Origin: a virus
UHGV virus genome: UHGV-0141727
Length of the DNA stretch: 64,000 nucleotides
Reading direction: 5' to 3' (one strand)
In this document: positions 1-64,000 of the stretch, piece after piece
Layout of the letters: every line of letters begins with the position of its first letter
Numbering within the stretch: position 1 is the stretch's first letter
The notes under the pieces: model-generated
Told to the model about the DNA's origin: nothing
Databases searched by the model: none
The model's input: the letters and a program-made list of their open reading frames with translations, nothing else
Made by a program: the position numbers and the translations under genes

Positions 1-90
1 TAAATCCGCCTTAAGCGGTACGGTTTGAGAGGGTATGGAGTGTGTTAATTTCGCAGAATCACACCCCGAAGGTTCTTACTCAAAAGGGGA

Positions 91-588
91 TCATGGTTGA
101 ACCTGGATAACATCACCGTTCTTAACGGTAATGATTTTGTTCAGAAGAACGATTTGCGGGAAATTTCCAGCATACCAACTGAACGAACCAATCACTTCAT
201 ACTGGCCTGGTGGTACGTTTTCGAACTCAAATTTGCCTTGAGCATCTGTCAGGACAGTTCTGTCATATTCCGCAACCCTGCCGTCGATTATTTCTAAGGT
301 CTGAGTGTCGTAATCAATTTTGGGGGTATTTTTGATATATGAAGTATACGGACGCAGTATGATATTGGAGCCAGCACCAATCTTCACATCCCCTCCGCGA
401 GTTACTCCAAATAATTCCCCCTTAACCTTACCTGTGCCTTTTTTCGGCAATGCCTGATATTCCTCGACAGGGAATGCCGGGCGTTTAACAAACTGTTTTA
501 CTTGCTGAGGCTTGTTGTATGTCTGAACCGGAGCACATCCTGATAATGCAAATGCACAAACAATAGTCGCTAATATTGCTTTTTTCAT
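91..588 (-). CDS. secreted lipoprotein with carboxypeptidase-regulatory-like beta-sandwich domain (possible moron)
   Basis: ORF 91..624; probable start at MKKAIL (588). Signal peptide ends in lipobox LSGC. The TDAQGKFEFENVPPGQYEV motif is typical of CarboxypepD_reg-like folds. Confidence 0.6.
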   Translation of the reverse strand: MKKAILATIVCAFALSGCAPVQTYNKPQQVKQFVKRPAFPVEEYQALPKKGTGKVKGELFGVTRGGDVKIGAGSNIILRPYTSYIKNTPKIDYDTQTLEIIDGRVAEYDRTVLTDAQGKFEFENVPPGQYEVIGSFSWYAGNFPQIVLLNKIITVKNGDVIQVQP

Positions 589-775
589 AACTTTCTCTTT
601 TCTCAAATAAATAACGCAAACCAATAATAACTAGTGTTATCATTAACTTAGCGCAACTTAACTTTTCTGTTAGATAATACATTGAATAAAGTTAAAGATG
701 AATGCCGTTTAATAATGTTTGGTGTAATAGAAATCACATTCTCAACATAGTTATTGCTCTTTTTTCATTCGGAGC

Positions 776-1267
776 ATGATTATGATCAATAATGAACCTC
801 GCTGGCTTATTGAAGCCCGTAAAAATATTGGAGTCACCGAAATAAAAGGAGCGAAACACAATCCTGAGATCGTCCAGTTCTGGCGGGATATTAAGCGCAG
901 CGGAATTAAAGACGACGAAACGCCGTGGTGCGCTGCATTTGTTGGTGCAATGCTGGAACGTGTAGGTATCCGCTCAACAAGATTTGAGTCGGCAAAATCC
1001 TATCTGGATTGGGGCGAGAAATTAGATACACCGGCATACGGATGTATCGTTGTATTTACTCGCGCAGGCGGTGGGCATGTAGGCTTTGTTGTCGGACGCC
1101 GCGCCAATGGCGATCTGCTTGTCTTGGGTGGGAACCAGGGGGATGCTGTTAATATTCGCGCATTCCCAACATCAAGAGTGTCTGGCTATCGCTGGCCTGC
1201 TGGCGAACCACGCAATACAGCTCTGTTACCAGTCGGAGACGCAGCAACCTCAACTAATGAGGCATAA
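776..1267 (+). CDS. cell-wall hydrolase, CHAP/NlpC-P60-like (TIGR02594-type); probable endolysin
   Basis: 163 aa with PWCAAFV (Cys) and GGHVGFV (His) motifs. The GGAG SD spacing favours ATG at 782 over 776. Confidence 0.6.
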   Translation: MIMINNEPRWLIEARKNIGVTEIKGAKHNPEIVQFWRDIKRSGIKDDETPWCAAFVGAMLERVGIRSTRFESAKSYLDWGEKLDTPAYGCIVVFTRAGGGHVGFVVGRRANGDLLVLGGNQGDAVNIRAFPTSRVSGYRWPAGEPRNTALLPVGDAATSTNEA

Positions 1268-1290
1268 AAAAGCCCCGGCCAGGCCGGGGC
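1265..1290 (-). terminator. rho-independent terminator after immI-like module 1
   Basis: GCCCCGG/CCGGGGC stem at 1272-1290, followed on the minus strand by UUUUUU (A-run 1266-1271 on plus). Confidence 0.6.
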
Positions 1291-1298
1291 ATCACACT

Positions 1299-1496
1299 TC
1301 AAGTTACGATCCAATCATTACCGACTGCATCCGCCGTCGATAAATCGACTTCCCGGATCTGGTATCCATTAATACAAAACCATCCAGTGGTAGAGCTATT
1401 ATCAGGCCAGACCCATACACCAACACTCCATGCTTTACGGCGGCACACTTCAGCCTGTCCTTCCCTGATTTTTTTTACCGCCTGCATGATGTCCAT
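1299..1496 (-). CDS. DUF2829 / Tad2-like small protein
   Basis: ORF 1299..1511. Start MDIMQAV (ATG 1496) overlaps the upstream stop as TGATG. The pattern AVKKIREGxxVxRRxAW ... DLSTADAVGNDWIV matches the DUF2829 N- and C-terminal signatures as recalled. Paralogous to the C-terminus of 51286..52227. Confidence 0.55.
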   Translation of the reverse strand: MDIMQAVKKIREGQAEVCRRKAWSVGVWVWPDNSSTTGWFCINGYQIREVDLSTADAVGNDWIVT

Positions 1497-2203
1497 CACT
1501 CGCCTCCCCAACCGATTACCTGGAATTGCCCCATCCTTGGGTGATACCAGCGTTTTCCTCGGTGTTCAGCCTCCGACATCATCAGGGTAAAGGCATTCAT
1601 GAAGGGAGATAAGGCCACAATAGTACGACGCGACAATACCCCCTCTGGCGTCAAAAACTCATGCGTATCTGTGGGGATCCGGTAAGCGTTGACCAAGTTA
1701 CGGCATTTGGCTTCAGTCAGGCCGCATTTCGCCGCTAACTGGCGATAGCCAATGTAACCTTCCGGCATGTTGCCCTTCTTGATCTGCTCGACGGTTTCAG
1801 CGACCTGGCTAACCTTTGACTCAACAGCATGAAGCCGCTTTTGCTGCTGAACTGCATTCGCAGCCATTGCAGCGATCATCTCTATTTCGGTCAACGGCTG
1901 GCGTACTTGTTCTTCCAGTTCGCGCCAGCGGTCCACCAGCCGGGCGGTAAATTCGGGAGAAAGCTGCGCAACGACAATGATACTGTCACGCTTGCCTTGC
2001 TCGCCTTCGAAGAAATAGGCTTTTGTGTATTTATTAGGGCTAAGTGATTGATTATTCTCAACTGTAGCCAATGGCGTATGTTGGATAACTCCTTTAGCAA
2101 CAAGTCTTTCGATGCTGCGTTTAACATCAGAGTGACGACTTCCCACCAGTTCCGCGATCTCAATGCTGGTCATTGATGGCTTTTCGAGAATGCAGATATC
2201 CAT
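1496..2203 (-). CDS. Rha-family phage regulatory protein / antirepressor (immI-like module 1)
   Basis: N-terminal TSIEIAELVGSRHSDVxRSIERL (Phage_pRha-like). About 90% nt identity over several hundred bp to 51286..52227. Its ATG overlaps the icd-like stop (TGATG). Confidence 0.7.
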   Translation of the reverse strand: MDICILEKPSMTSIEIAELVGSRHSDVKRSIERLVAKGVIQHTPLATVENNQSLSPNKYTKAYFFEGEQGKRDSIIVVAQLSPEFTARLVDRWRELEEQVRQPLTEIEMIAAMAANAVQQQKRLHAVESKVSQVAETVEQIKKGNMPEGYIGYRQLAAKCGLTEAKCRNLVNAYRIPTDTHEFLTPEGVLSRRTIVALSPFMNAFTLMMSEAEHRGKRWYHPRMGQFQVIGWGGE

Positions 2204-2427
2204 CAGTGAGCCTCCGCAATGCCGGGATTGGTAATATTGCGATACCAGGGATTAGTGTTTGGTTGTGGGGAAGTAGAGAAACGACCAGTGAGAACGCCAT
2301 ACTGATCAGGGATCAGAGAACGGGCTTCTTTTTCAGTTGCGGCAATTGCGAAGTGATCACAATGTTTTTGCAGGGAGTGGAAACGCCAGATGAATTCTGG
2401 ACGTGAGCAAGGATTGGCATTAACCAT
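2203..2427 (-). CDS. icd: Icd-like (host cell division inhibitor-like) small protein
   Basis: C-terminal 74 codons of ORF 2203..2751. ATG 2427 is preceded by GAGG. EFIWRF...AATEKEARSL motif as in Icd-like proteins. Position upstream of, and coupled to, the antirepressor as in P1 icd-ant. Confidence 0.6.
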   Translation of the reverse strand: MVNANPCSRPEFIWRFHSLQKHCDHFAIAATEKEARSLIPDQYGVLTGRFSTSPQPNTNPWYRNITNPGIAEAH

Positions 2428-2483
2428 AGTTACGGCCTCATGTACAGGTTTAACAACCTGCAACCCGCTGCTAAACGGGTGGC

Positions 2484-2551
2484 AGGACGTGACGGGGTTA
2501 GCAGACTGGCGTACATGAAACCAGCAGGCCGAAGCCTCCCCATCACGCCCC
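2484..2551 (-). ncRNA. c4: c4-like antisense RNA (module 1)
   Basis: 68 nt with a 14-bp closing stem (GGGGCGUGAUGGGG / CCCCGUCACGUCCU). Contains an AGGC-UUCG-GCCU hairpin and a CUGG/CCAG hairpin with an 11-nt loop carrying CAUGUAC. Single-stranded CUGCUAA follows, and 3' GCCA. The loop and single-stranded boxes are complementary to boxes at 2642-2636/2628-2622 and 2474-2468/2445-2438. Confidence 0.6.
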
Positions 2552-2583
2552 ACCATAATTTGGGCGTAACGTGGTTTACGGAC

Positions 2584-2614
2584 ACAAAAATACCGCAATA
2601 TCGGATATCTGCGG
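2584..2614 (-). terminator. terminator-like hairpin between the a1/b1 boxes and the c4-like RNA
   Basis: Minus strand CCGCAGAUAU-CCG-AUAUUGCGG followed by UAUUUUUGUGU. An analogous element is present in module 2. Confidence 0.4.
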
Positions 2615-2742
2615 TTGTCCGCATGTACATTCAGGCTGCTAAACCCGGTCGCAGAATTTGCTACGACGGCATGAATATAAGCCTGAACATTAGAAAGATC
2701 AACAGAATTTTTATCAGATGCTGTTTTTTTGTGACGATGTAA

Positions 2743-2788
2743 ATCATACATTCCTGATTAGAAACATCAATTTAATTTTCTAACACAC
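2743..2788 (-). promoter_or_regulatory. promoter-operator of immI-like module 1
   Basis: Minus strand GTGTGTTAGAAAAT-taaaTTGATGTTTCTAATCA-ggaatg-TATGAT. The -35 is TTGATG (2770-2765), the -10 is TATGAT (2748-2743), spacer 16. The palindromic operator overlaps the -35. Confidence 0.6.
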
Positions 2789-2842
2789 AATTACGAGCGA
2801 TGATTTTTCCGCCGCACGGTTATTGTACAGTCAATCGCAACA

Positions 2843-3802
2843 TCATCCCCGAAAGCCCTCCGGAATTGACCAGTCTTCCCGGTCAAATTCAGACCGATAG
2901 CCACGCTGTTTCATCTGGTCAAATGCTTCATTGATGGTTGCACATCCCTGGGAACCAGAATAATCCATAGAGAAATCCAGGGCGCTGGATCGTTTGGGCT
3001 TATTCACCGTGGTAGCACTACGTATCCATGCAAATTTTTTTGCCAGTTTTTCAGCGGTACGATACAGAGCCTGCCGTTTTGCGTACCCCTCGTCTGAACG
3101 ACGCTTTGCAGCTCTCGCTTTTGCCGCCGCCAAACAGTGGTTGGTATGTTCTTCCCTGATTACTGTTTTTTTATCCAGCAAGCCATTATCCGCTTGAGAA
3201 CTATCTGCTGGTGAAGCCTTTGGCTGAACCGCGCATGATCTTTCTCTTCTTTTGGCTATAGAGTGACTCTTATTTTCTATTGGCTGTTCATTTTGAACAT
3301 GGGGGGACTTGTTCAATTTGAACAGGGGGTGCCCAGTTTCAAAAAAATAACGAACCTTTGAAATCAACTGCTTAACCAGTTTTGTGGCGTTGGCAAATTT
3401 GATGCCCTGCTTACTCCCTATCTCCATTGCTACATGAATGAAGTGGAGAAATTGTGTTGTAAACCGGTACACGTTACACACCTGAGCATTGTTATTCGCT
3501 ACCTGATGCTGCTTAACAAGCATTCCGCACTTCGTCGCTTCGGTAAATGCCCGGCGCACAGTAGAAATACTGCGTCCTGTAATCTCGGACATATCAGCAT
3601 ATGAGCGACGGATCATGTATTCATCGGTAGCTCCTGCCAGGTTGGCGAACTCGGCAATAATGGCGCTATGTGAAGGGGAAAGAAAACCGCTATGACGAGC
3701 AAAAAAACTCAACTGATGACCTTTGATTTTTTTGTGGTATTCAGTGTTGTTTTTATACTCAGAAGTGTTGAAAGTTACTGGAACTGAATTTAAAATACTC
3801 AT
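2843..3802 (-). CDS. winged-helix DNA-binding protein of unknown role (possible RepL-like initiator or regulator)
   Basis: 319 aa. HTH-like SYADMSEITGRSISTVRRAFTEATKCGMLV with a basic C-terminal half. Lies between two operator sites; own putative promoter with ATAGATTT direct repeats at 3810-3860. Confidence 0.4.
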   Translation of the reverse strand: MSILNSVPVTFNTSEYKNNTEYHKKIKGHQLSFFARHSGFLSPSHSAIIAEFANLAGATDEYMIRRSYADMSEITGRSISTVRRAFTEATKCGMLVKQHQVANNNAQVCNVYRFTTQFLHFIHVAMEIGSKQGIKFANATKLVKQLISKVRYFFETGHPLFKLNKSPHVQNEQPIENKSHSIAKRRERSCAVQPKASPADSSQADNGLLDKKTVIREEHTNHCLAAAKARAAKRRSDEGYAKRQALYRTAEKLAKKFAWIRSATTVNKPKRSSALDFSMDYSGSQGCATINEAFDQMKQRGYRSEFDREDWSIPEGFRG

Positions 3803-3863
3803 CAGATAGTTCCGTGAAAAATCTATCTACCGTATAAATCTATGCCAGTGGATTTATACACCC

Positions 3864-3896
3864 AAAAGCCGCTACTCAGCGGCTTTTGCTTTTTTG
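3864..3896. terminator. bidirectional rho-independent terminator
   Basis: AAAAGCCGCU-ACUC-AGCGGCUUUU hairpin. Tail is UUUUGCUUUUUU on plus and a U4 tail on minus. Confidence 0.55.
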
Positions 3897-3970
3897 GCAG
3901 TCGCTACCGGAGCAGTGACCGCGATCCTACTCGATCACGTGCCGTCGGATCAACAGTGTATAAAAACACA

Positions 3971-4004
3971 CTGTGTTAGAAAATTAAGCTAGCTTTTAGC
4001 TCAC
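3971..4004. promoter_or_regulatory. operator site (strong left half, degenerate right half)
   Basis: CTGTGTTAGAAAAT at 3971-3984 is identical to the left arm at 42127-42140. The right half CTTTTAGCTCAC matches the consensus at 7/12. Confidence 0.45.
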
Positions 4005-4999
4005 ATCCTCTTAGACACAAAGATCAGCGGAGTCACCGTCTTGTTCTCTTTCACCGGTATTTCTTGTTGTTTATTGGCTGATATTGGCAGACCATAAGTG
4101 GCATTAGCCCCTAGGGATTCAAGCATCGCTGCGACAATGCGTGCATCATCCTCTGACTGCATACGGCAGAGCGCCCGGCGCTGTTCTGCGCTGATAAAAA
4201 CAGGCATTTCCTGGATAGCATCACGCAAAATACGGCGGCATTTCTTCGCGTTCTCCCCCTGGCTTTCCATCATCGCGGCCTGGTCGCGTAGTTTGTCGCG
4301 AAGCTGCATATTTTCCACTTCAAGATGTATCAGTTCCGATTCCAGAGCTTCACGCTGTGCTGATTCAATCATTGCTTGTTGACTTTGCATTTGTGCAAAG
4401 TGATGAACAATATCTGTAGCCTGATTGTCAGTGAAACCTTGATCCATCAGCGACGTGTGCATAACAGCTTCACGCTCTTCAACGGACTCCATCATCGGTA
4501 TCTGTTTATCGAGGCTGATATAGTTCGGCACGGTAACGTAATCAAATCCATGAAAGGAGTTTACTATTGACACGAAAGAATCAGGTCCAATAGTCGCCCA
4601 TGACCAACCGCCAGCATTTGAGTTGATCAATCCTTGAACAATATGCCCTGTATATGAATCAAGAATTTCTTGGGTGTGCGTAATGACACCATTATCGTCA
4701 ATAGAAATATCAACTGTTCTGTTAGATGGCACATTTTCCAGAAGAAGAGGCTTACCATCCATCATAACAACGCAAACCTCTGGCAAATCTAGTGATTTAG
4801 TTTTGTTGTAATACATCGAGCGGCGACCATGACCGTAATATCCAAATAGCTCACCAAGAGCCATGCGCTCTTTAACTAGCGGTGATGTTATGGTTTTTCG
4901 CACAGCCTCAATAATGTATTTTCGGTTGTTCTGCGGTGTATGTTTGCGGATTTTCTCTACCAGGGAGAAGCGATCCGTAACGGTATTCAGTGATTGCAT
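4001..4999 (-). CDS. putative prohead protease/scaffold (P1 Pro position)
   Basis: 332 aa immediately downstream of the portal gene, with a C-terminal coiled-coil-like region (ELIHLEVENMQLRDKLRDQ). Call rests on position. Confidence 0.45.
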   Translation of the reverse strand: MQSLNTVTDRFSLVEKIRKHTPQNNRKYIIEAVRKTITSPLVKERMALGELFGYYGHGRRSMYYNKTKSLDLPEVCVVMMDGKPLLLENVPSNRTVDISIDDNGVITHTQEILDSYTGHIVQGLINSNAGGWSWATIGPDSFVSIVNSFHGFDYVTVPNYISLDKQIPMMESVEEREAVMHTSLMDQGFTDNQATDIVHHFAQMQSQQAMIESAQREALESELIHLEVENMQLRDKLRDQAAMMESQGENAKKCRRILRDAIQEMPVFISAEQRRALCRMQSEDDARIVAAMLESLGANATYGLPISANKQQEIPVKENKTVTPLIFVSKRM

Positions 5000-5012
5000 T
5001 ATTTCCCTCCGG

Positions 5013-6698
5013 TTAATTATTGCTCATCACAAATTTTGCAAAGTTGATTAATTGTTCTTGCGTCCAGTTTTCCGGATCGTCACCGGACGACAACGGCGCG
5101 GATTCGTACATACCATGCTCGTTGTTTTGCTCTGATTCATTCGCCTTAAACTCTTTGATCATTACGTTGAGAGTGTCATCGTCGATACGAAGCTGTTCGG
5201 TGAACAGATAGCGCATAAACGCGTCGCTACCCGCCAGTTTCGGGTTGTTCTGGATCTGGTCCATTATTTGCGAGATGACAGCTACGAAGTTGGCGCGCGC
5301 ATCCAGCTCTCGGTTTTCCTCTTCCTGGATAGCTGTGTTCATTGAGTTGAATTGCACGTCATAAGGACGGTTTTTTTCGGTGTAAACCTTCCCGTATTTA
5401 TAAGCGAGGTGAATGTCATGAAGCCGATAAATAGTCCGCTGGGCGGCCTGTCTGATCCAGTTCGCGCGTAATGCGGCCTGGATAGCTGTTTGCTGCCAAC
5501 CGCCTTCTCCAAGCCCCCCACTCATCTGATCAGCCCAGCCAAGCATTGTTGCGTCAATGCCGAGGCTTGCCGCGAGCTGTCGGAGATGAAACATAACGTC
5601 TTCGATACCACTGATATCTGCGGGTATAGATTGCGTATCAATGGTGATCCCGTTCTTCCCATCCCCCATGACAGGTATCAGATGGTTAAGTACAGATGGG
5701 AGAGCATTAGAATTAATTGACCGTTGCGCTACGAGGTCGCTATGGCGCTTCAGTGCCTGGCTGACCCCGCGCGTATAATTCGCCGCGTTTACCGGATCTA
5801 TCGTGTTCGTTGTGAGTGCAATCAGGCGATCAATTTTTGCAGCGTTGTTTCGCGTTGCTTTCAGCGCAGCAAGCGCGGCACATAAATTCAGGTAGGGTTC
5901 ATAACTGTATTCAAGAAACGACGTACCGTAGTTCTGTGTCTCCATTAACGGCTTGTCCTGCTGTTCACTAAGCAAGGAATAGCCTGTAGTGCCGTAAGTT
6001 ACTGGCATTACTTTATGCTGAGGCGTCCAGTACGGGTTTTTCATGGAAACCAGATTCCACGGCTCGGTTATAACTCTGCGCAAAGTATGCGTGTCCAGAA
6101 TGTAATCACCGCTGAATCCGACAAGTTGGCTACCGCGATAAAACTCCTGAACGAAATGAGGGAGCGTGTAATAGCTCGACTCAATTCCAGTTATCCCCTT
6201 CCCTTGCTCTGCATATGGACGGATATACGACACACCGAAAATAGCCATGATCATGGCCCACGATGGAAGGCCATCATTAATCATTGAGCTTAAATCAGCG
6301 GTCAATTCCTCACATCGACTTACAGCCTCCTTATCCGCCCCATTTTTCGGAGCGAGAATAAATGCGAGGCCTGTTTTTTTTGATGGAGCCAGAGAATGCG
6401 CAATGTGAATGTTTAATGCTGTGGAGATAGTCGGACTTTTCGCCATCGTCTCCAGTATGTTGTATTTTTGCAGGCGGTCACTCGGTAATTCTGCCGATAT
6501 AGATACTGTATCCGCCGCGCTTGTCATTCCATCGCTATTGCTCCCCAGGATGCCTGGACGCAAGGCGGACAGGCCAGAACGAGCAACGACGCTATGCCCG
6601 CTCGCAAATACGACCGGATCGGCAGGCGTAACATCACCACCGCTGAAGGCTTTCTTCAATGCCGACAGAAAGCCCTTGTTTTTGTCTTTCGTTGCCAT
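5013..6698 (-). CDS. portal protein (P1 Prt position)
   Basis: 561 aa. Size and position upstream of the protease-like gene, with an acidic C-terminus. Call by synteny only. Confidence 0.55.
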   Translation of the reverse strand: MATKDKNKGFLSALKKAFSGGDVTPADPVVFASGHSVVARSGLSALRPGILGSNSDGMTSAADTVSISAELPSDRLQKYNILETMAKSPTISTALNIHIAHSLAPSKKTGLAFILAPKNGADKEAVSRCEELTADLSSMINDGLPSWAMIMAIFGVSYIRPYAEQGKGITGIESSYYTLPHFVQEFYRGSQLVGFSGDYILDTHTLRRVITEPWNLVSMKNPYWTPQHKVMPVTYGTTGYSLLSEQQDKPLMETQNYGTSFLEYSYEPYLNLCAALAALKATRNNAAKIDRLIALTTNTIDPVNAANYTRGVSQALKRHSDLVAQRSINSNALPSVLNHLIPVMGDGKNGITIDTQSIPADISGIEDVMFHLRQLAASLGIDATMLGWADQMSGGLGEGGWQQTAIQAALRANWIRQAAQRTIYRLHDIHLAYKYGKVYTEKNRPYDVQFNSMNTAIQEEENRELDARANFVAVISQIMDQIQNNPKLAGSDAFMRYLFTEQLRIDDDTLNVMIKEFKANESEQNNEHGMYESAPLSSGDDPENWTQEQLINFAKFVMSNN

Positions 6699-6930
6699 GA
6701 TTCACCGCAAAAGGTTTCCGATTTCGTGGCAGCTTATCCAGTGTGTGATTTCATCAGTAATTTTTCGTTGTTTTCACTATATGCTGATGTTTTTTCATAT
6801 GCGGAAATGCTTTTCCAAAAACGCAACCGCCAAACAAAGAAGTTATGTTTATAAACATTTTTGTTGTGTTTTATATCTTTTGTGTTATTATTCTTGTCGC
6901 CCATGATGGATAAATTGCATAAGGAAACTT

Positions 6931-7113
6931 GTGAAGTATTCAGAGTTCAAACGCTGGTTAATCCAGCAAGGGGCAGAGTTCAGGAAAGCGCCAGGTGGCG
7001 GCAGTCATCAGAAAGTGAACCTGAACGGAAAGCGGTCGGTTTTCCCGGACCACGGTTCAAAGGAAATGCCTGAACCGCTACGCAAGAAAATAATGAAGGA
7101 CCTGGGGCTTTAA
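6931..7113 (+). CDS. hicA: HicA mRNA interferase toxin
   Basis: 60 aa, GTG start after AAGGA. MKYSEFKRWLIQQG...GSHQK...PLRKKIMKDLGL closely parallels E. coli HicA. Confidence 0.9.
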   Translation: MKYSEFKRWLIQQGAEFRKAPGGGSHQKVNLNGKRSVFPDHGSKEMPEPLRKKIMKDLGL

Positions 7114-7143
7114 GCCCCAGCCTTTTTCACTAGGAGCTTCTCT

Positions 7144-7575
7144 ATGTTTAACTATCCGGTAAAACTGGAGCGCGACGACAATACCGGCGCGTATGTCGTA
7201 TCATGCCGCGACCTACCATTGTTTAATTCCGTGGGTGACTCAGTTGAAGAAGCGTTGCTTGAGGCTGGTTATGGATTGGTCGCAGCGGTTGCGATTGAGA
7301 TTGAAGAACGCCGACCTGTTCCCACTGGTAGCGAGCCAAAAGAAGGTGAGTACGTTGTCTCTTTGCCAGTGCTACCAGCAATGAAGGCTGCACTCCACAA
7401 CGCGATGATAGAAACCGGCACACGCAAAGCAGAGTTGGCGCGCAAACTCGGAAAAAATGGAACACAGATTGATCGGCTTCTCGACGTCGAACATTCATCG
7501 AAAGTTGAAACTGTCGAGTTGGCACTGCATCAACTGAATAAAAATATCGCCGTATCTGTCACACCAATGCGGTGA
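7144..7575 (+). CDS. hicB: HicB antitoxin
   Basis: 143 aa. N-terminal YPVKLERDDNTGAYVVSCRDLP (HicB fold) plus a C-terminal HTH (TRKAELARKLGKNGTQIDRLL). Confidence 0.9.
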   Translation: MFNYPVKLERDDNTGAYVVSCRDLPLFNSVGDSVEEALLEAGYGLVAAVAIEIEERRPVPTGSEPKEGEYVVSLPVLPAMKAALHNAMIETGTRKAELARKLGKNGTQIDRLLDVEHSSKVETVELALHQLNKNIAVSVTPMR

Positions 7576-7687
7576 CTGCTCCCCGCCCTGGCTGGGCGAG
7601 GATTTACGGGGTATTTGTTAAAAACGCTCTATTCAAAGAAGAAATACCGAATCCCCCGGAGGTTATCCGGGGTGTCCGGTCGCCAGG

Positions 7688-9073
7688 TCAGGTTTCCAGC
7701 CCAAAATCGCTTTGTTCTGTTTTGGCTTCGAACATCGTGAAGTTAAGCCCTTTCCCCTCTCCATGTTCCAGTTCAATCTCATTAGAAACAGCGGTCAAAA
7801 TACTACGTAGATCGACATCTCCACCGCCGAACATATCGCCCAACGCCTGCTGTTTATGAATCAGTTCGTCGTTGATTTTTTGTGCCATTTTTTTGAATGC
7901 AGCCCCCATGCGCTTCGCGCTTCGATTATTTGCCACGATGAATAGCGCCAACGCCTCAGCTTCCGGCGTGCTATCACCGAAGAGTCCGCGCTGGGCTATC
8001 ACCTCTTCCACTGCCTGACCGTTGTCTTTGGCTTCACGAACAAGGTTAATCGCGTCCTGGAGTGCTGCTATAGCCTGTTTATCCAGACCGTTCACCTGCT
8101 CTATACCATCAACCAGACCAGTTACAGCATCATGATGTGCATCGCCAGAAATCGACTGCATTTGCGCAAAGTCACTGGCTGCTGTATTAAGCGCGGTCAG
8201 GATATTGCGCATTTCCGGATCCGGTTCTTCCGCCACAAGCCGAACAAGTCGCTCATCCTTATAGGCTTTGGCAAAAATCGCATTCTGAATGCGATCGATA
8301 AGCTGTTTCGTTGGACGTCCATCGGCTGTAAGCAAACCTGCCGTCGCGGTATCGCCTATTTCGTGCAAAAACGCACGAATAAACGCATCATTGGACCGCG
8401 CCAGTAGATTGCCATCATCTGAAGGATTAAATAGCGCCATGACGCTCTCAGTGAGAAATTGCGCATCCGCATACGCTTTCTCACTTGCAGCCATCTCTTG
8501 CAGATCGCTGATGTTTGAGTCGCGTGCAAATTGAGCACGATCAACGTCAGTGAGGCGCTCGCGAACCAGTACAGGCATCACCATTGCCCTGACGTCTTCG
8601 GGATTAAGGCCAAACTCTTTAGCGTGATCGATAAGATATTGTCGGTAATCTTCAGCCTGCCCTTGTTCATAAGCACGCCAGATTCCCATGCTTCGACCAT
8701 TACCAGACTCAACGACATTATCCGGACCAACAATCGGGGAACCATGACTACTCATACCCGAATCAGTGAGTTGTGCCGGGCGTAAATTGGCGGCGATACG
8801 GTTAACCTGGAGCTTACTTGACAGTCGGGTGCGATCGCGAGGCTGGAGTTCCTCCGGAAATGACGGATTTATACTTCCGTCCAGGTTGTTAGAAATGATG
8901 AGCTTTTTGGCATCAATAACCTTGAACGCTGTTTTAACTTCGTCGCCTTTGCTGGTGACGACATAGCTGCTACGCCCCAACTTCGTCTCTTGCTTTTCAA
9001 GAGATGACACCACAGCGATAACCCCCTCAATGTTCGCTGCGGCTAGAAGTGCTGATGTTACGTTTTGAGTCAC
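7688..9073 (-). CDS. DdrB-like protein with ParB/Srx-like domain (Dar antirestriction operon position)
   Basis: 461 aa. N-terminal region with the ELQPRDR motif of the ParB-like (DdrB-type) family. Last gene of the lydA..ddrB-like operon. Confidence 0.45.
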   Translation of the reverse strand: MTQNVTSALLAAANIEGVIAVVSSLEKQETKLGRSSYVVTSKGDEVKTAFKVIDAKKLIISNNLDGSINPSFPEELQPRDRTRLSSKLQVNRIAANLRPAQLTDSGMSSHGSPIVGPDNVVESGNGRSMGIWRAYEQGQAEDYRQYLIDHAKEFGLNPEDVRAMVMPVLVRERLTDVDRAQFARDSNISDLQEMAASEKAYADAQFLTESVMALFNPSDDGNLLARSNDAFIRAFLHEIGDTATAGLLTADGRPTKQLIDRIQNAIFAKAYKDERLVRLVAEEPDPEMRNILTALNTAASDFAQMQSISGDAHHDAVTGLVDGIEQVNGLDKQAIAALQDAINLVREAKDNGQAVEEVIAQRGLFGDSTPEAEALALFIVANNRSAKRMGAAFKKMAQKINDELIHKQQALGDMFGGGDVDLRSILTAVSNEIELEHGEGKGLNFTMFEAKTEQSDFGLET

Positions 9074-9164
9074 AATTAACCACCTTTCTGTAAAAAAGGC
9101 AGTGTAAAAAGTGTGTTATTTCGCTGACTATTTTAAGAAGAAAGGGGCATTCTGCCCCTCTCTT

Positions 9165-9536
9165 TTACGCTGCATACCCGTTAGCTGAAACCCAGTTTAC
9201 GGTCTGTTCTTTGGCCTGGTCGAGTGTCAAAAATTCACCAATATATTGAGATATGCCTCTCAAAGCATCGATGAACTCCATTTGTGATGATTTAGTAAAT
9301 GCACCACTAAGGAAGTCAACAACAATTTTAGGCGTTTCTTGTGCCGCCGGTTGCACTTCCTCTTCTTGCTGTTGCGCTGGATTATTCGATGAACCAAGCC
9401 CCAGCTTCATCATCACTTCAACTATCCGCACGCCAATAGTGACACGTTGTACCGCAGTCGCGCTTTTTTGCGCTGACATCAGCTCAGACAGTTCTTTGCC
9501 TAAGCTAAGGCGCTCCGTTACTGATATTTTCACCAC
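9165..9536 (-). CDS. DdrA-like small protein (by synteny)
   Basis: 123 aa, between the DarA-like and DdrB-like genes. No motif recognised. Confidence 0.3.
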   Translation of the reverse strand: MVKISVTERLSLGKELSELMSAQKSATAVQRVTIGVRIVEVMMKLGLGSSNNPAQQQEEEVQPAAQETPKIVVDFLSGAFTKSSQMEFIDALRGISQYIGEFLTLDQAKEQTVNWVSANGYAA

Positions 9537-11482
9537 ACGCCCCCTTGTTGTATCTCTGCCAAAATGTTGATCAGGTGATCGGCTGCCGCACCAACAAGTG
9601 ACTCGTTCTCATCATATCGACCTGCGTTGATAAGAACATTAGCTGCCTCCTGAATGCGATCAAACTCCGCTCTAATCACCGTCAAATCACGGGACGTAAA
9701 CTGCAACGGCACGGATTTCAGATATTCCAGCGCACTGTCCGCCTCCTGATCAGCCTCACTAACGACTGGCCCATCTGAACCTGTATCAGACTCTTGGGGG
9801 GATTCAGGTTCAGACTCAGGTACTGGTACTGGTACTGCTTCCGGTGCCTGATCTAATGTCTGTTCAGCTTCGACTACTTCTGATTGATTCTGAAGCGCGT
9901 CATAGATATCCATTATAAAAAGGTTCTCCCCATCTCCAAGTGGATAAGCGACGTTAGGAAATGCTTTGCGGAAGAGGATTTTTATCTGCGCCTTAAAGGT
10001 TTTCAAGTCGCTTCCAAACAGATCAACATAGCCATCAATATGGTTCGACATACTGGACGCAACCAATTCGCCTGCAATCTCTTTCAATTCATCGTCACCA
10101 GGGAGATATAGCAACTCGTACTGACTGACTTCTTCGTCTGTCAGTTTGCGGTCATACGTAATGATTCCGTGACGAGCATATTCGTAATACGGATCAGCCT
10201 GATCAGGACGGTCAAGTACAGCTTTATTTCCTTCAGGAACCGCACCAACACCCGCCGGGCGAGATTGGAGCGCATAGCGATATTTACCAACCTCCAGGGG
10301 ATCAGGATGTGATTCTGGTTGTGGCTCCTGTTCAGGCTGCGGCTGATCAGTTGGCTCAGGCTGGCCCGGCAACACATCCACTTTGTATTGATCAGCATTA
10401 TGTTCACGATAGGCTTTAAGTAATTTGGTTGCAGCGTCCGCTGAACTCCCACCTTTAACAGCACTGACATCAATACTGAAATTGCCTTCTGGTGCCTCAA
10501 TCGTGACAAAGCTATCACTGCCTGACGTGACATACTTAACTACAGCACCATTATCCAGCGTTGTTTGGCCTTCTGTAGCAAGATTATGTTTTATGTGTCG
10601 CAGTTGATCATTGAAGGCACGCTCTTTAGTTCCTTGGCTCTTAGCTGACAATAAATTATCGCGTTTAGCCTGCAATTCCGCGTTAAGGGCTTTTTGTGCG
10701 TCTAATTTATTCTGCATATCATTGAGTGTTGAGCGTTTCTCTGCCAGCCCCCGCTGTGCGTCTTCAACCTGCTCAATCAGCACAGAACGTTCTTCTGCCA
10801 GCTTGTCGGCTTCATTGAGATACCCCTCAATATCAGCCTTCATTTTGTCTTGGCGCTCCTTTGCTTTTTTGAATTTTGCACTATTACGCTCAATGAGGTT
10901 AGAAAGCGCCTGGCATACCTGGCTCAGAGATACATCACGCCCACCGATTGGCGCAACAACATGCGTAACGTTTCTTTTGTTAAGAAGAAACTGAAACGCA
11001 ACCAGCTCGTCATCCCCTTTAATTCTTGTGCCGTCTGCGGTTGGAGAATGGAAAATTATGCTTGTCGTTTGCCCATCGGTTAGAGGTATTTGTGCTGTTA
11101 CAACAGGGATATTAGCAACCCGGCGCACGCGCCCAATGATTGCCCCACCGATACTATTACGTCCGTCTTCATATTCACCTGCCTCATCCGTACCCGCAGC
11201 AATGTCAGTGCCATTCAGGCCGCGATTAAGCGCCCGGACAAATGCTCGCATTGTTTGCGCTAACCGCAATTTTGTTGTGGTTATAGCTTCGAACATTGCC
11301 TCATTGGTAGTTACCAAAATTTCGTTGCCCATATAGGCCAGCTCGATATCTTCCAGCGTCGCAGGCTCGATAAGTAAATCATCCTCGGTGATATCTTCCG
11401 CCACCCAACGATTAGGCGTATATCCAGTGAGCGTATCTGCAAAAGTGGACTGGATATTTATTCGAATAGGTTTCTTTATCAT
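9530..11482 (-). CDS. DarA-like internal head / antirestriction protein (by size and synteny)
   Basis: 650 aa. Central coiled coil, Pro/Glu/Gln-rich linker (PGQPEPTDQPQPEQEPQPESHPDP). Same operon position as P1 darA. Confidence 0.4.
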   Translation of the reverse strand: MIKKPIRINIQSTFADTLTGYTPNRWVAEDITEDDLLIEPATLEDIELAYMGNEILVTTNEAMFEAITTTKLRLAQTMRAFVRALNRGLNGTDIAAGTDEAGEYEDGRNSIGGAIIGRVRRVANIPVVTAQIPLTDGQTTSIIFHSPTADGTRIKGDDELVAFQFLLNKRNVTHVVAPIGGRDVSLSQVCQALSNLIERNSAKFKKAKERQDKMKADIEGYLNEADKLAEERSVLIEQVEDAQRGLAEKRSTLNDMQNKLDAQKALNAELQAKRDNLLSAKSQGTKERAFNDQLRHIKHNLATEGQTTLDNGAVVKYVTSGSDSFVTIEAPEGNFSIDVSAVKGGSSADAATKLLKAYREHNADQYKVDVLPGQPEPTDQPQPEQEPQPESHPDPLEVGKYRYALQSRPAGVGAVPEGNKAVLDRPDQADPYYEYARHGIITYDRKLTDEEVSQYELLYLPGDDELKEIAGELVASSMSNHIDGYVDLFGSDLKTFKAQIKILFRKAFPNVAYPLGDGENLFIMDIYDALQNQSEVVEAEQTLDQAPEAVPVPVPESEPESPQESDTGSDGPVVSEADQEADSALEYLKSVPLQFTSRDLTVIRAEFDRIQEAANVLINAGRYDENESLVGAAADHLINILAEIQQGGVW

Positions 11483-12096
11483 GCATCTTCCTCCAGGCGC
11501 GCTATTTCTTCTTTCAATACGCGAGTTTTCGCCAGTTCCTGCGCCATCTCGGTTCTAATGATTTCAGTTTCTCTTGTTGCGCGGTCTGAATTACCTTGCA
11601 CCTGATTTAATTTTTCTTTGGCCCTTTCAATATCCTCGCGGATCGCATCGCGAGATTCCTTTGCCTCTGCTAGTTTCTGCGCATTGGACTTAACGCCTTT
11701 TATTTTCTTATTCCCATCATCAATATCTTTCGCCGCACGAGCTAACTTACGCGCCAATGATTTCTGAAATGATGATGCGCCTTTATTAAATAAAGCAGCC
11801 AGTGATTGCCCTAAAGCCGTCAGCGTTTTAACAGGCTTGAAAGGAACAATTTTTCCGTTCAGTTTTACACCAGAAATATCACCAGTATCATTAACCTGAA
11901 CGTCCATCGTCTGCTCATCGATTCCGATAAGGGTAAACGTGCGCGTCATGATCCCGTCTTTCTTCCTGCCATTACTGGCGGGGATCACCCTCGCTATCTT
12001 GTAGCCTCCTTTACCGATTTCTTTGACGAGTTTTGCCAGCCCCTTTTCGTTTAACTCATCATAATTAAGAAGAACATAATTAGACTTATTTGACAT
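11479..12096 (-). CDS. Hdf-like protein (by synteny)
   Basis: ORF 11479..12120. AAGGAG SD favours ATG 12096. Lys-rich with a C-terminal coiled coil. Confidence 0.35.
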   Translation of the reverse strand: MSNKSNYVLLNYDELNEKGLAKLVKEIGKGGYKIARVIPASNGRKKDGIMTRTFTLIGIDEQTMDVQVNDTGDISGVKLNGKIVPFKPVKTLTALGQSLAALFNKGASSFQKSLARKLARAAKDIDDGNKKIKGVKSNAQKLAEAKESRDAIREDIERAKEKLNQVQGNSDRATRETEIIRTEMAQELAKTRVLKEEIARLEEDA

Positions 12097-12532
12097 TCCA
12101 GTCTCCTTCACACTTTTCAATCATAAACTGGCGTTCTATGCAGTCATTGATAGGGAAAATGCGATAAAGCGGATTCAGGCGGCAATTACCGTTAGTCAAT
12201 GTGACCTTTAGATCCCACTTCGCTGGCTCAAGATATTTCGTGTCGATGAGCAAATATTCTTCTCTCTCACCGCGTTTTGATGCGTCAACTGGTCTTGTTT
12301 TCCCCGAAATAACCACAGATGGATTTTTCAAGTCCTGCAACCAATATTCGATTTGTGCATTGCTTACCCAGCTTCGCTTAACGCGAAGCGACACAGGAAA
12401 CGCTATAGCAGACTCTTTCACTACAGCTTCGCCAATGCTCAAAATATCAACACTCTTGCGACGAAATAAGAAACGGTCAATAACGGCAACAAATGCCATG
12501 ATAAAAATGAAATAATTTCCAAAGTCACCCAT
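12086..12532 (-). CDS. LydB-like protein (putative holin regulator), N-terminal TM segment
   Basis: 148 aa with hydrophobic N-terminus FGNYFIFIMAFVAVI, directly after the holin-like gene. Confidence 0.35.
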   Translation of the reverse strand: MGDFGNYFIFIMAFVAVIDRFLFRRKSVDILSIGEAVVKESAIAFPVSLRVKRSWVSNAQIEYWLQDLKNPSVVISGKTRPVDASKRGEREEYLLIDTKYLEPAKWDLKVTLTNGNCRLNPLYRIFPINDCIERQFMIEKCEGDWNVK

Positions 12533-12858
12533 TACTTCTCTCCACCTTTTCCCCCACTCGCTATTACGCTTAAGAGATTCAAGACGTTACTAGCTCTGGA
12601 CTTCAAGCCCTGTAAAATTTCACTTCCGTTGTTACTGGCAATCAGAACAACGCAGTAAATGATGCCTTCCGGCCATTCATAGCTATCAGCCACCCAAAAT
12701 CCCGCAAGCCCAGCAGTTACCGCAGTAAACAATTCACTCGCGAGGTTGAGCAGTGACGCAGAAATGCGCCCGTCTCTAACTCCGAGAAGGAATACGCCGG
12801 TTCCACTCAGCAGGGATGTTATGACTGCTACAGCCAGATTTTCATAATCTGCAAACAT
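12532..12858 (-). CDS. holin-like membrane protein (LydA position)
   Basis: 108 aa with three hydrophobic segments and a charged C-terminus (GGKGGEK). First gene of the operon. Confidence 0.5.
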   Translation of the reverse strand: MFADYENLAVAVITSLLSGTGVFLLGVRDGRISASLLNLASELFTAVTAGLAGFWVADSYEWPEGIIYCVVLIASNNGSEILQGLKSRASNVLNLLSVIASGGKGGEK

Positions 12859-13171
12859 ACCCCTCCAGAAATGACGTTTAACGCGGCTTCAACTTATCCA
12901 GTTTGTTATTTCCCGACTAAATGCCATTCACACAAAATGGATGCATATGATGGCCCGGTGGTCCGTAAACCTCGTCACTCAGAGCGTGGAGGATGCCAAA
13001 TTCGCGTATCAACAAAATGGTCCAAACACGGCTTTAAAGAGAAATACGCTTGAATGCGCAAGATGTGAGCTGATTCTTGAGGACAAAATGATGACATGTG
13101 AGTCTTCACAAGCGTCATTCAGTGAATATAATACCGACTCTCTCAGATACTACTAACTGGGTGTTCATTAT

Positions 13172-13207
13172 GCCCGCCGTCATTGACTAGACGGCGGGCT
13201 TTTTTTG
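13172..13207 (+). terminator. strong plus-strand rho-independent terminator
   Basis: GCCCGCCGUC-AUUGACUA-GACGGCGGGC followed by U7. Confidence 0.8.
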
Positions 13208-13322
13208 TGCCGAAGGATAGCGTTGCTCAAAAAAAACACAAAACCGCACGCTAATGAAGCCCTCAACAAAAGAGGGCTTGAAATATCAAAAAAAATAGTG
13301 CTGATTGGATTGTTATGATTGT

Positions 13323-13745
13323 TTATGCAGGCATCTCAGGCCATGAGATATCTGCATCAACAGAAGTGTCAACTCTATTAAGAAGAACTCTATACCTCTT
13401 TAACTTTGTCAACATTTCTATTTCCTCATCAGTGGCAATATCCATATCAACAGCATCCTGAAGCGTTGATATTTTTATGCTCACATCATTCATAAGACTA
13501 CTTTTGGTGTTTTCAGCAATGCTGACTCTCTCCTCTAAGCTCATAGGTTGTGGGTCAGATAACATTGGATAACCATCGCCATTTGCAATTATTATTTTCC
13601 CATTGCCATACCCTGATAACAGTTCATCATATAAGTCATCAGGTATATGTACAGCATCGGACGGCCATGAACCGTTTTTATCGTAATCTTCTTTTAGTCT
13701 ATCGTCGTAGAAACCACCAGTCTCTTTGCTGTAATACTTTGCCAT
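13323..13745 (-). CDS. tail fibre assembly protein (P1 U-like)
   Basis: 140 aa. N-terminal YYSKETGGFYDD... typical of Tfa/gpU-type chaperones, directly downstream of the tail fibre gene. Confidence 0.75.
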   Translation of the reverse strand: MAKYYSKETGGFYDDRLKEDYDKNGSWPSDAVHIPDDLYDELLSGYGNGKIIIANGDGYPMLSDPQPMSLEERVSIAENTKSSLMNDVSIKISTLQDAVDMDIATDEEIEMLTKLKRYRVLLNRVDTSVDADISWPEMPA

Positions 13746-13776
13746 TTAAAAACCTTCATTCTAATTAGCTATATTT

Positions 13777-16700
13777 TTAATACCCATAAGCAACATACTG
13801 TGCATATATTTTATCAGTGGAGCTACTTTTTACTGTAAAACCAGTGGCAGAGTTGTTGTATGTATAAAGAATTGCATTAACAGCATTCCCGCTATGAGGT
13901 GAAATCACAACTGCCGCACACGACTCAGGAAAAGAAGTCGGAAATTTAACTACGCTTCCTGGAGTAACAGCCGCTATAGTCCCCCACTGCATCATCACCT
14001 TAGTTGATGTATCCTTATGCCATCCATGAATGTTGGCATATGCAGTATTTTTAGCCTGATATTTCGTGTTGAAATTACTATAGTTACCAGGGGTAATCTG
14101 ACCAGCGGCAGATAAATTCCCCATAACCCTTACATGACCATCAGCACGTCCTAATTCTACGCGACCATCACCGCCATCTATCTTTAATGGAGTGTAAACG
14201 ACATCACCATTAACATTTTGCCCAGTGGTTGATATCTGGAAACTATATCCAGTATTAGTTATTAGGAATCCATAGTTATTATTATAAGTTAGGCGTATAG
14301 CATTTTGGCTGCTGGATATAATTTCACCGGTAACAGTACCACCTGTTGTTGGTAACGCACCAACATGACTTGCCGTTAATGTGATATCTGCAGAACCATC
14401 AAAAGCCACGCCACTTATTTTTCTGGCAGTTTTTAACTTTGTAGCTGTAGCTGCATTGCCACTTGTATTTTGATTCCCGGCAATATTAACGCCCGGAAGA
14501 TTGATGTTTGCTGAACCATCAAACGAAACCCCGCCTATTGTGCGTGCTGTTTGCAGTTTTGTGGCAGTTGCAGCATTGCCGGTAGTGCTCTGATTGCCTG
14601 TTTTATTCACGCCCGGCAGGTCGATGTTTGCGGTGCCATTAAATGAAACACCACCAATAGTTCTTGCCGTTTGTAATTTCGTTGCAGACGCCGCGTTTCC
14701 GGTTGTGTTCTGGTTGCCCGTGGTATTTACACCAGGGATGGAATCTTTCGATGTGTAGACCTGCGCCCACTCAGACCAACTAGCTGTATCAGTATCTCGT
14801 CGCGAACGTACATGTACAGGCGCATGAGCACCACTTGTACCGCTCCAACCTATGAACAACTCGCCTTCACCAGCGGCTGTTGCGCCCTTAAGATGAAGCA
14901 CATTCCCGTAAGCAGAAGGATAGCCGTTGTTGTACGCCTCATACATCTGCAATCCAGTGGTAGCACCTTGCGTTGTACTGGTGAGCGCAGTAACACGCCC
15001 TCTGGACGTAATTGTTGGTATCGAAATGTTCGCAGAACCATCAAACTTAACACCGTTGATTGTGCGGGCTGTTTGCAGTTTTGTAGCGGTTGCCGCATTA
15101 CCTGTTGTGTTCTGGTTACCGGCAATGTTCACACCCGGCAGGTTGATATTGGCGCTGCCATCAAATGCCACCCCGCCGATTGTGCGGGCCGTCTGAAGTT
15201 TCGTTGCGGTTGCCGCATTACCGGTTGTGCTCTGATTACCCGTTTTATTCACGCCAGGCAGGTCGATATTAGCACTGCCATCAAATGACACTCCACCGAT
15301 CGTTCGAGCTGTCTTGAGCTTTGTGGCAGTATCGGCGTTCCCGGTCAGCGTACCAGTAATCCCACCGCCAACTTTTACGCCGTTACCGATGGACACCAAC
15401 CCAGTTCTTAAGTTTATAGAAAATGGTCTTAATGGCCCGATGTCACCATTTTCACCCTCCCCTTCATTTGTCGGGATAAGATGAAGATATTCCTCGGATC
15501 TCCTGAAGATAAGGCCAAAGGCCTGGTTAAATATTCGAAGGGCATTTATTGTGCCAATTTTTAGCTGCCCCCCCATTGTGTCGCCAGAACGCTGAACGGC
15601 GTTACCAGCTTGAGAAGCAATATCCGTTAAGCCAAGATCTTCAGGGGTCAGAGTAATATCTGCCGAACCGTCAAATGCCACACCGTTAATCTTTCTGGCT
15701 GTTTTTAATTTCGTCGCAGTATCGGCGTTCCCGGTCAGCGTACCAGTGATCCCCGCGCTGAAAGTCTGGCGTGCACTCCATGTGTTAGCCGTGCTCAACA
15801 GGGGGATTTTTTCACCGCTGGTACCGAGTTCTCTTAAACCAAGGTATTGGATAACAGCCAGAGTGCTTGTTTTAGCCAGAATATCGCGACCGACTGACGT
15901 TAAATCAGTCTGGGCTACAGTGTCTGTTCCGGTAAAGTACGGTAATTTATTTGCCCCCGTCGCCAGGCCAGCGAGCGCGGTTAAGGTTGCGTCGAGAGGC
16001 TGCTTACCTGCAAGGGCATTTGTCATTGTAGTCGCAAAGTTCGGGTCATTGCCCAGTGCTGCGGCAAGCTCATTCAGGGTATCAAGAGCTTCTGGTGATG
16101 AGCCGACCAATGCAGAAATAGCGGCACGAACATAAGCGGTTGTTGCAATCTGAGTGTTGTTCGTACCTTGTGACGCCGTAGGAGCTGTTGGAACCCCCGT
16201 AAATGCCGGGCTTAATAACGGCGCTTTAAGAGCTAACGCATCATTAATCGTCTGGCTAAACTGGGGATCATTGTTTATTGCATCTGCAATTTTTTTCAGC
16301 GTATCCAACGCTGAAGGAGAACCATCAATAAGGGCGGTTATTGCGGCCTGAACAAAGGCAGTGTTTGCGATTTGTGTACTGTTTGTACCTTGTTCCGGAG
16401 TTGGAGATTTAGGTATACCAATAAACTCCGGGCTATCAACCGGAGCTTTTAGTTTGTTTAACGTGCTGATAGCAAGAGGTGTTGCGGCTTTATATTCTTC
16501 GTCACTATCCAAAGCACTGGAAAACTCAACACCAACAGCACGATTAGCACGATATTCAGTGCTAATCATATCTGCGGTAACGGCTTGAGCATTGTCAGGC
16601 ACGATCACGCGGCATAGCTCAATCTGGTTAGATGCTATTTCCTCATCAACGAGAGCAATAATTCTCGCTGCGCTAATATCCGATGAACTATCTACCTGGC

Positions 16701-17046
16701 TGGTTTTCACTCCATGTTCGTAATTAGCTTCAAGAACGATGATTGTCGTTACACCAGCTTCTACAGGAACAAGAACATCACTGACTTGCTGCACGGATAT
16801 CTGACATTTACCCACGTCAATTGAAGCCGCCCCTTTTCCCTCTGTTTTCTCGGATGTAATCCGCACAAACAGACCATCCCCTGGCACCGGGTCAAACCCA
16901 CAGTACACTCCGGGCAGAACGATATTTTTCATCTTCCTGTTTAGAGCTTCGGTGCTATACAGCTCAAAGTATTGCATGTCTGCAATTAGTGGAGCGGAAA
17001 TGTCCGAAGATAAGGTGACAATATTCTTTACTTTATCTGCGCACAT
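13777..17046 (-). CDS. tail fibre protein (P1 S-like) with phage tail-fibre repeats
   Basis: 1089 aa with seven copies of TGNAxTATKLxTARxIxGVxFDGSANI. Follows the baseplate genes. Confidence 0.85.
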   Translation of the reverse strand: MCADKVKNIVTLSSDISAPLIADMQYFELYSTEALNRKMKNIVLPGVYCGFDPVPGDGLFVRITSEKTEGKGAASIDVGKCQISVQQVSDVLVPVEAGVTTIIVLEANYEHGVKTSQVDSSSDISAARIIALVDEEIASNQIELCRVIVPDNAQAVTADMISTEYRANRAVGVEFSSALDSDEEYKAATPLAISTLNKLKAPVDSPEFIGIPKSPTPEQGTNSTQIANTAFVQAAITALIDGSPSALDTLKKIADAINNDPQFSQTINDALALKAPLLSPAFTGVPTAPTASQGTNNTQIATTAYVRAAISALVGSSPEALDTLNELAAALGNDPNFATTMTNALAGKQPLDATLTALAGLATGANKLPYFTGTDTVAQTDLTSVGRDILAKTSTLAVIQYLGLRELGTSGEKIPLLSTANTWSARQTFSAGITGTLTGNADTATKLKTARKINGVAFDGSADITLTPEDLGLTDIASQAGNAVQRSGDTMGGQLKIGTINALRIFNQAFGLIFRRSEEYLHLIPTNEGEGENGDIGPLRPFSINLRTGLVSIGNGVKVGGGITGTLTGNADTATKLKTARTIGGVSFDGSANIDLPGVNKTGNQSTTGNAATATKLQTARTIGGVAFDGSANINLPGVNIAGNQNTTGNAATATKLQTARTINGVKFDGSANISIPTITSRGRVTALTSTTQGATTGLQMYEAYNNGYPSAYGNVLHLKGATAAGEGELFIGWSGTSGAHAPVHVRSRRDTDTASWSEWAQVYTSKDSIPGVNTTGNQNTTGNAASATKLQTARTIGGVSFNGTANIDLPGVNKTGNQSTTGNAATATKLQTARTIGGVSFDGSANINLPGVNIAGNQNTSGNAATATKLKTARKISGVAFDGSADITLTASHVGALPTTGGTVTGEIISSSQNAIRLTYNNNYGFLITNTGYSFQISTTGQNVNGDVVYTPLKIDGGDGRVELGRADGHVRVMGNLSAAGQITPGNYSNFNTKYQAKNTAYANIHGWHKDTSTKVMMQWGTIAAVTPGSVVKFPTSFPESCAAVVISPHSGNAVNAILYTYNNSATGFTVKSSSTDKIYAQYVAYGY
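14390..15760 (-). repeat. intragenic tandem/dispersed repeats (about 87-nt units) in the tail fibre gene
   Basis: Seven copies in clusters of 1, 3 and 3. Exact stretches of at least 30 nt recur, e.g. gcagtatcggcgttcccggtcagcgtaccagt at about 15320 and about 15717. Confidence 0.75.
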
Positions 17047-17048
17047 AA

Positions 17049-17495
17049 TTATCCCTCGACCTGTTCAATGGTCATGAGCAAGCTGTATCGCTTACCTTTG
17101 AATAAGGTGTCCTGTTGAGTGCAAACAACCCCAAAAGCCTGATCCTCTGCATCTACGAGAACCAGCGTATTGAAATCGTAAGGTGTATCGTCCGGCATCG
17201 TTTCTTGTGGAAAAGCGGCATTAATCGTAATGACACCATCGAGGCTGGAAAGAATGAGATTGGATTCAGCAAAATGCTGTGCATCACTTAACTTGAAGTC
17301 GAGCGGAATATCAGAAATAGTCCAGCCACCAGCACTATTTACCGTCACAAGATCTGACTTGCACCAATAAGCCTTTGTCATAACAAAACGCTCACCCCTG
17401 CCGATTGCAGACTCTGCACGGCGAGAGTAGTAGTAAGAAAGGAGTTGCGCCTTGTAAATACTTGAATCGCTTTGAGATTTTAAAGTTTCAGCCAT
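17049..17495 (-). CDS. tail fibre/baseplate accessory protein (P1 R position)
   Basis: 148 aa, immediately upstream of the tail fibre gene. Call by synteny only. Confidence 0.35.
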   Translation of the reverse strand: MAETLKSQSDSSIYKAQLLSYYYSRRAESAIGRGERFVMTKAYWCKSDLVTVNSAGGWTISDIPLDFKLSDAQHFAESNLILSSLDGVITINAAFPQETMPDDTPYDFNTLVLVDAEDQAFGVVCTQQDTLFKGKRYSLLMTIEQVEG

Positions 17496-17611
17496 AAGAA
17501 CATAGCCCCTTTAACAAGCAATAAATCGAAGGGCAGTATGTTCAGTTTGTGATTTCCGGTGGTCTTCTGTTTTAAGAAATGGCCCCACCCAGTTTGGCGG
17601 GGCCTGGTTTG

Positions 17612-18454
17612 CTAAGGTGCAAAATTATAATCCAGCGCCCAGGCGTCGAGCGGGAGTTCATCGAGATGAAGCACTCTTTCCGTCGTCCGGTCTGGCCTTC
17701 CTGCGAACTGGATGCCGTCTAATTGAATGATCGTATCGCTAATAGATAGTTCATCGACCATCTCTTGCGTCGTGTACACCCCCTCAATAAAGGACACTTC
17801 CGCAGATAAGCAATTCAGGATCTCCGCCATTTCCGGCAATGTTGCGCTCAACTGGAAAGAAACACCATCAAACACGATATGCAATGGCAATAGCGGCGCT
17901 ATAACCGTATCAAAATCAGCAAGTAGCTTCTGTACAGCAACGTCTCGGTCATCGCTATCATAAGCTCGATACAGCTTATTTTGGTTGACGACAACCAGCC
18001 CTCTGGATGTCAGGAAAAACTCACCATATTGTGCCTGAGCGGTCGGTATTTCATTTGCGGTCGCGAAGAATGAACCATAGGGATGTTTTTCTGTATCGAC
18101 AGGCGCATACAAAGGTTCCCATGAGACGGGGATTGTGCCAAATTCACGCCAGAACGTTTGCTCTATCGGCCTTACTGTTCCTTTGAAGTGCACCTCATCC
18201 AGTCGTTGAGCTAATAGCATTGGCCTGCGTGTTTTGTCCGTTTCTGTGATAACAAAGAAACGACCATATTCAGCAATGCGAGTGTCCATATCCTCGCTTG
18301 CCATTGTGAAAAACGATTTACGGTTGCTTATTCGCGTGAGAATAGGTTCAACCGATTCATTCCACACGTCCTGAATCGTATCAACAAAGGCGGCCCACAA
18401 TTTAGAATCCTGTTTAAATTGCGTCAGACGCTCTTTTAGCCAGTTATTCTGCAT
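17612..18454 (-). CDS. baseplate protein (P1 gp16 / P2 gpI position)
   Basis: 280 aa, downstream of the baseplate J-like gene. Confidence 0.4.
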   Translation of the reverse strand: MQNNWLKERLTQFKQDSKLWAAFVDTIQDVWNESVEPILTRISNRKSFFTMASEDMDTRIAEYGRFFVITETDKTRRPMLLAQRLDEVHFKGTVRPIEQTFWREFGTIPVSWEPLYAPVDTEKHPYGSFFATANEIPTAQAQYGEFFLTSRGLVVVNQNKLYRAYDSDDRDVAVQKLLADFDTVIAPLLPLHIVFDGVSFQLSATLPEMAEILNCLSAEVSFIEGVYTTQEMVDELSISDTIIQLDGIQFAGRPDRTTERVLHLDELPLDAWALDYNFAP

Positions 18455-18463
18455 TGTGACCTC

Positions 18464-19894
18464 TTACGGATAGGTTATGCTGAACGTTGATGATTCCACG
18501 TCCAGATAAACAAAATCATTAAAGTACACAGCTTCTTTCATGTTCTGCGTAGCCACGTCATAAGACAGGAACATATCCAGCGATTCGATTACTCGCCAGA
18601 TATCTTTTACTTTGACCTGTGCATAACATTGCTGTGAGTCGTCATCACTCTGCAATAGCTGGCTAAATGACATGGAGTCTTTACCGAAGTTCTCCTCCAG
18701 TGCCGCTTTAATTGCAGTTAGCGCGTCATCCACCAGCACACTCTTTTTTACGATACCGGTAAATTTGATGTTGAACGGCTGTTCATTGGTGGCGACGTAT
18801 TCGAACTTCTTATTCAGCTCATTAGGGATACTCTCAAGGGCTGATAATATCTCTGTTTTCAGAGCTTCCTGTGTTACGCCGGGCTTATGCCCACAAAAGA
18901 AAATTTTGTTGATATTACGCACATCAAAGCCCGTTATTTTCTCCTGTAGCGCCTCCCCCCACACGTTAAGCCATGACGTGCCACTGACCACGTTCTGAAT
19001 GAACTGGCGGTAATCACCGCCCCAAACAACCTGCTCATCGTAGGCCACATAATACTGCGCCCTGTTTCGGGTTTCCTCGGTAGTTTCCATGCCACCACCG
19101 CCAGAAATGATCGAATCGGTTTTTACTTCCAGTGATTCGACATACCCGGAGATGTTCCCTGCTGGTTCAAGTTTCTGGCCTTCAGCCAGCGTGTAATCAC
19201 CGAGGCTTGCCATAATATCAATGCGTACCTGACTCCCTGCCGCTGGCATCATCCCCATTGATCCATCACCGAAGCGCACGCCGATCTGTTCTGTCGGCTT
19301 ATAAACCAACACATAATGTTTACTGTTATCCCTGGACATGCGGAATAGGGGGTTATGTGTCCATTTTTCCTCGACACCATTAGTTATCACGACAACTTCC
19401 AGGCTGGCGACTTCTGCTGTTAACTCACGGGAAAGTAACAACGTCAGGAATGGTGTTTCTTGCACCACGTCGAACGTTATGCTGACTGCTTCATGCTGTT
19501 TTACTTCTATGCCGGATACTGTTTCACCAGCAGGGATAACAACACTACTGCTTGTTGCAATTGGTGTCTGGTCGCTTGTCAGTAATTCAGCCCCTCCGGG
19601 TAGCGTAATATCCCTGTCGGTTTTGTTGGTGATGGAAACAGTGCCGTATGACGCATCGACCAAACGACCGACATAGCCACGGTCTTCCGCTGCCGCGAGA
19701 ATACTTGCTCTGCGCGTCGCGGTGGAAATGAATCCTTCTGTAAGTGCACGGCTTGCAAATGTACGCGCAATATAAACAATCTGCGCGCCCAAAACGGACT
19801 GCATTTGAATAAACTGGCTGTTTACAAATCGCGCCCACCAGGGGTTTTCGTTCAGCTTGGCATTAAACTTGTCCAGTAATTCGGTAATACTCAC
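18464..19894 (-). CDS. baseplate J-like protein (P1 BplA position)
   Basis: 476 aa. Size and position after the gp25-like gene; overlaps it by 4 nt. Confidence 0.6.
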   Translation of the reverse strand: MSITELLDKFNAKLNENPWWARFVNSQFIQMQSVLGAQIVYIARTFASRALTEGFISTATRRASILAAAEDRGYVGRLVDASYGTVSITNKTDRDITLPGGAELLTSDQTPIATSSSVVIPAGETVSGIEVKQHEAVSITFDVVQETPFLTLLLSRELTAEVASLEVVVITNGVEEKWTHNPLFRMSRDNSKHYVLVYKPTEQIGVRFGDGSMGMMPAAGSQVRIDIMASLGDYTLAEGQKLEPAGNISGYVESLEVKTDSIISGGGGMETTEETRNRAQYYVAYDEQVVWGGDYRQFIQNVVSGTSWLNVWGEALQEKITGFDVRNINKIFFCGHKPGVTQEALKTEILSALESIPNELNKKFEYVATNEQPFNIKFTGIVKKSVLVDDALTAIKAALEENFGKDSMSFSQLLQSDDDSQQCYAQVKVKDIWRVIESLDMFLSYDVATQNMKEAVYFNDFVYLDVESSTFSITYP

Positions 19895-20265
19895 GCTGTA
19901 TCTCCGCTATCTTTCTGCATAACAACATTCACGGTGCCTCCTTTTGCCTGGAAGCTAATTAGTAACTGGTCTTCAGAGACAGTCGCGCAGCGGATCGCCT
20001 GGAGTCCAAGCCCTGGTAAGTCCTGCTGTAGCTTCGTCATCATTCGCGCTTCAATCGCCACTTCAACAATGTGTGACGTATCAGAACCGAAGGGTTCGTG
20101 TTTGAACTCCTCCATCGGATTCCCCCATGACGGCAATCCGTAAACGCTGCCATTTGGTGTCCGTAGCCATTCATCGAGTCGGGCTATCCAGGCGTTTGTG
20201 TCGCCTTCAGCGATCACCACCCCGCTCTCGTTTGTCTGAAGGCGGGCATCAATCTCATAAAGCAT
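19891..20265 (-). CDS. baseplate wedge protein, GPW/gp25-like
   Basis: 124 aa. LRTPxGSxxxxPxxG and EVAIEARM...L pattern typical of gp25/W family proteins. Confidence 0.65.
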   Translation of the reverse strand: MLYEIDARLQTNESGVVIAEGDTNAWIARLDEWLRTPNGSVYGLPSWGNPMEEFKHEPFGSDTSHIVEVAIEARMMTKLQQDLPGLGLQAIRCATVSEDQLLISFQAKGGTVNVVMQKDSGDTA

Positions 20266-20270
20266 CGGTC

Positions 20271-23200
20271 TTAATCCTCCAGTAATTTGTCAAGAGATGG
20301 GTCATTGATAGTCGTGCTGGCACGCTGACGAGGTTGTGGTTGTGATGTGTTCACAACTTTGTCCTGATCGCCTTTGCGGTTGTCTTTGCTTACGCCAAGA
20401 ATCTCTTTGAGAACGGAATAAACGTTCTCCAGTGCTTTCAACATAGCCGGATCGTTATTTGCGGTATCTGTTGTTAGCATCTGCCTTATTCCGCTTCGAG
20501 CGAGGTCCGTGACGGTTGGTAGCTGAGGAGGCATTGCAAGGAACGGTTCTTTAGCAGCCACGCCCGAAGCAAACAGGCTTTGATTGATTGCGCCAGTCGT
20601 GTCCCTGATCGTATCCGCCGTTTTCTGTATGCCACCATTCAGCCAGCCGCCAACACTTCTTGTTAACGGACTAATAGCGCGAGCAACATCGGTATTCTGT
20701 CCAGAGGACTGCAATACAAAGTCATTTAACATTCCGGTGCTATCGATACCGCCAACAAGTCGCGAGAGGTTATCTCCAACGGCGGGGAGGACGGCGGAGC
20801 CTACCTGTTTAAGCCCTGACACCGTTGAATCAAATAGCGAGCCAAAGAAGCCCCTGTCCTCACCTTCAACCACCTTGTAGCCGTTGTCGTAAATCTGCAC
20901 ACCCGCCGGTGTCGATGTGGCACGCTTCCCGCTGATGGTTGCCGGACTCTCCGGAAGCAGGTCAATGGTTTCTGTATCGCGGTTAACGTTGCGCTTTTGC
21001 TGTATAGCCGTAGTGATATCGGCGATCTGTTCCGCCTTCTGGAAACTAAAGTTTTTGCCCGTTGCTCTGGATATTTTTTCAACAAGGAACTTATCCAATT
21101 GCTTGGCTTTTGCTGCTAACGAGGACATCTCTTCCGGAGAACTGACAGGGCCGAGATTTAGCCCCATATTGGGATCTCCCCCAACTATCCCGGCGATGAC
21201 GCCCCCAACACCGTCTGCACTCATTAACCGATCCGTCAATCCGGCTGCGGCGGAAGAGTTGCCACTAGCTTTCGCGTGGCTGATCGCCTGGGCATTTTCC
21301 TGTTGAGCCGCCTTCGGTTTTTTAGCTGCCTGTGCGTGTTGAACCACATCAGTAGGGGTAGGCATTACAGCCTGGGCTACGCTTGACGCAGGAATAGCAG
21401 AAGATGAGCCATTGGCGTATTTGACTTTGCTACCGACACTATATTGGGAGTTGCGAGCGATTAGAGGACCGCCCTTTTCCTTCTGGATTTTATTAATGTG
21501 TTCCAGCGTTTCATCATTGAATTGCCCTTCCCAACGCCCAGTTTTAGCGTTGAATGAACCAAGAGCTGTTTTGATGAAATTGTTGTTAACCGCCGGGTTC
21601 CCCCCCTCCTTCGTCGCAATAGCGCGAACAAGGTGCGTCATAACTTCAGGGTTACTAACGTCTATTTTATCGTTGGGGGATACCCCTAGATATTTGCTGA
21701 CGTTTTCAATGTACTGATTGGTGTTGTTCTCTGTTGGTGGTGCCCATTTTGAAATGATGCTGGATACTGTTTGCAGCTTCTGATACCCGGCGGCAGCACT
21801 TGTACCGTTGTAATAACTCGATACCTGGTTTGCCAATGCCCGAATCCCTTCTTCGGGCGTATTAAACCGCGCAAAACGCTGTTCGCCTTTCGCGTTCGGC
21901 GCTTCCAGTACCGCCCCCTCCTGATTTGCAAAAACCAGGTTCCCCAGGTTGTTATTCCGGTAATTCCTGTTCTTGGCGTTGCTTCCGCCTATATTCAGAT
22001 CAGCCGTTATTGTATTTTTTTCAGGCGCTTTAAATTCGTCTGGCGATTTGTAGCCGTGTTCACCCACGCCATCCTCACCTCTGCGCCCGCCCTGTAGCTG
22101 TCGGGCCAGATCATTAATTGCGGCTACCGTTTGCTTGGTGCCATCTTCAACGGCTTTCTTAACCTGCGCAGTGCCTTCGCTGCTTGATGAGAACGATTCT
22201 TTTAGGCTGCTGAATGCGTTCTTCGACGCGTCGATAGAACTATTTATGCCGCGAGCGATATTGCTGGTATCAAGACTCTGAAGTTTTTGTCCGACACCTT
22301 CAAAGCCTAGCGCGGACATCCCCTCGCCAATGAGGTTAGCCGCTCCCGTCACCAGACCGCCCATATCCAGGACGTTAGCAGCGGCGTAGGCGCTCTTTTG
22401 CTGTGTTGTAACGTCCTGCCCTTCCTTCAGGTTATAAGTCGCCCTCTGCGCTTCTGTGTCGCTGTAGCCGTCTACGGCATCATAACCAACCATAGCCACC
22501 TGGCCGATGACTGGAATCGCCCTGAATCCGGCCCTTGCGGCAACACCTCCGGCAGCTTTGAGAGCCACTTTTCCAGCTTCTTTTTTCGCGATGTTTTCAC
22601 CAGTGGCAACGGCAACCTTACCCGCCTCTTTCCTGGTAAGGCTTTCCCCAGCGGAAGTTGCCGCTTTACCAGCGTCTTTCCCTGCCGCTCCACCAGCCGC
22701 CGTTTTGGCTACGCTTTCTTCAGTGACCTTACCTGCTCTGGTTTTAACTGAAGATTTATCACCCGATGATTTTGGTGAGGTACTACCCTCGTTCCCACCA
22801 GCATTTTTTGTCCGATTTTTTTCCTCGCCCGCACTGTTGTTTTTGCCTGGCTGATTTTTTTTCCCCTCTTTGCCTTCCTGACTCCTGCCCGTCTCAGTAG
22901 GTTTGCTGGTGTTTTTTCCCTTCTTGCCCTTGTTTTCTTTACTGTCTCCAGTGCGGCCCGTGTTGCCACCACGTGCACTGCTACGACCGCGTGTAGGGGA
23001 TATTTTGGAACGTAATCTGCCACCGCCGAGGAGGTCGCTCAGTTTTAGCCCACTCTCCTGCGACTTTCGTAGTTTCCGGATCTCTTCGGATACAGTTTCC
23101 AGCTCATCAATTATCTGGCTGTCGTTGCGTTGAAGAACTTTCGTTTGTTCTTCGATCGCACGTACAGATTTTTCTTTAACGGCTTCAGTAAATGCCTTTG

Positions 23201-24134
23201 CTGAACCGGGCGCGTTATCTGGAGTCTTCCTTTCATTGTCAGGTGCCGGGTAAGTAATGGCGGGGGCTTTTGCGACCACCGGTGCGCCAGCCGCCTTGTC
23301 GTTGCCATTATCTATCCATTCTTTCAATGATTTAGCCTTACCAGTAATCTCGCGGCTGATATCAAATACGCCCCGTGCTGCCATCCATAGTGGACCACCA
23401 GCCCCTACCCCGGCAGCATCGGTTACAGCTCCATCGTCGGCTTTCCCTGAACCATCAACCCCCATAATGGAACCGAGTTTTCGCAGGAACCCAACCTGTA
23501 GTTTTGCCTGTGCGCGTAGCTCATTCTGGCGTGCGAGATCCTCGTTTTTTTTCTGAGAGGCAAATCGTCCGTTGCTATCCCGTAACGGTGCACCAGAGGT
23601 GCTCTGGCTTTCTCTAACTGGTTGTTCTTGCCTTGCAGGCTGAATGTCAGGAGTGAGCAACTGAATGCGCTCTGGCGATGACTTCGTGGCTTTGCCTTCA
23701 GCCAGTGGTGCTGTTTTTGATTCCGAATGAGCGGTGCGGTGATCTGCTGCTGCTTTTTGCGGATTATCTATCTCGCTAGTGTTGTTTATACGTAATCTCT
23801 GTTTCCTGGTAGGGAGCCGGTCTTTATACGGCCCCTGTGTGAAACTGTTGCGTTGCGCCCCTGCTTTCCCTGTTCGGGCCAAGCGACGACTTACGCGTCC
23901 TTGTGGTGCGTCGCTGGTATCAGGATTGCGTCCGTAAGACTCAAGTGCTTTTTTTATTTCTGAAAGCGCAGCTAGCTCTTTCGCGTTTGCCGTTTGTATT
24001 GCGTCGATTATCGCTATTCGGTCTTTTTTATCGTTCAAAATAACCTCACTTACATCGGCGGTGATCACCCTGTTTTTTTGGCGTGGGCTTTGTATTTCTC
24101 TTCCAGTGCTTTTTCCATATGGAGTGCCCGCCAC
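20271..24134 (-). CDS. tape measure / structural injection protein (P1 Sit-like) with cell-wall-hydrolase-like domain
   Basis: 1287 aa, GTG start. Long Gly/Lys/Ala-rich low-complexity core. Contains the RNNNLGNL...FARFNTPEEGIRAL module seen in virion-associated muralytic proteins. Precedes the baseplate genes. Confidence 0.65.
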   Translation of the reverse strand: MAGTPYGKSTGREIQSPRQKNRVITADVSEVILNDKKDRIAIIDAIQTANAKELAALSEIKKALESYGRNPDTSDAPQGRVSRRLARTGKAGAQRNSFTQGPYKDRLPTRKQRLRINNTSEIDNPQKAAADHRTAHSESKTAPLAEGKATKSSPERIQLLTPDIQPARQEQPVRESQSTSGAPLRDSNGRFASQKKNEDLARQNELRAQAKLQVGFLRKLGSIMGVDGSGKADDGAVTDAAGVGAGGPLWMAARGVFDISREITGKAKSLKEWIDNGNDKAAGAPVVAKAPAITYPAPDNERKTPDNAPGSAKAFTEAVKEKSVRAIEEQTKVLQRNDSQIIDELETVSEEIRKLRKSQESGLKLSDLLGGGRLRSKISPTRGRSSARGGNTGRTGDSKENKGKKGKNTSKPTETGRSQEGKEGKKNQPGKNNSAGEEKNRTKNAGGNEGSTSPKSSGDKSSVKTRAGKVTEESVAKTAAGGAAGKDAGKAATSAGESLTRKEAGKVAVATGENIAKKEAGKVALKAAGGVAARAGFRAIPVIGQVAMVGYDAVDGYSDTEAQRATYNLKEGQDVTTQQKSAYAAANVLDMGGLVTGAANLIGEGMSALGFEGVGQKLQSLDTSNIARGINSSIDASKNAFSSLKESFSSSSEGTAQVKKAVEDGTKQTVAAINDLARQLQGGRRGEDGVGEHGYKSPDEFKAPEKNTITADLNIGGSNAKNRNYRNNNLGNLVFANQEGAVLEAPNAKGEQRFARFNTPEEGIRALANQVSSYYNGTSAAAGYQKLQTVSSIISKWAPPTENNTNQYIENVSKYLGVSPNDKIDVSNPEVMTHLVRAIATKEGGNPAVNNNFIKTALGSFNAKTGRWEGQFNDETLEHINKIQKEKGGPLIARNSQYSVGSKVKYANGSSSAIPASSVAQAVMPTPTDVVQHAQAAKKPKAAQQENAQAISHAKASGNSSAAAGLTDRLMSADGVGGVIAGIVGGDPNMGLNLGPVSSPEEMSSLAAKAKQLDKFLVEKISRATGKNFSFQKAEQIADITTAIQQKRNVNRDTETIDLLPESPATISGKRATSTPAGVQIYDNGYKVVEGEDRGFFGSLFDSTVSGLKQVGSAVLPAVGDNLSRLVGGIDSTGMLNDFVLQSSGQNTDVARAISPLTRSVGGWLNGGIQKTADTIRDTTGAINQSLFASGVAAKEPFLAMPPQLPTVTDLARSGIRQMLTTDTANNDPAMLKALENVYSVLKEILGVSKDNRKGDQDKVVNTSQPQPRQRASTTINDPSLDKLLED

Positions 24135-24188
24135 TGCGGTAATTGTTCAACGTCACTAACTGGCTGGTAGCCGTATAACGTCAGGTTA

Positions 24189-25010
24189 TTAATAATGGTT
24201 AGCCATCCATTCAGATCTAATTGATGGGATAAACTCTCTATTGAGAAATGGGGCGTACAGCGTGGTAGTCACGTCTGCACCCTCCTTAGCGTTTTTGCAG
24301 CGTTGTGGCGGTAGGATCAGGCGGCTTGTGCCTCGTTCAATAGCCATTTTTAAGCCGTGGCGAAGGTCTTTCTGCATGAGCTGAATGCGAGCTACCAGAG
24401 GGGTAAACTCGGTTTCCAGTGCCATGTTTTCAATGATATCGAATCGTCTGTTTGCAGCTTGTGTGAAGTCTTCTGGATCGTCGTTCAGAGATGTACACAA
24501 GGCCAACTCAGCTATGCGGAGACGAGCAACCTCAGCACTGTACTCTGGAGTTTTCATATCAGGCAAAGTGGCGCGCATACGTTCAAGCAATTCAGCGCCT
24601 TTCCCTGTTAATGGTTTAAGCGTCCACTCGGTTGGTACTCCGTTTATAGGGACCATAGTTTTAATAAACGGCGGGACAGTCAGGATTTCTACCGTTTCGG
24701 CAAGGTCTGAAAGGTTAATATCTGCGTGATGAACGTTTCCACAGTGACCACACTCGTATGAGTAAGTCATTACGGCATCTGGTCTGGAATTGACAAAGAT
24801 CCACCAAAGCGCGGTTCTGCGATCCTGAACTGTCCAGTTTGAGCTGTCGTTAATTTCGCCGTCTTGCATGGCGTTGAGGTATTCTGTTGTGGTTGCCTCG
24901 TCTTCTGCCGGATTGATGTCTGAATATTTCAGGGCATCTTTCACAGTAGGTGCATGAAACTGAATTTCTATTTCAGGCTGTGAAGGCAATGGGAATTTGG
25001 GAATGTTCAA
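24189..25010 (-). CDS. structural/assembly protein upstream of tape measure (unknown)
   Basis: ORF 24189..25136. A GGAGGA SD 4 nt before TTG at 25010 is the favoured start, because the longer ORF would run into the origin (DnaA box/GATC cluster). Contains CGHCGNVHH. Confidence 0.4.
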   Translation of the reverse strand: MNIPKFPLPSQPEIEIQFHAPTVKDALKYSDINPAEDEATTTEYLNAMQDGEINDSSNWTVQDRRTALWWIFVNSRPDAVMTYSYECGHCGNVHHADINLSDLAETVEILTVPPFIKTMVPINGVPTEWTLKPLTGKGAELLERMRATLPDMKTPEYSAEVARLRIAELALCTSLNDDPEDFTQAANRRFDIIENMALETEFTPLVARIQLMQKDLRHGLKMAIERGTSRLILPPQRCKNAKEGADVTTTLYAPFLNREFIPSIRSEWMANHY

Positions 25011-25081
25011 GGATTCCTCCAGAAAAGTCGGTACTCGTTTGGCTGGAGGATAGGGAGTGTGTGATTTTGACTTTAACCTAT

Positions 25082-25330
25082 TTATCCACAGGGTAGATCC
25101 AATAAATAGATCCCAAAGAGAACCAGTAAGATCCAAAGAAGATCCCGGATCGCTGCGAGCCGCGCCATCACTGGCCTAAATGGAGATCAACATTGACTAT
25201 GTGCGATTTAATGTTGACTATGTGCGATTTTATGTTGACTGTACGCGATTTAATGTTGACTATATGCGATATAAACATTGACTGTATGCGATAATTCTCT
25301 CAGCCCTCAGACGGCTGTGGATAAGTATCT
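25082..25330. other. plasmid replication origin, P1 oriR-like
   Basis: Perfect DnaA boxes TTATCCACA at 25082-25090 and (complement) 25316-25324. Five GATC sites at 25097-25151 inside (A/T)AGATCC heptamers. Five iterons at 25190-25292. Confidence 0.75.
25190..25292 (+). repeat. five direct RepA iterons (incC-like), 21-22 bp phasing
   Basis: A(C/T)(A/G)TTGACT(A/G)T(G/A)(T/C)GCGAT at 25190, 25211, 25232, 25253 and 25275. Confidence 0.9.
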
Positions 25331-25372
25331 TTCATTTGGCTATAAAGCCCCGTCAATCAAGGAAATAACAGG

Positions 25373-26257
25373 ATGGTAGATGACAAAAAAGGCTTTCTGA
25401 ACGTTGAGGAAATATCAGGGAATACCGGAGAAATCCACAGCTTAAAGCCTAACAATAATAGCACTATTCAGCCGATAGCTTTGTTGCGGCTTGGGGTGTT
25501 TGTTCCCACATTGAAATCTACCAGTGTTGCTTTACGTCGCAAGAACGCCGGTTTAACTAACTCCACTGATGCGACAGAAGAACTGTCCAGCCTGAAGATT
25601 GTAGAGCAGGAAGGGTATCAGGGTATTGAGATTCATGGGCCACGTCTGGATATGGATACTGATTTTAAGGTGTGGATAGGCATTACATCTGCATTGTTTG
25701 ACTATAAACCAGATAATGATGGTGTGATCACCCTGACATTCTCTGAATTTGTGGATCGTTGCGGTTATCCAAGGAAGCGGCTGTCCAAGGCTTTTCGCAA
25801 GAGCATTGGCGACTCTCTAACGCGTATTCAGCAGACGTTGCTGAAGTTCAACTTGCCCACCAGCAAAGAACATGTTCGTTATATCCAGATGAATTTATTG
25901 GCATTTAGTGAACTTGATACTGAAAATGACATTATAAGAATCCAACCGCAGAAGCAGTTGTCTGAGTTGTATTACGTTGACTATAAGCGAATATTGAAGC
26001 TCAAAATGCTCGATAAACTTGGCAGGAAAGAGACAGCCAAGGTGCTTTATACGTTTTTCGAAGCGTTACCTTCAAACCCTGCGCCAGTGAGTATTGAGCG
26101 CCTTCGCGCCAGATTGAACCTCAAATCATCGGTTAGCGTTCAGAACAGTGTGATTCGTAAAGCCATGAAAGACTTGGAAGCTGTTGAATATCTTAAATTT
26201 TCAGAGATAAAGAATGGTCGGAAAATAGGTTTCCAGATCCATAAACGAAATCCATAA
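25373..26257 (+). CDS. repA: plasmid replication initiator RepA (P1 RepA family)
   Basis: 294 aa. TIQPIALLRLGVFVP and GPRLDMDTDFKVWIGI match recalled P1 RepA motifs. Flanked by iterons; AAGGAA SD. Confidence 0.9.
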   Translation: MVDDKKGFLNVEEISGNTGEIHSLKPNNNSTIQPIALLRLGVFVPTLKSTSVALRRKNAGLTNSTDATEELSSLKIVEQEGYQGIEIHGPRLDMDTDFKVWIGITSALFDYKPDNDGVITLTFSEFVDRCGYPRKRLSKAFRKSIGDSLTRIQQTLLKFNLPTSKEHVRYIQMNLLAFSELDTENDIIRIQPQKQLSELYYVDYKRILKLKMLDKLGRKETAKVLYTFFEALPSNPAPVSIERLRARLNLKSSVSVQNSVIRKAMKDLEAVEYLKFSEIKNGRKIGFQIHKRNP

Positions 26258-26486
26258 CATTGACTGTGTGCGATTCCAAGCGTTGACTATACGCGACAAA
26301 CATTGACGCTGGCGGATTTAGTTATTAACTTTTTCACATGATCAATGGATAAACCAGCTATTTCATTGAGTATTTGTCGCTTATAGTCAATCTTTCCTCA
26401 TTTCTTGTCGTGTGTAGTCAATGTTTTGTGATCGGGATCGAGTACAGTCAACATTAGTTGTAAGCCATTTCGCCTATAGTCAACAT
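26257..26486. repeat. incA-like iteron array downstream of repA (3 direct + 4 inverted)
   Basis: Direct copies at 26257, 26280 and 26300. Inverted copies (..GTCAATGT/GTCAACAT) at 26376-26393, 26407-26424, 26437-26454 and 26469-26486. Confidence 0.8.
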
Positions 26487-26502
26487 TTCTCCATCAGCAG
26501 TC

Positions 26503-26796
26503 TTAAGGGCAATTTCTACACCTCTCTGTAGGTGTAGGATTTGCCCTTAAAGATGGGAGATTGAGGGCAATTCTTACACCATTAGTGAGTTGGTTGGAGC
26601 TTTAACGGCTAACATCATTTGTAATTTATTGATTAATAAGTAATGTGTAAAAATCACCCTCAGATAGCATCGTATGTTATAGCTATTTTTATAGCACACC
26701 TGTTAAGTGTTTTTTGAATGTAACTCATTGATTTTGTTGTGATGTGTAAAAAATGCCATCATTGACGTAAACAGCAGGTGTAGAAATTGCCCTCAA
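26503..26796. repeat. second, unrelated 19-20 bp repeat family (6 copies) around an AT-rich core
   Basis: Consensus TT(A/G)AGGGCAATTTCTACACC. Copies at 26503-26522 (+), 26531-26550 (-), 26561-26580 (+), 26644-26662 (-), 26743-26761 (-) and 26777-26796 (-). The first two form a 20-8-20 palindrome. Confidence 0.7.
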
Positions 26797-26837
26797 GTTT
26801 GCCCCTTCCCCACCTTCTCGCACTTTAATATTGCATT

Positions 26838-27575
26838 TCAAAACTTGATCACGTTGCTGGCGGCGCTTTTAAGTGCGCTTGTTGCTAAACCAGCAGCTCC
26901 ATTGACTAATGCGGACAGGCCGGAACCAGCAGATGTGTATCGCTGGAACGTGATCGGATAGGACAAGAATTCGGACACCTGATCACGTGAGCGGCTGATC
27001 TCTCCTATCTGAGTAGGAAATACACGCATTTCCTCTTCCAGCTCTTTCCCGCCTTCCTGTGTAACGCGGTATAGCCTGATATTCATGAGATAATCTGGCG
27101 GCAGGTTTAGCGTACCATCGCTATTGGTTACACGGGCGCGGCGCTCCTTGAACCAATTCATTATTTTGCCGTCTTCTGTGTCTCTGACCGTCATTGTTAC
27201 CGGTCCGGCGGTTACGTGCGTTGGCTTATTGAACTCGACGCTACCAATGATTTTGCTTTCTGTTTCAATATTCCCGCTACTGTAAGTTATGTCCTTAACG
27301 AACATATCAAAGCCGCTTAATCCGTCTACATCTACCGTCCACTGCCAGCCCTGGGCATAGCGGATACGCATAGCCGTAGCAACTACGTTCTTTCCGTAAG
27401 CGATGTCATTGCCATAGCTCCCACTAACGCCACTGCCAGACACCGCTCTATCCAGAATGTCGCTGATAAGGTTGCTGGTGAATGATTTCGCGCTAAACGA
27501 TACCGCACTGGCTAGCGTTTGCGTTGCAGCACTAAAAATACTCACGTAGCCCTCCGTGTTAAAAAATGGTAGCAC
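26838..27575 (-). CDS. virion structural protein (unknown)
   Basis: 245 aa in the operon with sheath/tube-like genes; overlaps the upstream gene. Confidence 0.35.
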   Translation of the reverse strand: MLPFFNTEGYVSIFSAATQTLASAVSFSAKSFTSNLISDILDRAVSGSGVSGSYGNDIAYGKNVVATAMRIRYAQGWQWTVDVDGLSGFDMFVKDITYSSGNIETESKIIGSVEFNKPTHVTAGPVTMTVRDTEDGKIMNWFKERRARVTNSDGTLNLPPDYLMNIRLYRVTQEGGKELEEEMRVFPTQIGEISRSRDQVSEFLSYPITFQRYTSAGSGLSALVNGAAGLATSALKSAASNVIKF

Positions 27576-28110
27576 CAGGGATAATGGCCCGGTTGGCTGC
27601 CATTTTTTCTTCTATCTCCTGAACACGCGCGTAGAGCGTCGCCTCATCAGGAAGATCGGAGTAATCAAACTTGCCATCAATTGACGCCCTTCGCTGGCGG
27701 GCAACGTTGCGGACATTGATAAGTGCTTCAAGATATTCCTCAAGCATTCCGATAATCGCAGGTGGCACTTGCCACTCATCCAGGTTGCGATCGCGGAGAT
27801 TTACAAGGTATTGCATCTTGAAAGGCCAGCGTTCAGAACCGGTAAGCTCAAGTTCGACAAAACCGGCAATCTCGTCGGCGTAAACCAGAAGTCCGTTGTG
27901 GTCAGTGACGTGGACCAGAGACAGATAATCATCCGGAACAGGGATCGCCGTACCGTCTGCTTTCTCCAGCTTTAATGCCTTCACTACTCCCGCTCTGTCC
28001 TGGTAAGTAGTCAATGCTTTGATCAGGAATGCTTTCAGTGTCTCCTCTTCCCGTACAAGAAGAGGATTGAATCGCGCTTTAACGCTTTCTAATAGTTCAG
28101 AAGGTGTCAT
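27559..28110 (-). CDS. putative head-tail connector/adaptor
   Basis: 183 aa. The N-terminus resembles gp6-like adaptor starts. Call rests on position. Confidence 0.3.
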   Translation of the reverse strand: MTPSELLESVKARFNPLLVREEETLKAFLIKALTTYQDRAGVVKALKLEKADGTAIPVPDDYLSLVHVTDHNGLLVYADEIAGFVELELTGSERWPFKMQYLVNLRDRNLDEWQVPPAIIGMLEEYLEALINVRNVARQRRASIDGKFDYSDLPDEATLYARVQEIEEKMAANRAIIPGATIF

Positions 28111-28161
28111 AGATGCTCCGGACGGAGGGGGATAACCCCGCTCTTTTGAGCGGGATCGGTA

Positions 28162-28653
28162 TTACTCAACCCAGTTGTACACAATACGCAGGGTCGGTCT
28201 GACAACCGCCGTTACATCTTCTGATGAGAAATCAACGGCATCGGAATACACTTTGCAGTGTGAGTAAGTACGTGACAGACCTTTGCTGTCACCGCTGTTA
28301 GATTCAGCGGCAGCCTGGAAAGAGATATCCAGATATTTCTTCTCATAAACCATCTCTTTGACGGCAGCGAGTACAACACCTTCAATCGTCTCCGCACAGG
28401 TAACCTGAAATTCACCTGAGTTACGCAGCGGACCGTGTTGGTTGAACTTCATACCGCCTGGTGCGTAGTCTTCTACGTCTTCACGCGTCATTTCCGGTAA
28501 CTGCGCAGTGCGGATCAGCACTGACAGATTTTCGTATCCCTTAATGGTCATCCAGTATTCAGTGCCAATTAATTTTTCGCCTGCTGCCAGGTTCTTGTTG
28601 AATCTGGCTTTCAGGAAGGCGAGATCGGCTTTTGTGTTTGAAAAACCGGCCAT
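28162..28653 (-). CDS. putative tail tube protein
   Basis: 163 aa, with size and beta-rich composition as in myovirus tube proteins. Same operon as the sheath-like gene. Confidence 0.4.
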   Translation of the reverse strand: MAGFSNTKADLAFLKARFNKNLAAGEKLIGTEYWMTIKGYENLSVLIRTAQLPEMTREDVEDYAPGGMKFNQHGPLRNSGEFQVTCAETIEGVVLAAVKEMVYEKKYLDISFQAAAESNSGDSKGLSRTYSHCKVYSDAVDFSSEDVTAVVRPTLRIVYNWVE

Positions 28654-28661
28654 AATTACTC

Positions 28662-29279
28662 CTAAACAAAAACAGATGAGATATTGCTGCGGTTAATAGA
28701 TGTGTTACCACTGCATTGCAGAGTGACCGTGTTGTGGGTGAAATAGCCTTCCGATGTGCGCGGGGCGTCAAGCTGATAGCTGACGCTTTTGATCACAACG
28801 TTCGTTAACATCACGTTTCTGCCGATATTTATCGTTACGGCTTCCGGGATTCGACCAAAAAGAGCAACGTCGTTTAGTTCTGGCGATGCCATTTTCAGCA
28901 ACGTCGTTATGGCGTCGTTTACCTCAGTTTTTGCGTTGGACATCGCTAAAAAATCCAGCACCAGGGTAAACTCCGGCGGCTGCTGCCCTTCCCACACAAG
29001 GGTGGAGTTGAGGCGGCTTTTGGTTGTGCGCCCGCTTATCACCTGTGCCACGCCAGTAAGAGCTGACGTCGCCTCGCTGATAGCGCCTAACACACTGCCC
29101 ATTGCCTTATCTTCGAACGGCGACTGCCACAGAGACGTTAATTCGGCAGAGGAACCTTCGCCGATATATCCGATGACCATATCCTCGCTTGATATGATGT
29201 ATGCTTTCATTAGCGGACTGATTCCGTCCGCAACGTTAGCGCCGCAAATCACTGCTATTTCTCCCAAACAGGCCACCAT
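28662..29279 (-). CDS. virion structural protein (unknown)
   Basis: 205 aa, tightly packed within the structural operon. Confidence 0.3.
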   Translation of the reverse strand: MVACLGEIAVICGANVADGISPLMKAYIISSEDMVIGYIGEGSSAELTSLWQSPFEDKAMGSVLGAISEATSALTGVAQVISGRTTKSRLNSTLVWEGQQPPEFTLVLDFLAMSNAKTEVNDAITTLLKMASPELNDVALFGRIPEAVTINIGRNVMLTNVVIKSVSYQLDAPRTSEGYFTHNTVTLQCSGNTSINRSNISSVFV

Positions 29280-29297
29280 TACAGGTGGCTTACATCA

Positions 29298-30044
29298 TTA
29301 CAGACCGCGTTTTTTGCGAATGCGGATAGACTTACGGCGGCGAGTGTTAGCTATCGACGTATGTGCCTTACGGCGAGCTTTTTTCAGCGCCTGCTTTTGT
29401 AAGGACGTCATGCGACGCGGGCGCGGGCGTTTGCGGATGATAGTAACCTTGCCATCACGAACGACTTTTTTGCTGACAGCTTCGAGCATTGCGGCATTGC
29501 CACCAGCAACGGTGTAAATCGCAATGGCTTCTTCCATCATTTCACTATCGCTTTCTGACAGTGCGTCAAATACGCGTTCTGCTGCCGCGTCATCTTCGTC
29601 ATCGATCATCTCGGTGACGTCGTCCTGATCAGCGCCCAGGGCCACAGCCGCGTTAGCCAACGCCGCGAGTGCGTCGTTATATGCGTCAACCTGTTCGTCG
29701 GTCAGTTCCGTGTCTTCGTCAATGTCGGCCAGGCCAGCCATTGTGATTGCCAGCGCATCAAATGAATCCGCTTCAGGGTCGCCATCTTCTACCCAGCTCG
29801 CCAGCATTGAAGCTGCCAGACTGCGGATGTCACTTAGTGCACGGGATTCCACCGCTTCCATCATTGCGGCTTCGATATCCGCGCCATCGGTTCCATTCTT
29901 GGCACTTTCCAGGATGGCGTTATCGCCACTTTCAAAACAACCAGAATCTTTGGCGCTTTCCAGTATGGCTGTATCTGCGTTACCGGCTGTTTTGCCTGCA
30001 AATAGCGCGCGCATGAATGGATCAACAACAGAATAGTTTTTCAT
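29298..30044 (-). CDS. acidic protein with highly basic C-terminal tail (structural/internal protein?)
   Basis: 248 aa. Internal repeat DTAILESAKD / DNAILESAKN. C-terminus RKRPRPRRMTSLQKQALKKARRKAHTSIANTRRRKSIRIRKKRGL. Confidence 0.3.
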   Translation of the reverse strand: MKNYSVVDPFMRALFAGKTAGNADTAILESAKDSGCFESGDNAILESAKNGTDGADIEAAMMEAVESRALSDIRSLAASMLASWVEDGDPEADSFDALAITMAGLADIDEDTELTDEQVDAYNDALAALANAAVALGADQDDVTEMIDDEDDAAAERVFDALSESDSEMMEEAIAIYTVAGGNAAMLEAVSKKVVRDGKVTIIRKRPRPRRMTSLQKQALKKARRKAHTSIANTRRRKSIRIRKKRGL

Positions 30045-30087
30045 TAGGAAACCTCATTCATCCCCGCGTTTCAGCGGGGAAGATAAA

Positions 30088-31743
30088 TCAACGCATCAGG
30101 ATTGGTTTGCCGAGGATTCGACGAGCAGTGCCTGTTGGACACACGGACCATTCCACTTCCCACAAGTCGATGTCTTTTTGAGTTACCTTGACCACATAAG
30201 GGTCAGAACCTTGAGATTCATCGCGTGGTGTAACCAGCGCACCAGCCGCATAAAAACGGTCCAGAAGATCTGTCAGTGCGTTAGTCAGACTTTCCTGCGT
30301 TACGCCATCAGGTTCATGCTTGATTGCCTGAGCAACTTCATAGAAATTGCGGGCAATTGCATTCATCAGTGATGAAACGTGCTGGAATCGCAGATAGTTA
30401 TTTTTGCTGTATGTCGTCAGGGAGTCGTCGATGTAGACAGAACCATCCGCTGCAACGCTTACTGGGTTAATACGAGCGGTCACATACGCTTCACGATCGA
30501 TTGTGCCAATCCCGGAGAGTCTGGTGATGTTCTGGCGATCAATGATTGCGCGAGACAGACCAGCCGGGGCGTAATGCCAGCCGCCTACATCAGACACAAG
30601 CGCAACGCCTTTAGCTTTTGCCACAAATGCGTCGCAACTGATTCCGTAAACCACATTCATACCGCTGAAAGTGTCACGGCATGAGTACGGGAAGTGATAA
30701 CGTGCAGCCTGGTGGGATTTGCCGAAACCATGTGATTTAGCTTCCGCGATAGCGTTATCACCAGTCTGAGCACATTTCAGGTCGTAGAACATATCCACGC
30801 GAACGTCTTCTGCCAGCGAATTAATTTTTGCCAGCACGGATGCGTCGTAGCAGCCCATAGAAAGCAGCGCGGTATAATTAACTTCTGACGCTTCGAGAAC
30901 CTCTAACGCTTTCAGATAATCATCAGTGTCAATTGAGGACAGATCGCCATCTGTACCGCCTTCAAACGCTACATCTTCGAAAGTCAGCAAGTGAGCGGAG
31001 TCTTCGGCACCATCAGCCAGTACAGCTCCAAGCCTGGTGGACTGACTTTCTAACAACGCAGGAATCCATGCTGGCTGGCCCATATCGTTCGTTGCATCCG
31101 GATCGAAAGAAACCTGGTAGCTTTCCAGCGTTTCTACAGAACCATCGGTCTGTGTCTCTTTCAGTTCCAGAGTGAACAGGTCATTTTCTTCGTCCTCACG
31201 GGTCAGTGATAACGTGCGGTTTGTCGAAGCATCACCGTCCTTTATGTAGAAAATAGCCAGTTCACTGCCGGAAATTTCAGGTGTTTCGCTTGCAGCGAAA
31301 GTTACCGGAGAAGTGGCTCCAGAAACGGCACGAACGGTCAGTGTATCGCCGATATTTACCGTTGCTTCGGTCGGAGCAATTTGCAGAGTTTTTGCTGACT
31401 TGGTGCTTTTCGACCTGGCCTGAACAGAAACGGCAATGCCCGGTACTTTCATGTCTTTTGCGCATACGCGAACCACATAACCGGTGCCGCCTTTTACTGC
31501 GCGTTCAACGTGGCGATATGGTTCAAATGCGGCCCCGGTGCGCGGGTGAAGAGGTGAACCTAACACGCTCTGATAGTTGGCTGCTGTAACCTGCAAAACC
31601 TTGCCTGGTGCCCCTCTGCGGGAAATAACCAACCCGGCAAAGACGGAAGCACCGCCAGATGTGTTGGACAGGGTAGCATCGGCATTTACGTCCGCTACCG
31701 CAACGCCCGCCGCCTGACCAACAGAAAAACCAATTTTATTCAT
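30088..31743 (-). CDS. tail sheath protein (P1 gp22 position)
   Basis: 551 aa. Size and position between the capsid and tube-like genes. Preceded by an SD (AAAGAGGAAAAG). Confidence 0.55.
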   Translation of the reverse strand: MNKIGFSVGQAAGVAVADVNADATLSNTSGGASVFAGLVISRRGAPGKVLQVTAANYQSVLGSPLHPRTGAAFEPYRHVERAVKGGTGYVVRVCAKDMKVPGIAVSVQARSKSTKSAKTLQIAPTEATVNIGDTLTVRAVSGATSPVTFAASETPEISGSELAIFYIKDGDASTNRTLSLTREDEENDLFTLELKETQTDGSVETLESYQVSFDPDATNDMGQPAWIPALLESQSTRLGAVLADGAEDSAHLLTFEDVAFEGGTDGDLSSIDTDDYLKALEVLEASEVNYTALLSMGCYDASVLAKINSLAEDVRVDMFYDLKCAQTGDNAIAEAKSHGFGKSHQAARYHFPYSCRDTFSGMNVVYGISCDAFVAKAKGVALVSDVGGWHYAPAGLSRAIIDRQNITRLSGIGTIDREAYVTARINPVSVAADGSVYIDDSLTTYSKNNYLRFQHVSSLMNAIARNFYEVAQAIKHEPDGVTQESLTNALTDLLDRFYAAGALVTPRDESQGSDPYVVKVTQKDIDLWEVEWSVCPTGTARRILGKPILMR

Positions 31744-31808
31744 GCTGCTCTTTTCCTCTTTATCGAGCGGATTAGAGAAGTCTCCCCATTTGCATGGGGA
31801 GACTTTTA

Positions 31809-32087
31809 TCAGGCTTCGCCGACCGTGAAGCTGTCACCTACCGTCACTTCTTTGGTTGACGGTTCAACGCTGACGGCGCTTACGCTCTTTGGGGCTTCAT
31901 TAACCGTTACGGTGCATGTTGCCGTTTTATTGCCATCGGTGGTTTTGATAGTGAGCACTGCCTGACCTGCTTTAAGTGCGGTACAGGTTTTGCCATCTAC
32001 GCTCACAATTTCCGGATGATCTGACTCGATAGTGAAAGATTTATCTGTCGCATCGGAAGGTGTAATAGTTACCTGAATATCAGCCAT
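31809..32087 (-). CDS. Ig-like (Big_2) domain protein, possible capsid decoration
   Basis: ORF 31809..32099; GGAGG SD favours MADIQ at 32087. VTITPSDATDK...VSVDGKTCTALKAGQAVLTIKTTDGNKTATCTVTV is Big_2-like but lacks the first strands. Confidence 0.6.
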   Translation of the reverse strand: MADIQVTITPSDATDKSFTIESDHPEIVSVDGKTCTALKAGQAVLTIKTTDGNKTATCTVTVNEAPKSVSAVSVEPSTKEVTVGDSFTVGEA

Positions 32088-32124
32088 TTTTTCCTCCATA
32101 TAGCCCCTTATTCAGGGGCTGGTC

Positions 32125-32238
32125 TTACTTCTTTTTGGGTGTTTTTCGTGTCTTTGAAGTGCTCGCGGCGATAGTTTCACCTTCGTTTACTTCAATTGCC
32201 GTTGGTGAAACTGACACGTTCGCCACTGCTACTTTTTT
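32125..32238 (-). other. candidate -1 programmed frameshift site plus 35-codon extension at the capsid gene end
   Basis: mRNA reads GA-A_AAA_AAG-UAG, with the heptamer at 32238-32232 directly before the stop. The -1 frame is open to 32125 and encodes VAVANVSVSPTAIEVNEGETIAAS..., which resembles Big_2 N-terminal strands. Confidence 0.35.
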
Positions 32239-33926
32239 TCGTTGATTTGCCCGCTCAACATGTCAATCGCACCTTCTTTCGAACGTGTCAGGCGAAGGCG
32301 AGTGAAATAGTTCTCACCGTTGCGCGGATGCACATCGTTGATTGCTTTGCCCCAAAAAGTGGTGCGGTTCACTAGGGCTGGATTTGTTTCGTGGACATAC
32401 GGAATAGCAGGCACAGCATCACCTGCGACCAGGCCTGCTTTACCAATGCCTTCGCCACGACCATAGAAATAGATGTCGTCCAGGCCGAAGTCGTAGCCAT
32501 ATTTCTGGAATTGTTTGCAGATAGGCTTCGGCACTTCGTAGATACGAATGGAACCAAACAGGGTGCCGATGTATTGAATGTACGGCGACTGTACATAGCC
32601 CGGTGCCAACTGGAAGTGCTGCGGCGGTAAGGAACGCAGGAAGTTAGCAGCATCGCCACCAGCAAAGCCACCACGGATACCGGTGGTCAGGGTGCGGTCA
32701 GCCATCTCCTGTGACAGCGCGTTCACAACATGGCGAATTAAACCAACCCACGACTCGTAGTTCTGCGCTTCTGGCAGTGCCACATCAAATTCACGACCGT
32801 AAACGGTGTGGAATACCAGAGTGCGCAGGCGCATCATATCGATTTCGTGGGAAATCCAGTTGCGCATTGCAGAGAATTGCAATGCTGCCAGTTCGAGTCC
32901 GTGTTCACGGCTCAGGTCAGATGCAGCCATAACCGTATGTTCGGATGCGATCACGTACTCCGACGGGCGCAGGGCGTAATTGCGCATGGACTGGTTAATG
33001 ACTGGTATCAGGTTCGGATTGCGTTCAATGTTGATTTCAACCTGAACAGCGATTTCAGTGCCTTCTGCTGGTGCTTCATTAAAGGTGATATCGATAACGC
33101 CGGTATCGTATCGAACCTTTGCCGTCACAGAGAAAGAGTTGCCGTTGACGTCTTTGTCGTTGAAATACAGGTTGCCGTCACCATCATCTACTTTGGACGG
33201 TTTGCGGTTAATCAGCAGTTTGTTGTAGCCCTGGCGCAGCGGGCAGGCCTGGCCTTCGAAGTTCTGGATATCAAACTGGAAGGTGGTTTTTCTGCCATCG
33301 CCTTTTTCGGTCAGGATGTACAGGCGTTTCATCTGCGAATACACGCCAGCAGACTGCATGTTCAGTTCATCGCCCTGCTCGAATGTACCGAATTTTGTAC
33401 CAGCAACGTTGGTCAGCTCGTAAATATTGGTTTCATCACGATCACAAGGGATAAACGTACATGCGTCGCTGGTGGCTGCGCCGAGAGAAGCAGGCAGGAT
33501 CAGTGCGGCATATTGTGCAACCTTCATTACACCATCGGAGGTGCGCATGTCCTTGGCTACTGATTCAAACATGGCTTTGCCAGCGCCTTCATGCGTCTCT
33601 TTAGCGGACTCCATCATCAGGCGCTCAAGTGCCACATGGGCGTTGGCTAATACATCGCTTGCCGGATAATGCCCATACTGGCGTTTGTATTCATGAATAG
33701 ACATGGCCCAGCTACCAATGATCTGGCGAGCTGCTTCTGGTTCAACGCCTTCAAACATAGGCTCTTTCTGGATAGCTTTTTCCAGGTTAGCCATCATCAC
33801 TTCGTTGTCGGCAATCATGTTACCGGCAGCATCAGTGGTTGGATCGACGGTCATAGCCATGACGCTTGCCGCCCGATTCATAATCTCGCGCTCGCGCTTA
33901 CGAGCTGGCTCAATGTTCTTGTTCAC
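32229..33926 (-). CDS. major capsid protein (P1 gp23 position)
   Basis: 565 aa, GTG start. Size and placement next to the sheath gene as in P1 (22, 23). Confidence 0.6.
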   Translation of the reverse strand: MNKNIEPARKREREIMNRAASVMAMTVDPTTDAAGNMIADNEVMMANLEKAIQKEPMFEGVEPEAARQIIGSWAMSIHEYKRQYGHYPASDVLANAHVALERLMMESAKETHEGAGKAMFESVAKDMRTSDGVMKVAQYAALILPASLGAATSDACTFIPCDRDETNIYELTNVAGTKFGTFEQGDELNMQSAGVYSQMKRLYILTEKGDGRKTTFQFDIQNFEGQACPLRQGYNKLLINRKPSKVDDGDGNLYFNDKDVNGNSFSVTAKVRYDTGVIDITFNEAPAEGTEIAVQVEINIERNPNLIPVINQSMRNYALRPSEYVIASEHTVMAASDLSREHGLELAALQFSAMRNWISHEIDMMRLRTLVFHTVYGREFDVALPEAQNYESWVGLIRHVVNALSQEMADRTLTTGIRGGFAGGDAANFLRSLPPQHFQLAPGYVQSPYIQYIGTLFGSIRIYEVPKPICKQFQKYGYDFGLDDIYFYGRGEGIGKAGLVAGDAVPAIPYVHETNPALVNRTTFWGKAINDVHPRNGENYFTRLRLTRSKEGAIDMLSGQINEKK

Positions 33927-34004
33927 GGTTAAACCCTAAATTCGGGCGCGGCGTGAAGATTCTTTTGACGAGGTGACAATACTCACTTTGTTATTTAGTC
34001 AATA

Positions 34005-34070
34005 GCATTAGAAAAATAATTTTCGTTAACAATCTTGTGTTAGTATGGTTTAATCTTAATTTTCTAACAT
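34005..34070. promoter_or_regulatory. double operator region between capsid gene and plus-strand operon
   Basis: GCATTAGAAAAAT at 34005-34017, plus the palindrome GTGTTAGTATGG-N10-ATTTTCTAACAT at 34037-34070. Confidence 0.55.
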
Positions 34071-34084
34071 AAAACATTAGAACA

Positions 34085-34477
34085 ATGGCGTACAAGATCT
34101 TCGTTTCATACAAAAATGGTGCTAAAAGCCATTCTCTGAACACAAGCAGCAGATGCCTTGTAGAAGCTCAACTGTCATCAATCCTTACTGAAAGAGACAT
34201 TCTTTCCTTGGCTGAACGAATCGTGATTCTCCATTCAGGTAAGGCTATTCTTAATGTTCCTGCGCTTACCCCGCCTTCTGACGTTTTGGCATCTGTTAAG
34301 TGGCCTCAAATCGGCACACCTGTAAGAGTGGAAGATCCTGTAACCACCACTCTTTATATGCCGAAGTCAGTAAGGGATTGGCTTGCTGCGGTTGGTAATG
34401 GGAAGGTCAGCGCGGGGCTTCGGAAGTTAGTGGAAATGGCTGATATTCCGGAGCTGAAAAATGCATGGAGACAGTGA
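34085..34477 (+). CDS. small protein with C-terminal ribbon-helix-helix-like segment (candidate regulator)
   Basis: 130 aa. TTLYMPKSVRDWLAAVGNGKVSAGLRKLVEMA has a strand-helix-helix pattern. No SD, and the ATG is close to the predicted transcription start. Confidence 0.35.
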   Translation: MAYKIFVSYKNGAKSHSLNTSSRCLVEAQLSSILTERDILSLAERIVILHSGKAILNVPALTPPSDVLASVKWPQIGTPVRVEDPVTTTLYMPKSVRDWLAAVGNGKVSAGLRKLVEMADIPELKNAWRQ

Positions 34478-34947
34478 GCAGAGGACACATGAGTCACGCG
34501 AACCCATCGAAAACACAATATCGTTTAATGCTGGCTATCGCGTCAGCTATACCAACCAGCCTGAATCCACCCGCTGGCTATCCCGCTATTGTTGATGATT
34601 GTTTTCAGTATTACGGAGAAGACATCCTGAGCCAGTCCAAAGCGCTCAAGCAGTTATGTAAGGCAGGTATTCTTCACTGTATCGGAGATCCGGACGATTT
34701 TGTTGTTATGCTGGCGGATCGTGACTCTTTTCTGCTGTCATGGAAAGCCGGGGCGCGCGAAGCGCGTTTGGGCAATGGTATTGGCTACATCGACTATAGC
34801 GATTGTCCGCTGGCATTTGCTGGTGGATATATGCATTGGCATGAGCGAAATAGAGGCCGTCAGCGCCAGTATCGCTTGAGTGACTTTAACGTCTGTCACG
34901 GTTTCGAAGAAGCTGACAGCCAGGACATCTGGCTTCAGGAGCCTTAA
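34465..34947 (+). CDS. hypothetical protein
   Basis: 160-aa ORF. AGAGGA SD favours the internal ATG at 34489. Possible wHTH-like SKALKQLCKAGILHCIG. Confidence 0.45.
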   Translation: METVSRGHMSHANPSKTQYRLMLAIASAIPTSLNPPAGYPAIVDDCFQYYGEDILSQSKALKQLCKAGILHCIGDPDDFVVMLADRDSFLLSWKAGAREARLGNGIGYIDYSDCPLAFAGGYMHWHERNRGRQRQYRLSDFNVCHGFEEADSQDIWLQEP

Positions 34948-35267
34948 CCCCCCTTCCCTTCCCAAATCTCCCTATTCCTTTGGTTATTCAGTACGTTTCG
35001 TTGGTTGCATTCATCGATAGTGCTGAATAACTGTTCAGTGTATGCCGGATACTTGTTTAACAGCACAGGCGTGTCCTCTGGCACTATGCAAGGGGTATAA
35101 TCAATCAGATTTCCCTGCGGTTTGCTGGTGGCTTCTACGGTAATTTGCATTGGCACGCTGATTGATTTCTTTTGCCCGTTCCCGCTGCATCCTGATAACG
35201 TCATCAGGCACACGCACATCATTAACCCCAGCATTGCGTAAAGCAGTTTCAAGACGAGTAATTTCAT
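34944..35267 (-). CDS. o-spanin (outer-membrane lipoprotein, Rz1-like)
   Basis: Signal peptide with lipobox LSGC. Starts inside the i-spanin gene in another frame and extends beyond it (overlapped architecture). Confidence 0.7.
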   Translation of the reverse strand: MKLLVLKLLYAMLGLMMCVCLMTLSGCSGNGQKKSISVPMQITVEATSKPQGNLIDYTPCIVPEDTPVLLNKYPAYTEQLFSTIDECNQRNVLNNQRNREIWEGKGG

Positions 35268-35559
35268 TCTGGCTTTCCTCCCGTTGTTTGATCAGGCTGG
35301 TATTCAGTTCTGCTGTTTTGCGCTGGTACTCCTTCTCCAGTGTTTTAATTCTTTCGTTTTCAGCCATCATGGCAGATCGCGATTTTTCACTTAACTGCAA
35401 TGCGGTAGAAAGCGTGTTGTTCTCGCTTTCAAGTTGTGATTTTGAGTCTTCCAGGGAACGGATATACCTGATGTGATCGATAACTGCCGCCGTAGTACGG
35501 TAAATTCCATAAATGGCTAAAAGCGCAACTACTATCAAAATTATCTTTTTCAAAACCAT
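35101..35559 (-). CDS. i-spanin (Rz-like)
   Basis: 152 aa. N-terminal TM KKIILIVVALLAIYGIY, then a coiled-coil periplasmic domain. Confidence 0.7.
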   Translation of the reverse strand: MVLKKIILIVVALLAIYGIYRTTAAVIDHIRYIRSLEDSKSQLESENNTLSTALQLSEKSRSAMMAENERIKTLEKEYQRKTAELNTSLIKQREESQNEITRLETALRNAGVNDVRVPDDVIRMQRERAKEINQRANANYRRSHQQTAGKSD

Positions 35560-35629
35560 CCTCTTCAGATTTTTTGTTGGTGTGATATGTGTACCAATTT
35601 GTAACCATTTATGGGCTTAAATGGTGTGG

Positions 35630-36424
35630 TTATGGTTCCTTTTTAGTGTTGCTTTGGAGCGCATCGATTACACCTTGTGGCATGATCAAACTGATTGCCG
35701 GACTCATTACTTCATCGCCCAGTAGAGAACCGGTTAACGTAATAGCTACAGCATTTTCCAGTCCCTGTTTGGCTTTTCCGGTAGAGTCCTTAACTTGCTG
35801 TGCAAGTGTTGAGAGACTACTGCTCGTGTTGTTTATTGCATTTATTTGTTCTGTTGCTGCTTCCACAGCGTCTTTTAGTGCTTTGATCTCTTCTTCTGTT
35901 AGTGCTGGTTGCTGTGTTGTTCCGGTGGAACTTCCGTTGCCTGAAGCCTCCTCGCTTGACGCCTGAACTTTTGCATTTATAGCGGTCATAGCTGAAGTGA
36001 TTGGCACCAGTTCAAATGCTGCCAACGCGTCAATAAGCGATTGCGGATGCAGGGTATCTCCCATAACTGTTACGAGAGCAAATTCTGGCGCAGGAGATAA
36101 CTCATTACCTTTGACGTAACATTCCCAGCCAATTTTCATCTGAAGTAATTCAGTTGGCGAAGTATACGGAGACAGCGAGTCGGCTAAATGGGTTGCTTCT
36201 GCACTGACAGTTTTCAGTTGTTCTGAAAAGACAGAAAGCTGATTGACCCATGAAACCACCGACGCCGGGTATGCTTTATCCTTCAGGATAAGAGCCTGGA
36301 TATTCTCTTCCAGAGAACTGGCATTGGATGACGCTGTTTTACTTAGCGTGATAGATGCAGGCGTAGTTGTGCCTGATGCATTTAGAATTTTGAATGCGTT
36401 AACTTCAGCGATTGAATCAAGCAT
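35630..36424 (-). CDS. hypothetical protein downstream of PAAR gene
   Basis: 264 aa, Ser/Thr/Ala-rich. Its start overlaps the PAAR stop. Confidence 0.35.
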   Translation of the reverse strand: MLDSIAEVNAFKILNASGTTTPASITLSKTASSNASSLEENIQALILKDKAYPASVVSWVNQLSVFSEQLKTVSAEATHLADSLSPYTSPTELLQMKIGWECYVKGNELSPAPEFALVTVMGDTLHPQSLIDALAAFELVPITSAMTAINAKVQASSEEASGNGSSTGTTQQPALTEEEIKALKDAVEAATEQINAINNTSSSLSTLAQQVKDSTGKAKQGLENAVAITLTGSLLGDEVMSPAISLIMPQGVIDALQSNTKKEP

Positions 36425-36708
36425 TATGACACCTGAAAAATTGCCTCACCATTAGCGATGACTGAGCCACAAGAAAGGGGATCTCCCACACAAACAACTC
36501 CTTTCCCGCCTATTACAAACCATGAGCGCGTCGATACGGCTGATCCGGGGTGCGCGCTATTTCCGTCTGTATGGCTGGGGAACGCTCCCCCATCTACAAC
36601 CACTGGCTTTCCATTTACGGTAAACCAGGAAACTGTTTCTGCTACAGGTCGCGGAGGGAATCCTCCATGACCAGAACAAACTGTGTCACTGGTCGCAATT
36701 GCACTCAT
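36424..36708 (-). CDS. PAAR-like spike-tip protein
   Basis: 94 aa. CSGHGGFPPR..., HTDGNSAHPG and GDPLSCGS resemble PAAR repeat motifs. Strong AGGAGG SD. Confidence 0.7.
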   Translation of the reverse strand: MSAIATSDTVCSGHGGFPPRPVAETVSWFTVNGKPVVVDGGAFPSHTDGNSAHPGSAVSTRSWFVIGGKGVVCVGDPLSCGSVIANGEAIFQVS

Positions 36709-36788
36709 CTAACACCTCCTTTTTCTTAAATCTTCTCCACTTTGTGATTTTCACTCTTCAGATTTCTTACTTCTCATATTTGTCTCTG

Positions 36789-36953
36789 ATTTGTCTCAAA
36801 AGGGTATCATTGGTACATCATGTATCATCTAAGTCTCTTTTGTGTCTCTTTTGTGTCTCTAGTTTGATGCTTTTTACGCTATCTAACTTCTGGTCTTATT
36901 TTGTTTTCTCATATAAAATTCAATTCTTTCTCAAATGTGTCTCAGAAGTGGAG
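36789..36953 (+). repeat. parC: parC-like centromere/promoter iterons (11-bp phasing)
   Basis: (T)TTGTGTCTC-type repeats with the GTCTC core at 36792, 36803, 36843, 36854, 36865 and 36949, in sets spaced exactly 11 bp. AT-rich and upstream of parM. Confidence 0.6.
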
Positions 36954-36957
36954 CAAT

Positions 36958-37917
36958 ATGATGCGCATTTTTATCGACGATGGTTCTACCAATATCAAAA
37001 TGCTGTGGGAACAAGACGGGGAAACTCGAACCCATATCTGTCCGAACAGTTTTAAACGTGGATGGTCCGCCACATTTGGCGCAGGAAAGCCGTTTAACTA
37101 CATCATTGATGACGAAAAATATTCATATGACTTGATCTCGCCGGATGTGCTGCCGACGAATAACGTTGAATGGCAATACAGCCCGCTTAATGTGCTTGCT
37201 GTTCATCATGCCCTGCTTACAAGTGGCATTGAGCCTCAAGAAGTGGAAATAGTTGTCACGTTGCCACTGGCAGAGTTTTATGACGACGACGCACAATACA
37301 ACATGAAAAATATTGAGCGGAAAAAGGCCAGCCTGATGCGACCAGTCACCCTTAACAAAGGTCAGGTTTTTACTATCAAAAAAGTGACTGTGCGCCCGGA
37401 GTCAATACCCGCAGGGATCGGTCTGTGCGACAGCCTTGTGCCAGCGCATTCTGTGCTTATTGTTGATCTTGGTGGGACTACTCTGGATGTGTCGATGGTC
37501 GCCGGGCAAATGACCGCCGTTTCTCGCGTATTTGGCGATTCTAATCTCGGCGTTTCGCTGGTAACTAAAGAGGTCAGACAGGCACTTGCAAAAGCGAATA
37601 CCGAAACCTCTAATTATAATGTCGATCAATTAATCATTAATCGTGATGATGAGGATTATTTGACCGACAATATTAACGATCCGTCTGCTATTGATGATGT
37701 TAAGAAAGCCATTTCGTCAAGCATAGAACGACTCCGTACACGCGTACTGGATGTGATCAGTGATTTCAAAGGATACACGCATGTTATGGTCATTGGTGGC
37801 GGCGCGCCGCTTGTTGCTGATGCTATCCGTGAGCAGGTAAACATTCGTGACGATAGGTTTTTCGTTGCTGATGATCCACAACTTGCTCTTGTCTATGGTC
37901 TAAAATCTATCGGTTGA
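36958..37917 (+). CDS. parM: ParM actin-like plasmid segregation ATPase
   Basis: ORF 36901..37917; start MMRIFIDDGSTNIKM at 36958 after GGAG. Collinear similarity to R1 ParM (FIDDGSTNIK, ESIPAG, DLGGTTLD, YTHVMVIGGGA). Confidence 0.9.
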   Translation: MMRIFIDDGSTNIKMLWEQDGETRTHICPNSFKRGWSATFGAGKPFNYIIDDEKYSYDLISPDVLPTNNVEWQYSPLNVLAVHHALLTSGIEPQEVEIVVTLPLAEFYDDDAQYNMKNIERKKASLMRPVTLNKGQVFTIKKVTVRPESIPAGIGLCDSLVPAHSVLIVDLGGTTLDVSMVAGQMTAVSRVFGDSNLGVSLVTKEVRQALAKANTETSNYNVDQLIINRDDEDYLTDNINDPSAIDDVKKAISSSIERLRTRVLDVISDFKGYTHVMVIGGGAPLVADAIREQVNIRDDRFFVADDPQLALVYGLKSIG

Positions 37918-37927
37918 TGAGGTTGCC

Positions 37928-38293
37928 ATGTCTCAGGAACGTCGAAAAGTATTGTTTTATCTTCGTCCTGGTCTTAACGCCAGTGAGCAATATGCTGATG
38001 CAAAACTTGAGGGCCATCCATTAAGAGATCGCAATGATATGGCGCGCACAGCGATGCTTGCAGGTATCGCTCTTGGCGAGGTTGATAGCAGATTACCTCC
38101 CATGTTGGCATCGCTTTTATCCGGTGATAATAGCCCTGAAGTGATCAGAAAAATGCTGGTTTCATTTCTTGAAATTTCGCCTGAAGTTCGGGAAGCCTCT
38201 GAAGGAAACACCTCTGTCTCAGAGGATGTAAAAAAACCAGGCGTTCCGAAAAGCCGCTCTGCACAGAATTTGGCAAACTCACTCCCTGATTAA
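37928..38293 (+). CDS. parR: ParR-like centromere-binding adaptor
   Basis: 121 aa directly after parM. N-terminal RRKVLFYLRPG...R..MARTAMLAGIAL resembles the R1 ParR RHH region. Confidence 0.65.
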   Translation: MSQERRKVLFYLRPGLNASEQYADAKLEGHPLRDRNDMARTAMLAGIALGEVDSRLPPMLASLLSGDNSPEVIRKMLVSFLEISPEVREASEGNTSVSEDVKKPGVPKSRSAQNLANSLPD

Positions 38294-38310
38294 CCAATCT
38301 ACATCTTCAA

Positions 38311-38337
38311 AGGCTGCAATTTGCAGCCTTTTTTATA
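38311..38337 (+). terminator. rho-independent terminator after parR
   Basis: GGCUGCA-AUU-UGCAGCC followed by UUUUUUAU. Confidence 0.8.
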
Positions 38338-38339
38338 CC

Positions 38340-38570
38340 GTTATGGTTCTGGTTTGGTGCTCTTTTAGTACCAAAACGGTGTTGTTATGGTGCTGCTTTG
38401 TATCTGGTTCCACTTTGGGGCTGATTTCGTGTTAAACAGGATGCAACAGAGGGCAAATTTAGAGTGTTTAGTGTTATACTTTTGCAAAGCATAGTGACTC
38501 CACTATAGAGCCAAAACCGCATCAATAAGGCTTCTGTTTGGAACCAGTTTGATACCAAAATAACACCGAG
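38340..38570. repeat. degenerate 14-bp repeats upstream of parA (centromere/operator-like)
   Basis: GT(A/T)CC-N5-(C/T)GGTG-type motifs, e.g. GTACCAAAACGGTG at 38368-38381 and variants at 38346, 38405 and 38540-38567. Confidence 0.5.
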
Positions 38571-38578
38571 GAACGGAT

Positions 38579-39220
38579 ATGATTATATTGGTAGTCAGCC
38601 AAAAAGGTGGCTGTGGAAAATCAACCACAAGCGTAAACATCTGTGCGGAGCTTGCCCGCGAAAATAAGGATGTAGTGTTACTAGATGCAGACAAGCAAGG
38701 AACAGCTGCCCGCTGGGCAGCTGACCGTAACACGGCAGAGGTTTCTCCTGTAATTCATTGTGTCCAGAAGTTTGGTAATATTCGAGAAACACTTCTCGAT
38801 CTGGATAAGCGTTATGAATTTGTAGTTGTTGATACAGCCGGGCGCGATAGCAAAGAGATGCGTACAGGCATAACCGCTGCAGATATTGTGTTGGTCCCAT
38901 TCAGACCATCTCAACCAGATTTAGACACGCTGGCACACTTTGTTGAAGTGTTTGAAGAGGCTTTGGACCTGATGCCTAATCCTAGCATTAAGGCGTTCGC
39001 AGTCTTAACAATGGCCCCATCCAATCCGGTTGTGAATGAAACCAATGAGGCCAAAGAGTACCTAGCTGAATATCCGCAACTGAAGTTGCTGAAAACCATC
39101 ATTCGTGATCGTAAGGTTTACCGCGATTGCATGGCTGAAGGGAAGGGCGTTGTTGAGATGGACAACGGGAAAGCTAAAGGTGAAATCCAGATGTTGGTTA
39201 AGGAGTTATTAAGTGATTAA
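38579..39220 (+). CDS. parA: type Ib ParA/ParF-like Walker partition ATPase
   Basis: 213 aa. Deviant Walker A VVSQKGGCGKST. No N-terminal HTH extension. GAGGAA SD. Confidence 0.85.
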   Translation: MIILVVSQKGGCGKSTTSVNICAELARENKDVVLLDADKQGTAARWAADRNTAEVSPVIHCVQKFGNIRETLLDLDKRYEFVVVDTAGRDSKEMRTGITAADIVLVPFRPSQPDLDTLAHFVEVFEEALDLMPNPSIKAFAVLTMAPSNPVVNETNEAKEYLAEYPQLKLLKTIIRDRKVYRDCMAEGKGVVEMDNGKAKGEIQMLVKELLSD

Positions 39221-39500
39221 GCCTCGTAAATCGGTAAAAGCCCCCGAAGTAAAAGACCCCGATCTTGAACGCCGAATTGAGGATTTTGCCAGTAAGGCTG
39301 ATTTGGTGCCGGGTGAGCAACCAGAAGACAACAAAGTGCTCGATAAGGACGCCCCACGTGATTTTAAATCCATTCGTGTTGGCTTCAATGAATACGAGTA
39401 CCAGGTACTTGATGCGTTAAGCAAAAAGCATAATCGCAGCAAATTGAATATGATCCGCCATGCTATTCTCATGCTTGCAGAGTCTGAGGATACAAAATGA
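39213..39500 (+). CDS. ParG/ParB-like ribbon-helix-helix centromere-binding protein
   Basis: 95 aa, GTG start after AAGGAG, overlapping the parA end. C-terminal IRVGFNEYEYQVLDALSKKHNRSKLNMIRHAILMLAE is RHH-like. Confidence 0.6.
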   Translation: MIKPRKSVKAPEVKDPDLERRIEDFASKADLVPGEQPEDNKVLDKDAPRDFKSIRVGFNEYEYQVLDALSKKHNRSKLNMIRHAILMLAESEDTK

Positions 39501-39504
39501 CGCC

Positions 39505-39600
39505 GGAATAACACCGTTTTGGTTCCATGTGTTATTTTGAAGCTATTTTGATGCCTTTTTAGTACCAGAATGGTGTTATTAGTGTACCGTAACGGTGCTT
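39505..39600. repeat. same 14-bp repeat family downstream of the parA/RHH cassette
   Basis: CACCGTTTTGGTTC at 39512-39525 (inverted), GTACCAGAATGGTG at 39562-39575 and GTACCGTAACGGTG at 39584-39597. Confidence 0.5.
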
Positions 39601-39613
39601 GTTTGATGTTATA

Positions 39614-39637
39614 AAAGCCCCATATGGGGCTTTTCTT
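39614..39637. terminator. bidirectional terminator between the par cassette and dam
   Basis: AAAGCCCC-AUAU-GGGGCUUU with U-rich tails on both strands. Confidence 0.75.
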
Positions 39638-40478
39638 AATTAAGCGTGGCTATAATGTCGTTAGCTATCATTCGCGTTGATGCTTTACAGGATACAGAGC
39701 GACGGGATGGCATAGGATACACCTTGAAGCCATTGCCAACGTAAAGTTCGCGAATGTTAGGCGCTCCACTGTTTGTTATCACAATTTTCGCCCCGCGTCT
39801 GTGAGCATCTACCAGCAGCGACACCAGCCGTTGTTGATCTTCAAACCTAAAGCTATGCCCTGAGTAATTTGTAAATCCGGTAGTGTCGGGCAATGGTTCA
39901 TAGGGGGGATCGCAGAAAATCACATCATCATTCCCGGCAGCCTCAATTACACCAGCAAAATCGCCGGACACAAATTCCGAATACTTTGAAATATCGTCAG
40001 CCAGGAACGCCTCCATTTCCGCGAGAGGGAAGTGGGGTGATTTCTGCTTTCCATATCCGACGTTGAACTCTCCTTTACGGTTATAGCGAGTGACGCCATT
40101 AAAACAATGACGATTGAGATACAGGAACGCCGCTGCATGGTGAAGGGAATCATAAGCACCATTGTTGAATGCATTGCGAACATTCAAAAATGCATCAGCA
40201 GAGTTGTAATCCTGAAAAAAACGATATGCCAGTGTGATAAGAGAATGCCCTTCACGCTGCAATGTCTGATAGAAGTTAATCAGGTCATTATTGATATCGT
40301 TCAGCAGGTTGCTTTTAAATCCGGCATTAGTGAAAACAGCGCCACCTCCAACGAAAGGTTCTATCAACCGTTTTCCGTGGGGCAGGTGTTCGAAGATAAT
40401 GGGCAGTGCAGAAAATTTGCCGCCGACCCACTTAAAGACTGGGCGATCAAATTCGTCCTCCGAGCGAATACGTCGCAT
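39636..40478 (-). CDS. dam: DNA adenine (N6) methyltransferase, Dam family
   Basis: ORF 39636..40670. Conserved core starts at FKWVGGK. Motifs EPFVGGGAVF and DPPYEP. Start at M65 (40478) avoids a 125-nt overlap with the upstream gene. Confidence 0.85.
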   Translation of the reverse strand: MRRIRSEDEFDRPVFKWVGGKFSALPIIFEHLPHGKRLIEPFVGGGAVFTNAGFKSNLLNDINNDLINFYQTLQREGHSLITLAYRFFQDYNSADAFLNVRNAFNNGAYDSLHHAAAFLYLNRHCFNGVTRYNRKGEFNVGYGKQKSPHFPLAEMEAFLADDISKYSEFVSGDFAGVIEAAGNDDVIFCDPPYEPLPDTTGFTNYSGHSFRFEDQQRLVSLLVDAHRRGAKIVITNSGAPNIRELYVGNGFKVYPMPSRRSVSCKASTRMIANDIIATLN

Positions 40479-40545
40479 ATGGCTGATAGTGGCTTCCGCC
40501 GCAGGACGATGATTGTCGCTATAAGAAATAAATTTAGCACCAATA

Positions 40546-41193
40546 TCAGCCACGGATTCCCTCCTTATTTGCTTCAAATACAGCTCTTGCAAAACCGTAA
40601 GGTGTCGCGCTACGAAAATTCGCTCTTTCAGGTCCTGGCGGTGCCTTGTGTATTCGGTTATCTGGATCACCTAACGACTCGTCGATTCGCGGAGTTGGCA
40701 TGATGAATCCTTGTCCGCTCCACAGGCATGTTTTTTTGGTGTAATTGTCTTCCTTGCAATATGCAGTGAAGTGATAAGGATGGAATATGTGGTCAGGTTT
40801 ACGCCAGAATGTCGATATTTGGCTGACCGGGTTTTCAATCATGTACGGGCAACCAATCATCTTTGCAATGTCGTAACACTGCCAGACAACCTGCATTGCT
40901 TTGAACTGGAAAACCGGATCTTTTTTCGCTTTATCTGCGAACCAGCGTGCGCCAGATACAGCCAGGTCAGTACATGGAGGGAAACCGGCTAAAAATACAA
41001 CTCTGTGCAAATTTTTCCGAAGGAAATTGTAGACCTCATCACTGTCAATAATTGCGCTGATACGTGTGAGTACAGCACCTGACTCCATCAATTGGCTGCC
41101 GGACTCCTGGTGTTGCGGATCGACAATGACTGCATCAATGCCGTGTTCCAGCCAGGGGGAAACCATATTCCCTGTATAATCACAAAGACTCAC
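40546..41193 (-). CDS. DNA cytosine-5 methyltransferase-like protein (small, orphan)
   Basis: ORF 40546..41352 overlaps rdgC, so a probable start at GTG 41193 (VSLCDYTG = motif I-like) is preferred. GFPPCTDLAVSG (PC motif), IENP (ENV-like) and RSATPYGFA. Confidence 0.65.
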   Translation of the reverse strand: MSLCDYTGNMVSPWLEHGIDAVIVDPQHQESGSQLMESGAVLTRISAIIDSDEVYNFLRKNLHRVVFLAGFPPCTDLAVSGARWFADKAKKDPVFQFKAMQVVWQCYDIAKMIGCPYMIENPVSQISTFWRKPDHIFHPYHFTAYCKEDNYTKKTCLWSGQGFIMPTPRIDESLGDPDNRIHKAPPGPERANFRSATPYGFARAVFEANKEGIRG

Positions 41194-41209
41194 CGCCAGC
41201 GGTCGGTTA

Positions 41210-42115
41210 TTAATGCTCTGCTTCACCGCCAATGGCCTCCACCAGCGAGCTAAACATCGCGGATAATTCGCTTGTGAACAGAATGAAGTCAGCATCAAAT
41301 CGCTGGGCAACATCTTCACGGTCGATGTCATCGTTCTGGTCATAGAGATCATCGCAAAACGTCAGTGCTTTGATGCTCATGTCATCGTTTAACCTGAAGG
41401 TCGCGCGGTCCTGCCAGTTGATTGCAACTGTTGTTGCAACTTTTCCGGCTTCAATATGAGTCATTATTTCCTCTGACTGTAGGTCTACTTTCTTGCAACG
41501 AACTGCGCCGCCGTCATCGAACAGAGATTTCAATATGGCTTCTTCGCCTGCTTTAAAGCCTTGAGGAAATGTTGACTTGAACCATTCGGTCATAGTCATT
41601 TCGAGCGGTTCTATCGGCGTGAATGGAATCACCGGAAGGCTGCCAAGTGATTTACGTAAGAGCGCCAGCATTTCTTCTGCTTTTCTGGCGCTGGAAGCTT
41701 CTACGAAGACCAGATAGTTGTCGCGATCAATAAGGATTCGCGACAATGATTTGCGAGTGAATGCGCGAGGCAACAAAGAGTGGAGAACTTCATCCTTCAG
41801 GGTGTTTTTTTCCGACTTCTTCAGCTTACGGGATTGCTCATTTTCGAGCTTTTCCACTTTTTTCTGCACTTCCTCCTTAATGACATGAGAGGGCAGGAGC
41901 TTAATTTCTCGCTGTTGCTGGAGAAGTAGAAAACCGTGGTATTCATGGATCAGGTTGTCAGCCAGAACCGGCACCCATCCGACTTTTGCCATTTCTTGTG
42001 ATGCGCATGGAGTGAATGTGAATTGGCTTAAGGCATCACTAACGGTGGTTGAGTCCAGTTTAATTTCGCGGGCAAGGCGATAGACGTATATGTTTTTAAA
42101 TGCGACCAATCTCAT
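41210..42115 (-). CDS. rdgC: recombination-associated protein RdgC
   Basis: 301 aa, collinear with E. coli RdgC (FKNxxVYRL, FTPCxSQxMAKxGWVP, LKDEVLHSLLPRAF, LALLRKSLGSLPV). Confidence 0.9.
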   Translation of the reverse strand: MRLVAFKNIYVYRLAREIKLDSTTVSDALSQFTFTPCASQEMAKVGWVPVLADNLIHEYHGFLLLQQQREIKLLPSHVIKEEVQKKVEKLENEQSRKLKKSEKNTLKDEVLHSLLPRAFTRKSLSRILIDRDNYLVFVEASSARKAEEMLALLRKSLGSLPVIPFTPIEPLEMTMTEWFKSTFPQGFKAGEEAILKSLFDDGGAVRCKKVDLQSEEIMTHIEAGKVATTVAINWQDRATFRLNDDMSIKALTFCDDLYDQNDDIDREDVAQRFDADFILFTSELSAMFSSLVEAIGGEAEH

Positions 42116-42120
42116 ATTTC

Positions 42121-42163
42121 GTAAAACTGTGTTAGAAAATAAAACTCAATTATCTAACACAGT
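42121..42163 (-). promoter_or_regulatory. promoter-operator of the rdgC / C5-MTase / dam operon
   Basis: 38-bp palindrome ACTGTGTTAGAAAAT-N8-ATTATCTAACACAGT (1 mismatch). The -35 is TTGAGT at the centre and the -10-like element is TTTTAC at 42126-42121. ATG at 42115 has no SD. Confidence 0.65.
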
Positions 42164-42174
42164 TTTGTATTTTT

Positions 42175-42852
42175 CTATCCCTTCACAAAGGAGAAATTGC
42201 TCGCTGTTGCTTTTAGCGCGCCACCAGCGTTCAGGGCTATATCACCATCAGCGGCGACGGTTACATTGCTGCCTTTTACATTAACGTCTCCATCGGAGGA
42301 TACATTGGTTTTGCTGCTTGATTTGACGTTAACCTCACCTCCAGCATTAAGCACTATATTCGCCGGGCCGATTATGTAAATCTGGCCGGATTCGTTCATC
42401 CCTATCCTTGATCCTGCGGCGGTGTTTGCTATTTCATAGCCACCGCCAGCCGTTCTGACCTCAAGGATATTGTTTCGGTGAATAACAAAATCTTCAGTCG
42501 CCGAAAACTGGGGGCGGGCAGGAGCACCATCAACTTCTTCTGGCGACCATCCGTTTCCTTGTCCGGAGGCTTCCGGAGGCACATTTGGTACGCCTCCTGG
42601 GGCATCCTGCGCCGCGCCAACGATTAAAGGTCGGCGCGTGTCTATCCTGCCTTTAGCATCCAGATAAGGAAATTCGACCCAGACTAAATCGCCGCTGACT
42701 GTAGGTGTAAAGGCGTTACCGATAGGCATTTGATACTCTGCCCATGGGAGGTCTTCATCCGGTACACCGTTCCAGTCAGGCAGTATGCGGACCTGCGCTC
42801 GCATAAGTCCGGCAGGGTGTTTGGTCCCTACGATTTGCGCTCTGCGTTTCAC
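42175..42852 (-). CDS. baseplate central spike (gpV / Mu gp45-like) with C-terminal beta-helix
   Basis: 225 aa with an OB-fold-like N-terminus (LPWAEY..GDLVWVEFPYLD) and C-terminal repeats NVKSSSKTNVSSDGDVNVKGSNVTVAADGDIALNAGG. Confidence 0.7.
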   Translation of the reverse strand: MKRRAQIVGTKHPAGLMRAQVRILPDWNGVPDEDLPWAEYQMPIGNAFTPTVSGDLVWVEFPYLDAKGRIDTRRPLIVGAAQDAPGGVPNVPPEASGQGNGWSPEEVDGAPARPQFSATEDFVIHRNNILEVRTAGGGYEIANTAAGSRIGMNESGQIYIIGPANIVLNAGGEVNVKSSSKTNVSSDGDVNVKGSNVTVAADGDIALNAGGALKATASNFSFVKG

Positions 42853-43829
42853 TGGTTGGGTACTCCTAATATCATTCGTGTTGTATAGCCGATCCGGTCT
42901 TCAAAATGGGCTACGTTTTTCACCAGCAGCTTACGAGGCAACGATTCGTCCAGCTTATTTTCCTGGTCGTAACGATACACGAGGATCTCAATAACCATTC
43001 CCGGCGTGATGTCGGGATTACCCGCGACCTCAATATCCATTTTGGGTACGAGCGACAATTGCATATTGCGCAGAGTTTCCATATCCGGATCGGATATATA
43101 GCGTATTGGAAGTGAGCTATCGCCATATTCGACATAGCCTTCAGTCATTGAATAGCCGGTAAATCGATACTGAGTATTTGCCGTAACGGCATACTCTTGC
43201 TGTATAAGCCTCATTTTTGAAATCGTGTATTCCGCCCTGGGGTTGTTCCCTTCATAGGTGAATGATGGTTTGGCTTTCATAAGGTCAGCTAATGTATAAA
43301 AGTTAAACTGACCACGGCAGGCCCAGCATAAAGCGCCTTTGTCGCGGGCCATTTCAGATAGCATTTTGGAGGGTTTTTCCCCGGCGGAAAGATGGTACGT
43401 ACAGCTTCGTTTCAATGCGCTGGAGGCGATTTTCAGTGTACCGGTATACGTCTTGAAGATGGTATCAGGCGTTTTATTTGTATGCAGGTTAGCCCGTAGA
43501 GCGGGGATCTTAAATATCCGAACGTCTTCACTGACTGCAATGACCGTAATGACATCACCAGCCAGCACCGCAGATGTTACGAAAAAAGTTGTTTTAAACG
43601 TACCTGAATTGCCTTGTGGATCACCCATCTCTGCAACCAGTGCTGCGCCGTATTTTGTTTTCCAGTCATCAATTATGGTGCCGGTAATGTCGTGAATTTC
43701 CAGTTTCAGCAATGGTGCTCGCAGGTTTGCCTTTTCCACATATACGGCAGTGAATATCCACTCCCTGGGCACTTTGTTTCCGTTGATGGTAATGGACTGT
43801 AGAAAGTATTGCTGTAGCTCCTGGGACAT
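42849..43829 (-). CDS. baseplate hub protein (P2 gpD / Mu gp44-like)
   Basis: 326 aa, immediately upstream of and overlapping the spike gene. Confidence 0.55.
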   Translation of the reverse strand: MSQELQQYFLQSITINGNKVPREWIFTAVYVEKANLRAPLLKLEIHDITGTIIDDWKTKYGAALVAEMGDPQGNSGTFKTTFFVTSAVLAGDVITVIAVSEDVRIFKIPALRANLHTNKTPDTIFKTYTGTLKIASSALKRSCTYHLSAGEKPSKMLSEMARDKGALCWACRGQFNFYTLADLMKAKPSFTYEGNNPRAEYTISKMRLIQQEYAVTANTQYRFTGYSMTEGYVEYGDSSLPIRYISDPDMETLRNMQLSLVPKMDIEVAGNPDITPGMVIEILVYRYDQENKLDESLPRKLLVKNVAHFEDRIGYTTRMILGVPNQ

Positions 43830-43832
43830 GGC

Positions 43833-44600
43833 TTACCCCATTCTCAGAGAGGTTTCAGTAATAATTCGTTTCGCGTCCAGCTCCCAGGCGGTGATCACGT
43901 CTGCTATAACACTAATTGCCGTTTGTGCAGCATAAATACGCTCTTCCCCAATTGGGGCTGAAACATCAGTAAAACTGATGTCTTTAGCATCCTGAATCGC
44001 GCAAATTAGCGGGACGGGTACTCGTACCAGCGGGGTTGTTGCTTCAAACTGCGTTCCTGCCATCAAGCGAAGACGTGCTCCTAGCGAATTACACATCAGA
44101 CTCATGGTCGCCTTATCCGTCGCCATTAACGTAACGTCATACGTCAGATTTGCCTGGGTGTATTCCAGGGCTACTAAAGGCATACCGCTGCCAGGTTCGC
44201 AGAAGTGATCACAGCTTTTGCGGTCTATCTGCTGGTCATTGTTGATATAGCTGATATCCATTGAGCGCGAGATATTAATCAGAGGGAGCGCATCGCGATT
44301 AATGTTCGGATTCTCTGGCTTTCTCCCTTGCCCTGCATTAGCACGGCGAACCGCTTTAAGGAACTCGACCGCGTTATCAAAACGGGCAACATAAACACGC
44401 TCCGCTGGTGGGCGACTCAGGAATGATGCAAAGCGCCTTTCTTCTTTTGCTGGTTCCACCAGCGTTACGTCAGAAAAAATGTCGCTGATTAGCGTAGCAA
44501 AAGCGTTATCCACTCTTTCCAGACCAGTTGTCTGGAATTTTCCAGTACGCGTTGTCTGCCACTCGCCAATGCGGGACAGTAGAGTTTTGTTAGGTGTCAT
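43833..44600 (-). CDS. tail/baseplate-associated protein (unknown)
   Basis: 255 aa in the same operon, with 4-nt overlaps. Confidence 0.3.
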   Translation of the reverse strand: MTPNKTLLSRIGEWQTTRTGKFQTTGLERVDNAFATLISDIFSDVTLVEPAKEERRFASFLSRPPAERVYVARFDNAVEFLKAVRRANAGQGRKPENPNINRDALPLINISRSMDISYINNDQQIDRKSCDHFCEPGSGMPLVALEYTQANLTYDVTLMATDKATMSLMCNSLGARLRLMAGTQFEATTPLVRVPVPLICAIQDAKDISFTDVSAPIGEERIYAAQTAISVIADVITAWELDAKRIITETSLRMG

Positions 44601-45403
44601 TCGATCACTCCGTTTTGAGTGGTATCAAAGTTCCTGGCCGGGATGCAGTAATAAAGGGAACCAACGTGTTGTGTTCCGTAGCTGAAGATTCGATGCACGT
44701 ACCACCAGCGGCGGGCGAGGCCATTCGCCATTTCTTCGTTCCATTCCAGGATTGAACCAACAGGTACGTTGTTTGCAGCAATACGCAGGATTAGCACTTC
44801 ATCAGCAAGACCATCCTGTTCTCCATCGGCATCAATGGCATGAAACGAATCCCTTCCGTCCGGGTTATCTAGGACGTATACGATTTCCGGTTCCAGATAG
44901 GTAAGCTCACGCTGGTTGTTGTCCAGTTGCGTGAAAGACTCTTCACCTGTTTCATCGTTTACGACGCCATAGGTGCCATCAGCCGGGCGATATAAAAGCG
45001 CCTCGAATGCGTCAGGGCTTGATTCAATAATAAGCATCCAATCGGCGCGGATCTGGTCGTTGAACGCTTTGTGTCCGTTATATCGGGTTTTAAGCTGCTG
45101 GTTTGGTTCTCTGTTTGCGAGCGATGCCGGTAGGGGAGCGATGTCAGGTTCAATCACTTCCGTAACAGAGTCACCAGCATTATCAGGCCAATTATCATGG
45201 CGGCTATCTGCTTCGGTGGCAGCGCGTTCTTCCAGAATACTGAATGGCCCTGTACTGACCTTCCCATTTTCCGTTGTGCTTCCTTCATTCGCTTCAACCG
45301 TCGTTGTCTCTTCTCTCTGCGTGCTGTCATGTTCTGTTCCCTTTCTCATCAGGCTTGCATCATCAGCAAGCCATTCATCAAAACGGCCCATAAGCGTCCT
45401 CAA
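44597..45403 (-). CDS. acidic structural-module protein (unknown)
   Basis: 268 aa, first gene after the plus-strand insert. Confidence 0.3.
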   Translation of the reverse strand: MRTLMGRFDEWLADDASLMRKGTEHDSTQREETTTVEANEGSTTENGKVSTGPFSILEERAATEADSRHDNWPDNAGDSVTEVIEPDIAPLPASLANREPNQQLKTRYNGHKAFNDQIRADWMLIIESSPDAFEALLYRPADGTYGVVNDETGEESFTQLDNNQRELTYLEPEIVYVLDNPDGRDSFHAIDADGEQDGLADEVLILRIAANNVPVGSILEWNEEMANGLARRWWYVHRIFSYGTQHVGSLYYCIPARNFDTTQNGVIE

Positions 45404-45540
45404 AGGTCGATTTATCAGGTATAGAGGGGAATTGTCTGGAGATTGTGATTTGTTTGTCGCCAGGTAATTTCTTTAGATTGATGAGGCGAAATCTATCGGA
45501 GGTGCGGTATCATTGTTCGGTCAGAACTTAAGGAGAAACA

Positions 45541-46080
45541 GTGAGTCAGGAAGTTGAAAAGTGGCGAGCATTTGAACACCCTGATGGTGTTATTCGTGAT
45601 TTGTCATTTCTTGACGCTCATCAGGCTGTGTTTGTTCAGCAACAAGAAGGAAAGCAACCGATAGAGTATCGCTTTTGGGTTACGTACTCTTTTCACTGCT
45701 TCACAAAAGACTATGCACACCAGACTGAGGAAGAGAAACTGGCGTTAATGTACCACGCCCCTAAAGAGTCTCGTCCATTTTGTGAGCGTCGCTATAATCT
45801 TGCCAAACTTCACTTAAAAGAGGCAATTCTGTCATTGTCGGAAGGTAAGGTGATCCATGCCGGATACGGAAGCTATGCCGTTATTGAGGTAAATATTGGG
45901 GAGGGTAACAAGGAGTATTATTTTGTTGCGTTTAAGGCTTTCAGGGAAAAGAAAAAGTTGCGGTTACACATCACTAGCGCCTACCCGGTATCAGAAAAAC
46001 CAAATGGCAGGTCAGTGAAGTTTTTCGCAATCGCATACAATCTGTTAAGGAACAAACCGCTTCCTAAGCCACCAAAATAA
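45541..46080 (+). CDS. hypothetical protein, opposite-strand moron inside the baseplate operon
   Basis: 179 aa, GTG start 5 nt after AAGGAGA. Own upstream gap of 137 bp and a downstream hairpin. No family recognised. Confidence 0.6.
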   Translation: MSQEVEKWRAFEHPDGVIRDLSFLDAHQAVFVQQQEGKQPIEYRFWVTYSFHCFTKDYAHQTEEEKLALMYHAPKESRPFCERRYNLAKLHLKEAILSLSEGKVIHAGYGSYAVIEVNIGEGNKEYYFVAFKAFREKKKLRLHITSAYPVSEKPNGRSVKFFAIAYNLLRNKPLPKPPK

Positions 46081-46082
46081 CA

Positions 46083-46104
46083 AAGCCCACCTTAAGGTGG
46101 GCTT
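46083..46104. terminator. hairpin terminator between convergent genes
   Basis: AAGCCCACC-UUAA-GGUGGGCUU. The U-rich tail is better on the minus strand (UUGUUAUUUU). Confidence 0.5.
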
Positions 46105-46305
46105 CGCCAGAAATTATTTTCTGGTATTCAGAACGCCATTACCGGACTTTGCCTTGACCAAGTATCACAACTGGTTTGACCTGTTATGATAGCTGGTTGC
46201 GGGATGTCTGAATTTCTTCAGTCTGCTGCATCCTCGAAGGTTTGGTTCAACATGTACCATTCCTTCACCGTCATAATAGTGTACTATTCACGTCCTTGCA
46301 AACAC

Positions 46306-47511
46306 TTATACATTTTTTACGTTGTTCTTCACATACGCCATGAACATCTTTTCGGCTTGTGCTGGTGGTGTTCCTGCCATAACAAGCGCATCAATGAACG
46401 CCTGCTTCTTCAGTGCGAACTGATCAGCAAGGCGTTGCTGAAGTTCCTTGTTTTTCTGCTTCTCCCGTTGCAAAGCTGCTTCTTTTGCCGCTGCCCGTTT
46501 TTTCTGTGCGTCGGATAACTTTCTGGCCCTGGTCAGTTGGTCACGCAGCTTGTCGATCTTACCGTTGTCCTTTGCCAGTTTTGAGCTTAAAGCGGCCTGG
46601 CGTTTCTGATAGAGCTTCCATTCACGTTTAGCTGCCTCAACATTCGTTTTGCTGCTACGGTTTCGATTGAACGCCTTCTCGTCTTCTTTTGTGAAGTGTT
46701 TTGTCGTGCGGCGGCGATCGTCACCAAAGGCAACTTGCTTTGCAGCTTTTTGCAGGGCGCGAGCAATACTCATCTGCCAACTGGCAGACTGTAGTCGTGT
46801 CATTGAGTGGATCACATGTTTACAGGCGACGCCTTGCAGCTTAGGGTTGCGAACTTTTGGATAGGCGTATTCTTTTGGCGGGGCCAGGGCAAAGTTACCC
46901 GCAGTGGCGATGTAGCGATACCAGTATTGATGGCGACCGCAGTCACAGTCGAAAGACACTCGCCCGGCACACAGTGATTTTGTGACTTTCAGGGCTGATT
47001 TATCGTCTTCTGCGATGTCATCGACCATCTGATCCCATTCTTCAAAACGTACCCGGACAATGTGGTGCTGGTGAACGGATATATCGGACGCTTCCACGCG
47101 GATATTAATCACATTGTGACGAAGAGATACGGGCGTAGCTCTTTTGATACCAGAACCGTCGTCTACGGCGTTATTTGCTCGCTTAATATCGATAGCCTGG
47201 CTGGACGCTACCAGTTGTGCGTATGTGATGCCAGCCGTCTTGCTGTCATATTTTTCGCGTGCTTTGCTTCGCAGCTTTTCGAAGCCTTTCAGATCGTCAC
47301 GCGTAAAGAACGTGCCGCCTTTCTTTTTCCCCAGCTTAAGAATGTCTTCGGCTGATTTATTCCTAAGCCTGCCCGGCGTGAGTGTCCTGTGCGCCTGGCG
47401 GCGTTTGCGGTTTTGCTCTTTCCTGATGAGTTCAAATACGCGTGTGAAATCCTTAGAGGACAGACCGTTAGTGATATATCGCCCGTCCTGATTTTTCAGG
47501 AAGTCAGGCAT
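46306..47511 (-). CDS. SWIM zinc-finger-containing tail-module protein
   Basis: 401 aa with a CDCGRHQYW...CKHVIH (CxC...CxH) motif and a long basic coiled-coil C-terminus. Confidence 0.45.
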   Translation of the reverse strand: MPDFLKNQDGRYITNGLSSKDFTRVFELIRKEQNRKRRQAHRTLTPGRLRNKSAEDILKLGKKKGGTFFTRDDLKGFEKLRSKAREKYDSKTAGITYAQLVASSQAIDIKRANNAVDDGSGIKRATPVSLRHNVINIRVEASDISVHQHHIVRVRFEEWDQMVDDIAEDDKSALKVTKSLCAGRVSFDCDCGRHQYWYRYIATAGNFALAPPKEYAYPKVRNPKLQGVACKHVIHSMTRLQSASWQMSIARALQKAAKQVAFGDDRRRTTKHFTKEDEKAFNRNRSSKTNVEAAKREWKLYQKRQAALSSKLAKDNGKIDKLRDQLTRARKLSDAQKKRAAAKEAALQREKQKNKELQQRLADQFALKKQAFIDALVMAGTPPAQAEKMFMAYVKNNVKNV

Positions 47512-47833
47512 TTTCTATCTCCGGTGCCGAGCCAGCGTAATCGCGAATCTTGTTTCTTAGCCATGCTGCGTCAGGAAGAGTTAACGTTGTCCCTACCGGC
47601 ATTTCTTCCATTTCTGACTCATGGCCCACCAGCACGCGAAATACCCAGCGCAAATCAGCATTGCCATAGGCGCGATAGGCCGCCAGGTCTGAGCGATAAA
47701 CCTCATCAATTTTTATCGTGTACTGGAAATTATCGGAGTGATACTCCGATACCCGCTTGATCATCTCCTGATGGAATAGTGCGCGCAGCACATCGTCTTC
47801 AATGCATCGATCGTCGAGCCTGCTGTAACTCAT
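47504..47833 (-). CDS. tail protein X-like (LysM-like)
   Basis: 109 aa. YTIKIDEVYRSDLAAYRAYGNADL...PVGTTLTLPD resembles the P2 gpX family. Confidence 0.5.
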   Translation of the reverse strand: MSYSRLDDRCIEDDVLRALFHQEMIKRVSEYHSDNFQYTIKIDEVYRSDLAAYRAYGNADLRWVFRVLVGHESEMEEMPVGTTLTLPDAAWLRNKIRDYAGSAPEIENA

Positions 47834-47925
47834 AACAGTTCCTCACAGTCATAACCTGTGGGGAACTGTATGCAGGGTGTGAAATGCGGGAAAGCAGCGT
47901 CACCTGGCCTGGTGACGCTGTAAAA

Positions 47926-48207
47926 TTATGCGTGGGAAAATAATGGACGGATGTTTGGGCGAGCGGTTTGCGAAGCAACCCAAAGCTCATACTGGGATTG
48001 CATACCGGTCCACATTTCGGCACTGGTTCCAAGAGCGGACTCCAGACGAAGTGCCATATCAGCAGAAATACCTGTTTTTTCGTTCAGAATTCGGGAAAGT
48101 GCCGTGCGAGTAATGCCTAATGCAGCAGCTGCGTCTGTGACTGACATGTCTCCCAAATATTCACGAAGAACCGCGCCTGGATGCGCGGGATTATGCATAC
48201 GACTCAT
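47926..48207 (-). CDS. higA: HigA-family antitoxin (addiction module antidote), no cognate HigB adjacent
   Basis: 93 aa. [12 protein letters not shown]...[35 protein letters not shown] is the canonical HigA/VapI HTH pattern. Its start overlaps the upstream stop. Confidence 0.85.
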
Positions 48208-48503
48208 ATGTGGAAAGCAACCCGTTTACCGGTTGGCAATTCAACGTCCAGACTCAACTTTCCACCCATAGCCTCAACGTAACGTTTAAGCGTTGCTACT
48301 TTCAAGTCATTGCCTCGTTGTTCAAGTTTTGTGATGGCTGGTTGACTAATTCCCATCGCATCGGCAACTGTTTTTTGTGATAACTGAAGCTCCTCTCTCA
48401 ACATCTGCAATCCGACTTCCAGAATCATTTCATCAGCCTGCTCTTTGATACGAGCTTGGCTTTCAGGGGATTGCGCAGCAATAACTTCTCTTAGAGTTCT
48501 CAT
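48204..48503 (-). CDS. XRE-family HTH antitoxin
   Basis: 99 aa. [25 protein letters not shown]. Overlaps the toxin stop by 1 nt. Confidence 0.75.
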
Positions 48504-48850
48504 TATTTTTTCTCAAGTTCTGCAAGATGGTTGGAAAATTCGTCGTCTGCAATCCGTATCATTCTTTCGTAGAACTTTTTATCGTTACTCTTATCTCCGG
48601 CGCACAGGATTATGGCTTGCCTTACCGGATCAAATGCGAAGAATGCTCTGATAGGGCGACCAGCGTACTGAATCCGTAACTCCTTCATGTTTTTATGGCG
48701 TGAGCCTTTAACTGTGTCGGCATATGGCCTTGATAATGAAGGGCCATATGTTTCCAGATTGATCAGGTCAACCAGGATTTTTTCTTTTAATGCAGGTTCC
48801 TGTTCCTGGAACCATTCATCAAAAATTTTTCCAAAATAAATTTGCCACAT
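48503..48850 (-). CDS. RelE/ParE-superfamily toxin (phage gp49-like/DUF891 type)
   Basis: 115 aa. LKELRIQYAGRPIRAFFAFDPVRQAIILCAGDK is typical of gp49-like toxins. Confidence 0.8.
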   Translation of the reverse strand: MWQIYFGKIFDEWFQEQEPALKEKILVDLINLETYGPSLSRPYADTVKGSRHKNMKELRIQYAGRPIRAFFAFDPVRQAIILCAGDKSNDKKFYERMIRIADDEFSNHLAELEKK

Positions 48851-48870
48851 AGTTATTCAAAATCCTTTTT

Positions 48871-48923
48871 AATAAACTACATGTTATAAACTACAGGTTA
48901 TATCATATAACCTGTAGTTTATA
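48871..48923 (-). promoter_or_regulatory. TA operon operator: perfect 18-3-18 palindrome plus an extra half-site
   Basis: TATAAACTACAGGTTATA-TCA-TATAACCTGTAGTTTATA at 48885-48923. A third copy, ATAAACTACATGTTATA, lies at 48872-48888. Located 35 bp upstream of the toxin start. Confidence 0.7.
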
Positions 48924-48955
48924 TTTTCAAGGCCATTTTTTATTCGATTTAGCAT

Positions 48956-49609
48956 TTAAAGTATCACGGTATCCTCATCAACTTCTTTCCCTGCCAGTGA
49001 CTTTGGCTGGGAGGCTGCTGCTTTAACCTTCTCATGCCCAATAATGGACAGGAACGAGGCCATTATCCCTGCTTTGTTTTCTTTCTCTACCGCTCCTGTC
49101 ATTTGTTTCAGGTAATCCGCGCTGGCAACATTGTGGTATACCGTTGCATAGCAGCACAGAATCATCAGGATGTGCTCTGGTCGGATATCTTGCCAGTTAA
49201 CTCGATAAACCTCTTCACCGTTGCCGTTGTATTCGGTATCGACGATAGAGTCGGGGATCTCAAATGCCCCTTTGTTCTTGTCAGGCAGGGATAGCAGCCT
49301 TTGTAGTTTCAGCTCCCGGTATCTTTCCATGCCGACAATGATCGCCGCTCTGCCGTCGGCGTGCCGTGTTTTTAATGTTACCTGACTGGCACCTGTACCG
49401 GCTGAAATGGTTGGCGTGATTTCGTCAACCAGCACCTTAAATTCACTTTTACGCAGCTCGGCAATTGCTGGTGGAATTTTTCGTTTTTGTTCAATAGCAG
49501 ATGCAGGGAGCGGCTTTACTTTGTCAATTACAAGCGCGCCGTCTTTCAGGACTGCCGTAGCCATCAGCGGCTTGTTAGTCGAAAGGCTGAATATTGCGAT
49601 CTTTTGCAT
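48956..49609 (-). CDS. hypothetical protein
   Basis: 217 aa. Preceded by a minus-strand terminator, so probably has its own promoter. No family recognised. Confidence 0.5.
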   Translation of the reverse strand: MQKIAIFSLSTNKPLMATAVLKDGALVIDKVKPLPASAIEQKRKIPPAIAELRKSEFKVLVDEITPTISAGTGASQVTLKTRHADGRAAIIVGMERYRELKLQRLLSLPDKNKGAFEIPDSIVDTEYNGNGEEVYRVNWQDIRPEHILMILCCYATVYHNVASADYLKQMTGAVEKENKAGIMASFLSIIGHEKVKAAASQPKSLAGKEVDEDTVIL

Positions 49610-49634
49610 GGCTTTTACTCCACGATAGCAGGCA

Positions 49635-49660
49635 CAAAAAAAGGCCGCACATGGCGGCCT
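49635..49660 (-). terminator. rho-independent terminator (minus strand)
   Basis: AGGCCGC-CAUGU-GCGGCCU followed by U7 on the minus strand. Confidence 0.6.
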
Positions 49661-49874
49661 GCTTTGGCGTTATGACTCCCTACCGCGCATCGGCTGAAAG
49701 TTAGTCGTCAAAAGAACCTTCAACGGGAGCCGTTTGCGTAATGGATTTTGTCCAGATTGTGATTTCCAGAATAGTGTCAACAATTTTTTTGAATTTTTTA
49801 TTCGCTCTGAATTTGGCCTAGGTCATTTTGGCGTAGATGTTTGCTTTTGTAACATAAAGCTTCAGTTTGTTTAC

Positions 49875-50498
49875 ATGAAGGATGGTTTTGTGAAGTTAAG
49901 GGTTTTGGGAGCAGTGCTCGCGGTTATATTGGGGGGAGTTTCTCTTAATGCTGCCTATGCAGGCGCGTTACCTGCAAAGTATGAGGCTGGGCTGAAGGTG
50001 TTACGAAACGCCAAAACAAACTATACGCCTGATGAAGTTTCAAACTATTGCCAGAAAGAAAATATCCCACTGAAACCTGTAGAGCCATTCTTTAAAAGCA
50101 ACATAGAGTTCTGTGTATTTGCGTATGCAGCAGATGAAACAGGAAAGGCCATACAAAAGACAGGGTATTCCACCAAAGACACAATGTCAGTGTTAAGTAA
50201 CGGCGTGTTGCAGTTTGAGCTTTATCGTCAGCAAGGAATGGGAGATCTATTGCAGCCTTTGTATGGTCTAGCATTGGTGCCGGAAGGTCAGCAGTTTCTG
50301 ATCAAAAAAGGCCTCATGAGGCAGGAAGATGTAGCTGGTTTCGATGCCATCGTTGCCTATGAAAAACAACTCAAGGAACAGCGCAATAAAAAACCATCTG
50401 CCTCATGCGTGCAAAGCAAAACAGCAGAATACAGCGCAGTGGCTGGGCCTTTAGCCCCACAAATGGCAGAGCAATGGTGTAAACAATACGGGCAATAA
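49875..50498 (+). CDS. secreted (periplasmic) protein, unknown function
   Basis: ORF 49734..50498; start MKDGFVKLRVLG at 49875. Signal peptide ...VSLNAAYA|G. Confidence 0.55.
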   Translation: MKDGFVKLRVLGAVLAVILGGVSLNAAYAGALPAKYEAGLKVLRNAKTNYTPDEVSNYCQKENIPLKPVEPFFKSNIEFCVFAYAADETGKAIQKTGYSTKDTMSVLSNGVLQFELYRQQGMGDLLQPLYGLALVPEGQQFLIKKGLMRQEDVAGFDAIVAYEKQLKEQRNKKPSASCVQSKTAEYSAVAGPLAPQMAEQWCKQYGQ

Positions 50499-50518
50499 GT
50501 TACGCAGCGGAGGCAGAA

Positions 50519-50911
50519 TTGAAAAGATTAGCTATTGCTTTATTGGCAGCTTTCCCTTTGATCGCTCACGCCGGGAATTTACAAGTGAAGTGCGGTAGGT
50601 TTGATATAAAAATCTATCCGAACGCCATATTTCTGAATGGGAATAAGGTCGATAACGCGCACCGGAAAACTGAATCTGACGTAATGAGCTATGTGTTCCA
50701 GGAGTATGCCGAGATGGGGGGAACTTACACGTTGTACTCGCTGGATGTTCCATCTCGCGGTGATATGACGTTATCTCATCAATGGCAGAACGCCGATGGC
50801 GAAGCTCTGCGCGAGGTTAAAACAGAAAAATGTGGCACTTTCCATTCTTTTAAAGGGAAAGCGCCCAATGTTAAATCTACGCTTGAAAAACAGCGTGCTG
50901 GTGAGCTTTAA
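50519..50911 (+). CDS. secreted (periplasmic) protein, unknown function
   Basis: 130 aa, TTG start 6 nt after GGAGG. Signal peptide MKRLAIALLAAFPLIAHA|G; two Cys in the mature part. Confidence 0.55.
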   Translation: MKRLAIALLAAFPLIAHAGNLQVKCGRFDIKIYPNAIFLNGNKVDNAHRKTESDVMSYVFQEYAEMGGTYTLYSLDVPSRGDMTLSHQWQNADGEALREVKTEKCGTFHSFKGKAPNVKSTLEKQRAGEL

Positions 50912-51246
50912 ACCCCTTTAATCACGGAGATTTCGTTTCCCGCACGATAGCGGCGGGGAACGGAACTCTCCATCAGGTCACGAATTACTCCCGCTTCACG
51001 CAGTTCCTCTGTCTCCCAGTATCTGTTTGTCACCAGGTCAAGGCTGGCAATGACTTTATGCCGGTCATTCGGCATTGCTTCTTTTTCAGCCATTATCATC
51101 AGTGAGAACTCTTCATCCAGTAGAATTTGATACCAGACTTTTGACAGTTCCAACTCTCTAATGAGGGTGAAGCGCCGCTCAATTGTGGCAGCAGAATAAG
51201 TGAAATCTATTTTTTTGGTGGCATACATTTTGCTGTGTCCGGTCAC
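50908..51246 (-). CDS. hypothetical protein
   Basis: 112 aa. Its stop overlaps the convergent stop of 50519..50911. Confidence 0.45.
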   Translation of the reverse strand: MTGHSKMYATKKIDFTYSAATIERRFTLIRELELSKVWYQILLDEEFSLMIMAEKEAMPNDRHKVIASLDLVTNRYWETEELREAGVIRDLMESSVPRRYRAGNEISVIKGV

Positions 51247-51258
51247 TTAGTAGTTAAA

Positions 51259-51277
51259 GCCCCGGCATGACCGGGGC
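51259..51277 (-). terminator. hairpin after immI-like module 2 (weak U tail)
   Basis: GCCCCGG-UCAUG-CCGGGGC. The stem is related to the module 1 terminator at 1272-1290. Confidence 0.35.
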
Positions 51278-51285
51278 AAAAGCTA

Positions 51286-52227
51286 TTAACTAATAATCCA
51301 GTCGGTTGCTGCTACATCTTCTGGCTGCAAATCAATCGCACAGATCTTACCGTCGCGAATGGTGCGCCAGTTTTTCCGTGAGCCTCTTTCGGGCCATACC
51401 CAGACACTTTCAGGCCAGGATGCTCGACGGCATACGGTTGCATACCCTGTTTTAATCTTCTCTCTGGCGGTATGCAACGACAGGTTTGCCTTTGGACTTT
51501 CAGGCACAGGATGGTGAATGGCCTGAAATAGCCCCATCTTGGGATGATACCAGCGTTTGTTACGTGGTTCTGCCTCCGACATAACCTGCTTAAAGGCTTT
51601 CCGGAAGGGGGCCAGGGCCACAATGGAACGTCGCGCAAGCAAACCGTCGGGAGTTAAAAACTCATGCGTATCAGTGGGTATCCGGTAAGCGTTGACCAGG
51701 TTACGGCATTTGGCTTCAGTCAGGCCACATTTCGCCGCCAACTGGCGGTAGCCAATGTAGCCTTCCGGAATATTGCCTTTCTTGATCTGCTCGACGGTTT
51801 CAGCGACTTTGGACACTTGTGCCGATACTTCGGCTACCTGGGCATTAACGGCGTTGATCCGGCGTTCATGCTCAAGATGCATTTGCGCCATTTCAGCCAG
51901 AATTTCGGCTTTTGATTTTAACTGTGCCCGGGCATTCTCCAGTTCGCGCCAGCGGTCCACCAGCCGGGCGGTGAATTCGGGAGAGAGCTGCGCGACGACA
52001 ATAATGCTGTCTCGTTTGCCTTGCTCGCCTTCAAAGACATAGACCGGATCTTTGACAACCTTCCCTAAGTTATTGATTCTTTCGACGAACTCATTTTGAG
52101 TTTCTCGGATGACACCGCTCGCCATCATATTGCGAATGGTACGTAAAACGTTGCCATGACGACTACCAACTAACTCTGCAATATCCAGGCTATTCATTGT
52201 AGCTTTTTGGGTGATAGACAGATTCAT
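51286..52227 (-). CDS. Rha-family antirepressor fused to C-terminal DUF2829/Tad2-like domain (immI-like module 2)
   Basis: 313 aa. N-terminus NSLDIAELVGSRHGNVLRTIRNM. The middle is about 90% identical to 1496..2203. C-terminus REKIKTGYATVCRRASW...DLQPEDVAATDWIIS parallels ORF 1299..1496. Confidence 0.7.
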   Translation of the reverse strand: MNLSITQKATMNSLDIAELVGSRHGNVLRTIRNMMASGVIRETQNEFVERINNLGKVVKDPVYVFEGEQGKRDSIIVVAQLSPEFTARLVDRWRELENARAQLKSKAEILAEMAQMHLEHERRINAVNAQVAEVSAQVSKVAETVEQIKKGNIPEGYIGYRQLAAKCGLTEAKCRNLVNAYRIPTDTHEFLTPDGLLARRSIVALAPFRKAFKQVMSEAEPRNKRWYHPKMGLFQAIHHPVPESPKANLSLHTAREKIKTGYATVCRRASWPESVWVWPERGSRKNWRTIRDGKICAIDLQPEDVAATDWIIS

Positions 52228-52442
52228 CAGTGCACCTCCACGCAGTTCATTGGTAGATTCCAGTAATTGAGGATCTCCATCGCATCAAGAGTGAAGCGTG
52301 CGGCAAAAATGCAGGGTTCTTCGGGAAGGTATGAGCGCGCCTCTGCTTCGGTAGCAGCCATTACGCAGATATAGAGGTGTTTTTGGCAGGAATAGAAACG
52401 CCAGATAAATTCAGAATGAGTTGGGGTAGGGATAGTAGCCAT
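52227..52442 (-). CDS. icd: Icd-like small protein
   Basis: 71 aa. EFIWRFYS...AATEAEARSYL. AAGGAGG SD. Stop overlaps the antirepressor ATG (TGATG). Confidence 0.65.
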   Translation of the reverse strand: MATIPTPTHSEFIWRFYSCQKHLYICVMAATEAEARSYLPEEPCIFAARFTLDAMEILNYWNLPMNCVEVH

Positions 52443-52502
52443 ATTGGCAGCCTCCTTTGACTAAGTTAAGGAGCTACCGCGTGAGGTTCCAATCTCAATG
52501 GC

Positions 52503-52578
52503 GGTAGCACTGACTGGGTTGGAACTACCGGCGTCAAAGGGAACCGGCCTGCCTTTCGGCAGCCCAGCCAGCACTACC
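52503..52578 (-). ncRNA. c4: c4-like antisense RNA (module 2)
   Basis: 76 nt with a 16-bp closing stem (GGUAGUGCUGGCUGGG / CCCAGUCAGUGCUACC). Contains a GCC-GAAA-GGC hairpin and a 5-bp hairpin with a 12-nt loop carrying CCUUUGAC. Single-stranded GUUCCAA follows, and 3' GCCA. Complementary boxes lie at 52681-52675/52664-52657 and 52492-52486/52461-52454. Confidence 0.65.
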
Positions 52579-52626
52579 ATTGATCTCTGAGCTAAACGCT
52601 ACGTATGGCTGTGCGATGGCATGACA

Positions 52627-52650
52627 CAAAAAAAGACGCTTTCGGCGTCT
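52627..52650 (-). terminator. rho-independent terminator between the a1/b1 boxes and the c4-like RNA
   Basis: Minus strand AGACGC-CGAAA-GCGUCU followed by U7. Confidence 0.7.
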
Positions 52651-52755
52651 GTGTCGCCTTTGACATTATCCGGGGTTCCAATCCCGGCACCCGTTTTTCT
52701 AAGGTGCCGTAGAAATATACCCCACGATAATGCCAGGGCGCAACTGTGTGTTTTC

Positions 52756-52923
52756 TTATGCTTTTCTTTTCTTCTTTTGGGCTTGCTTGCAAGCGTAGGC
52801 CATTGCTTTAGCTTTCACTTCATCCAGCTTCCCGGTGATCACTTCTTTTCCAAGAGTGACAAACCAATCATAGCAACCGCCAGTGATGTTCTGGATTTGA
52901 AAGTTGAGGTAGCGAACGGTCAT
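52756..52923 (-). CDS. small hypothetical protein (55 aa), not in the ORF track
   Basis: ATG 52923 after GGGGGTG. Sequence MTVRYLNFQIQNITGGCYDWFVTLGKEVITGKLDEVKAKAMAYACKQAQKKKRKA. An upstream 29-codon ORF (53009-52920) ends in an ATGA overlap. Confidence 0.35.
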   Translation of the reverse strand: MTVRYLNFQIQNITGGCYDWFVTLGKEVITGKLDEVKAKAMAYACKQAQKKKRKA

Positions 52924-53208
52924 TTTGACACCCCCAGCGCGAGTAAAGAATGCAGATTATCGCGTGAGTGGCGGACAACGAGTGATGGGAAAAGACAGTA
53001 GCTGTTCATAGTGTAGTGACTCCTTGCTTTTGGAGCCGCCATCGACTGTTCCACGGTCTGGTGGCGGCGCAATAAAGGTTGGAACACCGTGAGTCAACGG
53101 GGGCTTTTCAGCCACCTATATTGCACCGCCATTGGTATGGCGGCGGCAATCATACGAAAAACCAAACGGTTTGTCTCAAAAAGTTGACCGGTGTACCAAT
53201 CGGTTGTG

Positions 53209-53256
53209 AATGTACAACGGTGAATTTCACAATTCAACTTAAAATGTTAGAAAACT
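53209..53256 (-). promoter_or_regulatory. promoter of immI-like module 2 with upstream operator half-site
   Basis: Minus strand GTTTTCTAACAT (53255-53244), then 6 nt, then TTGAAT (53237-53232), N17, TACATT (53214-53209). The spacer contains the palindrome GTGAAATTCAC. Confidence 0.5.
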
Positions 53257-53830
53257 AATTTATTAATTCAGTCACCATCTGATACAACGTCATTTCATCG
53301 GCATTGTGCCGCCTGAAATCTGCTTTGCCGCCTATTTTTCCATCAGCATGAACAGGGACCAACCAGGGGTATTGCTCGCGTATCTCTGCTGGCGCTGCGT
53401 GTTGATGGTGCCATTTACACAAAGGGAGAACGTATTTATGCGCGTTCTCTGCCGTTCTCCCGAAGATGTGGTGCAGGGATACCACAGGGCTATGCTGTCC
53501 GTGCATATGGCAGGCAATGCAGGGGAGAGCACCGATGGCAGTTTGTATCCGGCGCTCATCTGCTGTGAGCGTTCTGCCTTTCAGGCCACGTGACGTGCGC
53601 GTTTTTTTGACTGGAGCAGAAGCGGCCTTCTCTTTTCTTCGCTGTTCATATTGCTTCGCTTTTTCAATTTTCTTTTGCCGATATTCAGGCGATGCAGCCT
53701 TTTCTCGCGCACGCTGCTGCTGGCGTTGAGCTTGCTGAAGACGCTTTGCCCTTTGTTCCTCCCGCCATTTCGGATCAGCCAGTTTTTTCAGGGCTTTTTG
53801 CGTCTGTTTCTCCCAATAGCTTTGCTTCAT
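53255..53830 (-). CDS. ref: Ref-like HNH endonuclease (P1 recombination enhancement function)
   Basis: ORF 53255..53872 has a TTG start; ATG 53830 is likelier. Basic disordered N-terminus, then RGLKGRT..ERRI...GALPCIACHMHG...SLHHI.GRT...LPLCKWHHQHAAPAEIREQYPWLVPVHADG, closely matching recalled P1 Ref. Confidence 0.8.
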   Translation of the reverse strand: MKQSYWEKQTQKALKKLADPKWREEQRAKRLQQAQRQQQRAREKAASPEYRQKKIEKAKQYEQRRKEKAASAPVKKTRTSRGLKGRTLTADERRIQTAIGALPCIACHMHGQHSPVVSLHHIFGRTAENAHKYVLPLCKWHHQHAAPAEIREQYPWLVPVHADGKIGGKADFRRHNADEMTLYQMVTELIN

Positions 53831-53873
53831 AGAAATACCCGGTTTGTCTACATCGCCGCTATGGTTGATCAAA

Positions 53874-53920
53874 TGTGTTAGAAAATCAAAATTGATTTTC
53901 TAACACAAAATGAAGATACT
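53874..53920. promoter_or_regulatory. best-conserved promoter-operator (divergent: ref / plus-strand early operon)
   Basis: Perfect 15-bp arms TGTGTTAGAAAATCA-aaat-TGATTTTCTAACACA at 53874-53907. Plus-strand promoter is TTGATT (53892-97), N17, GATACT (53915-20). Confidence 0.7.
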
Positions 53921-54101
53921 TTTTTCGGACGCTATATCAGGAGGTCATGATGCTTGTCGCAATAAGTGCAATCCACCAGCAATCCGGTACAGAAATTGGG
54001 TTGCTATATGCCCTGTTTTTCACTGTCCTGGCGTTGTTTGAGCTGGGTATTGAACTCTTTGCTCTCATTAACTTTTGCGTAACGTTCCTGGGGAAACTTT
54101 G

Positions 54102-54713
54102 ATGGCTATACGCATTATGAAAATTTACATCGCGGGTCCGATGACTGGTTATCCCGACTACAACCGCACAGCGTTTTTTTCGAAAGCAAAAGAGCTGATG
54201 GAGGAAGGGCATATTGTTCTGAATCCGGCGCTGTTACCTGCTGGCCTCTGCCAGAGCGAATACATGGATATTTGCCTTGCTATGGTGCGTTCGGCTAATG
54301 CGGTCTATTTGCTCAAGGGGTGGGAGGAATCAGTTGGCGCTCGTGCAGAGCACGAGCTGGCTCAAAAGCTGGGGCTGAATGTAATTTATGAGTCACCAAC
54401 CAACATTGAATGCCAGGTTGCTCCGCATATTTACCGGGAACTGGTCAATGCACTGCGTGATATCGCTGCTGTATATCACGGCACAGAACAGCTTCGTGAG
54501 CGTTTAGCCCATACCATTTCCTATTACCTGTCTGCATCTCATGAGCACAAGCTCCGTCAGAAGGTAATGATCAAATTTATCATGAGGTTATCGAAATCCC
54601 TGGCAAACGCCGATCCAAAGAATCCATTACCGAAAGTGGCAATGAATTACCTGAAGTCCTGCAACATTGTTTCTGAAGATGGCGTTCTTTTGGTTAGAAG
54701 GAGTTCTGCGTGA
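54102..54713 (+). CDS. DUF4406 / nucleoside 2-deoxyribosyltransferase-like protein with C-terminal extension
   Basis: ORF 54075..54713. MKIYIAGPMTGYPDYNRTAF...VLNPA...W(E)ES.GA..E matches the DUF4406 signature. Start at 54102 or 54117. Confidence 0.65.
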   Translation: MAIRIMKIYIAGPMTGYPDYNRTAFFSKAKELMEEGHIVLNPALLPAGLCQSEYMDICLAMVRSANAVYLLKGWEESVGARAEHELAQKLGLNVIYESPTNIECQVAPHIYRELVNALRDIAAVYHGTEQLRERLAHTISYYLSASHEHKLRQKVMIKFIMRLSKSLANADPKNPLPKVAMNYLKSCNIVSEDGVLLVRRSSA

Positions 54714-55027
54714 GCTGGCGGGGATGGGGAAGGGCAGAAATCATGATACTCCGCCAGTGCGCCGGGACTATGACAGTCGAGGGTATTGGGAGACTGATCG
54801 GGCGTACCGGTGGTGCTGTCAGGACTAAAGCGCGGCAATTGCGGATCAGCATGATTCTGAAAGGTGACTTTCACCAGTCAGCCAAATACCGGCAGAGCGA
54901 TATAGAGCTGGCGCGGCAGCTTCATCAGTGTGGCGTTCCCCGCCGTGAGATCGCAGAAAAACTCGAAATGCCCTTGGGCATGATTAATCAGTACGTTTAT
55001 TTCGAAAGGAGAGTGCATGAAGTCTGA
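54710..55027 (+). CDS. small HTH-containing protein
   Basis: 105 aa, GTG start (GTGA overlap). Two HTH-like segments (MTVEGIGRLIGRTGGAVRTKARQL; PRREIAEKLEMPLGMINQYV). Confidence 0.45.
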   Translation: MSWRGWGRAEIMILRQCAGTMTVEGIGRLIGRTGGAVRTKARQLRISMILKGDFHQSAKYRQSDIELARQLHQCGVPRREIAEKLEMPLGMINQYVYFERRVHEV

Positions 55028-55520
55028 AGGTTTAACGCCCGCACAACTGGCAGAGCGTAACGCTGAGTATGTAACGGAAATTTCCCGACTTGAGAAAGAG
55101 CGCGCGGCGCTGGCGGCGGAGAATGCACTTGCTCGTAAAGCTGTTCAGGCATTCTGTGATGTTGTTGGCGACAACACTGAGATTATCTCCGAGTTGGTTG
55201 GGCGAGATGGCGTTCTGGTTATTTTGGAGGCCATGAAAGTAACAGGAAATATGCCAGCCACCGACGCTTTCCTGGCTGAAATACGTGCGGAGGCACGCAA
55301 CGAGGGGATTAACTACACCGCAAGCCGCCTTGCTGCCGCTTTCAACCACGGATTTATCAATAAGTCTTTACGTGAAGTTTTCGACGTTACACGCATGATT
55401 CTGTCAGCGAAAGAAGAGTTGGCTAATGAACCGCACCCAATTGATGGCCTGTCCGGTGAATATGCGGAGAAATCCCTTGAAGAATGGGCGGAACAGATTC
55501 GCAAAGGAGTTCAGTCATGA
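55017..55520 (+). CDS. ead/Ea22-like family protein
   Basis: 167 aa. ERAALAAENA coiled coil and the [13 protein letters not shown] motif, shared with 56701..57411. Confidence 0.55.
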   Translation: MKSEGLTPAQLAERNAEYVTEISRLEKERAALAAENALARKAVQAFCDVVGDNTEIISELVGRDGVLVILEAMKVTGNMPATDAFLAEIRAEARNEGINYTASRLAAAFNHGFINKSLREVFDVTRMILSAKEELANEPHPIDGLSGEYAEKSLEEWAEQIRKGVQS

Positions 55521-55750
55521 GCATCCGAACTGAACATGGATTTGGTCCGTCAACGGTCGAAGTCGAATGGCTTGATGATTGCCCTAAGTGCCAGCACGGC
55601 AAAGCCAAGGTAACAGGATGGTCGGTAACCAAAGATTCTTTGTGGGCGGGTGATGAGGCCGTCTGTTCCAAATGCGGTCACAAAGGCGAAATCGATGCTG
55701 ATGGAGAGAATGCCTGGGTGGAATGGGACGAAATCGAGGAGGCACAATGA
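55517..55750 (+). CDS. small zinc-ribbon protein
   Basis: ORF 55484..55750; MSIRTEHG start after GGAG. CPKC...CSKC. Confidence 0.45.
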   Translation: MSIRTEHGFGPSTVEVEWLDDCPKCQHGKAKVTGWSVTKDSLWAGDEAVCSKCGHKGEIDADGENAWVEWDEIEEAQ

Positions 55751-56379
55751 GCAATATCGACACACTGGCGCTGCGTGAGGCGGCAGAACGTGCAATTCCG
55801 GCAATGGAACGCCTGTTAATGTTGCCAGTTGATGATGATCTGATAAGTGAACAGGAACTTAAAGATTACGGTGTGGATATTGATGCGCTCAACGCCTTCA
55901 AATTTCTGGCCGGACCAGAAACCGTGCTGGCACTACTGGATGAACGGGAAAGAAACCAGCAATACATCAAACGCCGTGACCAGGAGAACGAGGATATTGC
56001 GCTAACGGTAGGGAAGCTGCGTGTTGAGCTTGAGGAAGCAAAATCAAAACTCAACGAGCAACGCGAGTATTACGAAGGTGTTATCTCGGATGGGAGTAAG
56101 CGTATTGCAGAACTGGAAGCACGGGAAATAAAACCAGCCAAAGGTGAAGTTCTTGTCGTTGTTTCTGGTTTTACTGGTTGCGGAAAAAGCGCCATTGCCG
56201 GGGAAATAGAAATCGCGATGAAGGCTATTGGTGTACCGGTTCAGTGGACTAATGGCGATGCGGAAAAGCGCATGACAGGAGCTGACTGGCTGACAGCAAT
56301 TGAGATGTACAAACCAACTGTGCGCATCGTGGAAGTTAATGTGCCACGCGCCCCTGGCATTCGCATCAAAGGAGAGTGA
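55747..56379 (+). CDS. Ea22-like N-terminal module fused to a short P-loop-containing C-terminus
   Basis: ORF 55723..56379; start at 55747 after GAGGAGG. The N-terminus is paralogous to 60980..61732. C-terminus has GFTGCGKS (Walker A-like). Confidence 0.5.
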
Positions 56380-56380
56380 G

Positions 56381-56704
56381 ATGACCACATCGCATTCTGC
56401 AATCACCCAGGAAAAAGTATTTCGCTTGCTCGAACGTCTGGAGGCGCTCGCCACGGAGGAGGATATATCCCCGGAGATGCTGGTCGAGTGCAGCCGTGTG
56501 ATATTGCGTCGCAAGAACGACATCGCGCGGCTGACATCCGGCGCACCATCCGTATCAGCCAGTCCAACGCTTTATTGCAGCTTCTGCAACAAATCCCAGC
56601 ACACCGTTAAAAAGTTAATTGCCGGTGACAACGTTTTCATCTGCAACGAGTGCGTGAAAGATTGCAACAACATTATCCAGGAAGAGCAAAGGGAATCAGC
56701 ATGA
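56381..56704 (+). CDS. stand-alone ClpX-type C4 zinc-finger (ZBD) protein
   Basis: 107 aa. C-terminal [39 protein letters not shown] is near-identical in pattern to the ClpX N-terminal [29 protein letters not shown]. Confidence 0.8.
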
Positions 56705-57411
56705 AATTTTCCAAATTTTCTGAGTTGGTGAATCGTATTTTGTCCAACAACCACAGCCATCGTCGCGATATGGATGTAACAATCGTTATTCATTCGCCTG
56801 GCAGCATTGGTTCAACACCTTCAGTTGAGGTTCAGTCAATTCACGCTGGTTTTGATTGGGATTCCGGGAAAGTGCTGATTTTCCCAGCACAGCCACTGAC
56901 CGCGCTAACACCAGAACAGATTACTGATATCACGGATAGTGTGCGCAAAGGTCAGTCTTGGCACGCATATCAGGAATACAAGAAGCATAAAGAGCAGTTG
57001 GAAAAATTGTCGATTGAACTTGATGCTGCAAGACGGCGCATTACAGAACTGGAGAGCGAACGCGCGGTGCTGGCGGCGGAGAATGCGGATCTGAAGTCTG
57101 TGCACCCTCAACCATTCGGAGCTGAGATGATGAAGGCTCTTGATGCGTATGAGAAGCATCAGGATGAAGTGCCAGAGACTGGAATGCTCAATGCATTTTT
57201 CATCTTGCGCGACAGTATCCGTGTTGACACCCCAGCCACCGATGCTTTCCTGGCTGAAGTACGTGCGCAGGGCGTGGATATGGCTCGTAACGCGATGATT
57301 GATTTTGTCGATGGTGAAGTTGGTCCAAACAAGAATGTTCCGGGGCTGATTAGAGGCGCAGAGATATGCGTAAGTATTGCTGAACAGCTTCGCAAAGGAG
57401 GCAGCCAGTGA
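56701..57411 (+). CDS. ead/Ea22-like family protein
   Basis: ORF 56650..57411; ATGA-overlap start at 56701. [13 protein letters not shown] and [17 protein letters not shown]. Confidence 0.55.
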
Positions 57412-57683
57412 ATATCGACACGACAATAACGATCGATACGCTCCTAAATTCCGGTCTGGCACTTCTCGGTTGGCTTTACATCATGTCCCGTACATGGCGA
57501 TGGCTGGGTTCCATTTTCCTGAAACAGTGGAAAAAACGGCGCAAACATGAACTACGCCAGAAGGCATTAGAAGCGTTCTATGACGCATTTGAACTTGGCA
57601 GCATTGAACCAGGCACAACAGCGAGGATAGCGACAAAAGGCGACCTGATGATAGTGATGTTCAGACAGGAGAAAACAAAATGA
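57408..57683 (+). CDS. small membrane protein
   Basis: 91 aa, GTG start. TM segment LLNSGLALLGWLYIM. Confidence 0.4.
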   Translation: MNIDTTITIDTLLNSGLALLGWLYIMSRTWRWLGSIFLKQWKKRRKHELRQKALEAFYDAFELGSIEPGTTARIATKGDLMIVMFRQEKTK

Positions 57684-57904
57684 CAGAACAGACGATGACA
57701 AATCGCGAACTTGTTGATGCCGCGATTGAACTTGCTGGCGATTTTTATTCCATGATGGGTTACGAACATCGTCCTGGTTTTAAGTATTGGGAGTCACCGC
57801 ATCCGCAAGAACAACAGGTGTTTGAAATGGCCTGCCGTGCTTTTGAGGTTATTCGCGGTTCTGATGTGATGGAGGCCGTTGCCGACTTGGAGGATGAAGA
57901 GTGA
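57680..57904 (+). CDS. hypothetical protein
   Basis: 74 aa. GGAG SD with 4-nt overlaps on both sides. Confidence 0.45.
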   Translation: MTEQTMTNRELVDAAIELAGDFYSMMGYEHRPGFKYWESPHPQEQQVFEMACRAFEVIRGSDVMEAVADLEDEE

Positions 57905-58212
57905 GCATCATTGTAGAAATGCCGGTAGAACGTGATGAATATGGCTGCTGGACACATCCGGAGTATGAAAAGTTTTGCGCAGGTCGTGAATATATATCCA
58001 CTGAGGAATTTGACGCCTGGATGAAGGAAAATAATCTTCAGTGGACTATTCGCAGTATGGATGAAGATGATTTTAATCTGGACGCAGATGGCCCCGATAT
58101 TGCCGCCTGGGAACCAGAGCGACCAGAGGGCGAAGGCTGGTTTGTTGGCTCTATTCATGACACTGAAGATGGTCCGGTTTGTATCTGGCTGCGGGAGAAG
58201 GTTGCCGCATGA
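57901..58212 (+). CDS. hypothetical acidic protein
   Basis: 103 aa, GTG start, operon packing. Confidence 0.4.
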
Positions 58213-58895
58213 CCCAGGTGCTGCATGAAGTGAATTTATATAGCCGTATTGATGGTTCAGGCTACAGAAACATATGGGTTGTTGGTGATTTGCACGGTTG
58301 CTACACCCTACTTATGAATGAACTCCATCGTGTGGATTTTGACCCTACACAGGATTTACTGATATCGGTTGGCGACCTTATCGATCGCGGCACCGAAAAT
58401 GTTGAATGCCTGGAGCTATTGCAGATGCCCTGGTTTCGGTCGGTTATGGGAAACCACGAGCGATTAATGATCGATGCGTTAAGTCCCGCAGGCAACGTGA
58501 ATAACTGGCTAATGAATGGTGGTCAATGGTTCTTCATGCTGGACGCTGATCGGGAAATATTAGCCAGGGCGCTGGTGGAGCTGGTAAGACGTTTGCCCTA
58601 TATCATTGAGCTGAACACCGGGCATGAAACTATCGTTATAGCCCATGCCGACTATCCTGATAACGAATACCAGTTTGGTAAACCTGTTAGCGATCTCAAT
58701 GTTACCTAGCGGCGTGAGCGATTTTATGACGCGGTTGATGGTGTTGGTGGAATAATCACTGGTGCAGATAGCTTTATTTTCGGGCATACGCCAGTAAGCA
58801 GCCCGAAATCTTTCTGGAACCAGCACTACATAGACACTGGTGCGGTTTTTTGCGGAAATCTGACGCTAAAGCAGGTGAAGGTAGGGCAGTCGTAA
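58209..58895 (+). pseudogene. lambda-type Ser/Thr protein phosphatase interrupted by one in-frame TAG
   Basis: GDLHGC, GDLIDRG and GNHE motifs in 58209-58706. TAG at 58707-58709. The same frame continues RRERF...[11 protein letters not shown]...[14 protein letters not shown] to TAA at 58893-58895. Confidence 0.8.
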
Positions 58896-58926
58896 TCCTG
58901 AACACATCGTTTATGCACTCAAAATG

Positions 58927-58966
58927 ATGTTAGAATATTGATTTTAATTTTCTAACAGATTATTTT
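58927..58966 (+). promoter_or_regulatory. promoter-operator of the 59000+ operon
   Basis: ATGTTAGAATAT-N8-ATTTTCTAACAG. The -35 is TTGATT (58938-43), N17, TATTTT (58961-66). Confidence 0.6.
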
Positions 58967-58999
58967 ACCGCTCGGAACAAAACAGAGTCGGTATACATT

Positions 59000-59995
59000 A
59001 TGAGTGCAATAATCACACCTCATTTCGTAAACGGAGCTGGTGTGGCTGTCTTTCCGGTAGACAAGCCCACCAGTAACTACATTGGCGCAGGTCGCCGTTT
59101 CATTATCTCTCCACTTCCGCGTGAACAGGCTGAAAACACGCCAGATGGCGTAGTGGATCTGAATTATTCGCTGGTTGCCAACCAGTCTCTGAAACCGTTT
59201 TTTCAAAGCGAGCGCGTATTTAACGCGTTGGGCGGTGAAGATTCGCTTGTTCATTGGGTAAGTTCCAATATCCACGATTGCCAGGCGCACGATAAGCGCG
59301 ATTGCAGCCACCAGCTAACCACTCATTTCTATAACGGCTCTGCCGTTCGCCTGTGCTGGAAGCATGATGCGGAATACATGATGAAGGGGTACAGCAAGCT
59401 GGACGACCAGTTATCCCTGAATCGTGCCAACTGGGTTATGAACTGGGCTGCGAGCGAGTTAAAACTACCGCCAGAACGCGATCTGAGCATGGTTGAACTC
59501 ACTTTTTGGGCCATTCGCCGAAATCTTAAAGACGAGCTGCCAGATGAAGCCGGTCGCATTGCATTTTGTCAGCCAAAACAGGAAATCCCTACCGGCACAC
59601 TGAAAGAATCGGATATCACCTGGGAGCACAGCACCCGTGAGCTGGTGGACATAACCGCAGAGCAGATCGTCAACCTGTCTGTAGATGAGGATTCCGGCCT
59701 GCTGTATATGCGCCGACCAAAAGCGGTTCTCGGTAAAAGCCCGACTTATCTCCGGTTTGTGATTTCTCGTCCGTGCATCGGATGCGGTGGCAAAGTTAAT
59801 CACCCGTTCATGTACCGCGCCCGCTCGTTAAACGAACACGATCGCTGGGCCGTTCCTCTTTGCGATGAATGCGCCAGAAGCGCAGAAAACGATGTCCGTG
59901 CATGGGAAAAAGCACATGGCATACGCCTTTACGTAGCCGCTAACCAGCTTTTCGACTTCGCCATCGAGCGCGGAGTGATCACGTTCAATAACTGA
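59000..59995 (+). CDS. hypothetical protein with C-terminal Cys-cluster (DUF968-like?)
   Basis: 331 aa. C-terminal CIGCGG...H...PLCDEC suggests a zinc/HNH-like module. Family assignment from memory only. Confidence 0.35.
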   Translation: MSAIITPHFVNGAGVAVFPVDKPTSNYIGAGRRFIISPLPREQAENTPDGVVDLNYSLVANQSLKPFFQSERVFNALGGEDSLVHWVSSNIHDCQAHDKRDCSHQLTTHFYNGSAVRLCWKHDAEYMMKGYSKLDDQLSLNRANWVMNWAASELKLPPERDLSMVELTFWAIRRNLKDELPDEAGRIAFCQPKQEIPTGTLKESDITWEHSTRELVDITAEQIVNLSVDEDSGLLYMRRPKAVLGKSPTYLRFVISRPCIGCGGKVNHPFMYRARSLNEHDRWAVPLCDECARSAENDVRAWEKAHGIRLYVAANQLFDFAIERGVITFNN

Positions 59996-60011
59996 TGGAG
60001 TGGATCAAAAA

Positions 60012-60734
60012 ATGAAAGAACGCGGGATGATTTTTAACGATGAAATGGTCCGGGCCATCCTCGAAGGAAGAAAAACGCAGACTCGCCGACCTGTAAAAAA
60101 TGTCAGGGCCGATAACTGCCTAGTTATCCGTAAACCGACAAAGAAACGCAATGGTGTCTATACCCACGTTATGGATGCACCTGAACATGGTTTATGCCCG
60201 TTCGGTAACGTTGGTGATCGCATATGGGTCCGTGAAGCGTGGGCGATATTAGGCAATGAGGATGGTTGCAGTGTGGACTGGAACGACAACCTTTGTCGTG
60301 GCGATGAGAAGAACGCAGCAAGGATTTATCGGGCCAGTTGCGAGCAAAAGCCTGGTGATTACGGCTTATGGTCGATACCCGATGATGCCGACTGGAAACC
60401 TCACACTGTGAATGAAAAGTTTGATGGCGGGTGGTGTCCATCAATTCACATGCCGCGATGGGCATCACGCATTCTGTTGGAGATTACCAACGTGCGCGTT
60501 GAGCGGTTGAACGATATCAGCGAATGCGATGCAGGGGCTGAGGGCGTTCCGCCTGCTGGAAGTTTGCTTCCTGATTACCCGGAAACATTCCTTACTCCCA
60601 AGGGGGATTTCGCAATGGCCAAGGTTGCGTTCCAGCGTCTGTGGGAATCCATCTATGGTGAAGAAAGCTGGAACACTAATCCCTGGGTATGGGTAATCGA
60701 GTTTAAGCGTATTCAGGGGGCAACCTGTGAGTGA
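60012..60734 (+). CDS. conserved phage protein (ASCH/PUA-like fold suspected)
   Basis: ORF 60000..60734. N-terminal MIFNDEMVRAILEGRKTQTRRP is a motif common in phage proteins of this type. Confidence 0.35.
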   Translation: MKERGMIFNDEMVRAILEGRKTQTRRPVKNVRADNCLVIRKPTKKRNGVYTHVMDAPEHGLCPFGNVGDRIWVREAWAILGNEDGCSVDWNDNLCRGDEKNAARIYRASCEQKPGDYGLWSIPDDADWKPHTVNEKFDGGWCPSIHMPRWASRILLEITNVRVERLNDISECDAGAEGVPPAGSLLPDYPETFLTPKGDFAMAKVAFQRLWESIYGEESWNTNPWVWVIEFKRIQGATCE

Positions 60735-60993
60735 GTCAAAATGCCAAATTAATGGCAACAAGATAGAACCGTGCGCGGCGTTGGCACAATCCCTGGAGCA
60801 TGACGCTGAATACACGACGCGAAAAGGTCTGCTGAAATACAAAATCTATAACCATGCATTAATTCATTCACAAGACCTGATCATGCTGCGGTCAGGCGAG
60901 TTTTCTAAATCGCCTATTCGAGTTTCATTTTGCCCATTCTGTGGTGAAAGTCTGAAAACGTGGGAAGCGGAGGCAGCCAGTGAGCAAAATTAA
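60727..60993 (+). CDS. small protein with C-terminal zinc-ribbon half-motif
   Basis: 88 aa, GTG start. FCPFCGESL. Confidence 0.35.
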   Translation: MSESKCQINGNKIEPCAALAQSLEHDAEYTTRKGLLKYKIYNHALIHSQDLIMLRSGEFSKSPIRVSFCPFCGESLKTWEAEAASEQN

Positions 60994-61732
60994 CTATCAA
61001 GAACTGCGTGAGGCAGCAGAACGTGCAATTCCAGAAATGGAGCTACTGACGCTTCCATTTGATGCTTGGTTAAGCAAACAGGAGCTTAAAGACTACGGTG
61101 TGGATATTGATGTCATCAACACCTTCAGGCTTCTGGCTGGACCGGAAACCATGCTGGAACTGCTGGATGAAATTAAGCGCCAGGAAGACACAAATATTGA
61201 TGCCACGTGCCGAATTTCAGAGCTTGAGACTATTCTAGCGACGCTGGTGGCAGAGAACGCCGGGCTGAGACACGTAATGACCACCTCCATTGAGCATGAG
61301 AATGTGGAGATTGAGCAAACGGCAGGTTGCCCACGTTTTAAGCTGAAAGGCAAAGACAGACTGATTGCAGATCTTAGAAAGCAACGTGCCGAATGGATAC
61401 GGAAAGCATTGCGTTACTCTGAAGAACGCGCAGCATTGGCTAAACGAATCGAAGAGATGGAGCAGGCCAACACAAGACAGGACGCCAATATAAACCACCA
61501 GCAGGAGGGCGTGACCCAATCAGTCACCCGATACATATATCACTACAACGCAGTGAATGGTTCTGACTCTATGTCTGGAATTGCGCGGTTAAGTTTCATG
61601 ATCAAATCACAATCTGACCTTGAAGAACTTAAAAGCGCGCTTAGGAATATTGGTGGTTTCCGTGCGAAAGCAATTACATCTCTTTCATATCTTGGGCGTG
61701 AGGAAGAAGGGCAAAACGATGAAAAACCGTAA
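60980..61732 (+). CDS. Ea22-like N-terminal module protein
   Basis: 250 aa, GTG start. The first ~60 aa ([13 protein letters not shown]...[11 protein letters not shown]...LLAGPETMLELLDE) are paralogous to 55747..56379. Confidence 0.5.
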   Translation: MSKINYQELREAAERAIPEMELLTLPFDAWLSKQELKDYGVDIDVINTFRLLAGPETMLELLDEIKRQEDTNIDATCRISELETILATLVAENAGLRHVMTTSIEHENVEIEQTAGCPRFKLKGKDRLIADLRKQRAEWIRKALRYSEERAALAKRIEEMEQANTRQDANINHQQEGVTQSVTRYIYHYNAVNGSDSMSGIARLSFMIKSQSDLEELKSALRNIGGFRAKAITSLSYLGREEEGQNDEKP

Positions 61733-61895
61733 AGCAAAATTACTTCTTTTATCGCGTTCGACGGGGTACGAGAAGCTACCAATCAGCAATCACAAACGGG
61801 CGGTGATCGGCATGTTTGGTAGGGTGGTATTCGCATTTAACTATAAACCCACCGCGTCGCGGAACAGACGAGAGAAGGGGTACGCAGTGCGATGA
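61719..61895 (+). CDS. small basic protein (MKNRKAK paralogue 1)
   Basis: 58 aa within ORF 61620..61895. ATG 61719 follows an A/G-rich stretch. Shares 5' atgaaaaaccgtaa(a/g)gcaaa with the next gene. Confidence 0.4.
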   Translation: MKNRKAKLLLLSRSTGYEKLPISNHKRAVIGMFGRVVFAFNYKPTASRNRREKGYAVR

Positions 61896-62083
61896 AAAAC
61901 CGTAAGGCAAAGATGCTGATAGCAAAGCCCGGGCAGCGTATCCGTATCTCAAATCGGCTTGTTATTTACTATAGATATCTGGGTTTTAGGGGGTGTTCCT
62001 CTATTCGTTTTTACGGTGTCTGGCGGAGCAGAAGCGCGGCGCAAAACCGCTGGAAAAACCACTTGCGCACTAAAGGAGAGTGA
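61892..62083 (+). CDS. small basic protein (MKNRKAK paralogue 2)
   Basis: 63 aa with an ATGA overlap to paralogue 1. Confidence 0.4.
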   Translation: MKNRKAKMLIAKPGQRIRISNRLVIYYRYLGFRGCSSIRFYGVWRSRSAAQNRWKNHLRTKGE

Positions 62084-62084
62084 G

Positions 62085-62540
62085 GTGCCTACACTATTCA
62101 GGAAAAACTATCCGCGAAAGAGTAGAGCAATAGAATTGCTGTTTATCATTCTGTTTTTCGTGTTGCTGATACCAATAGCCTCAATATTAGTGACTGTTCT
62201 AATGGGGAGAGTATTTGAACCGTTAGTTGAACTGTATATCGATATAGTGTGGACCCCATTCAGGAAGCTACACAATAAAATTAACCCACATAAGGAAACA
62301 GATATGGCAACTTTGACAAAAGAAGATCGTTTTACCAAAAAACAAATCGCCGAGGCAAAAATCCTCGATAACAACGGAACCTACTTCATCAACGGTTCCA
62401 TTCTTCCTGTTTATATCAATGAAGATGGAGACACTTACCTTATTGAAGAGTACGAAAAAGGCGAGCCGAGCGAACACCTCATTAAAGATTTGTTCGCGGA
62501 TGGCGTTATTGTTGCTGTTAATCCGATTGGCTACAACTAA
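62085..62540 (+). CDS. membrane-anchored hypothetical protein
   Basis: ORF 61959..62540. GTG 62085 after AAGGAGAG avoids overlap. TM segment LLFIILFFVLLIPIASILVTVLMG. Alternative internal start at 62304 (AAGGAAA SD). Confidence 0.4.
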   Translation: MPTLFRKNYPRKSRAIELLFIILFFVLLIPIASILVTVLMGRVFEPLVELYIDIVWTPFRKLHNKINPHKETDMATLTKEDRFTKKQIAEAKILDNNGTYFINGSILPVYINEDGDTYLIEEYEKGEPSEHLIKDLFADGVIVAVNPIGYN

Positions 62541-62550
62541 AGCATAAATT

Positions 62551-63063
62551 ATGACCAGTATTACCAGAGAACAGGCCAAGAAAATTATTGAAGCTGCCGA
62601 TGAGGTTATTAGTGCGCTTGCCGGAACTAACGAGGATGTTCACCCTGGTAGCGATAACATGCTACGTCTGTGGGATGACCTGAATGACCGTTACGCGCCG
62701 CCGGAAGTTGTGCGTGAGCTGGCGCGTATCGTGCTGGCATCGCTGGAAGCGGAGCCTGTAGCGTGGCGATATCGCTACGTGAAAAAAAGCGTTACGGACT
62801 CTCAGGGGGAGCCGTGGGTTGGTGACTGGAAATATGTACCGACAAAAGAGGATTGCAACGACAGGCCGAGCTATGAGATTCAGGCCTTATTCACTGCCCC
62901 GCCAGTCCCGGTGACATCAGAAGGACTGGTTAAAGCCGTGCGTTTCTATGAACAAGTTAAGCGTGAAAATCCGCCAGTCGAAACCGGAGCATGGAAAGAC
63001 GCGGTTGACTGGGTGCTCAAAGAGGCCTGCCAGGTTGTAAACACTGGCATCAAAGGAGACTGA
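62551..63063 (+). CDS. hypothetical protein
   Basis: 170 aa. Shares ASLEAEPVAW with the next-but-one gene. Confidence 0.45.
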   Translation: MTSITREQAKKIIEAADEVISALAGTNEDVHPGSDNMLRLWDDLNDRYAPPEVVRELARIVLASLEAEPVAWRYRYVKKSVTDSQGEPWVGDWKYVPTKEDCNDRPSYEIQALFTAPPVPVTSEGLVKAVRFYEQVKRENPPVETGAWKDAVDWVLKEACQVVNTGIKGD

Positions 63064-63064
63064 T

Positions 63065-63274
63065 ATGGCTATTGCCGCAAGTTACACCATGCATCTCTAT
63101 TGTGATTGCCTCCAGTGTACAGATGGCAAATATAAGTCGCCAGACTTCGGTGAGTATATCGGTACGTCATGGGCTGGCTGTGCAAAAGAGGCGCGCAAGG
63201 ATGGCTGGCGAATAAGCAAAGACAAAACACGTGCTTTTGCGCCCGGGCATAAAGTTTTGAGGATTAACAAATGA
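63065..63274 (+). CDS. small Cys-rich hypothetical protein
   Basis: 69 aa, GGAGA SD. Confidence 0.4.
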   Translation: MAIAASYTMHLYCDCLQCTDGKYKSPDFGEYIGTSWAGCAKEARKDGWRISKDKTRAFAPGHKVLRINK

Positions 63275-64000
63275 CCACTGTAACCGACAAAGAACTGATT
63301 AAAGAAATCAAAGAGCGCATAGGCAGCCTGGACGTGCGAGACAATATTGAGCGCCGGGCTTATGAAATAGCGTTAGCCTCGCTGGAAGCTGAACCGGTGG
63401 CATGGCAGGTCACAATCACAAAAGACGGTCAGGACTCAGCCTCTATTATTTACCGTGACTGTGCAGAGAAAGACACATGGGTTCGGATACATGAGACACT
63501 TGGTTCTGTCGTACATGTCACTCCGCTTTACATGGCACCGCCAGCGCCGGTAACACAGGCTGATGTCGCGCAAGCAATTGAAAATCTCAGGCAGAAGTTA
63601 GTGGAATGCAATCGCTATAACTACTGCGCAGATGCAGTTAAGGGCGTAGAGGATGCCTGCCACGCTACCATGCTTCAGGGTAGCCAACCTGTAAGCCAAA
63701 CTTACAACTTGCCAGAATTAATCGAAGGGATGGAAGTTTCCATTGATGTAAGCACTTGTGATGCTGATTTAGGTAATCGCTATTTCGGCACCGTCACCGA
63801 GGCGTTAGAACTTGATACAGCCAAGAATGGTTACATCCTCCTGGTTCAGGACGCAGAGCCAAACTTCGATGTAAATGGCAACTCTCCGGGAACTCCGGAT
63901 AGTTGGATAAGCTGTAGTGAGCGAATGCCAGATGATGGTCAGCACGTAATTATTTTATGTGATGGCGCATTCGTTCTTTATGCGCAATATCGAGACGGAG
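63271..64000 (+). CDS. DUF551-like protein, 3' end outside the window
   Basis: ATGA-overlap start at 63271; frame open to the window end. WISCSERMPDDGQHVIILCDG near the end resembles the DUF551 signature. Confidence 0.5.
   Translation, partial: MTTVTDKELIKEIKERIGSLDVRDNIERRAYEIALASLEAEPVAWQVTITKDGQDSASIIYRDCAEKDTWVRIHETLGSVVHVTPLYMAPPAPVTQADVAQAIENLRQKLVECNRYNYCADAVKGVEDACHATMLQGSQPVSQTYNLPELIEGMEVSIDVSTCDADLGNRYFGTVTEALELDTAKNGYILLVQDAEPNFDVNGNSPGTPDSWISCSERMPDDGQHVIILCDGAFVLYAQYRDG

Follow-up and report, generated by a model that had tools for sequence, protein, structure and literature searches.

The locus considered here raises the question of whether one phage genome can carry two P1 immI-like anti-immunity operons with different antisense specificities and, if so, what such a pair would mean. 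The sequence analysed (the window) is a stretch of 64,000 nt. The data presented below make it very probable that two such operons are present, and that they are old paralogues of one another.

The window and its relatives

The window is approximately 91% identical at the nucleotide level to phage D6 (MF356679). The surroundings of the two modules, compared with D6 over 2.8 kb each, are 91.2 and 91.4% identical, and the neighbouring genes around both modules are the same as those of D6 (hydrolase, repL and pro; pmgF-like and ref). Judged by these comparisons, the window belongs to the D6-like phage-plasmids, which are related to P1. The c1 gene does not lie within the window.

The presence of two modules in one element proved to be documented already. 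The GenBank record of D6 lists the two icd/anti-repressor pairs (orf17-19 and orf82-83) and annotates no RNA features. A second c4-icd region is explicitly mentioned in a 2019 paper on a D6-like plasmid (PMC6799933), and a second ant module, located between pacB and c1, has been described in RCS47-like P1 plasmids (PMC6906374). Among D6-like phage-plasmids two modules, rather than one, are usual. D6 and D6-like plasmids such as pYU39_89 share with the window the two modules, their order and their flanking genes, and two modules were found in roughly 100 PLSDB plasmids as well as in the RCS47-like P1 plasmids. By the criterion of a second match place, the second module was present in 55 of the 60 top module-1-bearing PLSDB plasmids, and both modules were found in all six D6-like IMG/VR contigs of at least 76 kb from which the sequences of the two modules were retrieved. 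Both c4-2 and ant2 (the antisense RNA and antirepressor genes of module 2) have been lost from one natural D6-like plasmid, NZ_CP150992.1, and plasmid carriage therefore does not depend on module 2. On the evidence of these sequences, members of the D6 family normally have two modules, an arrangement that had already been annotated, and the system is not of a new type. The new details are the third C4-like RNA of module 2, which is conserved, the hypervariability of the box alleles and a single contig with a hybrid junction.

Organization of the two modules

The first-pass annotation had described two modules of the same layout, each with an operator, a leader, a c4-like RNA, an icd-like gene and a Rha antirepressor. 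Two co-linear modules with such elements, the operator being represented by an operator-like motif, were found on the minus strand at the places indicated. Module 1 occupies positions 1272–2785. At its 5′-end is an operator-like 17-mer, TGTTAGAAAATTAAATT (2769–2785), which overlaps the −35 element of a promoter-like site (2743–2770) and is placed like Op51/P51a of P1. A second promoter-like site detected in the promoter scan, TTGATC-17-TATATT (2674–2702), aligns with P51b of P1 and P7. The leader (2582–2680) contains the putative decoy boxes a1 (2636–2642) and b1 (2622–2628), followed by a hairpin with a U-run (2582–2615); positions 2628–2680 match the Rfam family RF03163 (c4-a1b1) with 53.9 bits (gathering score 46.7). 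The antisense RNA c4-1 (2475–2560), identified with RF01695 (71.7 bits; gathering score 45), presents the boxes b′ CAUGUAC (2511–2517) and a′ CUGCUAA (2498–2504). Its targets lie at 2436–2474, with a2 at 2468–2474 and b2 at 2439–2445, the latter adjoining the icd Shine–Dalgarno sequence GAGG. The a1, b1, a2 and b2 sequences are exact reverse complements of the c4-1 boxes.

Downstream of the targets, icd1 (2203–2427) encodes a 74 aa Icd-like protein (NCBIfam NF033153, 40 bits; cut-off 25) with 61% identity to P1 Icd. Its stop codon overlaps the start of ant1 in the sequence TGATG (2201–2205). The product of ant1 (1496–2203) is a Rha-type antirepressor of 235 aa, which matches Pfam PF09669 (Phage_pRha) above the cut-off and phrog_63 ('anti-repressor Ant'). 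A second TGATG (1494–1498) joins ant1 to ORF65 (1299–1496), which encodes a small Tad2-like (DUF2829) protein matching phrog_7385 and, weakly, PF11195. The module ends with a canonical intrinsic terminator (1272–1290), consisting of a GCCCCGG stem followed by T6.

Module 2 extends over positions 51259–53261. Its operator-like 17-mer, TGTTAGAAAACTAATTT (53245–53261), was found by motif search on the plus strand, that is, in reverse orientation, and the best promoter-like site follows approximately 70 bp downstream of it; a promoter-like site on the minus strand (53149–53177) is located directly 5′ of the third C4-like RNA. The leader (52629–52707) is an IsrK-type RNA (RF01394, 62.7 bits; gathering score 50) containing a1 (52675–52681), b1 (52657–52664) and an intrinsic terminator (52634–52650) followed by U7. 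A sub-threshold Rfam match to c4-a1b1 overlaps this leader. The antisense RNA c4-2 (52497–52584; RF01695, 77.1 bits, gathering score 45) presents the boxes b′ CCUUUGAC (52533–52540) and a′ GUUCCAA (52519–52525). Its targets are situated at 52443–52492, with a2 at 52486–52492 and b2 at 52454–52461, overlapping the icd2 Shine–Dalgarno sequence AGGAGG, and here too a1, b1, a2 and b2 match the boxes exactly. The icd2 gene (52227–52442; 71 aa; NF033153, 49.4 bits, cut-off 25) overlaps ant2 in the sequence TGATG (52225–52229). Like ant1, ant2 (51286–52227; 313 aa) encodes a Rha-type antirepressor, with a PF09669 match above the cut-off and a match to phrog_63 ('anti-repressor Ant'); a Tad2-like domain is fused to its C-terminus (51286–51483). 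GCCCCGG-stem terminators had been proposed for both modules. Both hairpins are present, but only that of module 1 is canonical; the hairpin 3′ of ant2 (51259–51277) is followed only by UUU, constitutes a weak terminator and was not called by the terminator scan.

The same operator-like motif is thus present at the 5′-ends of both modules. It occurs 11 times in the window, versus 0.75 copies expected by chance (a 15-fold enrichment), and always in intergenic positions. The operator consensus of P1, ATTGCTCTAATAAATTT, is absent from the window.

A third C4-like RNA in module 2

Upstream in module 2 a third C4-like RNA, c4-3, was detected on the minus strand (53057–53136), with a score of 42.3 bits against RF01695, under the gathering score of 45. 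In D6 and three relatives, the corresponding position gave matches of approximately 40 bits to this family. The sequence has a folding z-score of −5.3 and is nearly invariant among 23 distinct sequences. Its boxes are a′ UGUUCCA (53080–53086) and b′ UGACUC (53091–53096), and its candidate targets and small ORFs lie at 52756–53053 on the same strand: a3 at 53047–53053, and b3 at 53017–53022, overlapping the Shine–Dalgarno sequence AAGGAG. The ORFs 3′ of a3 and b3 encode 29 aa (52920–53009) and 55 aa (52756–52923) and are coupled by ATGA; a match to phrog_7786 was found in this region. The c4-3 unit would control these two ORFs. With the targets of c4-2, c4-3 has a 7-nt a box in common, so the locks of module 2 would be incompletely insulated from each other.

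Specificity of the antisense boxes

The boxes reported by the first-pass annotation (CUGCUAA/CAUGUAC in module 1 and GUUCCAA/CCUUUGAC in module 2) are exact, and their targets could be located in each module. They are also, as had been claimed, unrelated between modules: perfect pairing extends over 7–8 nt for cognate combinations versus 3–5 nt across modules, and comparison of the two module sequences revealed no module 1 targets in module 2, or vice versa. By this measure the antisense boxes of the two modules are orthogonal. The c4 RNAs of P1 and P7 differ only in their a and b boxes, which determine heteroimmunity in those phages as they appear to do here, and the boxes of modules 1 and 2 differ more than those of P1 and P7. 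The scaffold of c4-1 is identical to that of P7 c4, and so is its a′ box; its b′ box, CAUGUAC, is an allele that is neither P1's nor P7's. The alleles of D6 are unlike those of the window in both modules (CUGUCAA/CGUAAGU in module 1 and GUCUCAA/CCUUUUGC in module 2).

Covariation was assessed in D6-like, P1-like and prophage loci. All 210 of the 210 cells were paired, with a1/a′/a2 and b1/b′/b2 changing together; both sides were altered in 8 of 14 and 9 of 15 pairs, and slid controls were 24–52% paired. In module 2, covariation of the c4-2 boxes with their four targets was perfect in no fewer than 11 allele combinations. This perfect three-site covariation indicates that the boxes are selected specificity determinants in both module families. 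Box alleles are combinatorial across the relatives, and the module 1 allele of the window was found again in P1-Ant-type elements. The dN/dS ratios were 0–0.07 for icd1 and 0–0.13 for icd2 and, for ant2 in comparison with D6, 0.11, values that show purifying selection. Given the perfect covariation of the boxes and icd dN/dS values of at most 0.13, both modules look functional.

Antirepressors and the Tad2-like domain

As described above, both modules contain an icd-like gene and a Rha antirepressor, as the first-pass annotation had proposed, and all four profile matches exceed their cut-offs. Over 237 aa, Ant1 and Ant2 share 63% identity. Their C-terminal 90 residues are near-identical, which suggests a common target, and their N-terminal winged-helix parts are unlike each other, that of Ant2 being mosaic among relatives. 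The product of ORF65 resembles the C-terminus of Ant2 (38% identity). These relationships support the classification of the modules as paralogous immI-type units.

The DUF2829 assignment survives in weakened form. A Tad2-like match to PF11195 was obtained, but its best score was 16.7 bits (E=0.007–0.02), versus a Pfam cut-off of 25. Ten of 13 orthologues or paralogues matched the profile over its full length at E values of 0.007 or worse. An AlphaFold2 model of the domain had a pLDDT of 77, and its top 11 PDB matches were all Tad2 (E=0.2–0.8, TM approximately 0.5). Binding of the Thoeris signal (gcADPR) is a property of the Tad2 class.

Comparison with known systems

The modules share with immI of P1 and P7 a C4 RNA that reaches the gathering score, the a1/b1 and a2/b2 targets, of which b2 lies on the icd Shine–Dalgarno sequence, and stop/start coupling of icd to the antirepressor. 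Tandem promoters with a repressor operator at the upstream one are paralleled here by promoter-like sites and an operator-like motif. Identity to P1 Icd (approximately 61%) and to the P7 c4 scaffold was noted above. Unlike P1 immI, however, both antirepressors are of the Rha type (PF09669) and not P1 Ant1/Ant2, and no P1 Ant1 homologue was found in the window by tblastn with P1 Ant1 as query. Further differences from P1 or P7 are the Tad2-like domain after the antirepressor, the operator consensus, the location of repL upstream rather than downstream and the presence of two such operons per genome.

Module 2 also resembles the IsrK-orf45-AnrP cassette of the Salmonella prophage Gifsy-1, in which IsrK activates anrP translation in trans; the published model invokes no C4 RNA (PMC4825925). 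The resemblance comprises an isrK family leader with its own terminator and a1/b1 boxes, and a small ORF translationally coupled to a Rha-type antirepressor. This architecture was found in module 2 only, the leader of module 1 being c4-a1b1. Unlike the Gifsy-1 cassette, module 2 belongs to a plasmid prophage and has the c4-3 unit upstream. RCS47-like plasmids, like the window, have a second module besides a canonical immI. Its IsrK/C4/icd region is 95% identical to that of module 2, with an identical b′ box, whereas its a′ box is unlike that of module 2, the antirepressor that it encodes is a 371 aa protein similar to P1 Ant1 rather than a Rha-type one, and no c4-3 unit was detected in it.

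Proposed mechanism

The mechanism outlined here is drawn by analogy with c4 of P1 and P7 and IsrK of Gifsy-1. Each operon would be transcribed from a promoter flanked by a putative C1-type operator, and the transcript would contain, in order, the a1/b1 leader with its terminator hairpin, the C4-type RNA, a2/b2 on the icd ribosome-binding site, icd and the antirepressor. The Rha-type antirepressor, translationally coupled to icd, would end in the Tad2-like domain. The C4 RNA would be cut from the transcript of its own operon, and its a′ and b′ loops would pair with a2 and b2 and so repress icd translation. Through coupling and polarity, antirepressor synthesis would be blocked as well, and the prophage would remain quiescent. 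The a1/b1 leader may serve as a decoy for C4, that of module 2 being an IsrK-type terminated small RNA.

Since the boxes are unrelated, each C4 is expected to act only on its own operon and on incoming relatives with the same allele, and the modules would thus be separate immunity barcodes or triggers, independent of each other in vivo. The presumed target of both antirepressors is C1. In P1 c4 mutants, the antirepressor alone can inactivate C1. Provided that either antirepressor alone does so here, the two locks would form an OR gate with independent triggers rather than a redundant pair.

The direct repeat and alternative interpretations

The antirepressor genes contain a direct repeat, located by alignment of the two modules at 1519–2018 within ant1 and 51522–52042 within ant2. 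The whole alignable repeat is 76% identical, with a longest exact run of 35 nt. The first-pass annotation had given approximately 90% identity for 1650–2000 versus 51655–52030; the measured value is 75.2%. This interval consists of a 93.4% identical block (1653–1804), a 48.9% island (1805–1913) and a 91.4% block (1914–2018). Paralogue identity is 80–85%, versus 88–98% for orthologues, and the consistently closer relationship of orthologues in a 286-nt block argues against concerted evolution. On these values the copies are old, diverged paralogues that predate the D6-like radiation and have both persisted.

It had been proposed that the repeats are substrates for deletion or for resolution of the plasmid into two circles. 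That this is the main import of the pair is improbable. The predicted hybrid junction was found in none of 72,556 PLSDB plasmids, and each circle would be expected to lose essential functions, the structural genes in one case and c1 with plasmid maintenance in the other. Contig L012 (IMGVR_UViG_3300013958_000038) does carry exactly the predicted hybrid, window positions 4702→1519 being joined to 52100→48956 inside the repeat, but it is a 10.7-kb metagenome contig that could be an assembly chimera. Some ant2 alleles have ant1-like 5′ parts (80–82% identity, versus 72–73% in others), and the identities in block B are a mixture of paralogue and orthologue; the low overall identity of the repeat, its short exact runs and the lack of concerted evolution stand against such a structural role as the main import of the pair. 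A reading in which one of the modules is a duplicate in decay, no longer transcribed or no longer functional and kept by linkage only, is most improbable. The loss of c4-2 and ant2 from at least one natural plasmid, the weak terminator after ant2 and the lack of an ant2 CDS for many RefSeq records in the PLSDB gene tables (which omit pseudogenes but are also incomplete) would fit such decay, but every ORF is intact in the window, and the dN/dS values of icd2 and ant2, the perfect covariation of the c4-2 boxes with their four targets and the persistence of both paralogues since before the D6-like radiation all argue against it.

A possible but not favoured alternative is that only module 1 is a true immI, and that module 2 is a cassette of the IsrK-orf45-AnrP type concerned mainly with stress-responsive or cross-prophage control rather than with C1 antirepression of this element. 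Its IsrK-like small RNA would then be a trans activator (an anti-antisense RNA), as in the Gifsy-1 experiments (PMC4825925), with Ant2 directed at other repressors or prophages. The self-terminated isrK family leader is consistent with this interpretation, as are the differing N-terminal parts of Ant1 and Ant2, the mosaicism of the latter, and the use of a 95% identical RNA region to drive a different, P1-Ant-type antirepressor in RCS47. Module 2 nevertheless contains a full C4 RNA and, as in P1, a2/b2 on the icd ribosome-binding site, the antirepressors share near-identical C-termini, and the operator-like motif is common to the starts of both modules. The interpretation of both modules as paralogous immI-type operons is retained.

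Implications for phage-plasmid immunity

A broader reading, considered rather unlikely, is that D6-like phage-plasmids keep two orthogonal C4 locks, or three with c4-3, as a combinatorial, fast-diversifying immunity barcode that also senses superinfection and carries a Tad2-like payload. If so, the barcode would be common to D6-like plasmids, P1-like plasmids and Gifsy-like chromosomal prophages, and each lock would exclude incoming relatives of the same allele. Superinfection would be sensed, and induction triggered, through the a1/b1 (IsrK-type) decoy leader that such a relative brings in, and the payload would link derepression to a Tad2-like anti-Thoeris function. The combinatorial alleles, the module 1 allele in P1-Ant-type elements and the module 2 RNA region in RCS47 are hints in this direction.

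The window itself is one further D6-like element, with a P7-type a′ box and CAUGUAC in module 1 and GUUCCAA/CCUUUGAC in module 2, and the known paradigm is unchanged by these findings. Two minor leads are the third C4-like RNA, which is conserved, and the Tad2-like tail found in the antirepressor operons. The wider value of the results is comparative. Both C4 locks are hypervariable, with perfect three-site compensation and alleles that cross phage-plasmid families, and the heteroimmunity networks of phage-plasmids should therefore be predictable from sequence.

Organization of the two modules

Two antirepressor operons of the P1 immI type, module 1 (1272-2785, minus strand) and module 2 (51259-53261, minus strand), were analysed. 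Searches against Rfam identified, at the gathering threshold, a C4 antisense RNA in each of them (c4-1, 2475-2560, 71.7 bits; c4-2, 52497-52584, 77.1 bits), as well as a c4-a1b1 leader in module 1 (2628-2680) and an isrK RNA as the leader of module 2 (52629-52707). The boxes quoted in the first-pass annotation match both modules exactly. In either module, the a' and b' loops of the RNA each have one reverse complement upstream (a1, b1) and another downstream (a2, b2); the b2 target abuts the Shine-Dalgarno sequence of the icd gene in both. No target of module 1 was found in module 2, or vice versa, and perfect pairing extends over 7-8 nt between cognate partners, as against 3-5 nt across modules. 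The antisense boxes of the two modules are thus unrelated, as had been claimed.

The icd1 and icd2 ORFs both score above the NCBIfam Icd-like cut-off. The two antirepressors, Ant1 and Ant2, share 63% identity across 237 residues; both exceed the cut-off for Pfam Phage_pRha, and each also has a match in phrog_63 ('anti-repressor Ant'). ORF65, a 65-aa ORF that follows ant1, shares 38% identity with the C-terminal 65 residues of Ant2. Taken together, these matches argue that the modules are co-linear paralogs, in which the last domain has an ORF of its own in module 1 but is fused to the antirepressor in module 2. A TGATG stop/start overlap is present at every gene junction of the modules. The proposal that both share the same layout held for the operator-like 17-mer, leader, c4 RNA, icd gene and Rha antirepressor. 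It held in part for the GCCCCGG hairpin, which is present at the end of either module but is a canonical terminator in module 1 only, being followed by just UUU in module 2.

Elsewhere in the window, Rfam gave a strong hit for sroH RNA (RF00372) at 46082-46267 (minus strand), with 113 bits as compared with a gathering score of 80.

Tad2/DUF2829 proteins are a family of Thoeris anti-defence sponges. A DUF2829 domain had been proposed for both modules; the candidate region is the separate, coupled ORF65 in module 1 (1299-1496) and the segment fused to Ant2 in module 2 (51286-51483). The Pfam Tad2-like profile (PF11195) gave weak, consistent matches over its full length to ORF65 and to the majority of the orthologs and paralogs (E = 0.007-0.02), with a score of 16.7 bits that is below the cut-off of 25. 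When an AlphaFold2 model of ORF65 (pLDDT 77) was compared with the PDB, the top 11 hits were Tad2 structures, at E values of 0.2-0.8 and a TM score of ~0.5. Tad2 was not found in PDB sequence searches with ORF65 and its profile as queries, and a search for ORF65 homologs returned only three close proteins, without Pfam labels. The assignment of ORF65 and the Ant2 tail to Tad2/DUF2829 is plausible, but is not established.

Covariation of the antisense boxes

Using both antirepressors as queries, 160 related loci were taken from IMG/VR. The module 1 family, to which P1, P7 and D6 belong, comprised at least 8 a/b allele combinations, and the module 2 family at least 11. In all of these combinations, a1 and a2 are identical to each other and to the reverse complement of a', and the same is true of b1, b2 and b', while the RNA scaffold barely varies. 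For the module 1 family, the loops pair with the downstream targets in 100% of 210 cells and with the upstream boxes in 100% of 182, as against 26-52% in slid controls; both sides had changed in 8 of 14 pairs, and one side alone in none. The corresponding values for the module 2 family are 100% and 99.5% of cells, with 24-51% in slid controls and changes on both sides in 9 of 15 pairs.

Comparison of the window with orthologs gave dN/dS values of 0-0.07 for icd1, 0-0.13 for icd2, 0.11 for ant2 and 0.3-0.6 for ORF65. The covariation of alleles and the low dN/dS values argue that both locks and both payloads are under selection. The boxes are specificity determinants and diversify, just as they do in P1/P7 heteroimmunity; the earlier suggestion that they differ in this manner is borne out by the paired box changes in both families.

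Age and possible recombination of the repeats

The direct copies inside ant1 and ant2 can be aligned over 1519-2018 and 51522-52042, with 76% identity and a longest exact run of 35 nt. Identity of ~90% had been reported for 1650-2000 versus 51655-52030, but the measured value is 75.2%. Individual segments are 93.4% (1653-1804), 48.9% (1805-1913) and 91.4% (1914-2018) identical. Other diverged direct repeats in the window were noted at 14390-15758 (units of 91-300 nt, 60-79% identity) and between 55254-55944 and both 57232-57271 and 60978-61171 (76-93%).

In a 286-nt block, paralogs within a genome are 80-85% identical (12 genomes), as compared with 88-98% for orthologs. That orthologs are closer than paralogs argues that the duplication predates the D6-like radiation, and that concerted evolution is absent from this block. 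Ongoing gene conversion between the repeats in the 286-nt block is ruled out, as orthologs were nearer than paralogs in 11 of 11 genomes. A 105-nt block gave mixed paralog and ortholog signals. In their 5' parts, certain ant2 alleles are similar to ant1 (80-82%, versus 72-73% in others), and in several relatives (L009, L014, L010, L011 and related loci) a different sequence takes the place of the first ~190 nt of ant2, which encode the N-terminal winged-helix part. These replacements make the N-termini of the antirepressors mosaic.

The repeats had also been regarded as substrates for deletion or resolution. In L012, a 10.7-kb metagenome contig (IMGVR_UViG_3300013958_000038; locus 1-5768), the window sequence 4702 to 1519 is joined within the repeat to 52100 to 48956, such that the upstream flank of module 1, with the ant1 5' part, is followed by the ant2 3' part and the module 2 downstream flank. 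This is the junction expected from recombination between the repeats. The hybrid ant junction was found in none of 72,556 PLSDB plasmids, however, so that it may be rare or may be an assembly chimera. In the natural D6-like plasmid pCUVET16-559.2 (NZ_CP150992.1; locus 5501-9380, L173), two deletions have removed c4-2 together with ant2. Window positions 52494-52674 (c4-2) and 51035-52323 (the icd2 3' part and all of ant2) are missing, and ref, c4-3 and module 1 are retained.

A third C4-like RNA in module 2

With 42.3 bits, a third C4-like RNA, c4-3 (53057-53136, minus strand), falls short of the Rfam gathering score of 45. It is closely preceded by a promoter-like site, adopts the C4 shape on folding (z = -5.3) and has a counterpart at the equivalent position of D6 and of three relatives (~40 bits). 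Among 23 distinct sequences c4-3 is almost invariant, with variable flanks, and its boxes, unlike those of c4-1 and c4-2, are nearly invariant across relatives. Complements of a' (UGUUCCA) and b' (UGACUC) are situated at 53047-53053 and 53017-53022, the latter overlapping the Shine-Dalgarno sequence that precedes a 29-aa ORF (52920-53009). A conserved 55-aa ORF (52756-52923, phrog_7786) is coupled to this ORF through ATGA. The a box also fits the c4-2 a-targets of this window over 7 nt. In relatives, one module 2 ORF is called 'ash family protein' by PGAP; no match to an ash-type family (Pfam, NCBIfam) was found among window ORFs at 52621-53087.

Putative operators

The operator-like 17-mer TGTTAGAAAAYTAAWTT is present in the window in 11 copies (at most 3 mismatches), as against 0.75 expected by chance. 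These copies (2769-2785, 3974-3990, 34006-34069, 42130-42159, 53245-53261, 53876-53905 and 58928-58957) are all intergenic, and at three loci they form overlapping inverted pairs resembling the bivalent C1 operators of P1. In module 1, one copy overlaps the -35 of an upstream promoter-like site; a second such site, downstream of the first, aligns with P51b of P1/P7. Another copy marks the 5' boundary of module 2, and further copies precede repL and ref, both of which are under C1 control in P1. The P1 operator consensus is absent from the window, and P1 C1 and Coi gave no tblastn match within it. The repressor gene is outside the window (~16 kb past its end, from synteny with pEC361_3). The 17-mer sites are probably the C1-type operators of the D6-like phage.

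Relation to D6, P1, P7 and RCS47

The two module regions are 91.2% (region 1) and 91.4% (region 2) identical to Escherichia phage D6 (MF356679), over 2.8 kb each; they are covered by no other phage record. The D6 record lists orf19 ('inhibition of cell division'), orf18 ('putative anti-repressor') and orf17 beside repL, and orf83 ('inhibition of cell division') and orf82 ('putative anti-repressor') beside ref. In PLSDB, at least 80% of module 1 is covered in 110 plasmids and of module 2 in 92. Nearly all of them are plasmids of ~90 kb, non-mobilizable and from E. coli or Salmonella. With a best identity of 94-97%, the window is a new D6-like phage-plasmid, if an ordinary one. A second ant-homologous place was found in 55 of the 60 best module 1 plasmids. 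The presence of two immI modules in one genome is real, but is the norm for the family and already visible in the D6 annotation. For a D6-like plasmid, the additional c4-icd region is pointed out in PMC6799933. A second ant module between pacB and c1 has been described as an insertion in the P1-like plasmids pTZ20_1P and RCS47 (PMC6906374). In the literature consulted, no description was found of the two locks as orthogonal and hypervariable, of c4-3 or of a Tad2-like tail; these points are incremental additions.

The c4 scaffold and a' box (CUGCUAA) of module 1 are identical to those of P7, whereas its b' box, CAUGUAC, is found in neither P1 (CACUAAC) nor P7 (CACAAUC). The allele is not unique to the window, as the same c4-1 core is present in six IMG/VR contigs (L167-L172), with an antirepressor of the P1 Ant type. 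Lock alleles thus pass from one type of payload, and from one family, to another. Two of these contigs contain two Ant-like genes within ~6 kb. In RCS47, the RNA region of the second module, located between pacB and c1, is 95% identical to that of module 2, and the payload is a P1 Ant-like protein.

Proposed mechanism

In P1 and P7, C4 blocks translation of icd, on which expression of ant depends, and in P1 the loss of c4 alone derepresses ant. By analogy, each C4 RNA of the window would silence its own icd-ant operon, and also that of an incoming element with the same allele. The a1/b1 leaders could titrate C4, in the manner of the Gifsy-1 IsrK leader, which activates a coupled antirepressor in trans (PMC4825925).

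The two locks might be redundant copies or might act as an OR gate. The latter is favoured, because loss of c4 alone is sufficient to derepress ant in P1. With orthogonal locks, the element would have two independent triggers or immunity barcodes.

What the first reader, a model, noticed from the sequence alone, without database searches (positions are those of the whole stretch)
2203..2788. immI-like module 1: c4-type antisense RNA circuit in front of icd-like and antirepressor genes
Reading the minus strand, the order of elements is as follows.
- An operator-embedded promoter: TTGATG, N16, TATGAT at 2770-2743.
- Target boxes a1 UUAGCAG (2642-2636) and b1 GUACAUG (2628-2622).
- A terminator-like hairpin.
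- A 68-nt element (2551-2484) that folds into a 14-bp closing stem, a UUCG hairpin and a second hairpin. The second hairpin's loop carries CAUGUAC (b'), and single-stranded CUGCUAA (a') follows it.
- A 3' GCCA directly after the closing stem.
- Boxes a2 UUAGCAG (2474-2468) and b2 GUACAUGA (2445-2438). Box b2 abuts the GAGG SD of the icd-like ORF (ATG 2427).

The icd-like stop overlaps the antirepressor ATG (TGATG). This is the logic described for P1/P7 c4-icd-ant, but here it sits on an unrelated RNA sequence and drives a Rha-type antirepressor.
Basis: partly seen in the sequence, partly recalled or inferred. Interest (0 to 1): 0.8.

Follow-up and report, generated by a model that had tools for sequence, protein, structure and literature searches.

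The report
P1-type C4 antisense immunity cassette
This is the well-known phage P1/P7 "immI" switch, in which a small antisense RNA (C4) silences a cell-division inhibitor gene and an antirepressor gene; here it sits in a D6-like plasmid-prophage with its own recognition code, so it is a genuine but ordinary member of a described system, not a new RNA.

Summary
The claim that made it interesting, that the logic sits "on an unrelated RNA sequence", is wrong.

- **RNA identity.** Rfam C4 (RF01695) hits 2475-2560(-) at 71.7 bits (gathering 45). Rfam c4-a1b1 (RF03163) hits 2628-2680(-) at 53.9 bits.
- **Homology.** Window 2702-2316 is 87-89% identical in DNA to the P1/P7 c4-icd region.
- **Source.** The window is a D6-like phage-plasmid: 91% to phage D6, up to 96% to E. 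coli plasmids. The repL → c4 → icd → Rha-type Ant order is standard for that group and already noted in print (PMC6799933).
- **Variable parts.** Only the recognition boxes differ. Here a is the P7 allele (UUAGCAG) and b is GUACAUG. In 117 of 118 complete homologous loci, b1 = b2 = complement of b' and a1 = a2 = complement of a'.
- **Corrections.** By homology the mature RNA is 2554-2478 (77 nt), not 68 nt. A second promoter homologous to P1 P51b lies at 2702-2674. The 182-codon ORF is not conserved.

Verdict: new member of a known kind; low interest.

The parts
2772..2787 (-). Operator-like 16-bp motif TGTGTTAGAAAATTAA. It ends 1 nt before the -35 hexamer and is the putative binding site of the D6-type C1 repressor.
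   Evidence: 9 copies in the window against 0.64 expected, with 0/100 shuffles reaching 9. It is conserved at the same place in D6 and present upstream of the D6 c1, lpa and cre homologues. It is found in 21 of the 124 segments examined, about the number of D6-type loci; 97 segments carry the P1 operator instead (not cross-tabulated locus by locus).
2743..2770 (-). Upstream promoter TTGATG-N16-TATGAT. It is the positional equivalent of the operator-controlled P2c4/P51a promoter of P1.
   Evidence: The geometry matches P1 Oc4 overlapping the P2c4 -35. The sequence is not homologous to P1 here.
2674..2702 (-). Second promoter TTGATC-N17-TATATT, homologous to P1 P1c4/P51b.
   Evidence: It aligns column for column with the annotated P1 promoter TTGACC...TATAGT and is listed by the promoter scan. 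P1/P7 DNA homology starts exactly here at 2702.
2628..2680 (-). c4-a1b1 leader motif with a1 UUAGCAG (2642-2636) in a hairpin loop. b1 GUACAUG (2628-2622) directly follows.
   Evidence: Rfam RF03163 at 53.9 bits (gathering 46.7), E = 8e-11. a1 and b1 are complementary to a' and b'.
2578..2622 (-). Terminator-like hairpin (2615-2592) plus a U-run (2591-2582), enclosed by the outer helix GCGGACA/UGUCCGU.
   Evidence: Fold gives -17.6 kcal/mol. The stretch is almost invariant between the window, D6, P1 and P7.
2478..2554 (-). Predicted mature C4 antisense RNA, 77 nt. b' CAUGUAC is at 2517-2511 in a hairpin loop; a' CUGCUAA is at 2504-2498, single-stranded.
   Evidence: Rfam RF01695 at 71.7 bits (gathering 45) over 2560-2475. 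The ends are taken from gap-free alignment to the c4 misc_RNA annotated in P1. MFE is -44.9 kcal/mol. In the stems, 99.8% of cells are paired and 10/26 pairs show changes on both sides.
2436..2474 (-). Target region of the icd mRNA: a2 UUAGCAG (2474-2468), b2 GUACAUGA (2445-2438), SD GAGG (2439-2436).
   Evidence: It is homologous to the a2 and b2 sites annotated in P1. Predicted own b':b2 duplex is -12.0 kcal/mol, against -1.6 to -5.8 with the other b' alleles.
2203..2427 (-). icd-like gene (74 codons). Its stop overlaps the next start (TGATG).
   Evidence: NCBIfam NF033153 at 40 bits (cutoff 25). 61% identity to P1 Icd. PHROG 1426 at 5.7e-39.
1496..2203 (-). Rha-domain putative antirepressor (235 aa).
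   Evidence: Pfam Phage_pRha. PHROG 63 'anti-repressor Ant'. 87% identical to D6 gp109, annotated 'anti-repressor Ant'. No significant similarity to P1 Ant1 or KilA.
1299..1496 (-). Third small gene (65 aa from the ATG at 1496), again joined by a TGATG overlap. It is probably part of the same operon.
   Evidence: It corresponds to D6 orf17 and matches PHROG 7385. It is 38% identical to the C-terminal 65 aa of the module-2 antirepressor.

Best explanation
The region is the orthologue, in a D6-like P1-related phage-plasmid, of the immI cassette of phages P1 and P7.

**Shown here (sequence and comparative evidence).**
- Two tandem promoters are present. The upstream one is flanked by a backbone-specific repressor operator motif. 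The downstream one is homologous to P1 P51b.
- They would transcribe a leader (a1, b1, terminator-like hairpin), then the C4 RNA, then icd, a Rha-type antirepressor gene and a small third gene.
- The boxes a' and b' of the C4 RNA are complementary to a2/b2. Box b2 overlaps the Shine-Dalgarno sequence of icd.
- The stop of icd overlaps the start of ant, and the stop of ant overlaps the start of the third gene.

**Inferred from published P1/P7 work** (Citron & Schuster 1990, 1992; Hartmann et al. 1995; Heinrich et al. 1994, as cited in PMC8198154, PMC12197685, PMC2190699 and PMC8546580).
- The 77-nt C4 RNA is cut out of the same transcript; RNase P makes its 5' end.
- C4 pairs through a' and b' with a2/b2 and blocks icd translation.
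- Because ant expression is coupled to icd translation, blocking icd also silences the antirepressor, which keeps the prophage repressed.
- When C4 is outrun or titrated, Icd and Ant are made and Ant antagonises the C1-type repressor.

**Specificity.** The 7-nt boxes set specificity (heteroimmunity). This element carries the P7 'a' allele and a 'b' allele (GUACAUG) different from those of P1, P7 and D6.
For: - **RNA family hits.** Rfam C4 at 71.7 bits and c4-a1b1 at 53.9 bits, both above their gathering scores.
- **DNA homology.** 87-89% identity to P1, P7 and other P1-like phages over window 2702-2316. The scaffold is identical outside the boxes.
- **Structure.** The fold is stable, and the stems are supported by covariation: 10 of 26 pairs change on both sides, 99.8% of cells are paired, and 0/500 shuffles reach this.
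- **Box covariation.** Three-way box complementarity holds in 117/118 loci across 2 a alleles and 6 b alleles. Further b alleles occur in the closest plasmid and in two diverged relatives, again matched three ways.
- **Orthogonality.** Predicted duplex energies are orthogonal: about -12 kcal/mol for own pairs, -7 or weaker for cross pairs.
- **Proteins.** Icd family membership. Rha/Ant family membership.
- **Operator.** The operator motif is dispersed through the window and backbone-specific.
- **Literature.** A D6-like plasmid is described as having an ImmI-related region with c4, icd and antirepressor plus a second c4/icd region (PMC6799933).
Against: - No expression data exist for this element. 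RNA processing, translational repression and coupling are all transferred from P1/P7.
- The downstream protein is not homologous to P1 Ant1/Ant2. Its antirepressor activity against a D6-type C1 is annotation-level only; D6 calls it 'similar to HK97 Roi'.
- The C1-type repressor gene is not inside this window; it lies in the part of D6 that the window does not cover.
- The promoter hexamers alone are no better than chance: 5 found against 4.3 expected.
- Stem covariation rests on few independent lineages and on an alignment fitted to the model.
Confidence: 0.9

Rival explanations
1. One reading: an independently evolved (convergent) antisense circuit on an RNA unrelated to P1/P7 C4, which copies only the logic.
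For: Upstream of 2702 and downstream of about 2316 the sequence is indeed not P1-like. The antirepressor is non-homologous to P1 Ant1.
Against: The RNA itself, the leader, the terminator-like hairpin, the a2/b2 region and the 5' half of icd are 87-89% identical to P1/P7. Both Rfam C4 and c4-a1b1 score above their gathering thresholds.
Confidence: 0.01
2. The 182-codon ORF 2751..2203 is a real protein-coding gene, and the 'RNA' features are incidental.
For: The frame is open across the whole region in this window. Historically c4 was annotated as a CDS in an old P1 record (X15639).
Against: - Its ATG (2751) lies upstream of the -10 of the upstream promoter, so transcripts from either promoter lack it.
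- In 102 of 122 homologues an in-frame stop lies 12-15 codons upstream of the icd ATG.
- The 182-aa product has no Pfam hit.
- The region matches two RNA families.
- Variation is confined to the RNA recognition boxes and is compensated at the RNA level, not the codon level.
Confidence: 0.02
3. C4 here acts mainly as a termination or attenuation factor, as P4 CI RNA does on seqA/seqC, rather than by blocking the icd ribosome-binding site. Alternatively, the a1/b1 leader terminated at the hairpin is an IsrK-like short RNA that titrates C4 and switches icd/ant on. In both versions a1/b1 and the hairpin at 2615-2582 are the regulatory core.
For: - a1/b1 plus the terminator-like hairpin are as conserved as C4 itself and covary with it.
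- In module 2 of the same window the equivalent leader is an Rfam isrK hit with a clean terminator.
- In Gifsy-1, short IsrK activates orf45/anrP translation. A processed ~80-nt RNA (STnc1160) lies downstream, and the authors themselves compare it with P4 CI (PMC4825925).
Against: - b2 overlaps the SD of icd, which fits direct translational repression.
- P1 literature assigns repression to a2/b2, and the P1 annotation calls a1/b1 only 'putative' targets.
- The hairpin has a bulge and a broken U-run, and the scan did not call it a terminator.
- The two mechanisms are not mutually exclusive.
Confidence: 0.2
4. The downstream Rha-domain protein is not an antirepressor of the C1-type repressor. 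It is instead another lytic regulator, such as a Roi- or KilA-like DNA-binding protein, so the module controls something other than repressor inactivation.
For: There is no similarity to P1 Ant1/Ant2. The D6 annotation says 'similar to HK97 Roi protein'. The N-terminus is a winged-helix/Rha DNA-binding domain.
Against: The best PHROG families are annotated anti-repressor. The gene occupies exactly the ant slot behind icd. A paralogous module in the same plasmid has the same architecture.
Confidence: 0.25

Closest known systems
immI operon of phages P1 and P7 (c4 - icd - ant1/ant2; C4 antisense RNA, Rfam RF01695 and c4-a1b1 RF03163)
   Same: - The cassette is homologous (87-89% DNA identity) from the P51b-type promoter through a1/b1, the hairpin, C4 and a2/b2 into the first half of icd.
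- The box order is the same: a1, b1, b', a', a2, b2.
- b2 lies on the icd SD, and the icd stop overlaps the start of the next gene.
- A repressor operator sits next to the -35 of an upstream second promoter.
   Different: - The b specificity allele is GUACAUG, against GUUAGUG in P1 and GAUUGUG in P7. The a allele equals that of P7.
- The operator is a D6-type motif, not the P1 consensus ATTGCTCTAATAAATTT, which gives 0 matches at up to 3 mismatches.
- The antirepressor is a non-homologous Rha-domain protein plus a small extra ORF.
- The gene neighbourhood is repL upstream, rather than kilA-repL downstream and sim upstream.
Phage D6 and D6-like plasmid prophages (e.g. pYU39_89, pEC361_3)
   Same: The locus is the same in the same order: pro - repL - c4 - icd - Rha-type Ant - orf17 - lysozyme-like gene. 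Identity is 91-96% over 2.5 kb. D6 shares the operator motif. D6 also has a second place matching this query, consistent with the second c4/icd module in this window and with the second module reported for pYU39_89 (PMC6799933).
   Different: The recognition boxes differ. D6 has a = UUGACAG and b = ACUUACG. pEC361_3 has b = ACUCAUG. The window has a = UUAGCAG and b = GUACAUG. In the IMG/VR sample this allele pair was seen on a D6-type backbone only in the window itself.
Gifsy-1 isrK - STnc1160 - orf45 - anrP locus of Salmonella (and module 2 of this window at 52707-51286)
   Same: Same architecture: a leader with two target boxes and a terminator, then a processed C4-family RNA, then a small coupled ORF, then an antirepressor (PMC4825925).
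   Different: It is a diverged branch of the C4 family. My model scores it 35.6 bits against 111.7 for module 1. Its leader matches Rfam isrK, not c4-a1b1. The published mechanism for IsrK is activation by the short leader RNA.
P4 CI RNA immunity (seqA / seqC)
   Same: An RNA processed from the leader of the operon it controls, with target sites both upstream and downstream of itself (as summarised in PMC4825925).
   Different: CI works by premature transcription termination of replication genes. No sequence comparison with P4 was made here.

Membership tests
Rfam RF01695 C4 antisense RNA | Covariance-model score at or above the curated gathering score (45 bits), full-length match | tested here: met
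   71.7 bits, E = 5.3e-12, model positions 1-87 of 87, window 2560-2475(-).
Rfam RF01695 C4 antisense RNA | Long closing stem enclosing two hairpins, with stems supported by compensatory changes | tested here: met
   The MFE structure matches. 26 pairs, 99.8% of cells paired, 10 pairs with changes on both sides, 0/500 shuffles. Caveat: the alignment is fitted to the model and the lineages are few.
Rfam RF03163 c4-a1b1 | Covariance-model score at or above the gathering score (46.7 bits), located upstream of a C4 RNA | tested here: met
   53.9 bits, model positions 1-53 of 53, window 2680-2628(-), 68 nt upstream of the C4 hit.
P1/P7-type immI operon | a'/b' of C4 complementary to a2/b2 in the icd leader, with b2 at the ribosome-binding site | tested here: met
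   Read directly. Holds in 117/118 homologous loci. Duplex energies.
P1/P7-type immI operon | icd gene immediately downstream of c4 and translationally coupled to the next gene | tested here: met
   NCBIfam phage_ICD_like at 40 bits against a cutoff of 25. 61% identity to P1 Icd. TGATG overlap at 2205-2201. Coupling itself is inferred from the overlap.
P1/P7-type immI operon | Ant1/Ant2-type antirepressor as the regulated cargo | tested here: not met
   No significant BLASTP similarity to P1 Ant1 or KilA; best E = 0.19. The cargo is a Rha-domain protein.
P1/P7-type immI operon | C1 operator (consensus ATTGCTCTAATAAATTT) at the upstream promoter | tested here: not met
   0 matches at up to 3 mismatches in the whole window. 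A different dispersed 16-bp motif occupies the equivalent position.
P1/P7-type immI operon | C4 released as a 77-nt RNA by processing (RNase P 5' end) and acting in trans | not testable with these tools
   Only homology to the annotated P1 misc_RNA is available. Northern blot, RNA-seq or an RNase P assay is needed.
Pfam PF09669 Phage_pRha | Whole-protein score above the gathering threshold (29.9 bits) | tested here: met
   34.4 bits, residues 11-98, profile positions 1-91 of 91.
D6-like phage-plasmid immI locus | Synteny repL - c4 - icd - Rha-type ant - small ORF, with high DNA identity to D6 | tested here: met
   100% query cover at 91.1% to D6, and up to 96.4% to plasmids. Annotation.

The most novel reading that the evidence does not exclude
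The P1-type C4 cassette may behave as a portable, combinatorial RNA 'immunity barcode'.

- On one nearly invariant scaffold there are at least 2 'a' alleles and at least 7 'b' alleles. Each is kept matched at three separate sites. 11 of the 12 combinations of the 2 a alleles and the first 6 b alleles are observed.
- The same alleles occur on P1-like backbones (Ant1 cargo, P1 operator) and on D6-like backbones (Rha-type cargo, D6 operator).
- If so, C4 specificity would define cross-family superinfection-immunity groups among E. coli phage-plasmids.
- Close relatives would escape each other by coordinated three-site box switches. The window and pEC361_3 are 96% identical yet carry different b alleles.
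- As an added speculation, the a1/b1 leader ending at the hairpin may be an IsrK-like anti-antisense RNA.

I could not read the D6 genome paper (Gilcrease & Casjens 2018), so part of this may already be described.
Probability: 0.3. Interest if true: 0.5.

Novelty: new member of a known kind. Interest (0 to 1): 0.22.

Why it matters
For annotation, the c4 RNA gene and its target boxes are not annotated in phage D6 or in the plasmid records inspected; only icd and the Rha-family protein are. Naming it correctly explains an otherwise 'empty' 400-bp gap between repL and icd.

Biologically it adds nothing fundamental to the P1/P7 immI model. Its modest value is comparative. This element carries a b-box allele different from P1, P7 and D6. 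The population data show that the boxes are the only fast-evolving part of the cassette. That predicts which phage-plasmids are immune to which, and gives a ready set of natural orthogonal antisense RNA/target pairs.

Tried and rejected
1. **Papers not held.** I tried to read the primary sources: Gilcrease & Casjens 2018 (PMC5800970), Lobocka et al. 2004 (PMC523184), Hartmann et al. 1995 (PMC41593) and Riedel et al. 1993 (PMC204598). None is in the library. Statements about P1/P7 mechanism therefore rest on secondary citations and on the P1 GenBank annotation.
2. **P1 operator.** A search for the P1 C1 operator consensus in the window gave no match. I then searched for repeats of the promoter-proximal sequence and found the D6-type motif.
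3. **C1 and Coi.** tblastn of P1 C1 and Coi against the window gave nothing. The D6 c1 homologue lies at D6 227-1264, outside the part of D6 that the window covers.
4. **Misaligned MAFFT alignment.** MAFFT alignment of modules 1 and 2 (A2) was not structure-consistent and was dropped. It was replaced by a covariance-model alignment.
5. **Species-representative genomes.** The scan gave only 3 hits. One is labelled a Bacillota MAG, probably contamination, so it says little about host range. Plasmid hits show Escherichia, Salmonella, Klebsiella, Shigella and Cronobacter.
6. **Extra b' alleles.** Scans for b' alleles starting with C/T, G[not T] or A[A/G] found only two diverged relatives.
7. **The 182-codon ORF** was rejected as a gene.
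Full report

Yes. Reading the minus strand, every hexamer and box sits at the coordinates given:
- -35 TTGATG at 2770-2765 and -10 TATGAT at 2748-2743, with a 16-nt spacer.
- a1 UUAGCAG at 2642-2636 and b1 GUACAUG at 2628-2622.
- b' CAUGUAC at 2517-2511 and a' CUGCUAA at 2504-2498.
- a2 UUAGCAG at 2474-2468 and b2 GUACAUGA at 2445-2438, overlapping GAGG at 2439-2436.
- icd ATG at 2427, and the TGATG stop/start overlap at 2205-2201.

The stretch 2560-2470 folds into a long closing stem that encloses a UUCG hairpin and a second hairpin whose loop carries b'. The a' box is unpaired. MFE is -45.4 kcal/mol, z = -4.2, and none of 200 shuffles folds as well.

The two 7-mers are not unusually frequent in the window, at 3-6 copies per strand in 64 kb. 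Their clustering, two targets and one complement each within about 205 nt, is therefore not a chance pattern.

**2. What is it?**

- The Rfam C4 model (RF01695) matches 2560-2475(-) full-length at 71.7 bits (gathering 45).
- The companion c4-a1b1 model (RF03163) matches 2680-2628(-) at 53.9 bits (gathering 46.7).
- A second C4 hit, preceded by an isrK hit, lies at 52707-52497(-).

BLAST places the window in the D6 group of P1-related plasmid prophages.
- Window 1400-3900 is 91% identical to phage D6 over its full length. It is up to 96% identical to about 110 E. coli and Escherichia marmotae plasmids.
- A 387-bp core (window 2702-2316) is 87-89% identical to P1, P7, RCS47, SJ46 and other P1-like phages. 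There it covers the annotated c4 and icd.

A four-way alignment shows that from the P51b-type promoter to the middle of icd the window, D6, P1 and P7 are nearly identical. The exceptions are the six recognition boxes. The claim that the circuit 'sits on an unrelated RNA sequence' is therefore wrong: this is the orthologous cassette.

**3. Anatomy, with corrections**

*The RNA.* By gap-free alignment to the c4 misc_RNA annotated in P1 (77 nt), the predicted mature RNA is 2554-2478. It is not 2551-2484. The closing stem has 16-17 pairs with one bulge on each strand. The 'GCCA' is mostly inside that stem, which leaves an ACC 3' tail (alignment).

*Two promoters.* There are two promoters, as in P1. 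A second one, TTGATC-N17-TATATT at 2702-2674, aligns with P1's annotated P1c4/P51b.

*The operator.* The 'operator' idea is supported, but not by the P1 operator.
- The P1 consensus is absent from the window.
- A 16-bp motif, TGTGTTAGAAAATTAA, ends one base before the -35 (2787-2772). It occurs 9 times in the window against 0.64 expected.
- In D6 the same motif lies at the immI promoter and just upstream of the c1, lpa and cre homologues.
- Among 124 homologous segments, 21 carry this motif and 97 carry the P1 operator. These numbers match the 20 D6-type and 80 P1-type loci counted.
- Each backbone therefore seems to place its own repressor site in front of the shared cassette. That the D6-type C1 binds this motif is an inference.

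*The hairpin.* Between b1 and C4 there is a hairpin (2615-2592) followed by AUUUUUGUGU. It sits inside an outer helix, at -17.6 kcal/mol, and is almost invariant across the four phages.

*The genes.*
- icd (74 codons) matches NCBIfam phage_ICD_like and is 61% identical to P1 Icd.
- The next gene (235 aa) has an N-terminal Rha domain and matches PHROG 63 'anti-repressor Ant'. It has no significant similarity to P1 Ant1 or KilA.
- A third small gene (1496-1299) is also joined by a TGATG overlap.

**4. Comparative tests**

- Extraction of the boxes found two 'a' alleles, UUAGCAG and UUGACAG.
- It found six 'b' alleles: GAUUGUG (the P7 allele), GUUAGUG (P1), ACUUACG (D6), GUACAUG (this window), ACGAAUG and ACUUGUG.
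- In 117 of 118 complete loci, a1 = a2 = complement of a' and b1 = b2 = complement of b'.
- The closest plasmid, pEC361_3 (96.4% identical over 2.5 kb), has a seventh b allele, ACUCAUG, again matched at all three sites.
- Two diverged relatives carry ACCAAAG and GUUCAAG.
- Predicted duplex energies are about -12 kcal/mol for cognate b'/b2 pairs and -7 or weaker for non-cognate pairs.

This is strong comparative evidence that the boxes pair as RNA.

*Stems.* A covariance model built from the window, P1, P7 and D6 recovered 104 copies, including the diverged module-2 type. On that alignment, 99.8% of cells pair and 10 of 26 pairs show changes on both sides (0/500 shuffles; slid controls reach at most 2). 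The caveats are that few lineages are independent and that the alignment is fitted to the model.

*The long ORF.* The 182-codon ORF is not conserved. In 102 of 122 homologues a stop lies 12-15 codons upstream of the icd ATG. The ORF's own ATG lies upstream of the promoter's -10.

**5. Mechanism**

Shown here:
- homology of all cis elements to the P1/P7 cassette;
- box complementarity and its covariation;
- b2 lying on the icd SD;
- overlapping stop and start codons.

Inferred from P1/P7 work, cited through PMC8198154, PMC12197685, PMC2190699 and PMC8546580 and the P1 annotation:
- C4 is processed from the operon transcript; RNase P makes the 5' end.
- C4 binds a2/b2 and blocks icd translation.
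- The block thereby prevents expression of the coupled antirepressor.
- Different boxes give heteroimmunity.

The role of a1/b1 and the hairpin is unsettled even in P1, where the sites are annotated 'putative'. In the related Gifsy-1 locus the equivalent short leader RNA (IsrK) activates translation of the small ORF and the antirepressor. A processed ~80-nt RNA (STnc1160) lies downstream of it (PMC4825925). An anti-antisense or attenuation role for the leader is therefore a live rival or addition.

**6. Comparison with the known, and novelty**

The element passes the membership tests for Rfam C4, Rfam c4-a1b1, the Icd-like family and Pfam Phage_pRha.

As a 'P1-type immI operon' it fails two features: the P1 operator sequence and the Ant1/Ant2 cargo. 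It works like P1 immI and shares its core by descent, but it is the D6-type variant.

That variant is already in the literature. A D6-like plasmid has been described as having an ImmI-related region with c4, icd and an antirepressor, plus a second c4/icd region (PMC6799933). D6 itself annotates icd and Ant at this place.

The particular allele pair of this window (a of P7, b = GUACAUG) also exists in public sequences. It occurs in 4-5 other IMG/VR contigs and in plasmid CP043746. I did not see it on another D6-type backbone. No PLSDB plasmid matches the full 210-nt a1-to-b2 stretch at more than 98.1%.

I therefore rate it a new member of a known kind.

**7. Verdict**

Interest is low (0.22).

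The most novel reading not excluded is that the cassette is a combinatorial, cross-family RNA immunity barcode with coordinated three-site allele switching. It may be partly described in a paper I could not access.

Noticed in passing
window 52707-51286 (-): A second, diverged immI-type module. It runs: Rfam isrK hit (52707-52629, carrying a1 UUGGAAC and b1 GUCAAAGG plus a clean terminator), C4 hit (52584-52497, 77.1 bits, b' CCUUUGAC, a' GUUCCAA), a2 UUGGAAC and b2 GUCAAAGGAGG on the SD, a 71-aa icd-like ORF (52442-52227), a TGATG overlap, and a 313-aa Rha-type protein 63% identical to the module-1 protein. Its boxes are orthogonal to those of module 1.
   Followed up: partly
window 2772, 3972, 34056, 42128, 42146, 53243, 53874, 53892, 58944 (16-bp sites): A dispersed operator-like motif, TGTGTTAGAAAATTAA, with 9 copies against 0.64 expected. 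Two inverted pairs lie at 42128/42146 and 53874/53892. In D6 the motif also lies upstream of the c1, lpa and cre homologues. It is probably the D6-type C1 operator; the repressor gene itself is outside the window.
   Followed up: partly
window 1299-1511 (-) and 51286-51480 (-): The small ORF after the module-1 antirepressor is 38% identical to the C-terminal 65 residues of the module-2 antirepressor. The same domain is therefore a separate, translationally coupled gene in one module and is fused in the other. Pfam gives no hit.
   Followed up: partly
L131 (plasmid NZ_AP027414.1, pEC361_3) versus window 2436-2645: The closest relative, 96.4% identical over 2.5 kb, differs at all three b boxes (ACUCAUG / CAUGAGU). 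This is a coordinated three-site specificity switch between near-identical plasmids. Because the box order is a1, b1, b', a', a2, b2, swapping only b or only a needs at least two separate recombination patches or compensatory mutations. Even so, 11 of the 12 combinations of the 2 a alleles and the 6 b alleles found in the IMG/VR sample occur (this seventh allele comes on top of those).
   Followed up: partly
L044 (IMGVR_UViG_2565956613_000015): This is the only complete locus of 118 whose boxes do not match: b1 ACGAAUG and b' CAUUCGU, but b2 GUUAGUG (the P1 allele). It may be a recombinant whose antirepressor escapes its own C4, or an assembly chimera.
   Followed up: no
window 2757-2770 and 2689-2702 (-): The two promoters share a 14-mer, TTGAT[G/C]TTTCTAAT, made of the -35 hexamer plus the next 8 nt. 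This suggests a promoter duplication or a shared protein-binding site.
   Followed up: no
window 46082-46267 (-): A full-length Rfam sroH hit (113 bits) inside a plasmid-prophage. sroH is usually listed as an E. coli chromosomal sRNA.
   Followed up: no
L130 (plasmid CP043746.1, 46022-46192): The C4 RNA region is annotated there as a 56-aa 'transcriptional regulator' CDS. This is a likely mis-annotation of the RNA gene. The same a/b alleles as in the window drive an 'ORF6N domain-containing protein' in that plasmid.
   Followed up: no
L128 (JAFAFU010000019.1): A 2.9-kb contig labelled 'MAG: Bacillota bacterium' carries this Escherichia-type C4 cassette with the D6 b allele. It is probably a mis-binned or contaminating contig.
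   Followed up: no

Follow-up and report, generated by a model that had tools for sequence, protein, structure and literature searches.

Sites of one 17-bp family lie between the genes of virus genome UHGV-0141727 in the 64,000-nucleotide stretch analysed here (the window), and they very probably constitute the predicted operator set of a D6-type homologue of the phage P1 repressor C1, whose gene lies outside the window. A sequence-only reading had already proposed that operators of a C1-like immunity repressor, encoded elsewhere, control several early units, and every test that we ran backs this view. The window is part of a D6-like, P1-related phage-plasmid (plasmid prophage). Its nearest complete plasmid is E. 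coli pEC361_3, with 98% identity to the window; phage D6 is ~85% identical, has the same gene order, encodes proteins that are 55-100% identical, and carries the same operator motif at the same positions. The window lineage (pEC361_3 type) differs from D6 in its cargo genes (the sroH region and the simB slot), in a cin remnant, and in the ref/orf88 site, which is perfectly bivalent in this lineage but has only its right arm strong in D6. Both belong to a widespread group of plasmid prophages of E. coli, Salmonella and Shigella, and the C1 type of D6-like elements is present in 153 plasmid records. In the full texts searched, no description of the D6 operators was found.

An asymmetric 17-bp intergenic site

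The sequence GTTAGAAAA or its complement occurs eight times in the window (at 2776, 3975, 34060, 42131, 53246, 53877, 53896 and 58948) compared to 0.57 expected, and none of 100 shuffles reached eight. With genes named by D6 homology, all eight copies are intergenic, the copy at 53246-53254 adjoining the ref stop codon (53255-53257). Thus, the excess, the placement and the coordinates had been reported correctly. The functional unit is an asymmetric site of ~17 bp with the consensus TGTGTTAGAAAAYTAAW. Using a weight matrix (PWM), we found 14 matches scoring at least 12 in the window versus 1.2 in shuffles; 13 sites score at least 14, every one of them intergenic. Among these 13 are weaker candidates that start at 666, 34004, 36899 and 49840. 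Compared to the 13 matrix sites of the window, D6 has 19 and pEC361_3 has 23. Equal frequency in coding DNA had been named as an observation that would count against the proposal; in D6, which is 90% coding, 17 of the 19 sites fall in the non-coding 10.2% of the genome.

Five sites had been described as full palindromes. Two of these, 42126-42163 (arms matching at 13/13 and 12/13 positions) and 53874-53907 (13/13 and 13/13), are indeed two-armed, each with an 8-bp gap, but the left arms at 58927 (10/13), 34037 (9/13, with a 10-bp gap) and 2754 (7/13 in register) match less well. Single-strand folding, taken as a measure of dyad symmetry, gave z-scores of -7.2 at 53874, -6.1 at 42126 and -4.8 at 58926, while dyad symmetry by this measure was not significant at 2754 (z -1.65) or 34036 (z -1.2). 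The only true two-armed sites are therefore 42128-42161 and 53874-53907, in which two 17-mers abut head to head. Because relatives do not keep the second arm, and conservation falls on the single half-site, 'palindromic' and 'bound dimer', as the sequence-only reading had it, are poor general terms; a single asymmetric 17-mer suffices. A lambda-type dimeric repressor with palindromic operators was likewise rejected, since only two to three sites are symmetric, their second arms are unconserved, and the related plasmid pJBIWA008_2 lacks pairs.

The two excellent 34-bp palindromes, together with the fixed spacing of TTAGA-N16-TCTAA (4 to 5 per E. coli-type genome) and the several predicted DNA-binding proteins encoded in the window, might suggest that the palindromes are targets of another regulator of the element, such as a dimeric helix-turn-helix protein, and that the single half-sites are incidental. 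We think this unlikely, as it is the single half-sites that relatives keep. In pJBIWA008_2 we found 13 motif copies but no N16 palindrome or paired site, and this plasmid is also without orf72, orf90, the pmgF-like regulator, the Rha/Ant proteins and the HTH antitoxin. Furthermore, the sites match the experimentally defined positions of P1 C1 operators.

Promoters and units at the sites

The sites, with the promoters and units beside them, are as follows.

666..682, + strand: TCTGTTAGATAATACAT, a weak candidate operator flanked by darB and an orf16-like gene; PWM 16.0
1299..2680, - strand: unit immI-1 (Rfam RF03163 and RF01695 above the gathering score; homology to D6 orf17-19), comprising the a1/b1 target element 2628-2680, C4 antisense RNA 2475-2560, an icd-like gene, ant 1496-2203 and orf17 1299-1511
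2743..2770, - strand: predicted sigma-70 promoter of immI-1, TTGATG-16-TATGAT, starting directly after the operator
2754-2770: degenerate partner arm of the 2771 site; 7/13 match
2771..2787, - strand: TGTGTTAGAAAATTAAA, a strong operator half-site preceding the first c4-icd-ant cassette (immI-1); PWM 27.7
2843-3802, - strand: repL, lytic replication gene
3972..3988, + strand: single operator ~170 bp upstream of repL; PWM 26.4
34004-34020 and 34036-34052: weaker sites near orf52; PWM 16.2 quoted for the locus
34055..34071, - strand: operator 14 bp upstream of orf52-orf53, in a region divergent from capsid gene 23; PWM 25.3
34085-34947, + strand: orf52-orf53
42128..42161: bivalent operator, 42128-42144 (+) abutting 42145-42161 (-); PWM 25.3 and 19.9
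Downstream of 42128..42161, - strand: hrdC/rdgC 41210-42115, an orf64-like gene and dam/dmt 39636-40670
49840..49856, - strand: weak candidate operator, core GTTACAAAA; PWM 18.0
50908..52707, - strand: unit immI-2 (Rfam matches; homology to D6 orf81-83), comprising an isrK-like RNA 52629-52707, a second C4 RNA 52497-52584, icd2 52227-52442, ant2 51286-52227 and a pmgF-like gene 50908-51246
53237-53232 (TTGAAT), 17-bp spacer, 53214-53209 (TACATT): leftward promoter of immI-2, with the operator 5 bp upstream
53243..53259, + strand: single operator overlapping the ref stop codon; PWM 23.9
53874..53907: perfect bivalent operator, 53874-53890 (+) and 53891-53907 (-); 15-bp arms; PWM 26.0 and 26.4
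53892-53897 (TTGATT), 17, 53915-53920 (GATACT): rightward promoter of orf88
58926-58942: weak partner arm of the 58943 site; PWM 7.5
58938-58943 (TTGATT), 17, 58961-58966 (TATTTT): pdcB promoter
58943..58959, - strand: operator filling the promoter spacer upstream of pdcB; PWM 24.1
59000-59995: pdcB (DUF968) and downstream genes

A strict promoter scan yielded promoters at two sites only, and further promoters came from a relaxed comparison of three genomes. At five sites (hrdC, pdcB, orf88, immI-1 and immI-2), conserved promoter elements lie on the operator or directly beside it. By neither approach did we find a convincing promoter at orf52, repL or ref. The arrangement proposed earlier, with a -35 in the centre of the site and a -10 just beyond one arm, holds for immI-1, orf88 and pdcB. 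It does not hold for hrdC (TAGAAA-17-GATAAT, conserved in three genomes), whose -10 lies inside the right arm of the operator, or for immI-2, where the operator precedes the -35. The -10 of immI-1 is kept in D6; the immI-2 promoter is conserved and takes the form TTGACA-17-TACAAT in pJBIWA008_2; and the pdcB promoter, like its operator, is kept in three genomes, with 10/12 positions retained in pJBIWA008_2.

Several of these sites have positional counterparts among the operators of P1. The site at 2771..2787, which is kept in D6, corresponds to Oc4/Op51; the repL site, of which a diverged copy is found at the same position in D6, to OrepL/Op53; and 42128..42161 to Odmt/Op68. The position of 53243..53259 equals that of Omat, at the end of ref. 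The perfect bivalent site separates ref (- strand; its end is at 53255) from the rightward early operon orf88...ppp (53947-58709), and is the counterpart of Oref and, for the operon ending in ppp, of Oppp. The orf52 operator, whose core is kept in D6 and pJBIWA008_2, has no P1 counterpart. All of the controlled units that had been listed are correct, but the list was incomplete and should include repL (site 3972-3988) and the second c4-icd-ant cassette (site 53243-53259). Two C4 RNA genes, the a1/b1 element and the icd/ant pairs lie downstream of the 2771 and 53243 sites. For the orf64-like gene, earlier called a C5 methyltransferase, we obtained no Pfam match.

Two weak candidates deserve separate mention. 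The one at 49840..49856 is intergenic once the start codon is corrected, lying between mat and a secreted-protein-like gene, 34 bp ahead of the latter's GTG start (49890), and D6 has TATGTTATAAAAATAAT at the same place; because the invariant G of TTAGA is lost, its function is doubtful. The candidate at 666..682 is probably nonfunctional, since it was not found at that position in D6 or pEC361_3.

Given that the sites are A+T-rich and adjoin promoters, they might be targets of a host factor (IHF, Fis, H-NS or CRP) or A+T-rich promoter or UP elements, with no dedicated repressor. H-NS has in fact been reported at the P1 ref regulatory region (PMC4713147). We consider this very unlikely. The motif is found upstream of the -35, in the spacer or over the -10, whereas a promoter element would stay fixed, and its information content, ~21 bits over 17 bp, far exceeds that of host nucleoid-protein sites. 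In addition, the P1 and D6-type motifs differ in the same host, E. coli, and the motif tracks the C1 clade.

A recognition box for the late-gene activator Lpa, as part of late promoters, would fit the observations that P1 late promoters have a conserved box upstream of the -10 and that just two recognisable regulators, c1 and lpa, are common to all genomes with the D6-type motif. (Small conserved proteins without known function are likewise common to all of them, and one of these might be the binder instead.) Yet GTTAGAAAA sites were not found at late operons; they front early genes, lpa and c1. Taking as the criterion for an Lpa-dependent late promoter a box at ~-22 plus a -10 before a late operon, the late (morphogenesis and lysis) operons carry their own box, AAATCACA; the conserved element that fronts prt, R-S, upfC, gene 7, mat, lydA and gene 26 is GAAATCACAAACTGGATAAGCT. 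This assignment is highly improbable. The P1 late-promoter box itself, AAGTKACT...TANNNT, was rejected as well: it is not enriched in the window, where the element uses its own box.

The C1 repressor and its relation to P1

In keeping with the sequence-only reading, which identified no repressor gene, the window does not contain c1 (best tblastn E 0.23). The search for a C1 homologue outside it, which had also been suggested, was successful: in pEC361_3 and D6 we found a true but distant homologue of P1 C1, 345 aa long (D6-type versus P1, 21% identity, E 1e-7; both PHROG 1678), and the pEC361_3 protein is 80% identical to that of D6. In both elements an operator is located 13 bp before the c1 start codon, which is an autoregulatory position. 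Because c1 lies outside the window, the link between C1 and the motif rests on near-identical and related complete plasmids. The D6-type C1 scores 24.6 bits against the NCBIfam equivalog NF041318 (phage_rep_C1), far below the cutoff of 500, compared to 607.5 for P1 C1; a Pfam search with C1 gave no match, and the protein database gives PF27008 for the family.

In the complete relatives, the motif is almost solely non-coding and lies at the positions of annotated P1 C1 operators, namely at c1, lpa, c4-icd-ant, repL, hrdC-dmt, both ends of ref, and pmgS/R, giving positional orthology with Oc4, OrepL, Odmt, Oref, Omat, Oppp, Olpa, OpmgR and Oc1. Among the window, D6 and pJBIWA008_2, ATTTTCTAACA is a perfectly kept island in otherwise diverged intergenic DNA. 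Across C1 clades the motif varies, being ATTGCTCTAAT in P1, ATTTTCTAACA in the D6 type and AATTCTAAGG in the Citrobacter/Pantoea clade, with the TCTAA core and the site positions retained. Plasmid pJBIWA008_2, whose C1 is 40% identical, keeps GTTAGAAAAT in 13 copies, and in plasmids whose C1 is ~30% identical the same promoters carry CCTTAGAAT(T) or CTTAGATTT, with no D6-type sites found. This four-clade comparison shows specificity drifting around a fixed TTAGA core, with the wiring of the regulon unchanged.

P1 has ~22 dispersed asymmetric 17-bp operators, with repL and lpa among the controlled genes (PMC8546580); C1 control extends to ref, ssb, dmt, kilA and ban (PMC4713147). The D6-type system resembles that of P1/P7 in having a master repressor with ~20 dispersed asymmetric 17-bp operators, a few of them paired, in its targets (c1, lpa, repL, c4-icd-ant, hrdC-dmt, ref, the end of ref, and pmgS/R), in the C4 RNA, icd, ant architecture downstream, and in the TCTAA core. 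The sequence-only reading was right on this core and in naming ref and immI as C1-controlled in P1, where they are so annotated. The systems differ in that the D6-type repressor is 62 residues longer, and in that its paired 17-mers abut (TTAGA-N16-TCTAA), whereas those of P1 overlap by 6 bp (TCTAA-N8-TTAGA). Moreover, the window element has two immI cassettes and no kilA. The P1/P7 operator consensus ATTGCTCTAATAAATTT has no match in the window even with up to three mismatches, and the similarity between the P1 and D6-type matrices, taken alone, does not reach significance (p = 0.36), their best alignment being anchored on TCTAA. With a different operator sequence and no P1 consensus in the window, the two systems should be heteroimmune. 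Judged by sequence, the element works like the P1 system outside the P1/P7 immunity group, and its C1 and operators most likely represent a known kind of system in heteroimmune form, with a distinct site sequence.

Homology, position and covariation lead us to infer that C1 binds these sites and represses by binding, with one monomer per 17-mer. In a lysogen, C1 made from a gene just outside the window would occupy each TGTGTTAGAAAAYTAAW site, most of them single and two of them head-to-head pairs, and would block RNA polymerase at early promoters. The units silenced in the window would be both c4-icd-ant antirepressor cassettes, repL, hrdC-dam, ref, orf88-ppp, the pdcB operon and orf52-53; outside it they would be lpa, pmgS/R, the cre-distal operon and c1 itself. 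Upon loss of C1 activity, all would switch on together. The site list is then the predicted early (immunity-controlled) regulon of these plasmid prophages, and operator sequence should determine mutual exclusion among them.

Possible likeness of C1 to Tus, and a second repeat family

Such a regulon is useful yet expected for a P1 relative; of wider interest, if true, would be a Tus-like fold of its repressor. Tus binds Ter as a monomer, and tus is autoregulated at TerB. Both systems have long asymmetric recognition sites, and TerB, TATGTTGTAACTAAA, precedes the tus ATG by 12 nt, just as TATGTTAGAAAACTAAA, in the same orientation, precedes the c1 ATG by 13 nt. We raise the possibility, tentatively and as somewhat less probable than its opposite, that P1- and D6-type C1 may be Tus-fold proteins that read long asymmetric sites, with c1 and its proximal operator as the counterpart of tus and TerB.

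A structural model of C1 (built on 11 sequences), compared to Tus, whose fold comprises two alpha/beta domains connected through strands in contact with DNA, gave TM-scores of only 0.35-0.42. Sequence similarity was not detected (hhalign probability 0.2%, no PDB profile match), C1 had no match to the Tus family PF05472 even at E 10, and the viral structure library BFVD contained no match to C1. The family consensus operator does not resemble Ter significantly (p = 0.33); the resemblance is significant (p < 0.003) only for an operator variant picked after the likeness had been noticed. The full-text literature search did not find a C1-Tus link. The proteins also differ in that C1 is a transcriptional repressor with ~20 sites and is not known to arrest replication forks.

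If the prediction is true, a classic phage repressor would be linked to a replication fork trap. The Tus-like fold would account for the reported asymmetry of P1 C1 binding, supplying a structural reason for asymmetric operators, and would suggest a common origin of the enterobacterial fork-trap protein and the phage-plasmid repressor family; it would also raise the question of polar replication-fork blocking by C1-operator complexes.

The other repeat families are accounted for by the late-promoter box described above and by RepB iterons. A second intergenic k-mer family in the window, TTGACTAT, consists of the iterons around a RepB-type rep gene and is unrelated to the motif.

The element and its repeated intergenic motif

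The window is part of a phage D6-type plasmid prophage, a distant relative of phage P1. Positions 40000-60000 share ~85% identity with phage D6 over 77% of their length and show a 98% match to the complete E. coli plasmid pEC361_3 (NZ_AP027414.1, 90,284 bp). The map is colinear with that of D6, and ORFs were named by homology to D6. Starting at darB, it continues with ant-icd, repL, genes for head and tail, a RepB-type replicon and the par genes; then follow dmt-hrdC, tail genes again, mat, another ant-icd, ref, an early operon whose last gene is ppp, and pdcB with what lies beyond.

A sequence-only reading had drawn attention to an excess of the 9-mer GTTAGAAAA, said to be entirely intergenic. 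Both observations hold: there are 8 copies versus 0.57 expected, a count reached in 0/100 shuffles, and all 8 lie outside genes, the copy at 53246 abutting the ref stop codon. Alignment of all copies in the window, pEC361_3 and D6 revealed a conserved unit that is longer than the 9-mer and asymmetric (TGTGTTAGAAAAYTAAW, 17 bp, about 21 bits); one 17-mer of this kind is TGTGTTAGAAAATTAAA, with the core TTAGA. At a weight-matrix score of at least 12, we observed 14 sites in the window versus 1.2 in shuffles. Equal frequency inside coding DNA of full genomes would have spoken against an operator, and in the full-genome relatives the motif is mostly not in coding DNA. In D6, 17 of 19 matrix matches are intergenic although 89.8% of the genome is coding, and among the 14 copies of the 9-mer in pEC361_3 the sole one in an annotated gene is inside darB. 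Beyond the window, a site directly precedes c1, 13 bp from the ATG of that gene; others occur upstream of lpa, around pmgS/pmgR and beside cre.

The same reading had described five full palindromes. Two of these, 42126-42163 and 53874-53907, do have two good arms; the other three do not, with left-arm matches at 10 (58927), 9 (34037) and 7 (2754) of 13 positions. Dyad symmetry is significant only at 53874, 42126 and 58926, and the true two-armed sites consist of exactly two head-to-head abutting 17-mers (TTAGA-N16-TCTAA). The set is properly one of asymmetric operators of 17 bp, of which two are paired, and not a family of palindromes.

Correspondence with P1 operators and the candidate repressor

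In P1, C1 binds ~22 dispersed operators, whose consensus ATTGCTCTAATAAATTT is asymmetric, and has repL and lpa under its control (PMC8546580); C1 control has also been shown for ref, ssb, dmt, kilA and ban (PMC4713147). Using operator positions from the annotation of the P1 record, we found that the genes at P1 C1 operators match those at the D6-type sites one by one.

P1 C1 operators and their D6-type counterparts
Oc4 (c4-icd-ant): 2771
OrepL: 3972
Odmt (uhr-hrdC-dmt): 42128/42145
Oref: 53874/53891
Omat (overlaps ref at its end): 53243 (overlaps the stop codon of ref)
Oppp (operon ending in ppp): rightward promoter at 53891
Olpa, OpmgR and Oc1: counterparts outside the window

The window holds two antirepressor cassettes, both complete and each encoding a C4 antisense RNA of its own. 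Rfam searches placed a C4 gene downstream of both immI-type sites and an a1/b1 target element downstream of the first. As in P1, the immI order is operator, promoter, a1b1, c4, icd, ant.

RNAs of the antirepressor cassettes
2475-2680: a1/b1 element, then C4
52497-52707: isrK-like RNA, then C4

When the window, D6 and pJBIWA008_2, an Enterobacter plasmid (C1 40% identical), were aligned together, ATTTTCTAACA formed a perfectly conserved block amid diverged intergenic DNA at every site tested, and the second arm of each proposed palindrome is not conserved. pJBIWA008_2 carries 13 copies of GTTAGAAAA at orthologous promoters. The D6-type matrix had no match in a Citrobacter or a Pantoea plasmid (C1 about 30% identical); these show intergenic enrichment of CCTTAGAAT(T) or CTTAGATTT, at the same positions as the D6-type sites (c1, lpa, rdgC, ref, cre-distal, pmgS and repL). 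Thus, the positions and the TTAGA core are fixed while the flanks vary with the C1 clade, a pattern that is the one expected of a repressor co-evolving with its operators. Given the positional match to P1 together with this conservation and covariation, the motif set very probably comprises the operators for an immunity repressor of C1 type in a D6-like plasmid prophage; the main interpretation put forward from sequence inspection stands. On this reading, immI-1, immI-2, repL, hrdC-dam, ref, orf88-ppp, pdcB and orf52-53 would be derepressed jointly when c1 is inactivated or the lysogen induced, with transcription starting at the predicted promoters.

If the motif were instead a host-factor site, P1 and D6, which share E. 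coli as host, would not be expected to differ; the variation of the flanks with C1 clade disfavors this explanation. Nor does the motif look like a box for the late-gene activator Lpa, because the late operons prt, R-S, upfC, gene 7, mat, lydA and gene 26 share a different element, GAAATCACAAACTGGATAAGCT, which also precedes an orf16-like gene.

Positions of GAAATCACAAACTGGATAAGCT
731 (+), 6744 (-), 17548 (-), 36743 (-), 45444 (-), 49758 (-); variants near 12890 and 47870

This element is distinct from the late-promoter box of P1, AAGTGACTT, and is probably the D6-type late-promoter (Lpa) box, so that Lpa is accounted for separately. Binding by another DNA-binding protein encoded in the window is likewise disfavored: the only recognisable regulators in all three genomes with the D6-type motif are c1 and lpa, and the window's other predicted DNA-binding proteins are missing from pJBIWA008_2.

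The c1 gene is absent from the window, in agreement with the earlier reading. A C1 homologue sought outside it was found in pEC361_3 (345 residues, 80% identical to D6 C1). Compared with P1 C1, this D6-type C1 shows 21% identity across 241 residues (E 1e-7), and both belong to PHROG 1678. Because it scores 24.6 bits with the NCBIfam P1 C1 equivalog model, versus a cutoff of 500, it is a homologue of P1 C1 and not its equivalent. Since the window lacks the operator consensus of P1, P1 and D6-type phages should be heteroimmune; elements of the GTTAGAAAAT group are predicted to be homoimmune among themselves and heteroimmune to those of the CCTTAGAAT and P1 groups. D6-type C1 and its operators belong to a well-known kind of system, and the D6 operators have possibly been published already.

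Operator placement, paired sites and the predicted fold of C1

It had been suggested that a -35 lies in the center of each full site and a -10 just beyond one arm. A strict scan supported this only at 2754-2788 (TTGATG-16-TATGAT); at hrdC it returned a different promoter, TAGAAA-17-GATAAT. A relaxed scan compared across the three genomes gave five conserved operator-promoter arrangements.

Conserved operator-promoter arrangements
immI-1: -35 begins where the operator ends
immI-2: operator 5 bp upstream of TTGAAT-17-TACATT (TTGACA-17-TACAAT in pJBIWA008_2)
hrdC: -10 GATAAT inside the operator
orf88: -35 TTGATT inside the operator
pdcB: operator occupies the TTGATT-TATTTT spacer

Neither the strict nor the relaxed three-genome scan gave a clear promoter for repL, orf52 or ref. 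Operator placement relative to the promoter varies in the P1 annotation too. The stretch separating the operator of repL from its start codon also contains a G+C-rich hairpin of 11 bp with a T run behind it (3863-3888); this could terminate a small transcript running rightward or act as an attenuator in the leader of repL.

P1 bivalent operators consist of two 17-mers with a 6-bp overlap (TCTAA-N8-TTAGA), and the Pantoea clade has paired sites of the same arrangement. Unlike P1, the E. coli D6-type elements have TTAGA-N16-TCTAA, 4 to 5 per genome and essentially only with that spacing. With this spacing the cores are separated by 21 bp, roughly two helical turns, and two C1 molecules bound at such a site may be able to touch. 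A second recurrent arrangement, TCTAA-N9-TTAGA, has a short TTAGA after a strong operator; several relatives show it at orf52, pmgS/R and the cre-distal site, and it may represent another type of paired site.

Occurrences of TCTAA-N9-TTAGA
Window: 34063-34086
pEC361_3: 23422, 68116
D6: 10325, 54211, 89936

The C1 family is without a solved structure and without a model in the Pfam copy searched. An AlphaFold model of D6-type C1, built from a shallow alignment of 11 homologues (mean pLDDT 82.5, pTM 0.49), was compared with the PDB by Foldseek. The only significant matches were four E. coli Tus-Ter complexes (E 5e-8 to 2.5e-6, probability 1.00, ~305 columns, TM 0.35-0.42), the next match having E 0.12. 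Tus recognises the asymmetric Ter site as a monomer, and at TerB it represses the tus gene. In the MG1655 sequence, TerB (TATGTTGTAACTAAA; sequence confirmed in PMC4499146) lies 12 nt before the tus ATG, and TATGTTAGAAAACTAAA lies 13 nt before the ATG of D6-type c1 in the same orientation. No sequence similarity between C1 and Tus was detectable, and the resemblance of the operator to Ter is significant only for a variant chosen after seeing it (consensus p = 0.33). A link between Tus and C1 was not found in the literature searched. As a lead rather than a finding, the predicted fold suggests that D6-type C1 may be Tus-like.

Other features of the element

The other abundant intergenic repeat, separate from the operator motif, is a set of iterons around the rep gene, with 5 direct copies upstream and 6 downstream in both orientations.

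Iteron arrays
25190-25300 and 26260-26490: ~21-bp repeats, AATGTTGACTATGTGCGATTT-like, flanking the RepB-family replication gene at 25373-26257

Arrays and gene form the plasmid origin and copy-control region. Chi (GCTGGTGG) occurs 27 times in the window (positions 1933 to 61495) versus 1.9 expected, 18 of the 27 on the minus strand; pJBIWA008_2 has 69 copies. At 45541-46267, a match to sroH RNA (113 bits) adjoins a 179-aa ORF, for which the pEC361_3 annotation gives a stationary-phase growth adaptation protein. This region is a cargo slot, in which D6 has a toxin-antitoxin pair and two other genes. The tail-fibre genes are strongly unlike those of D6 (65% identity along part of S, 32% for the U-like gene), and the cin invertase gene is apparently cut down to a 71-aa remnant (12941-13745); the invertible tail-fibre segment may have been lost or fixed in this element.
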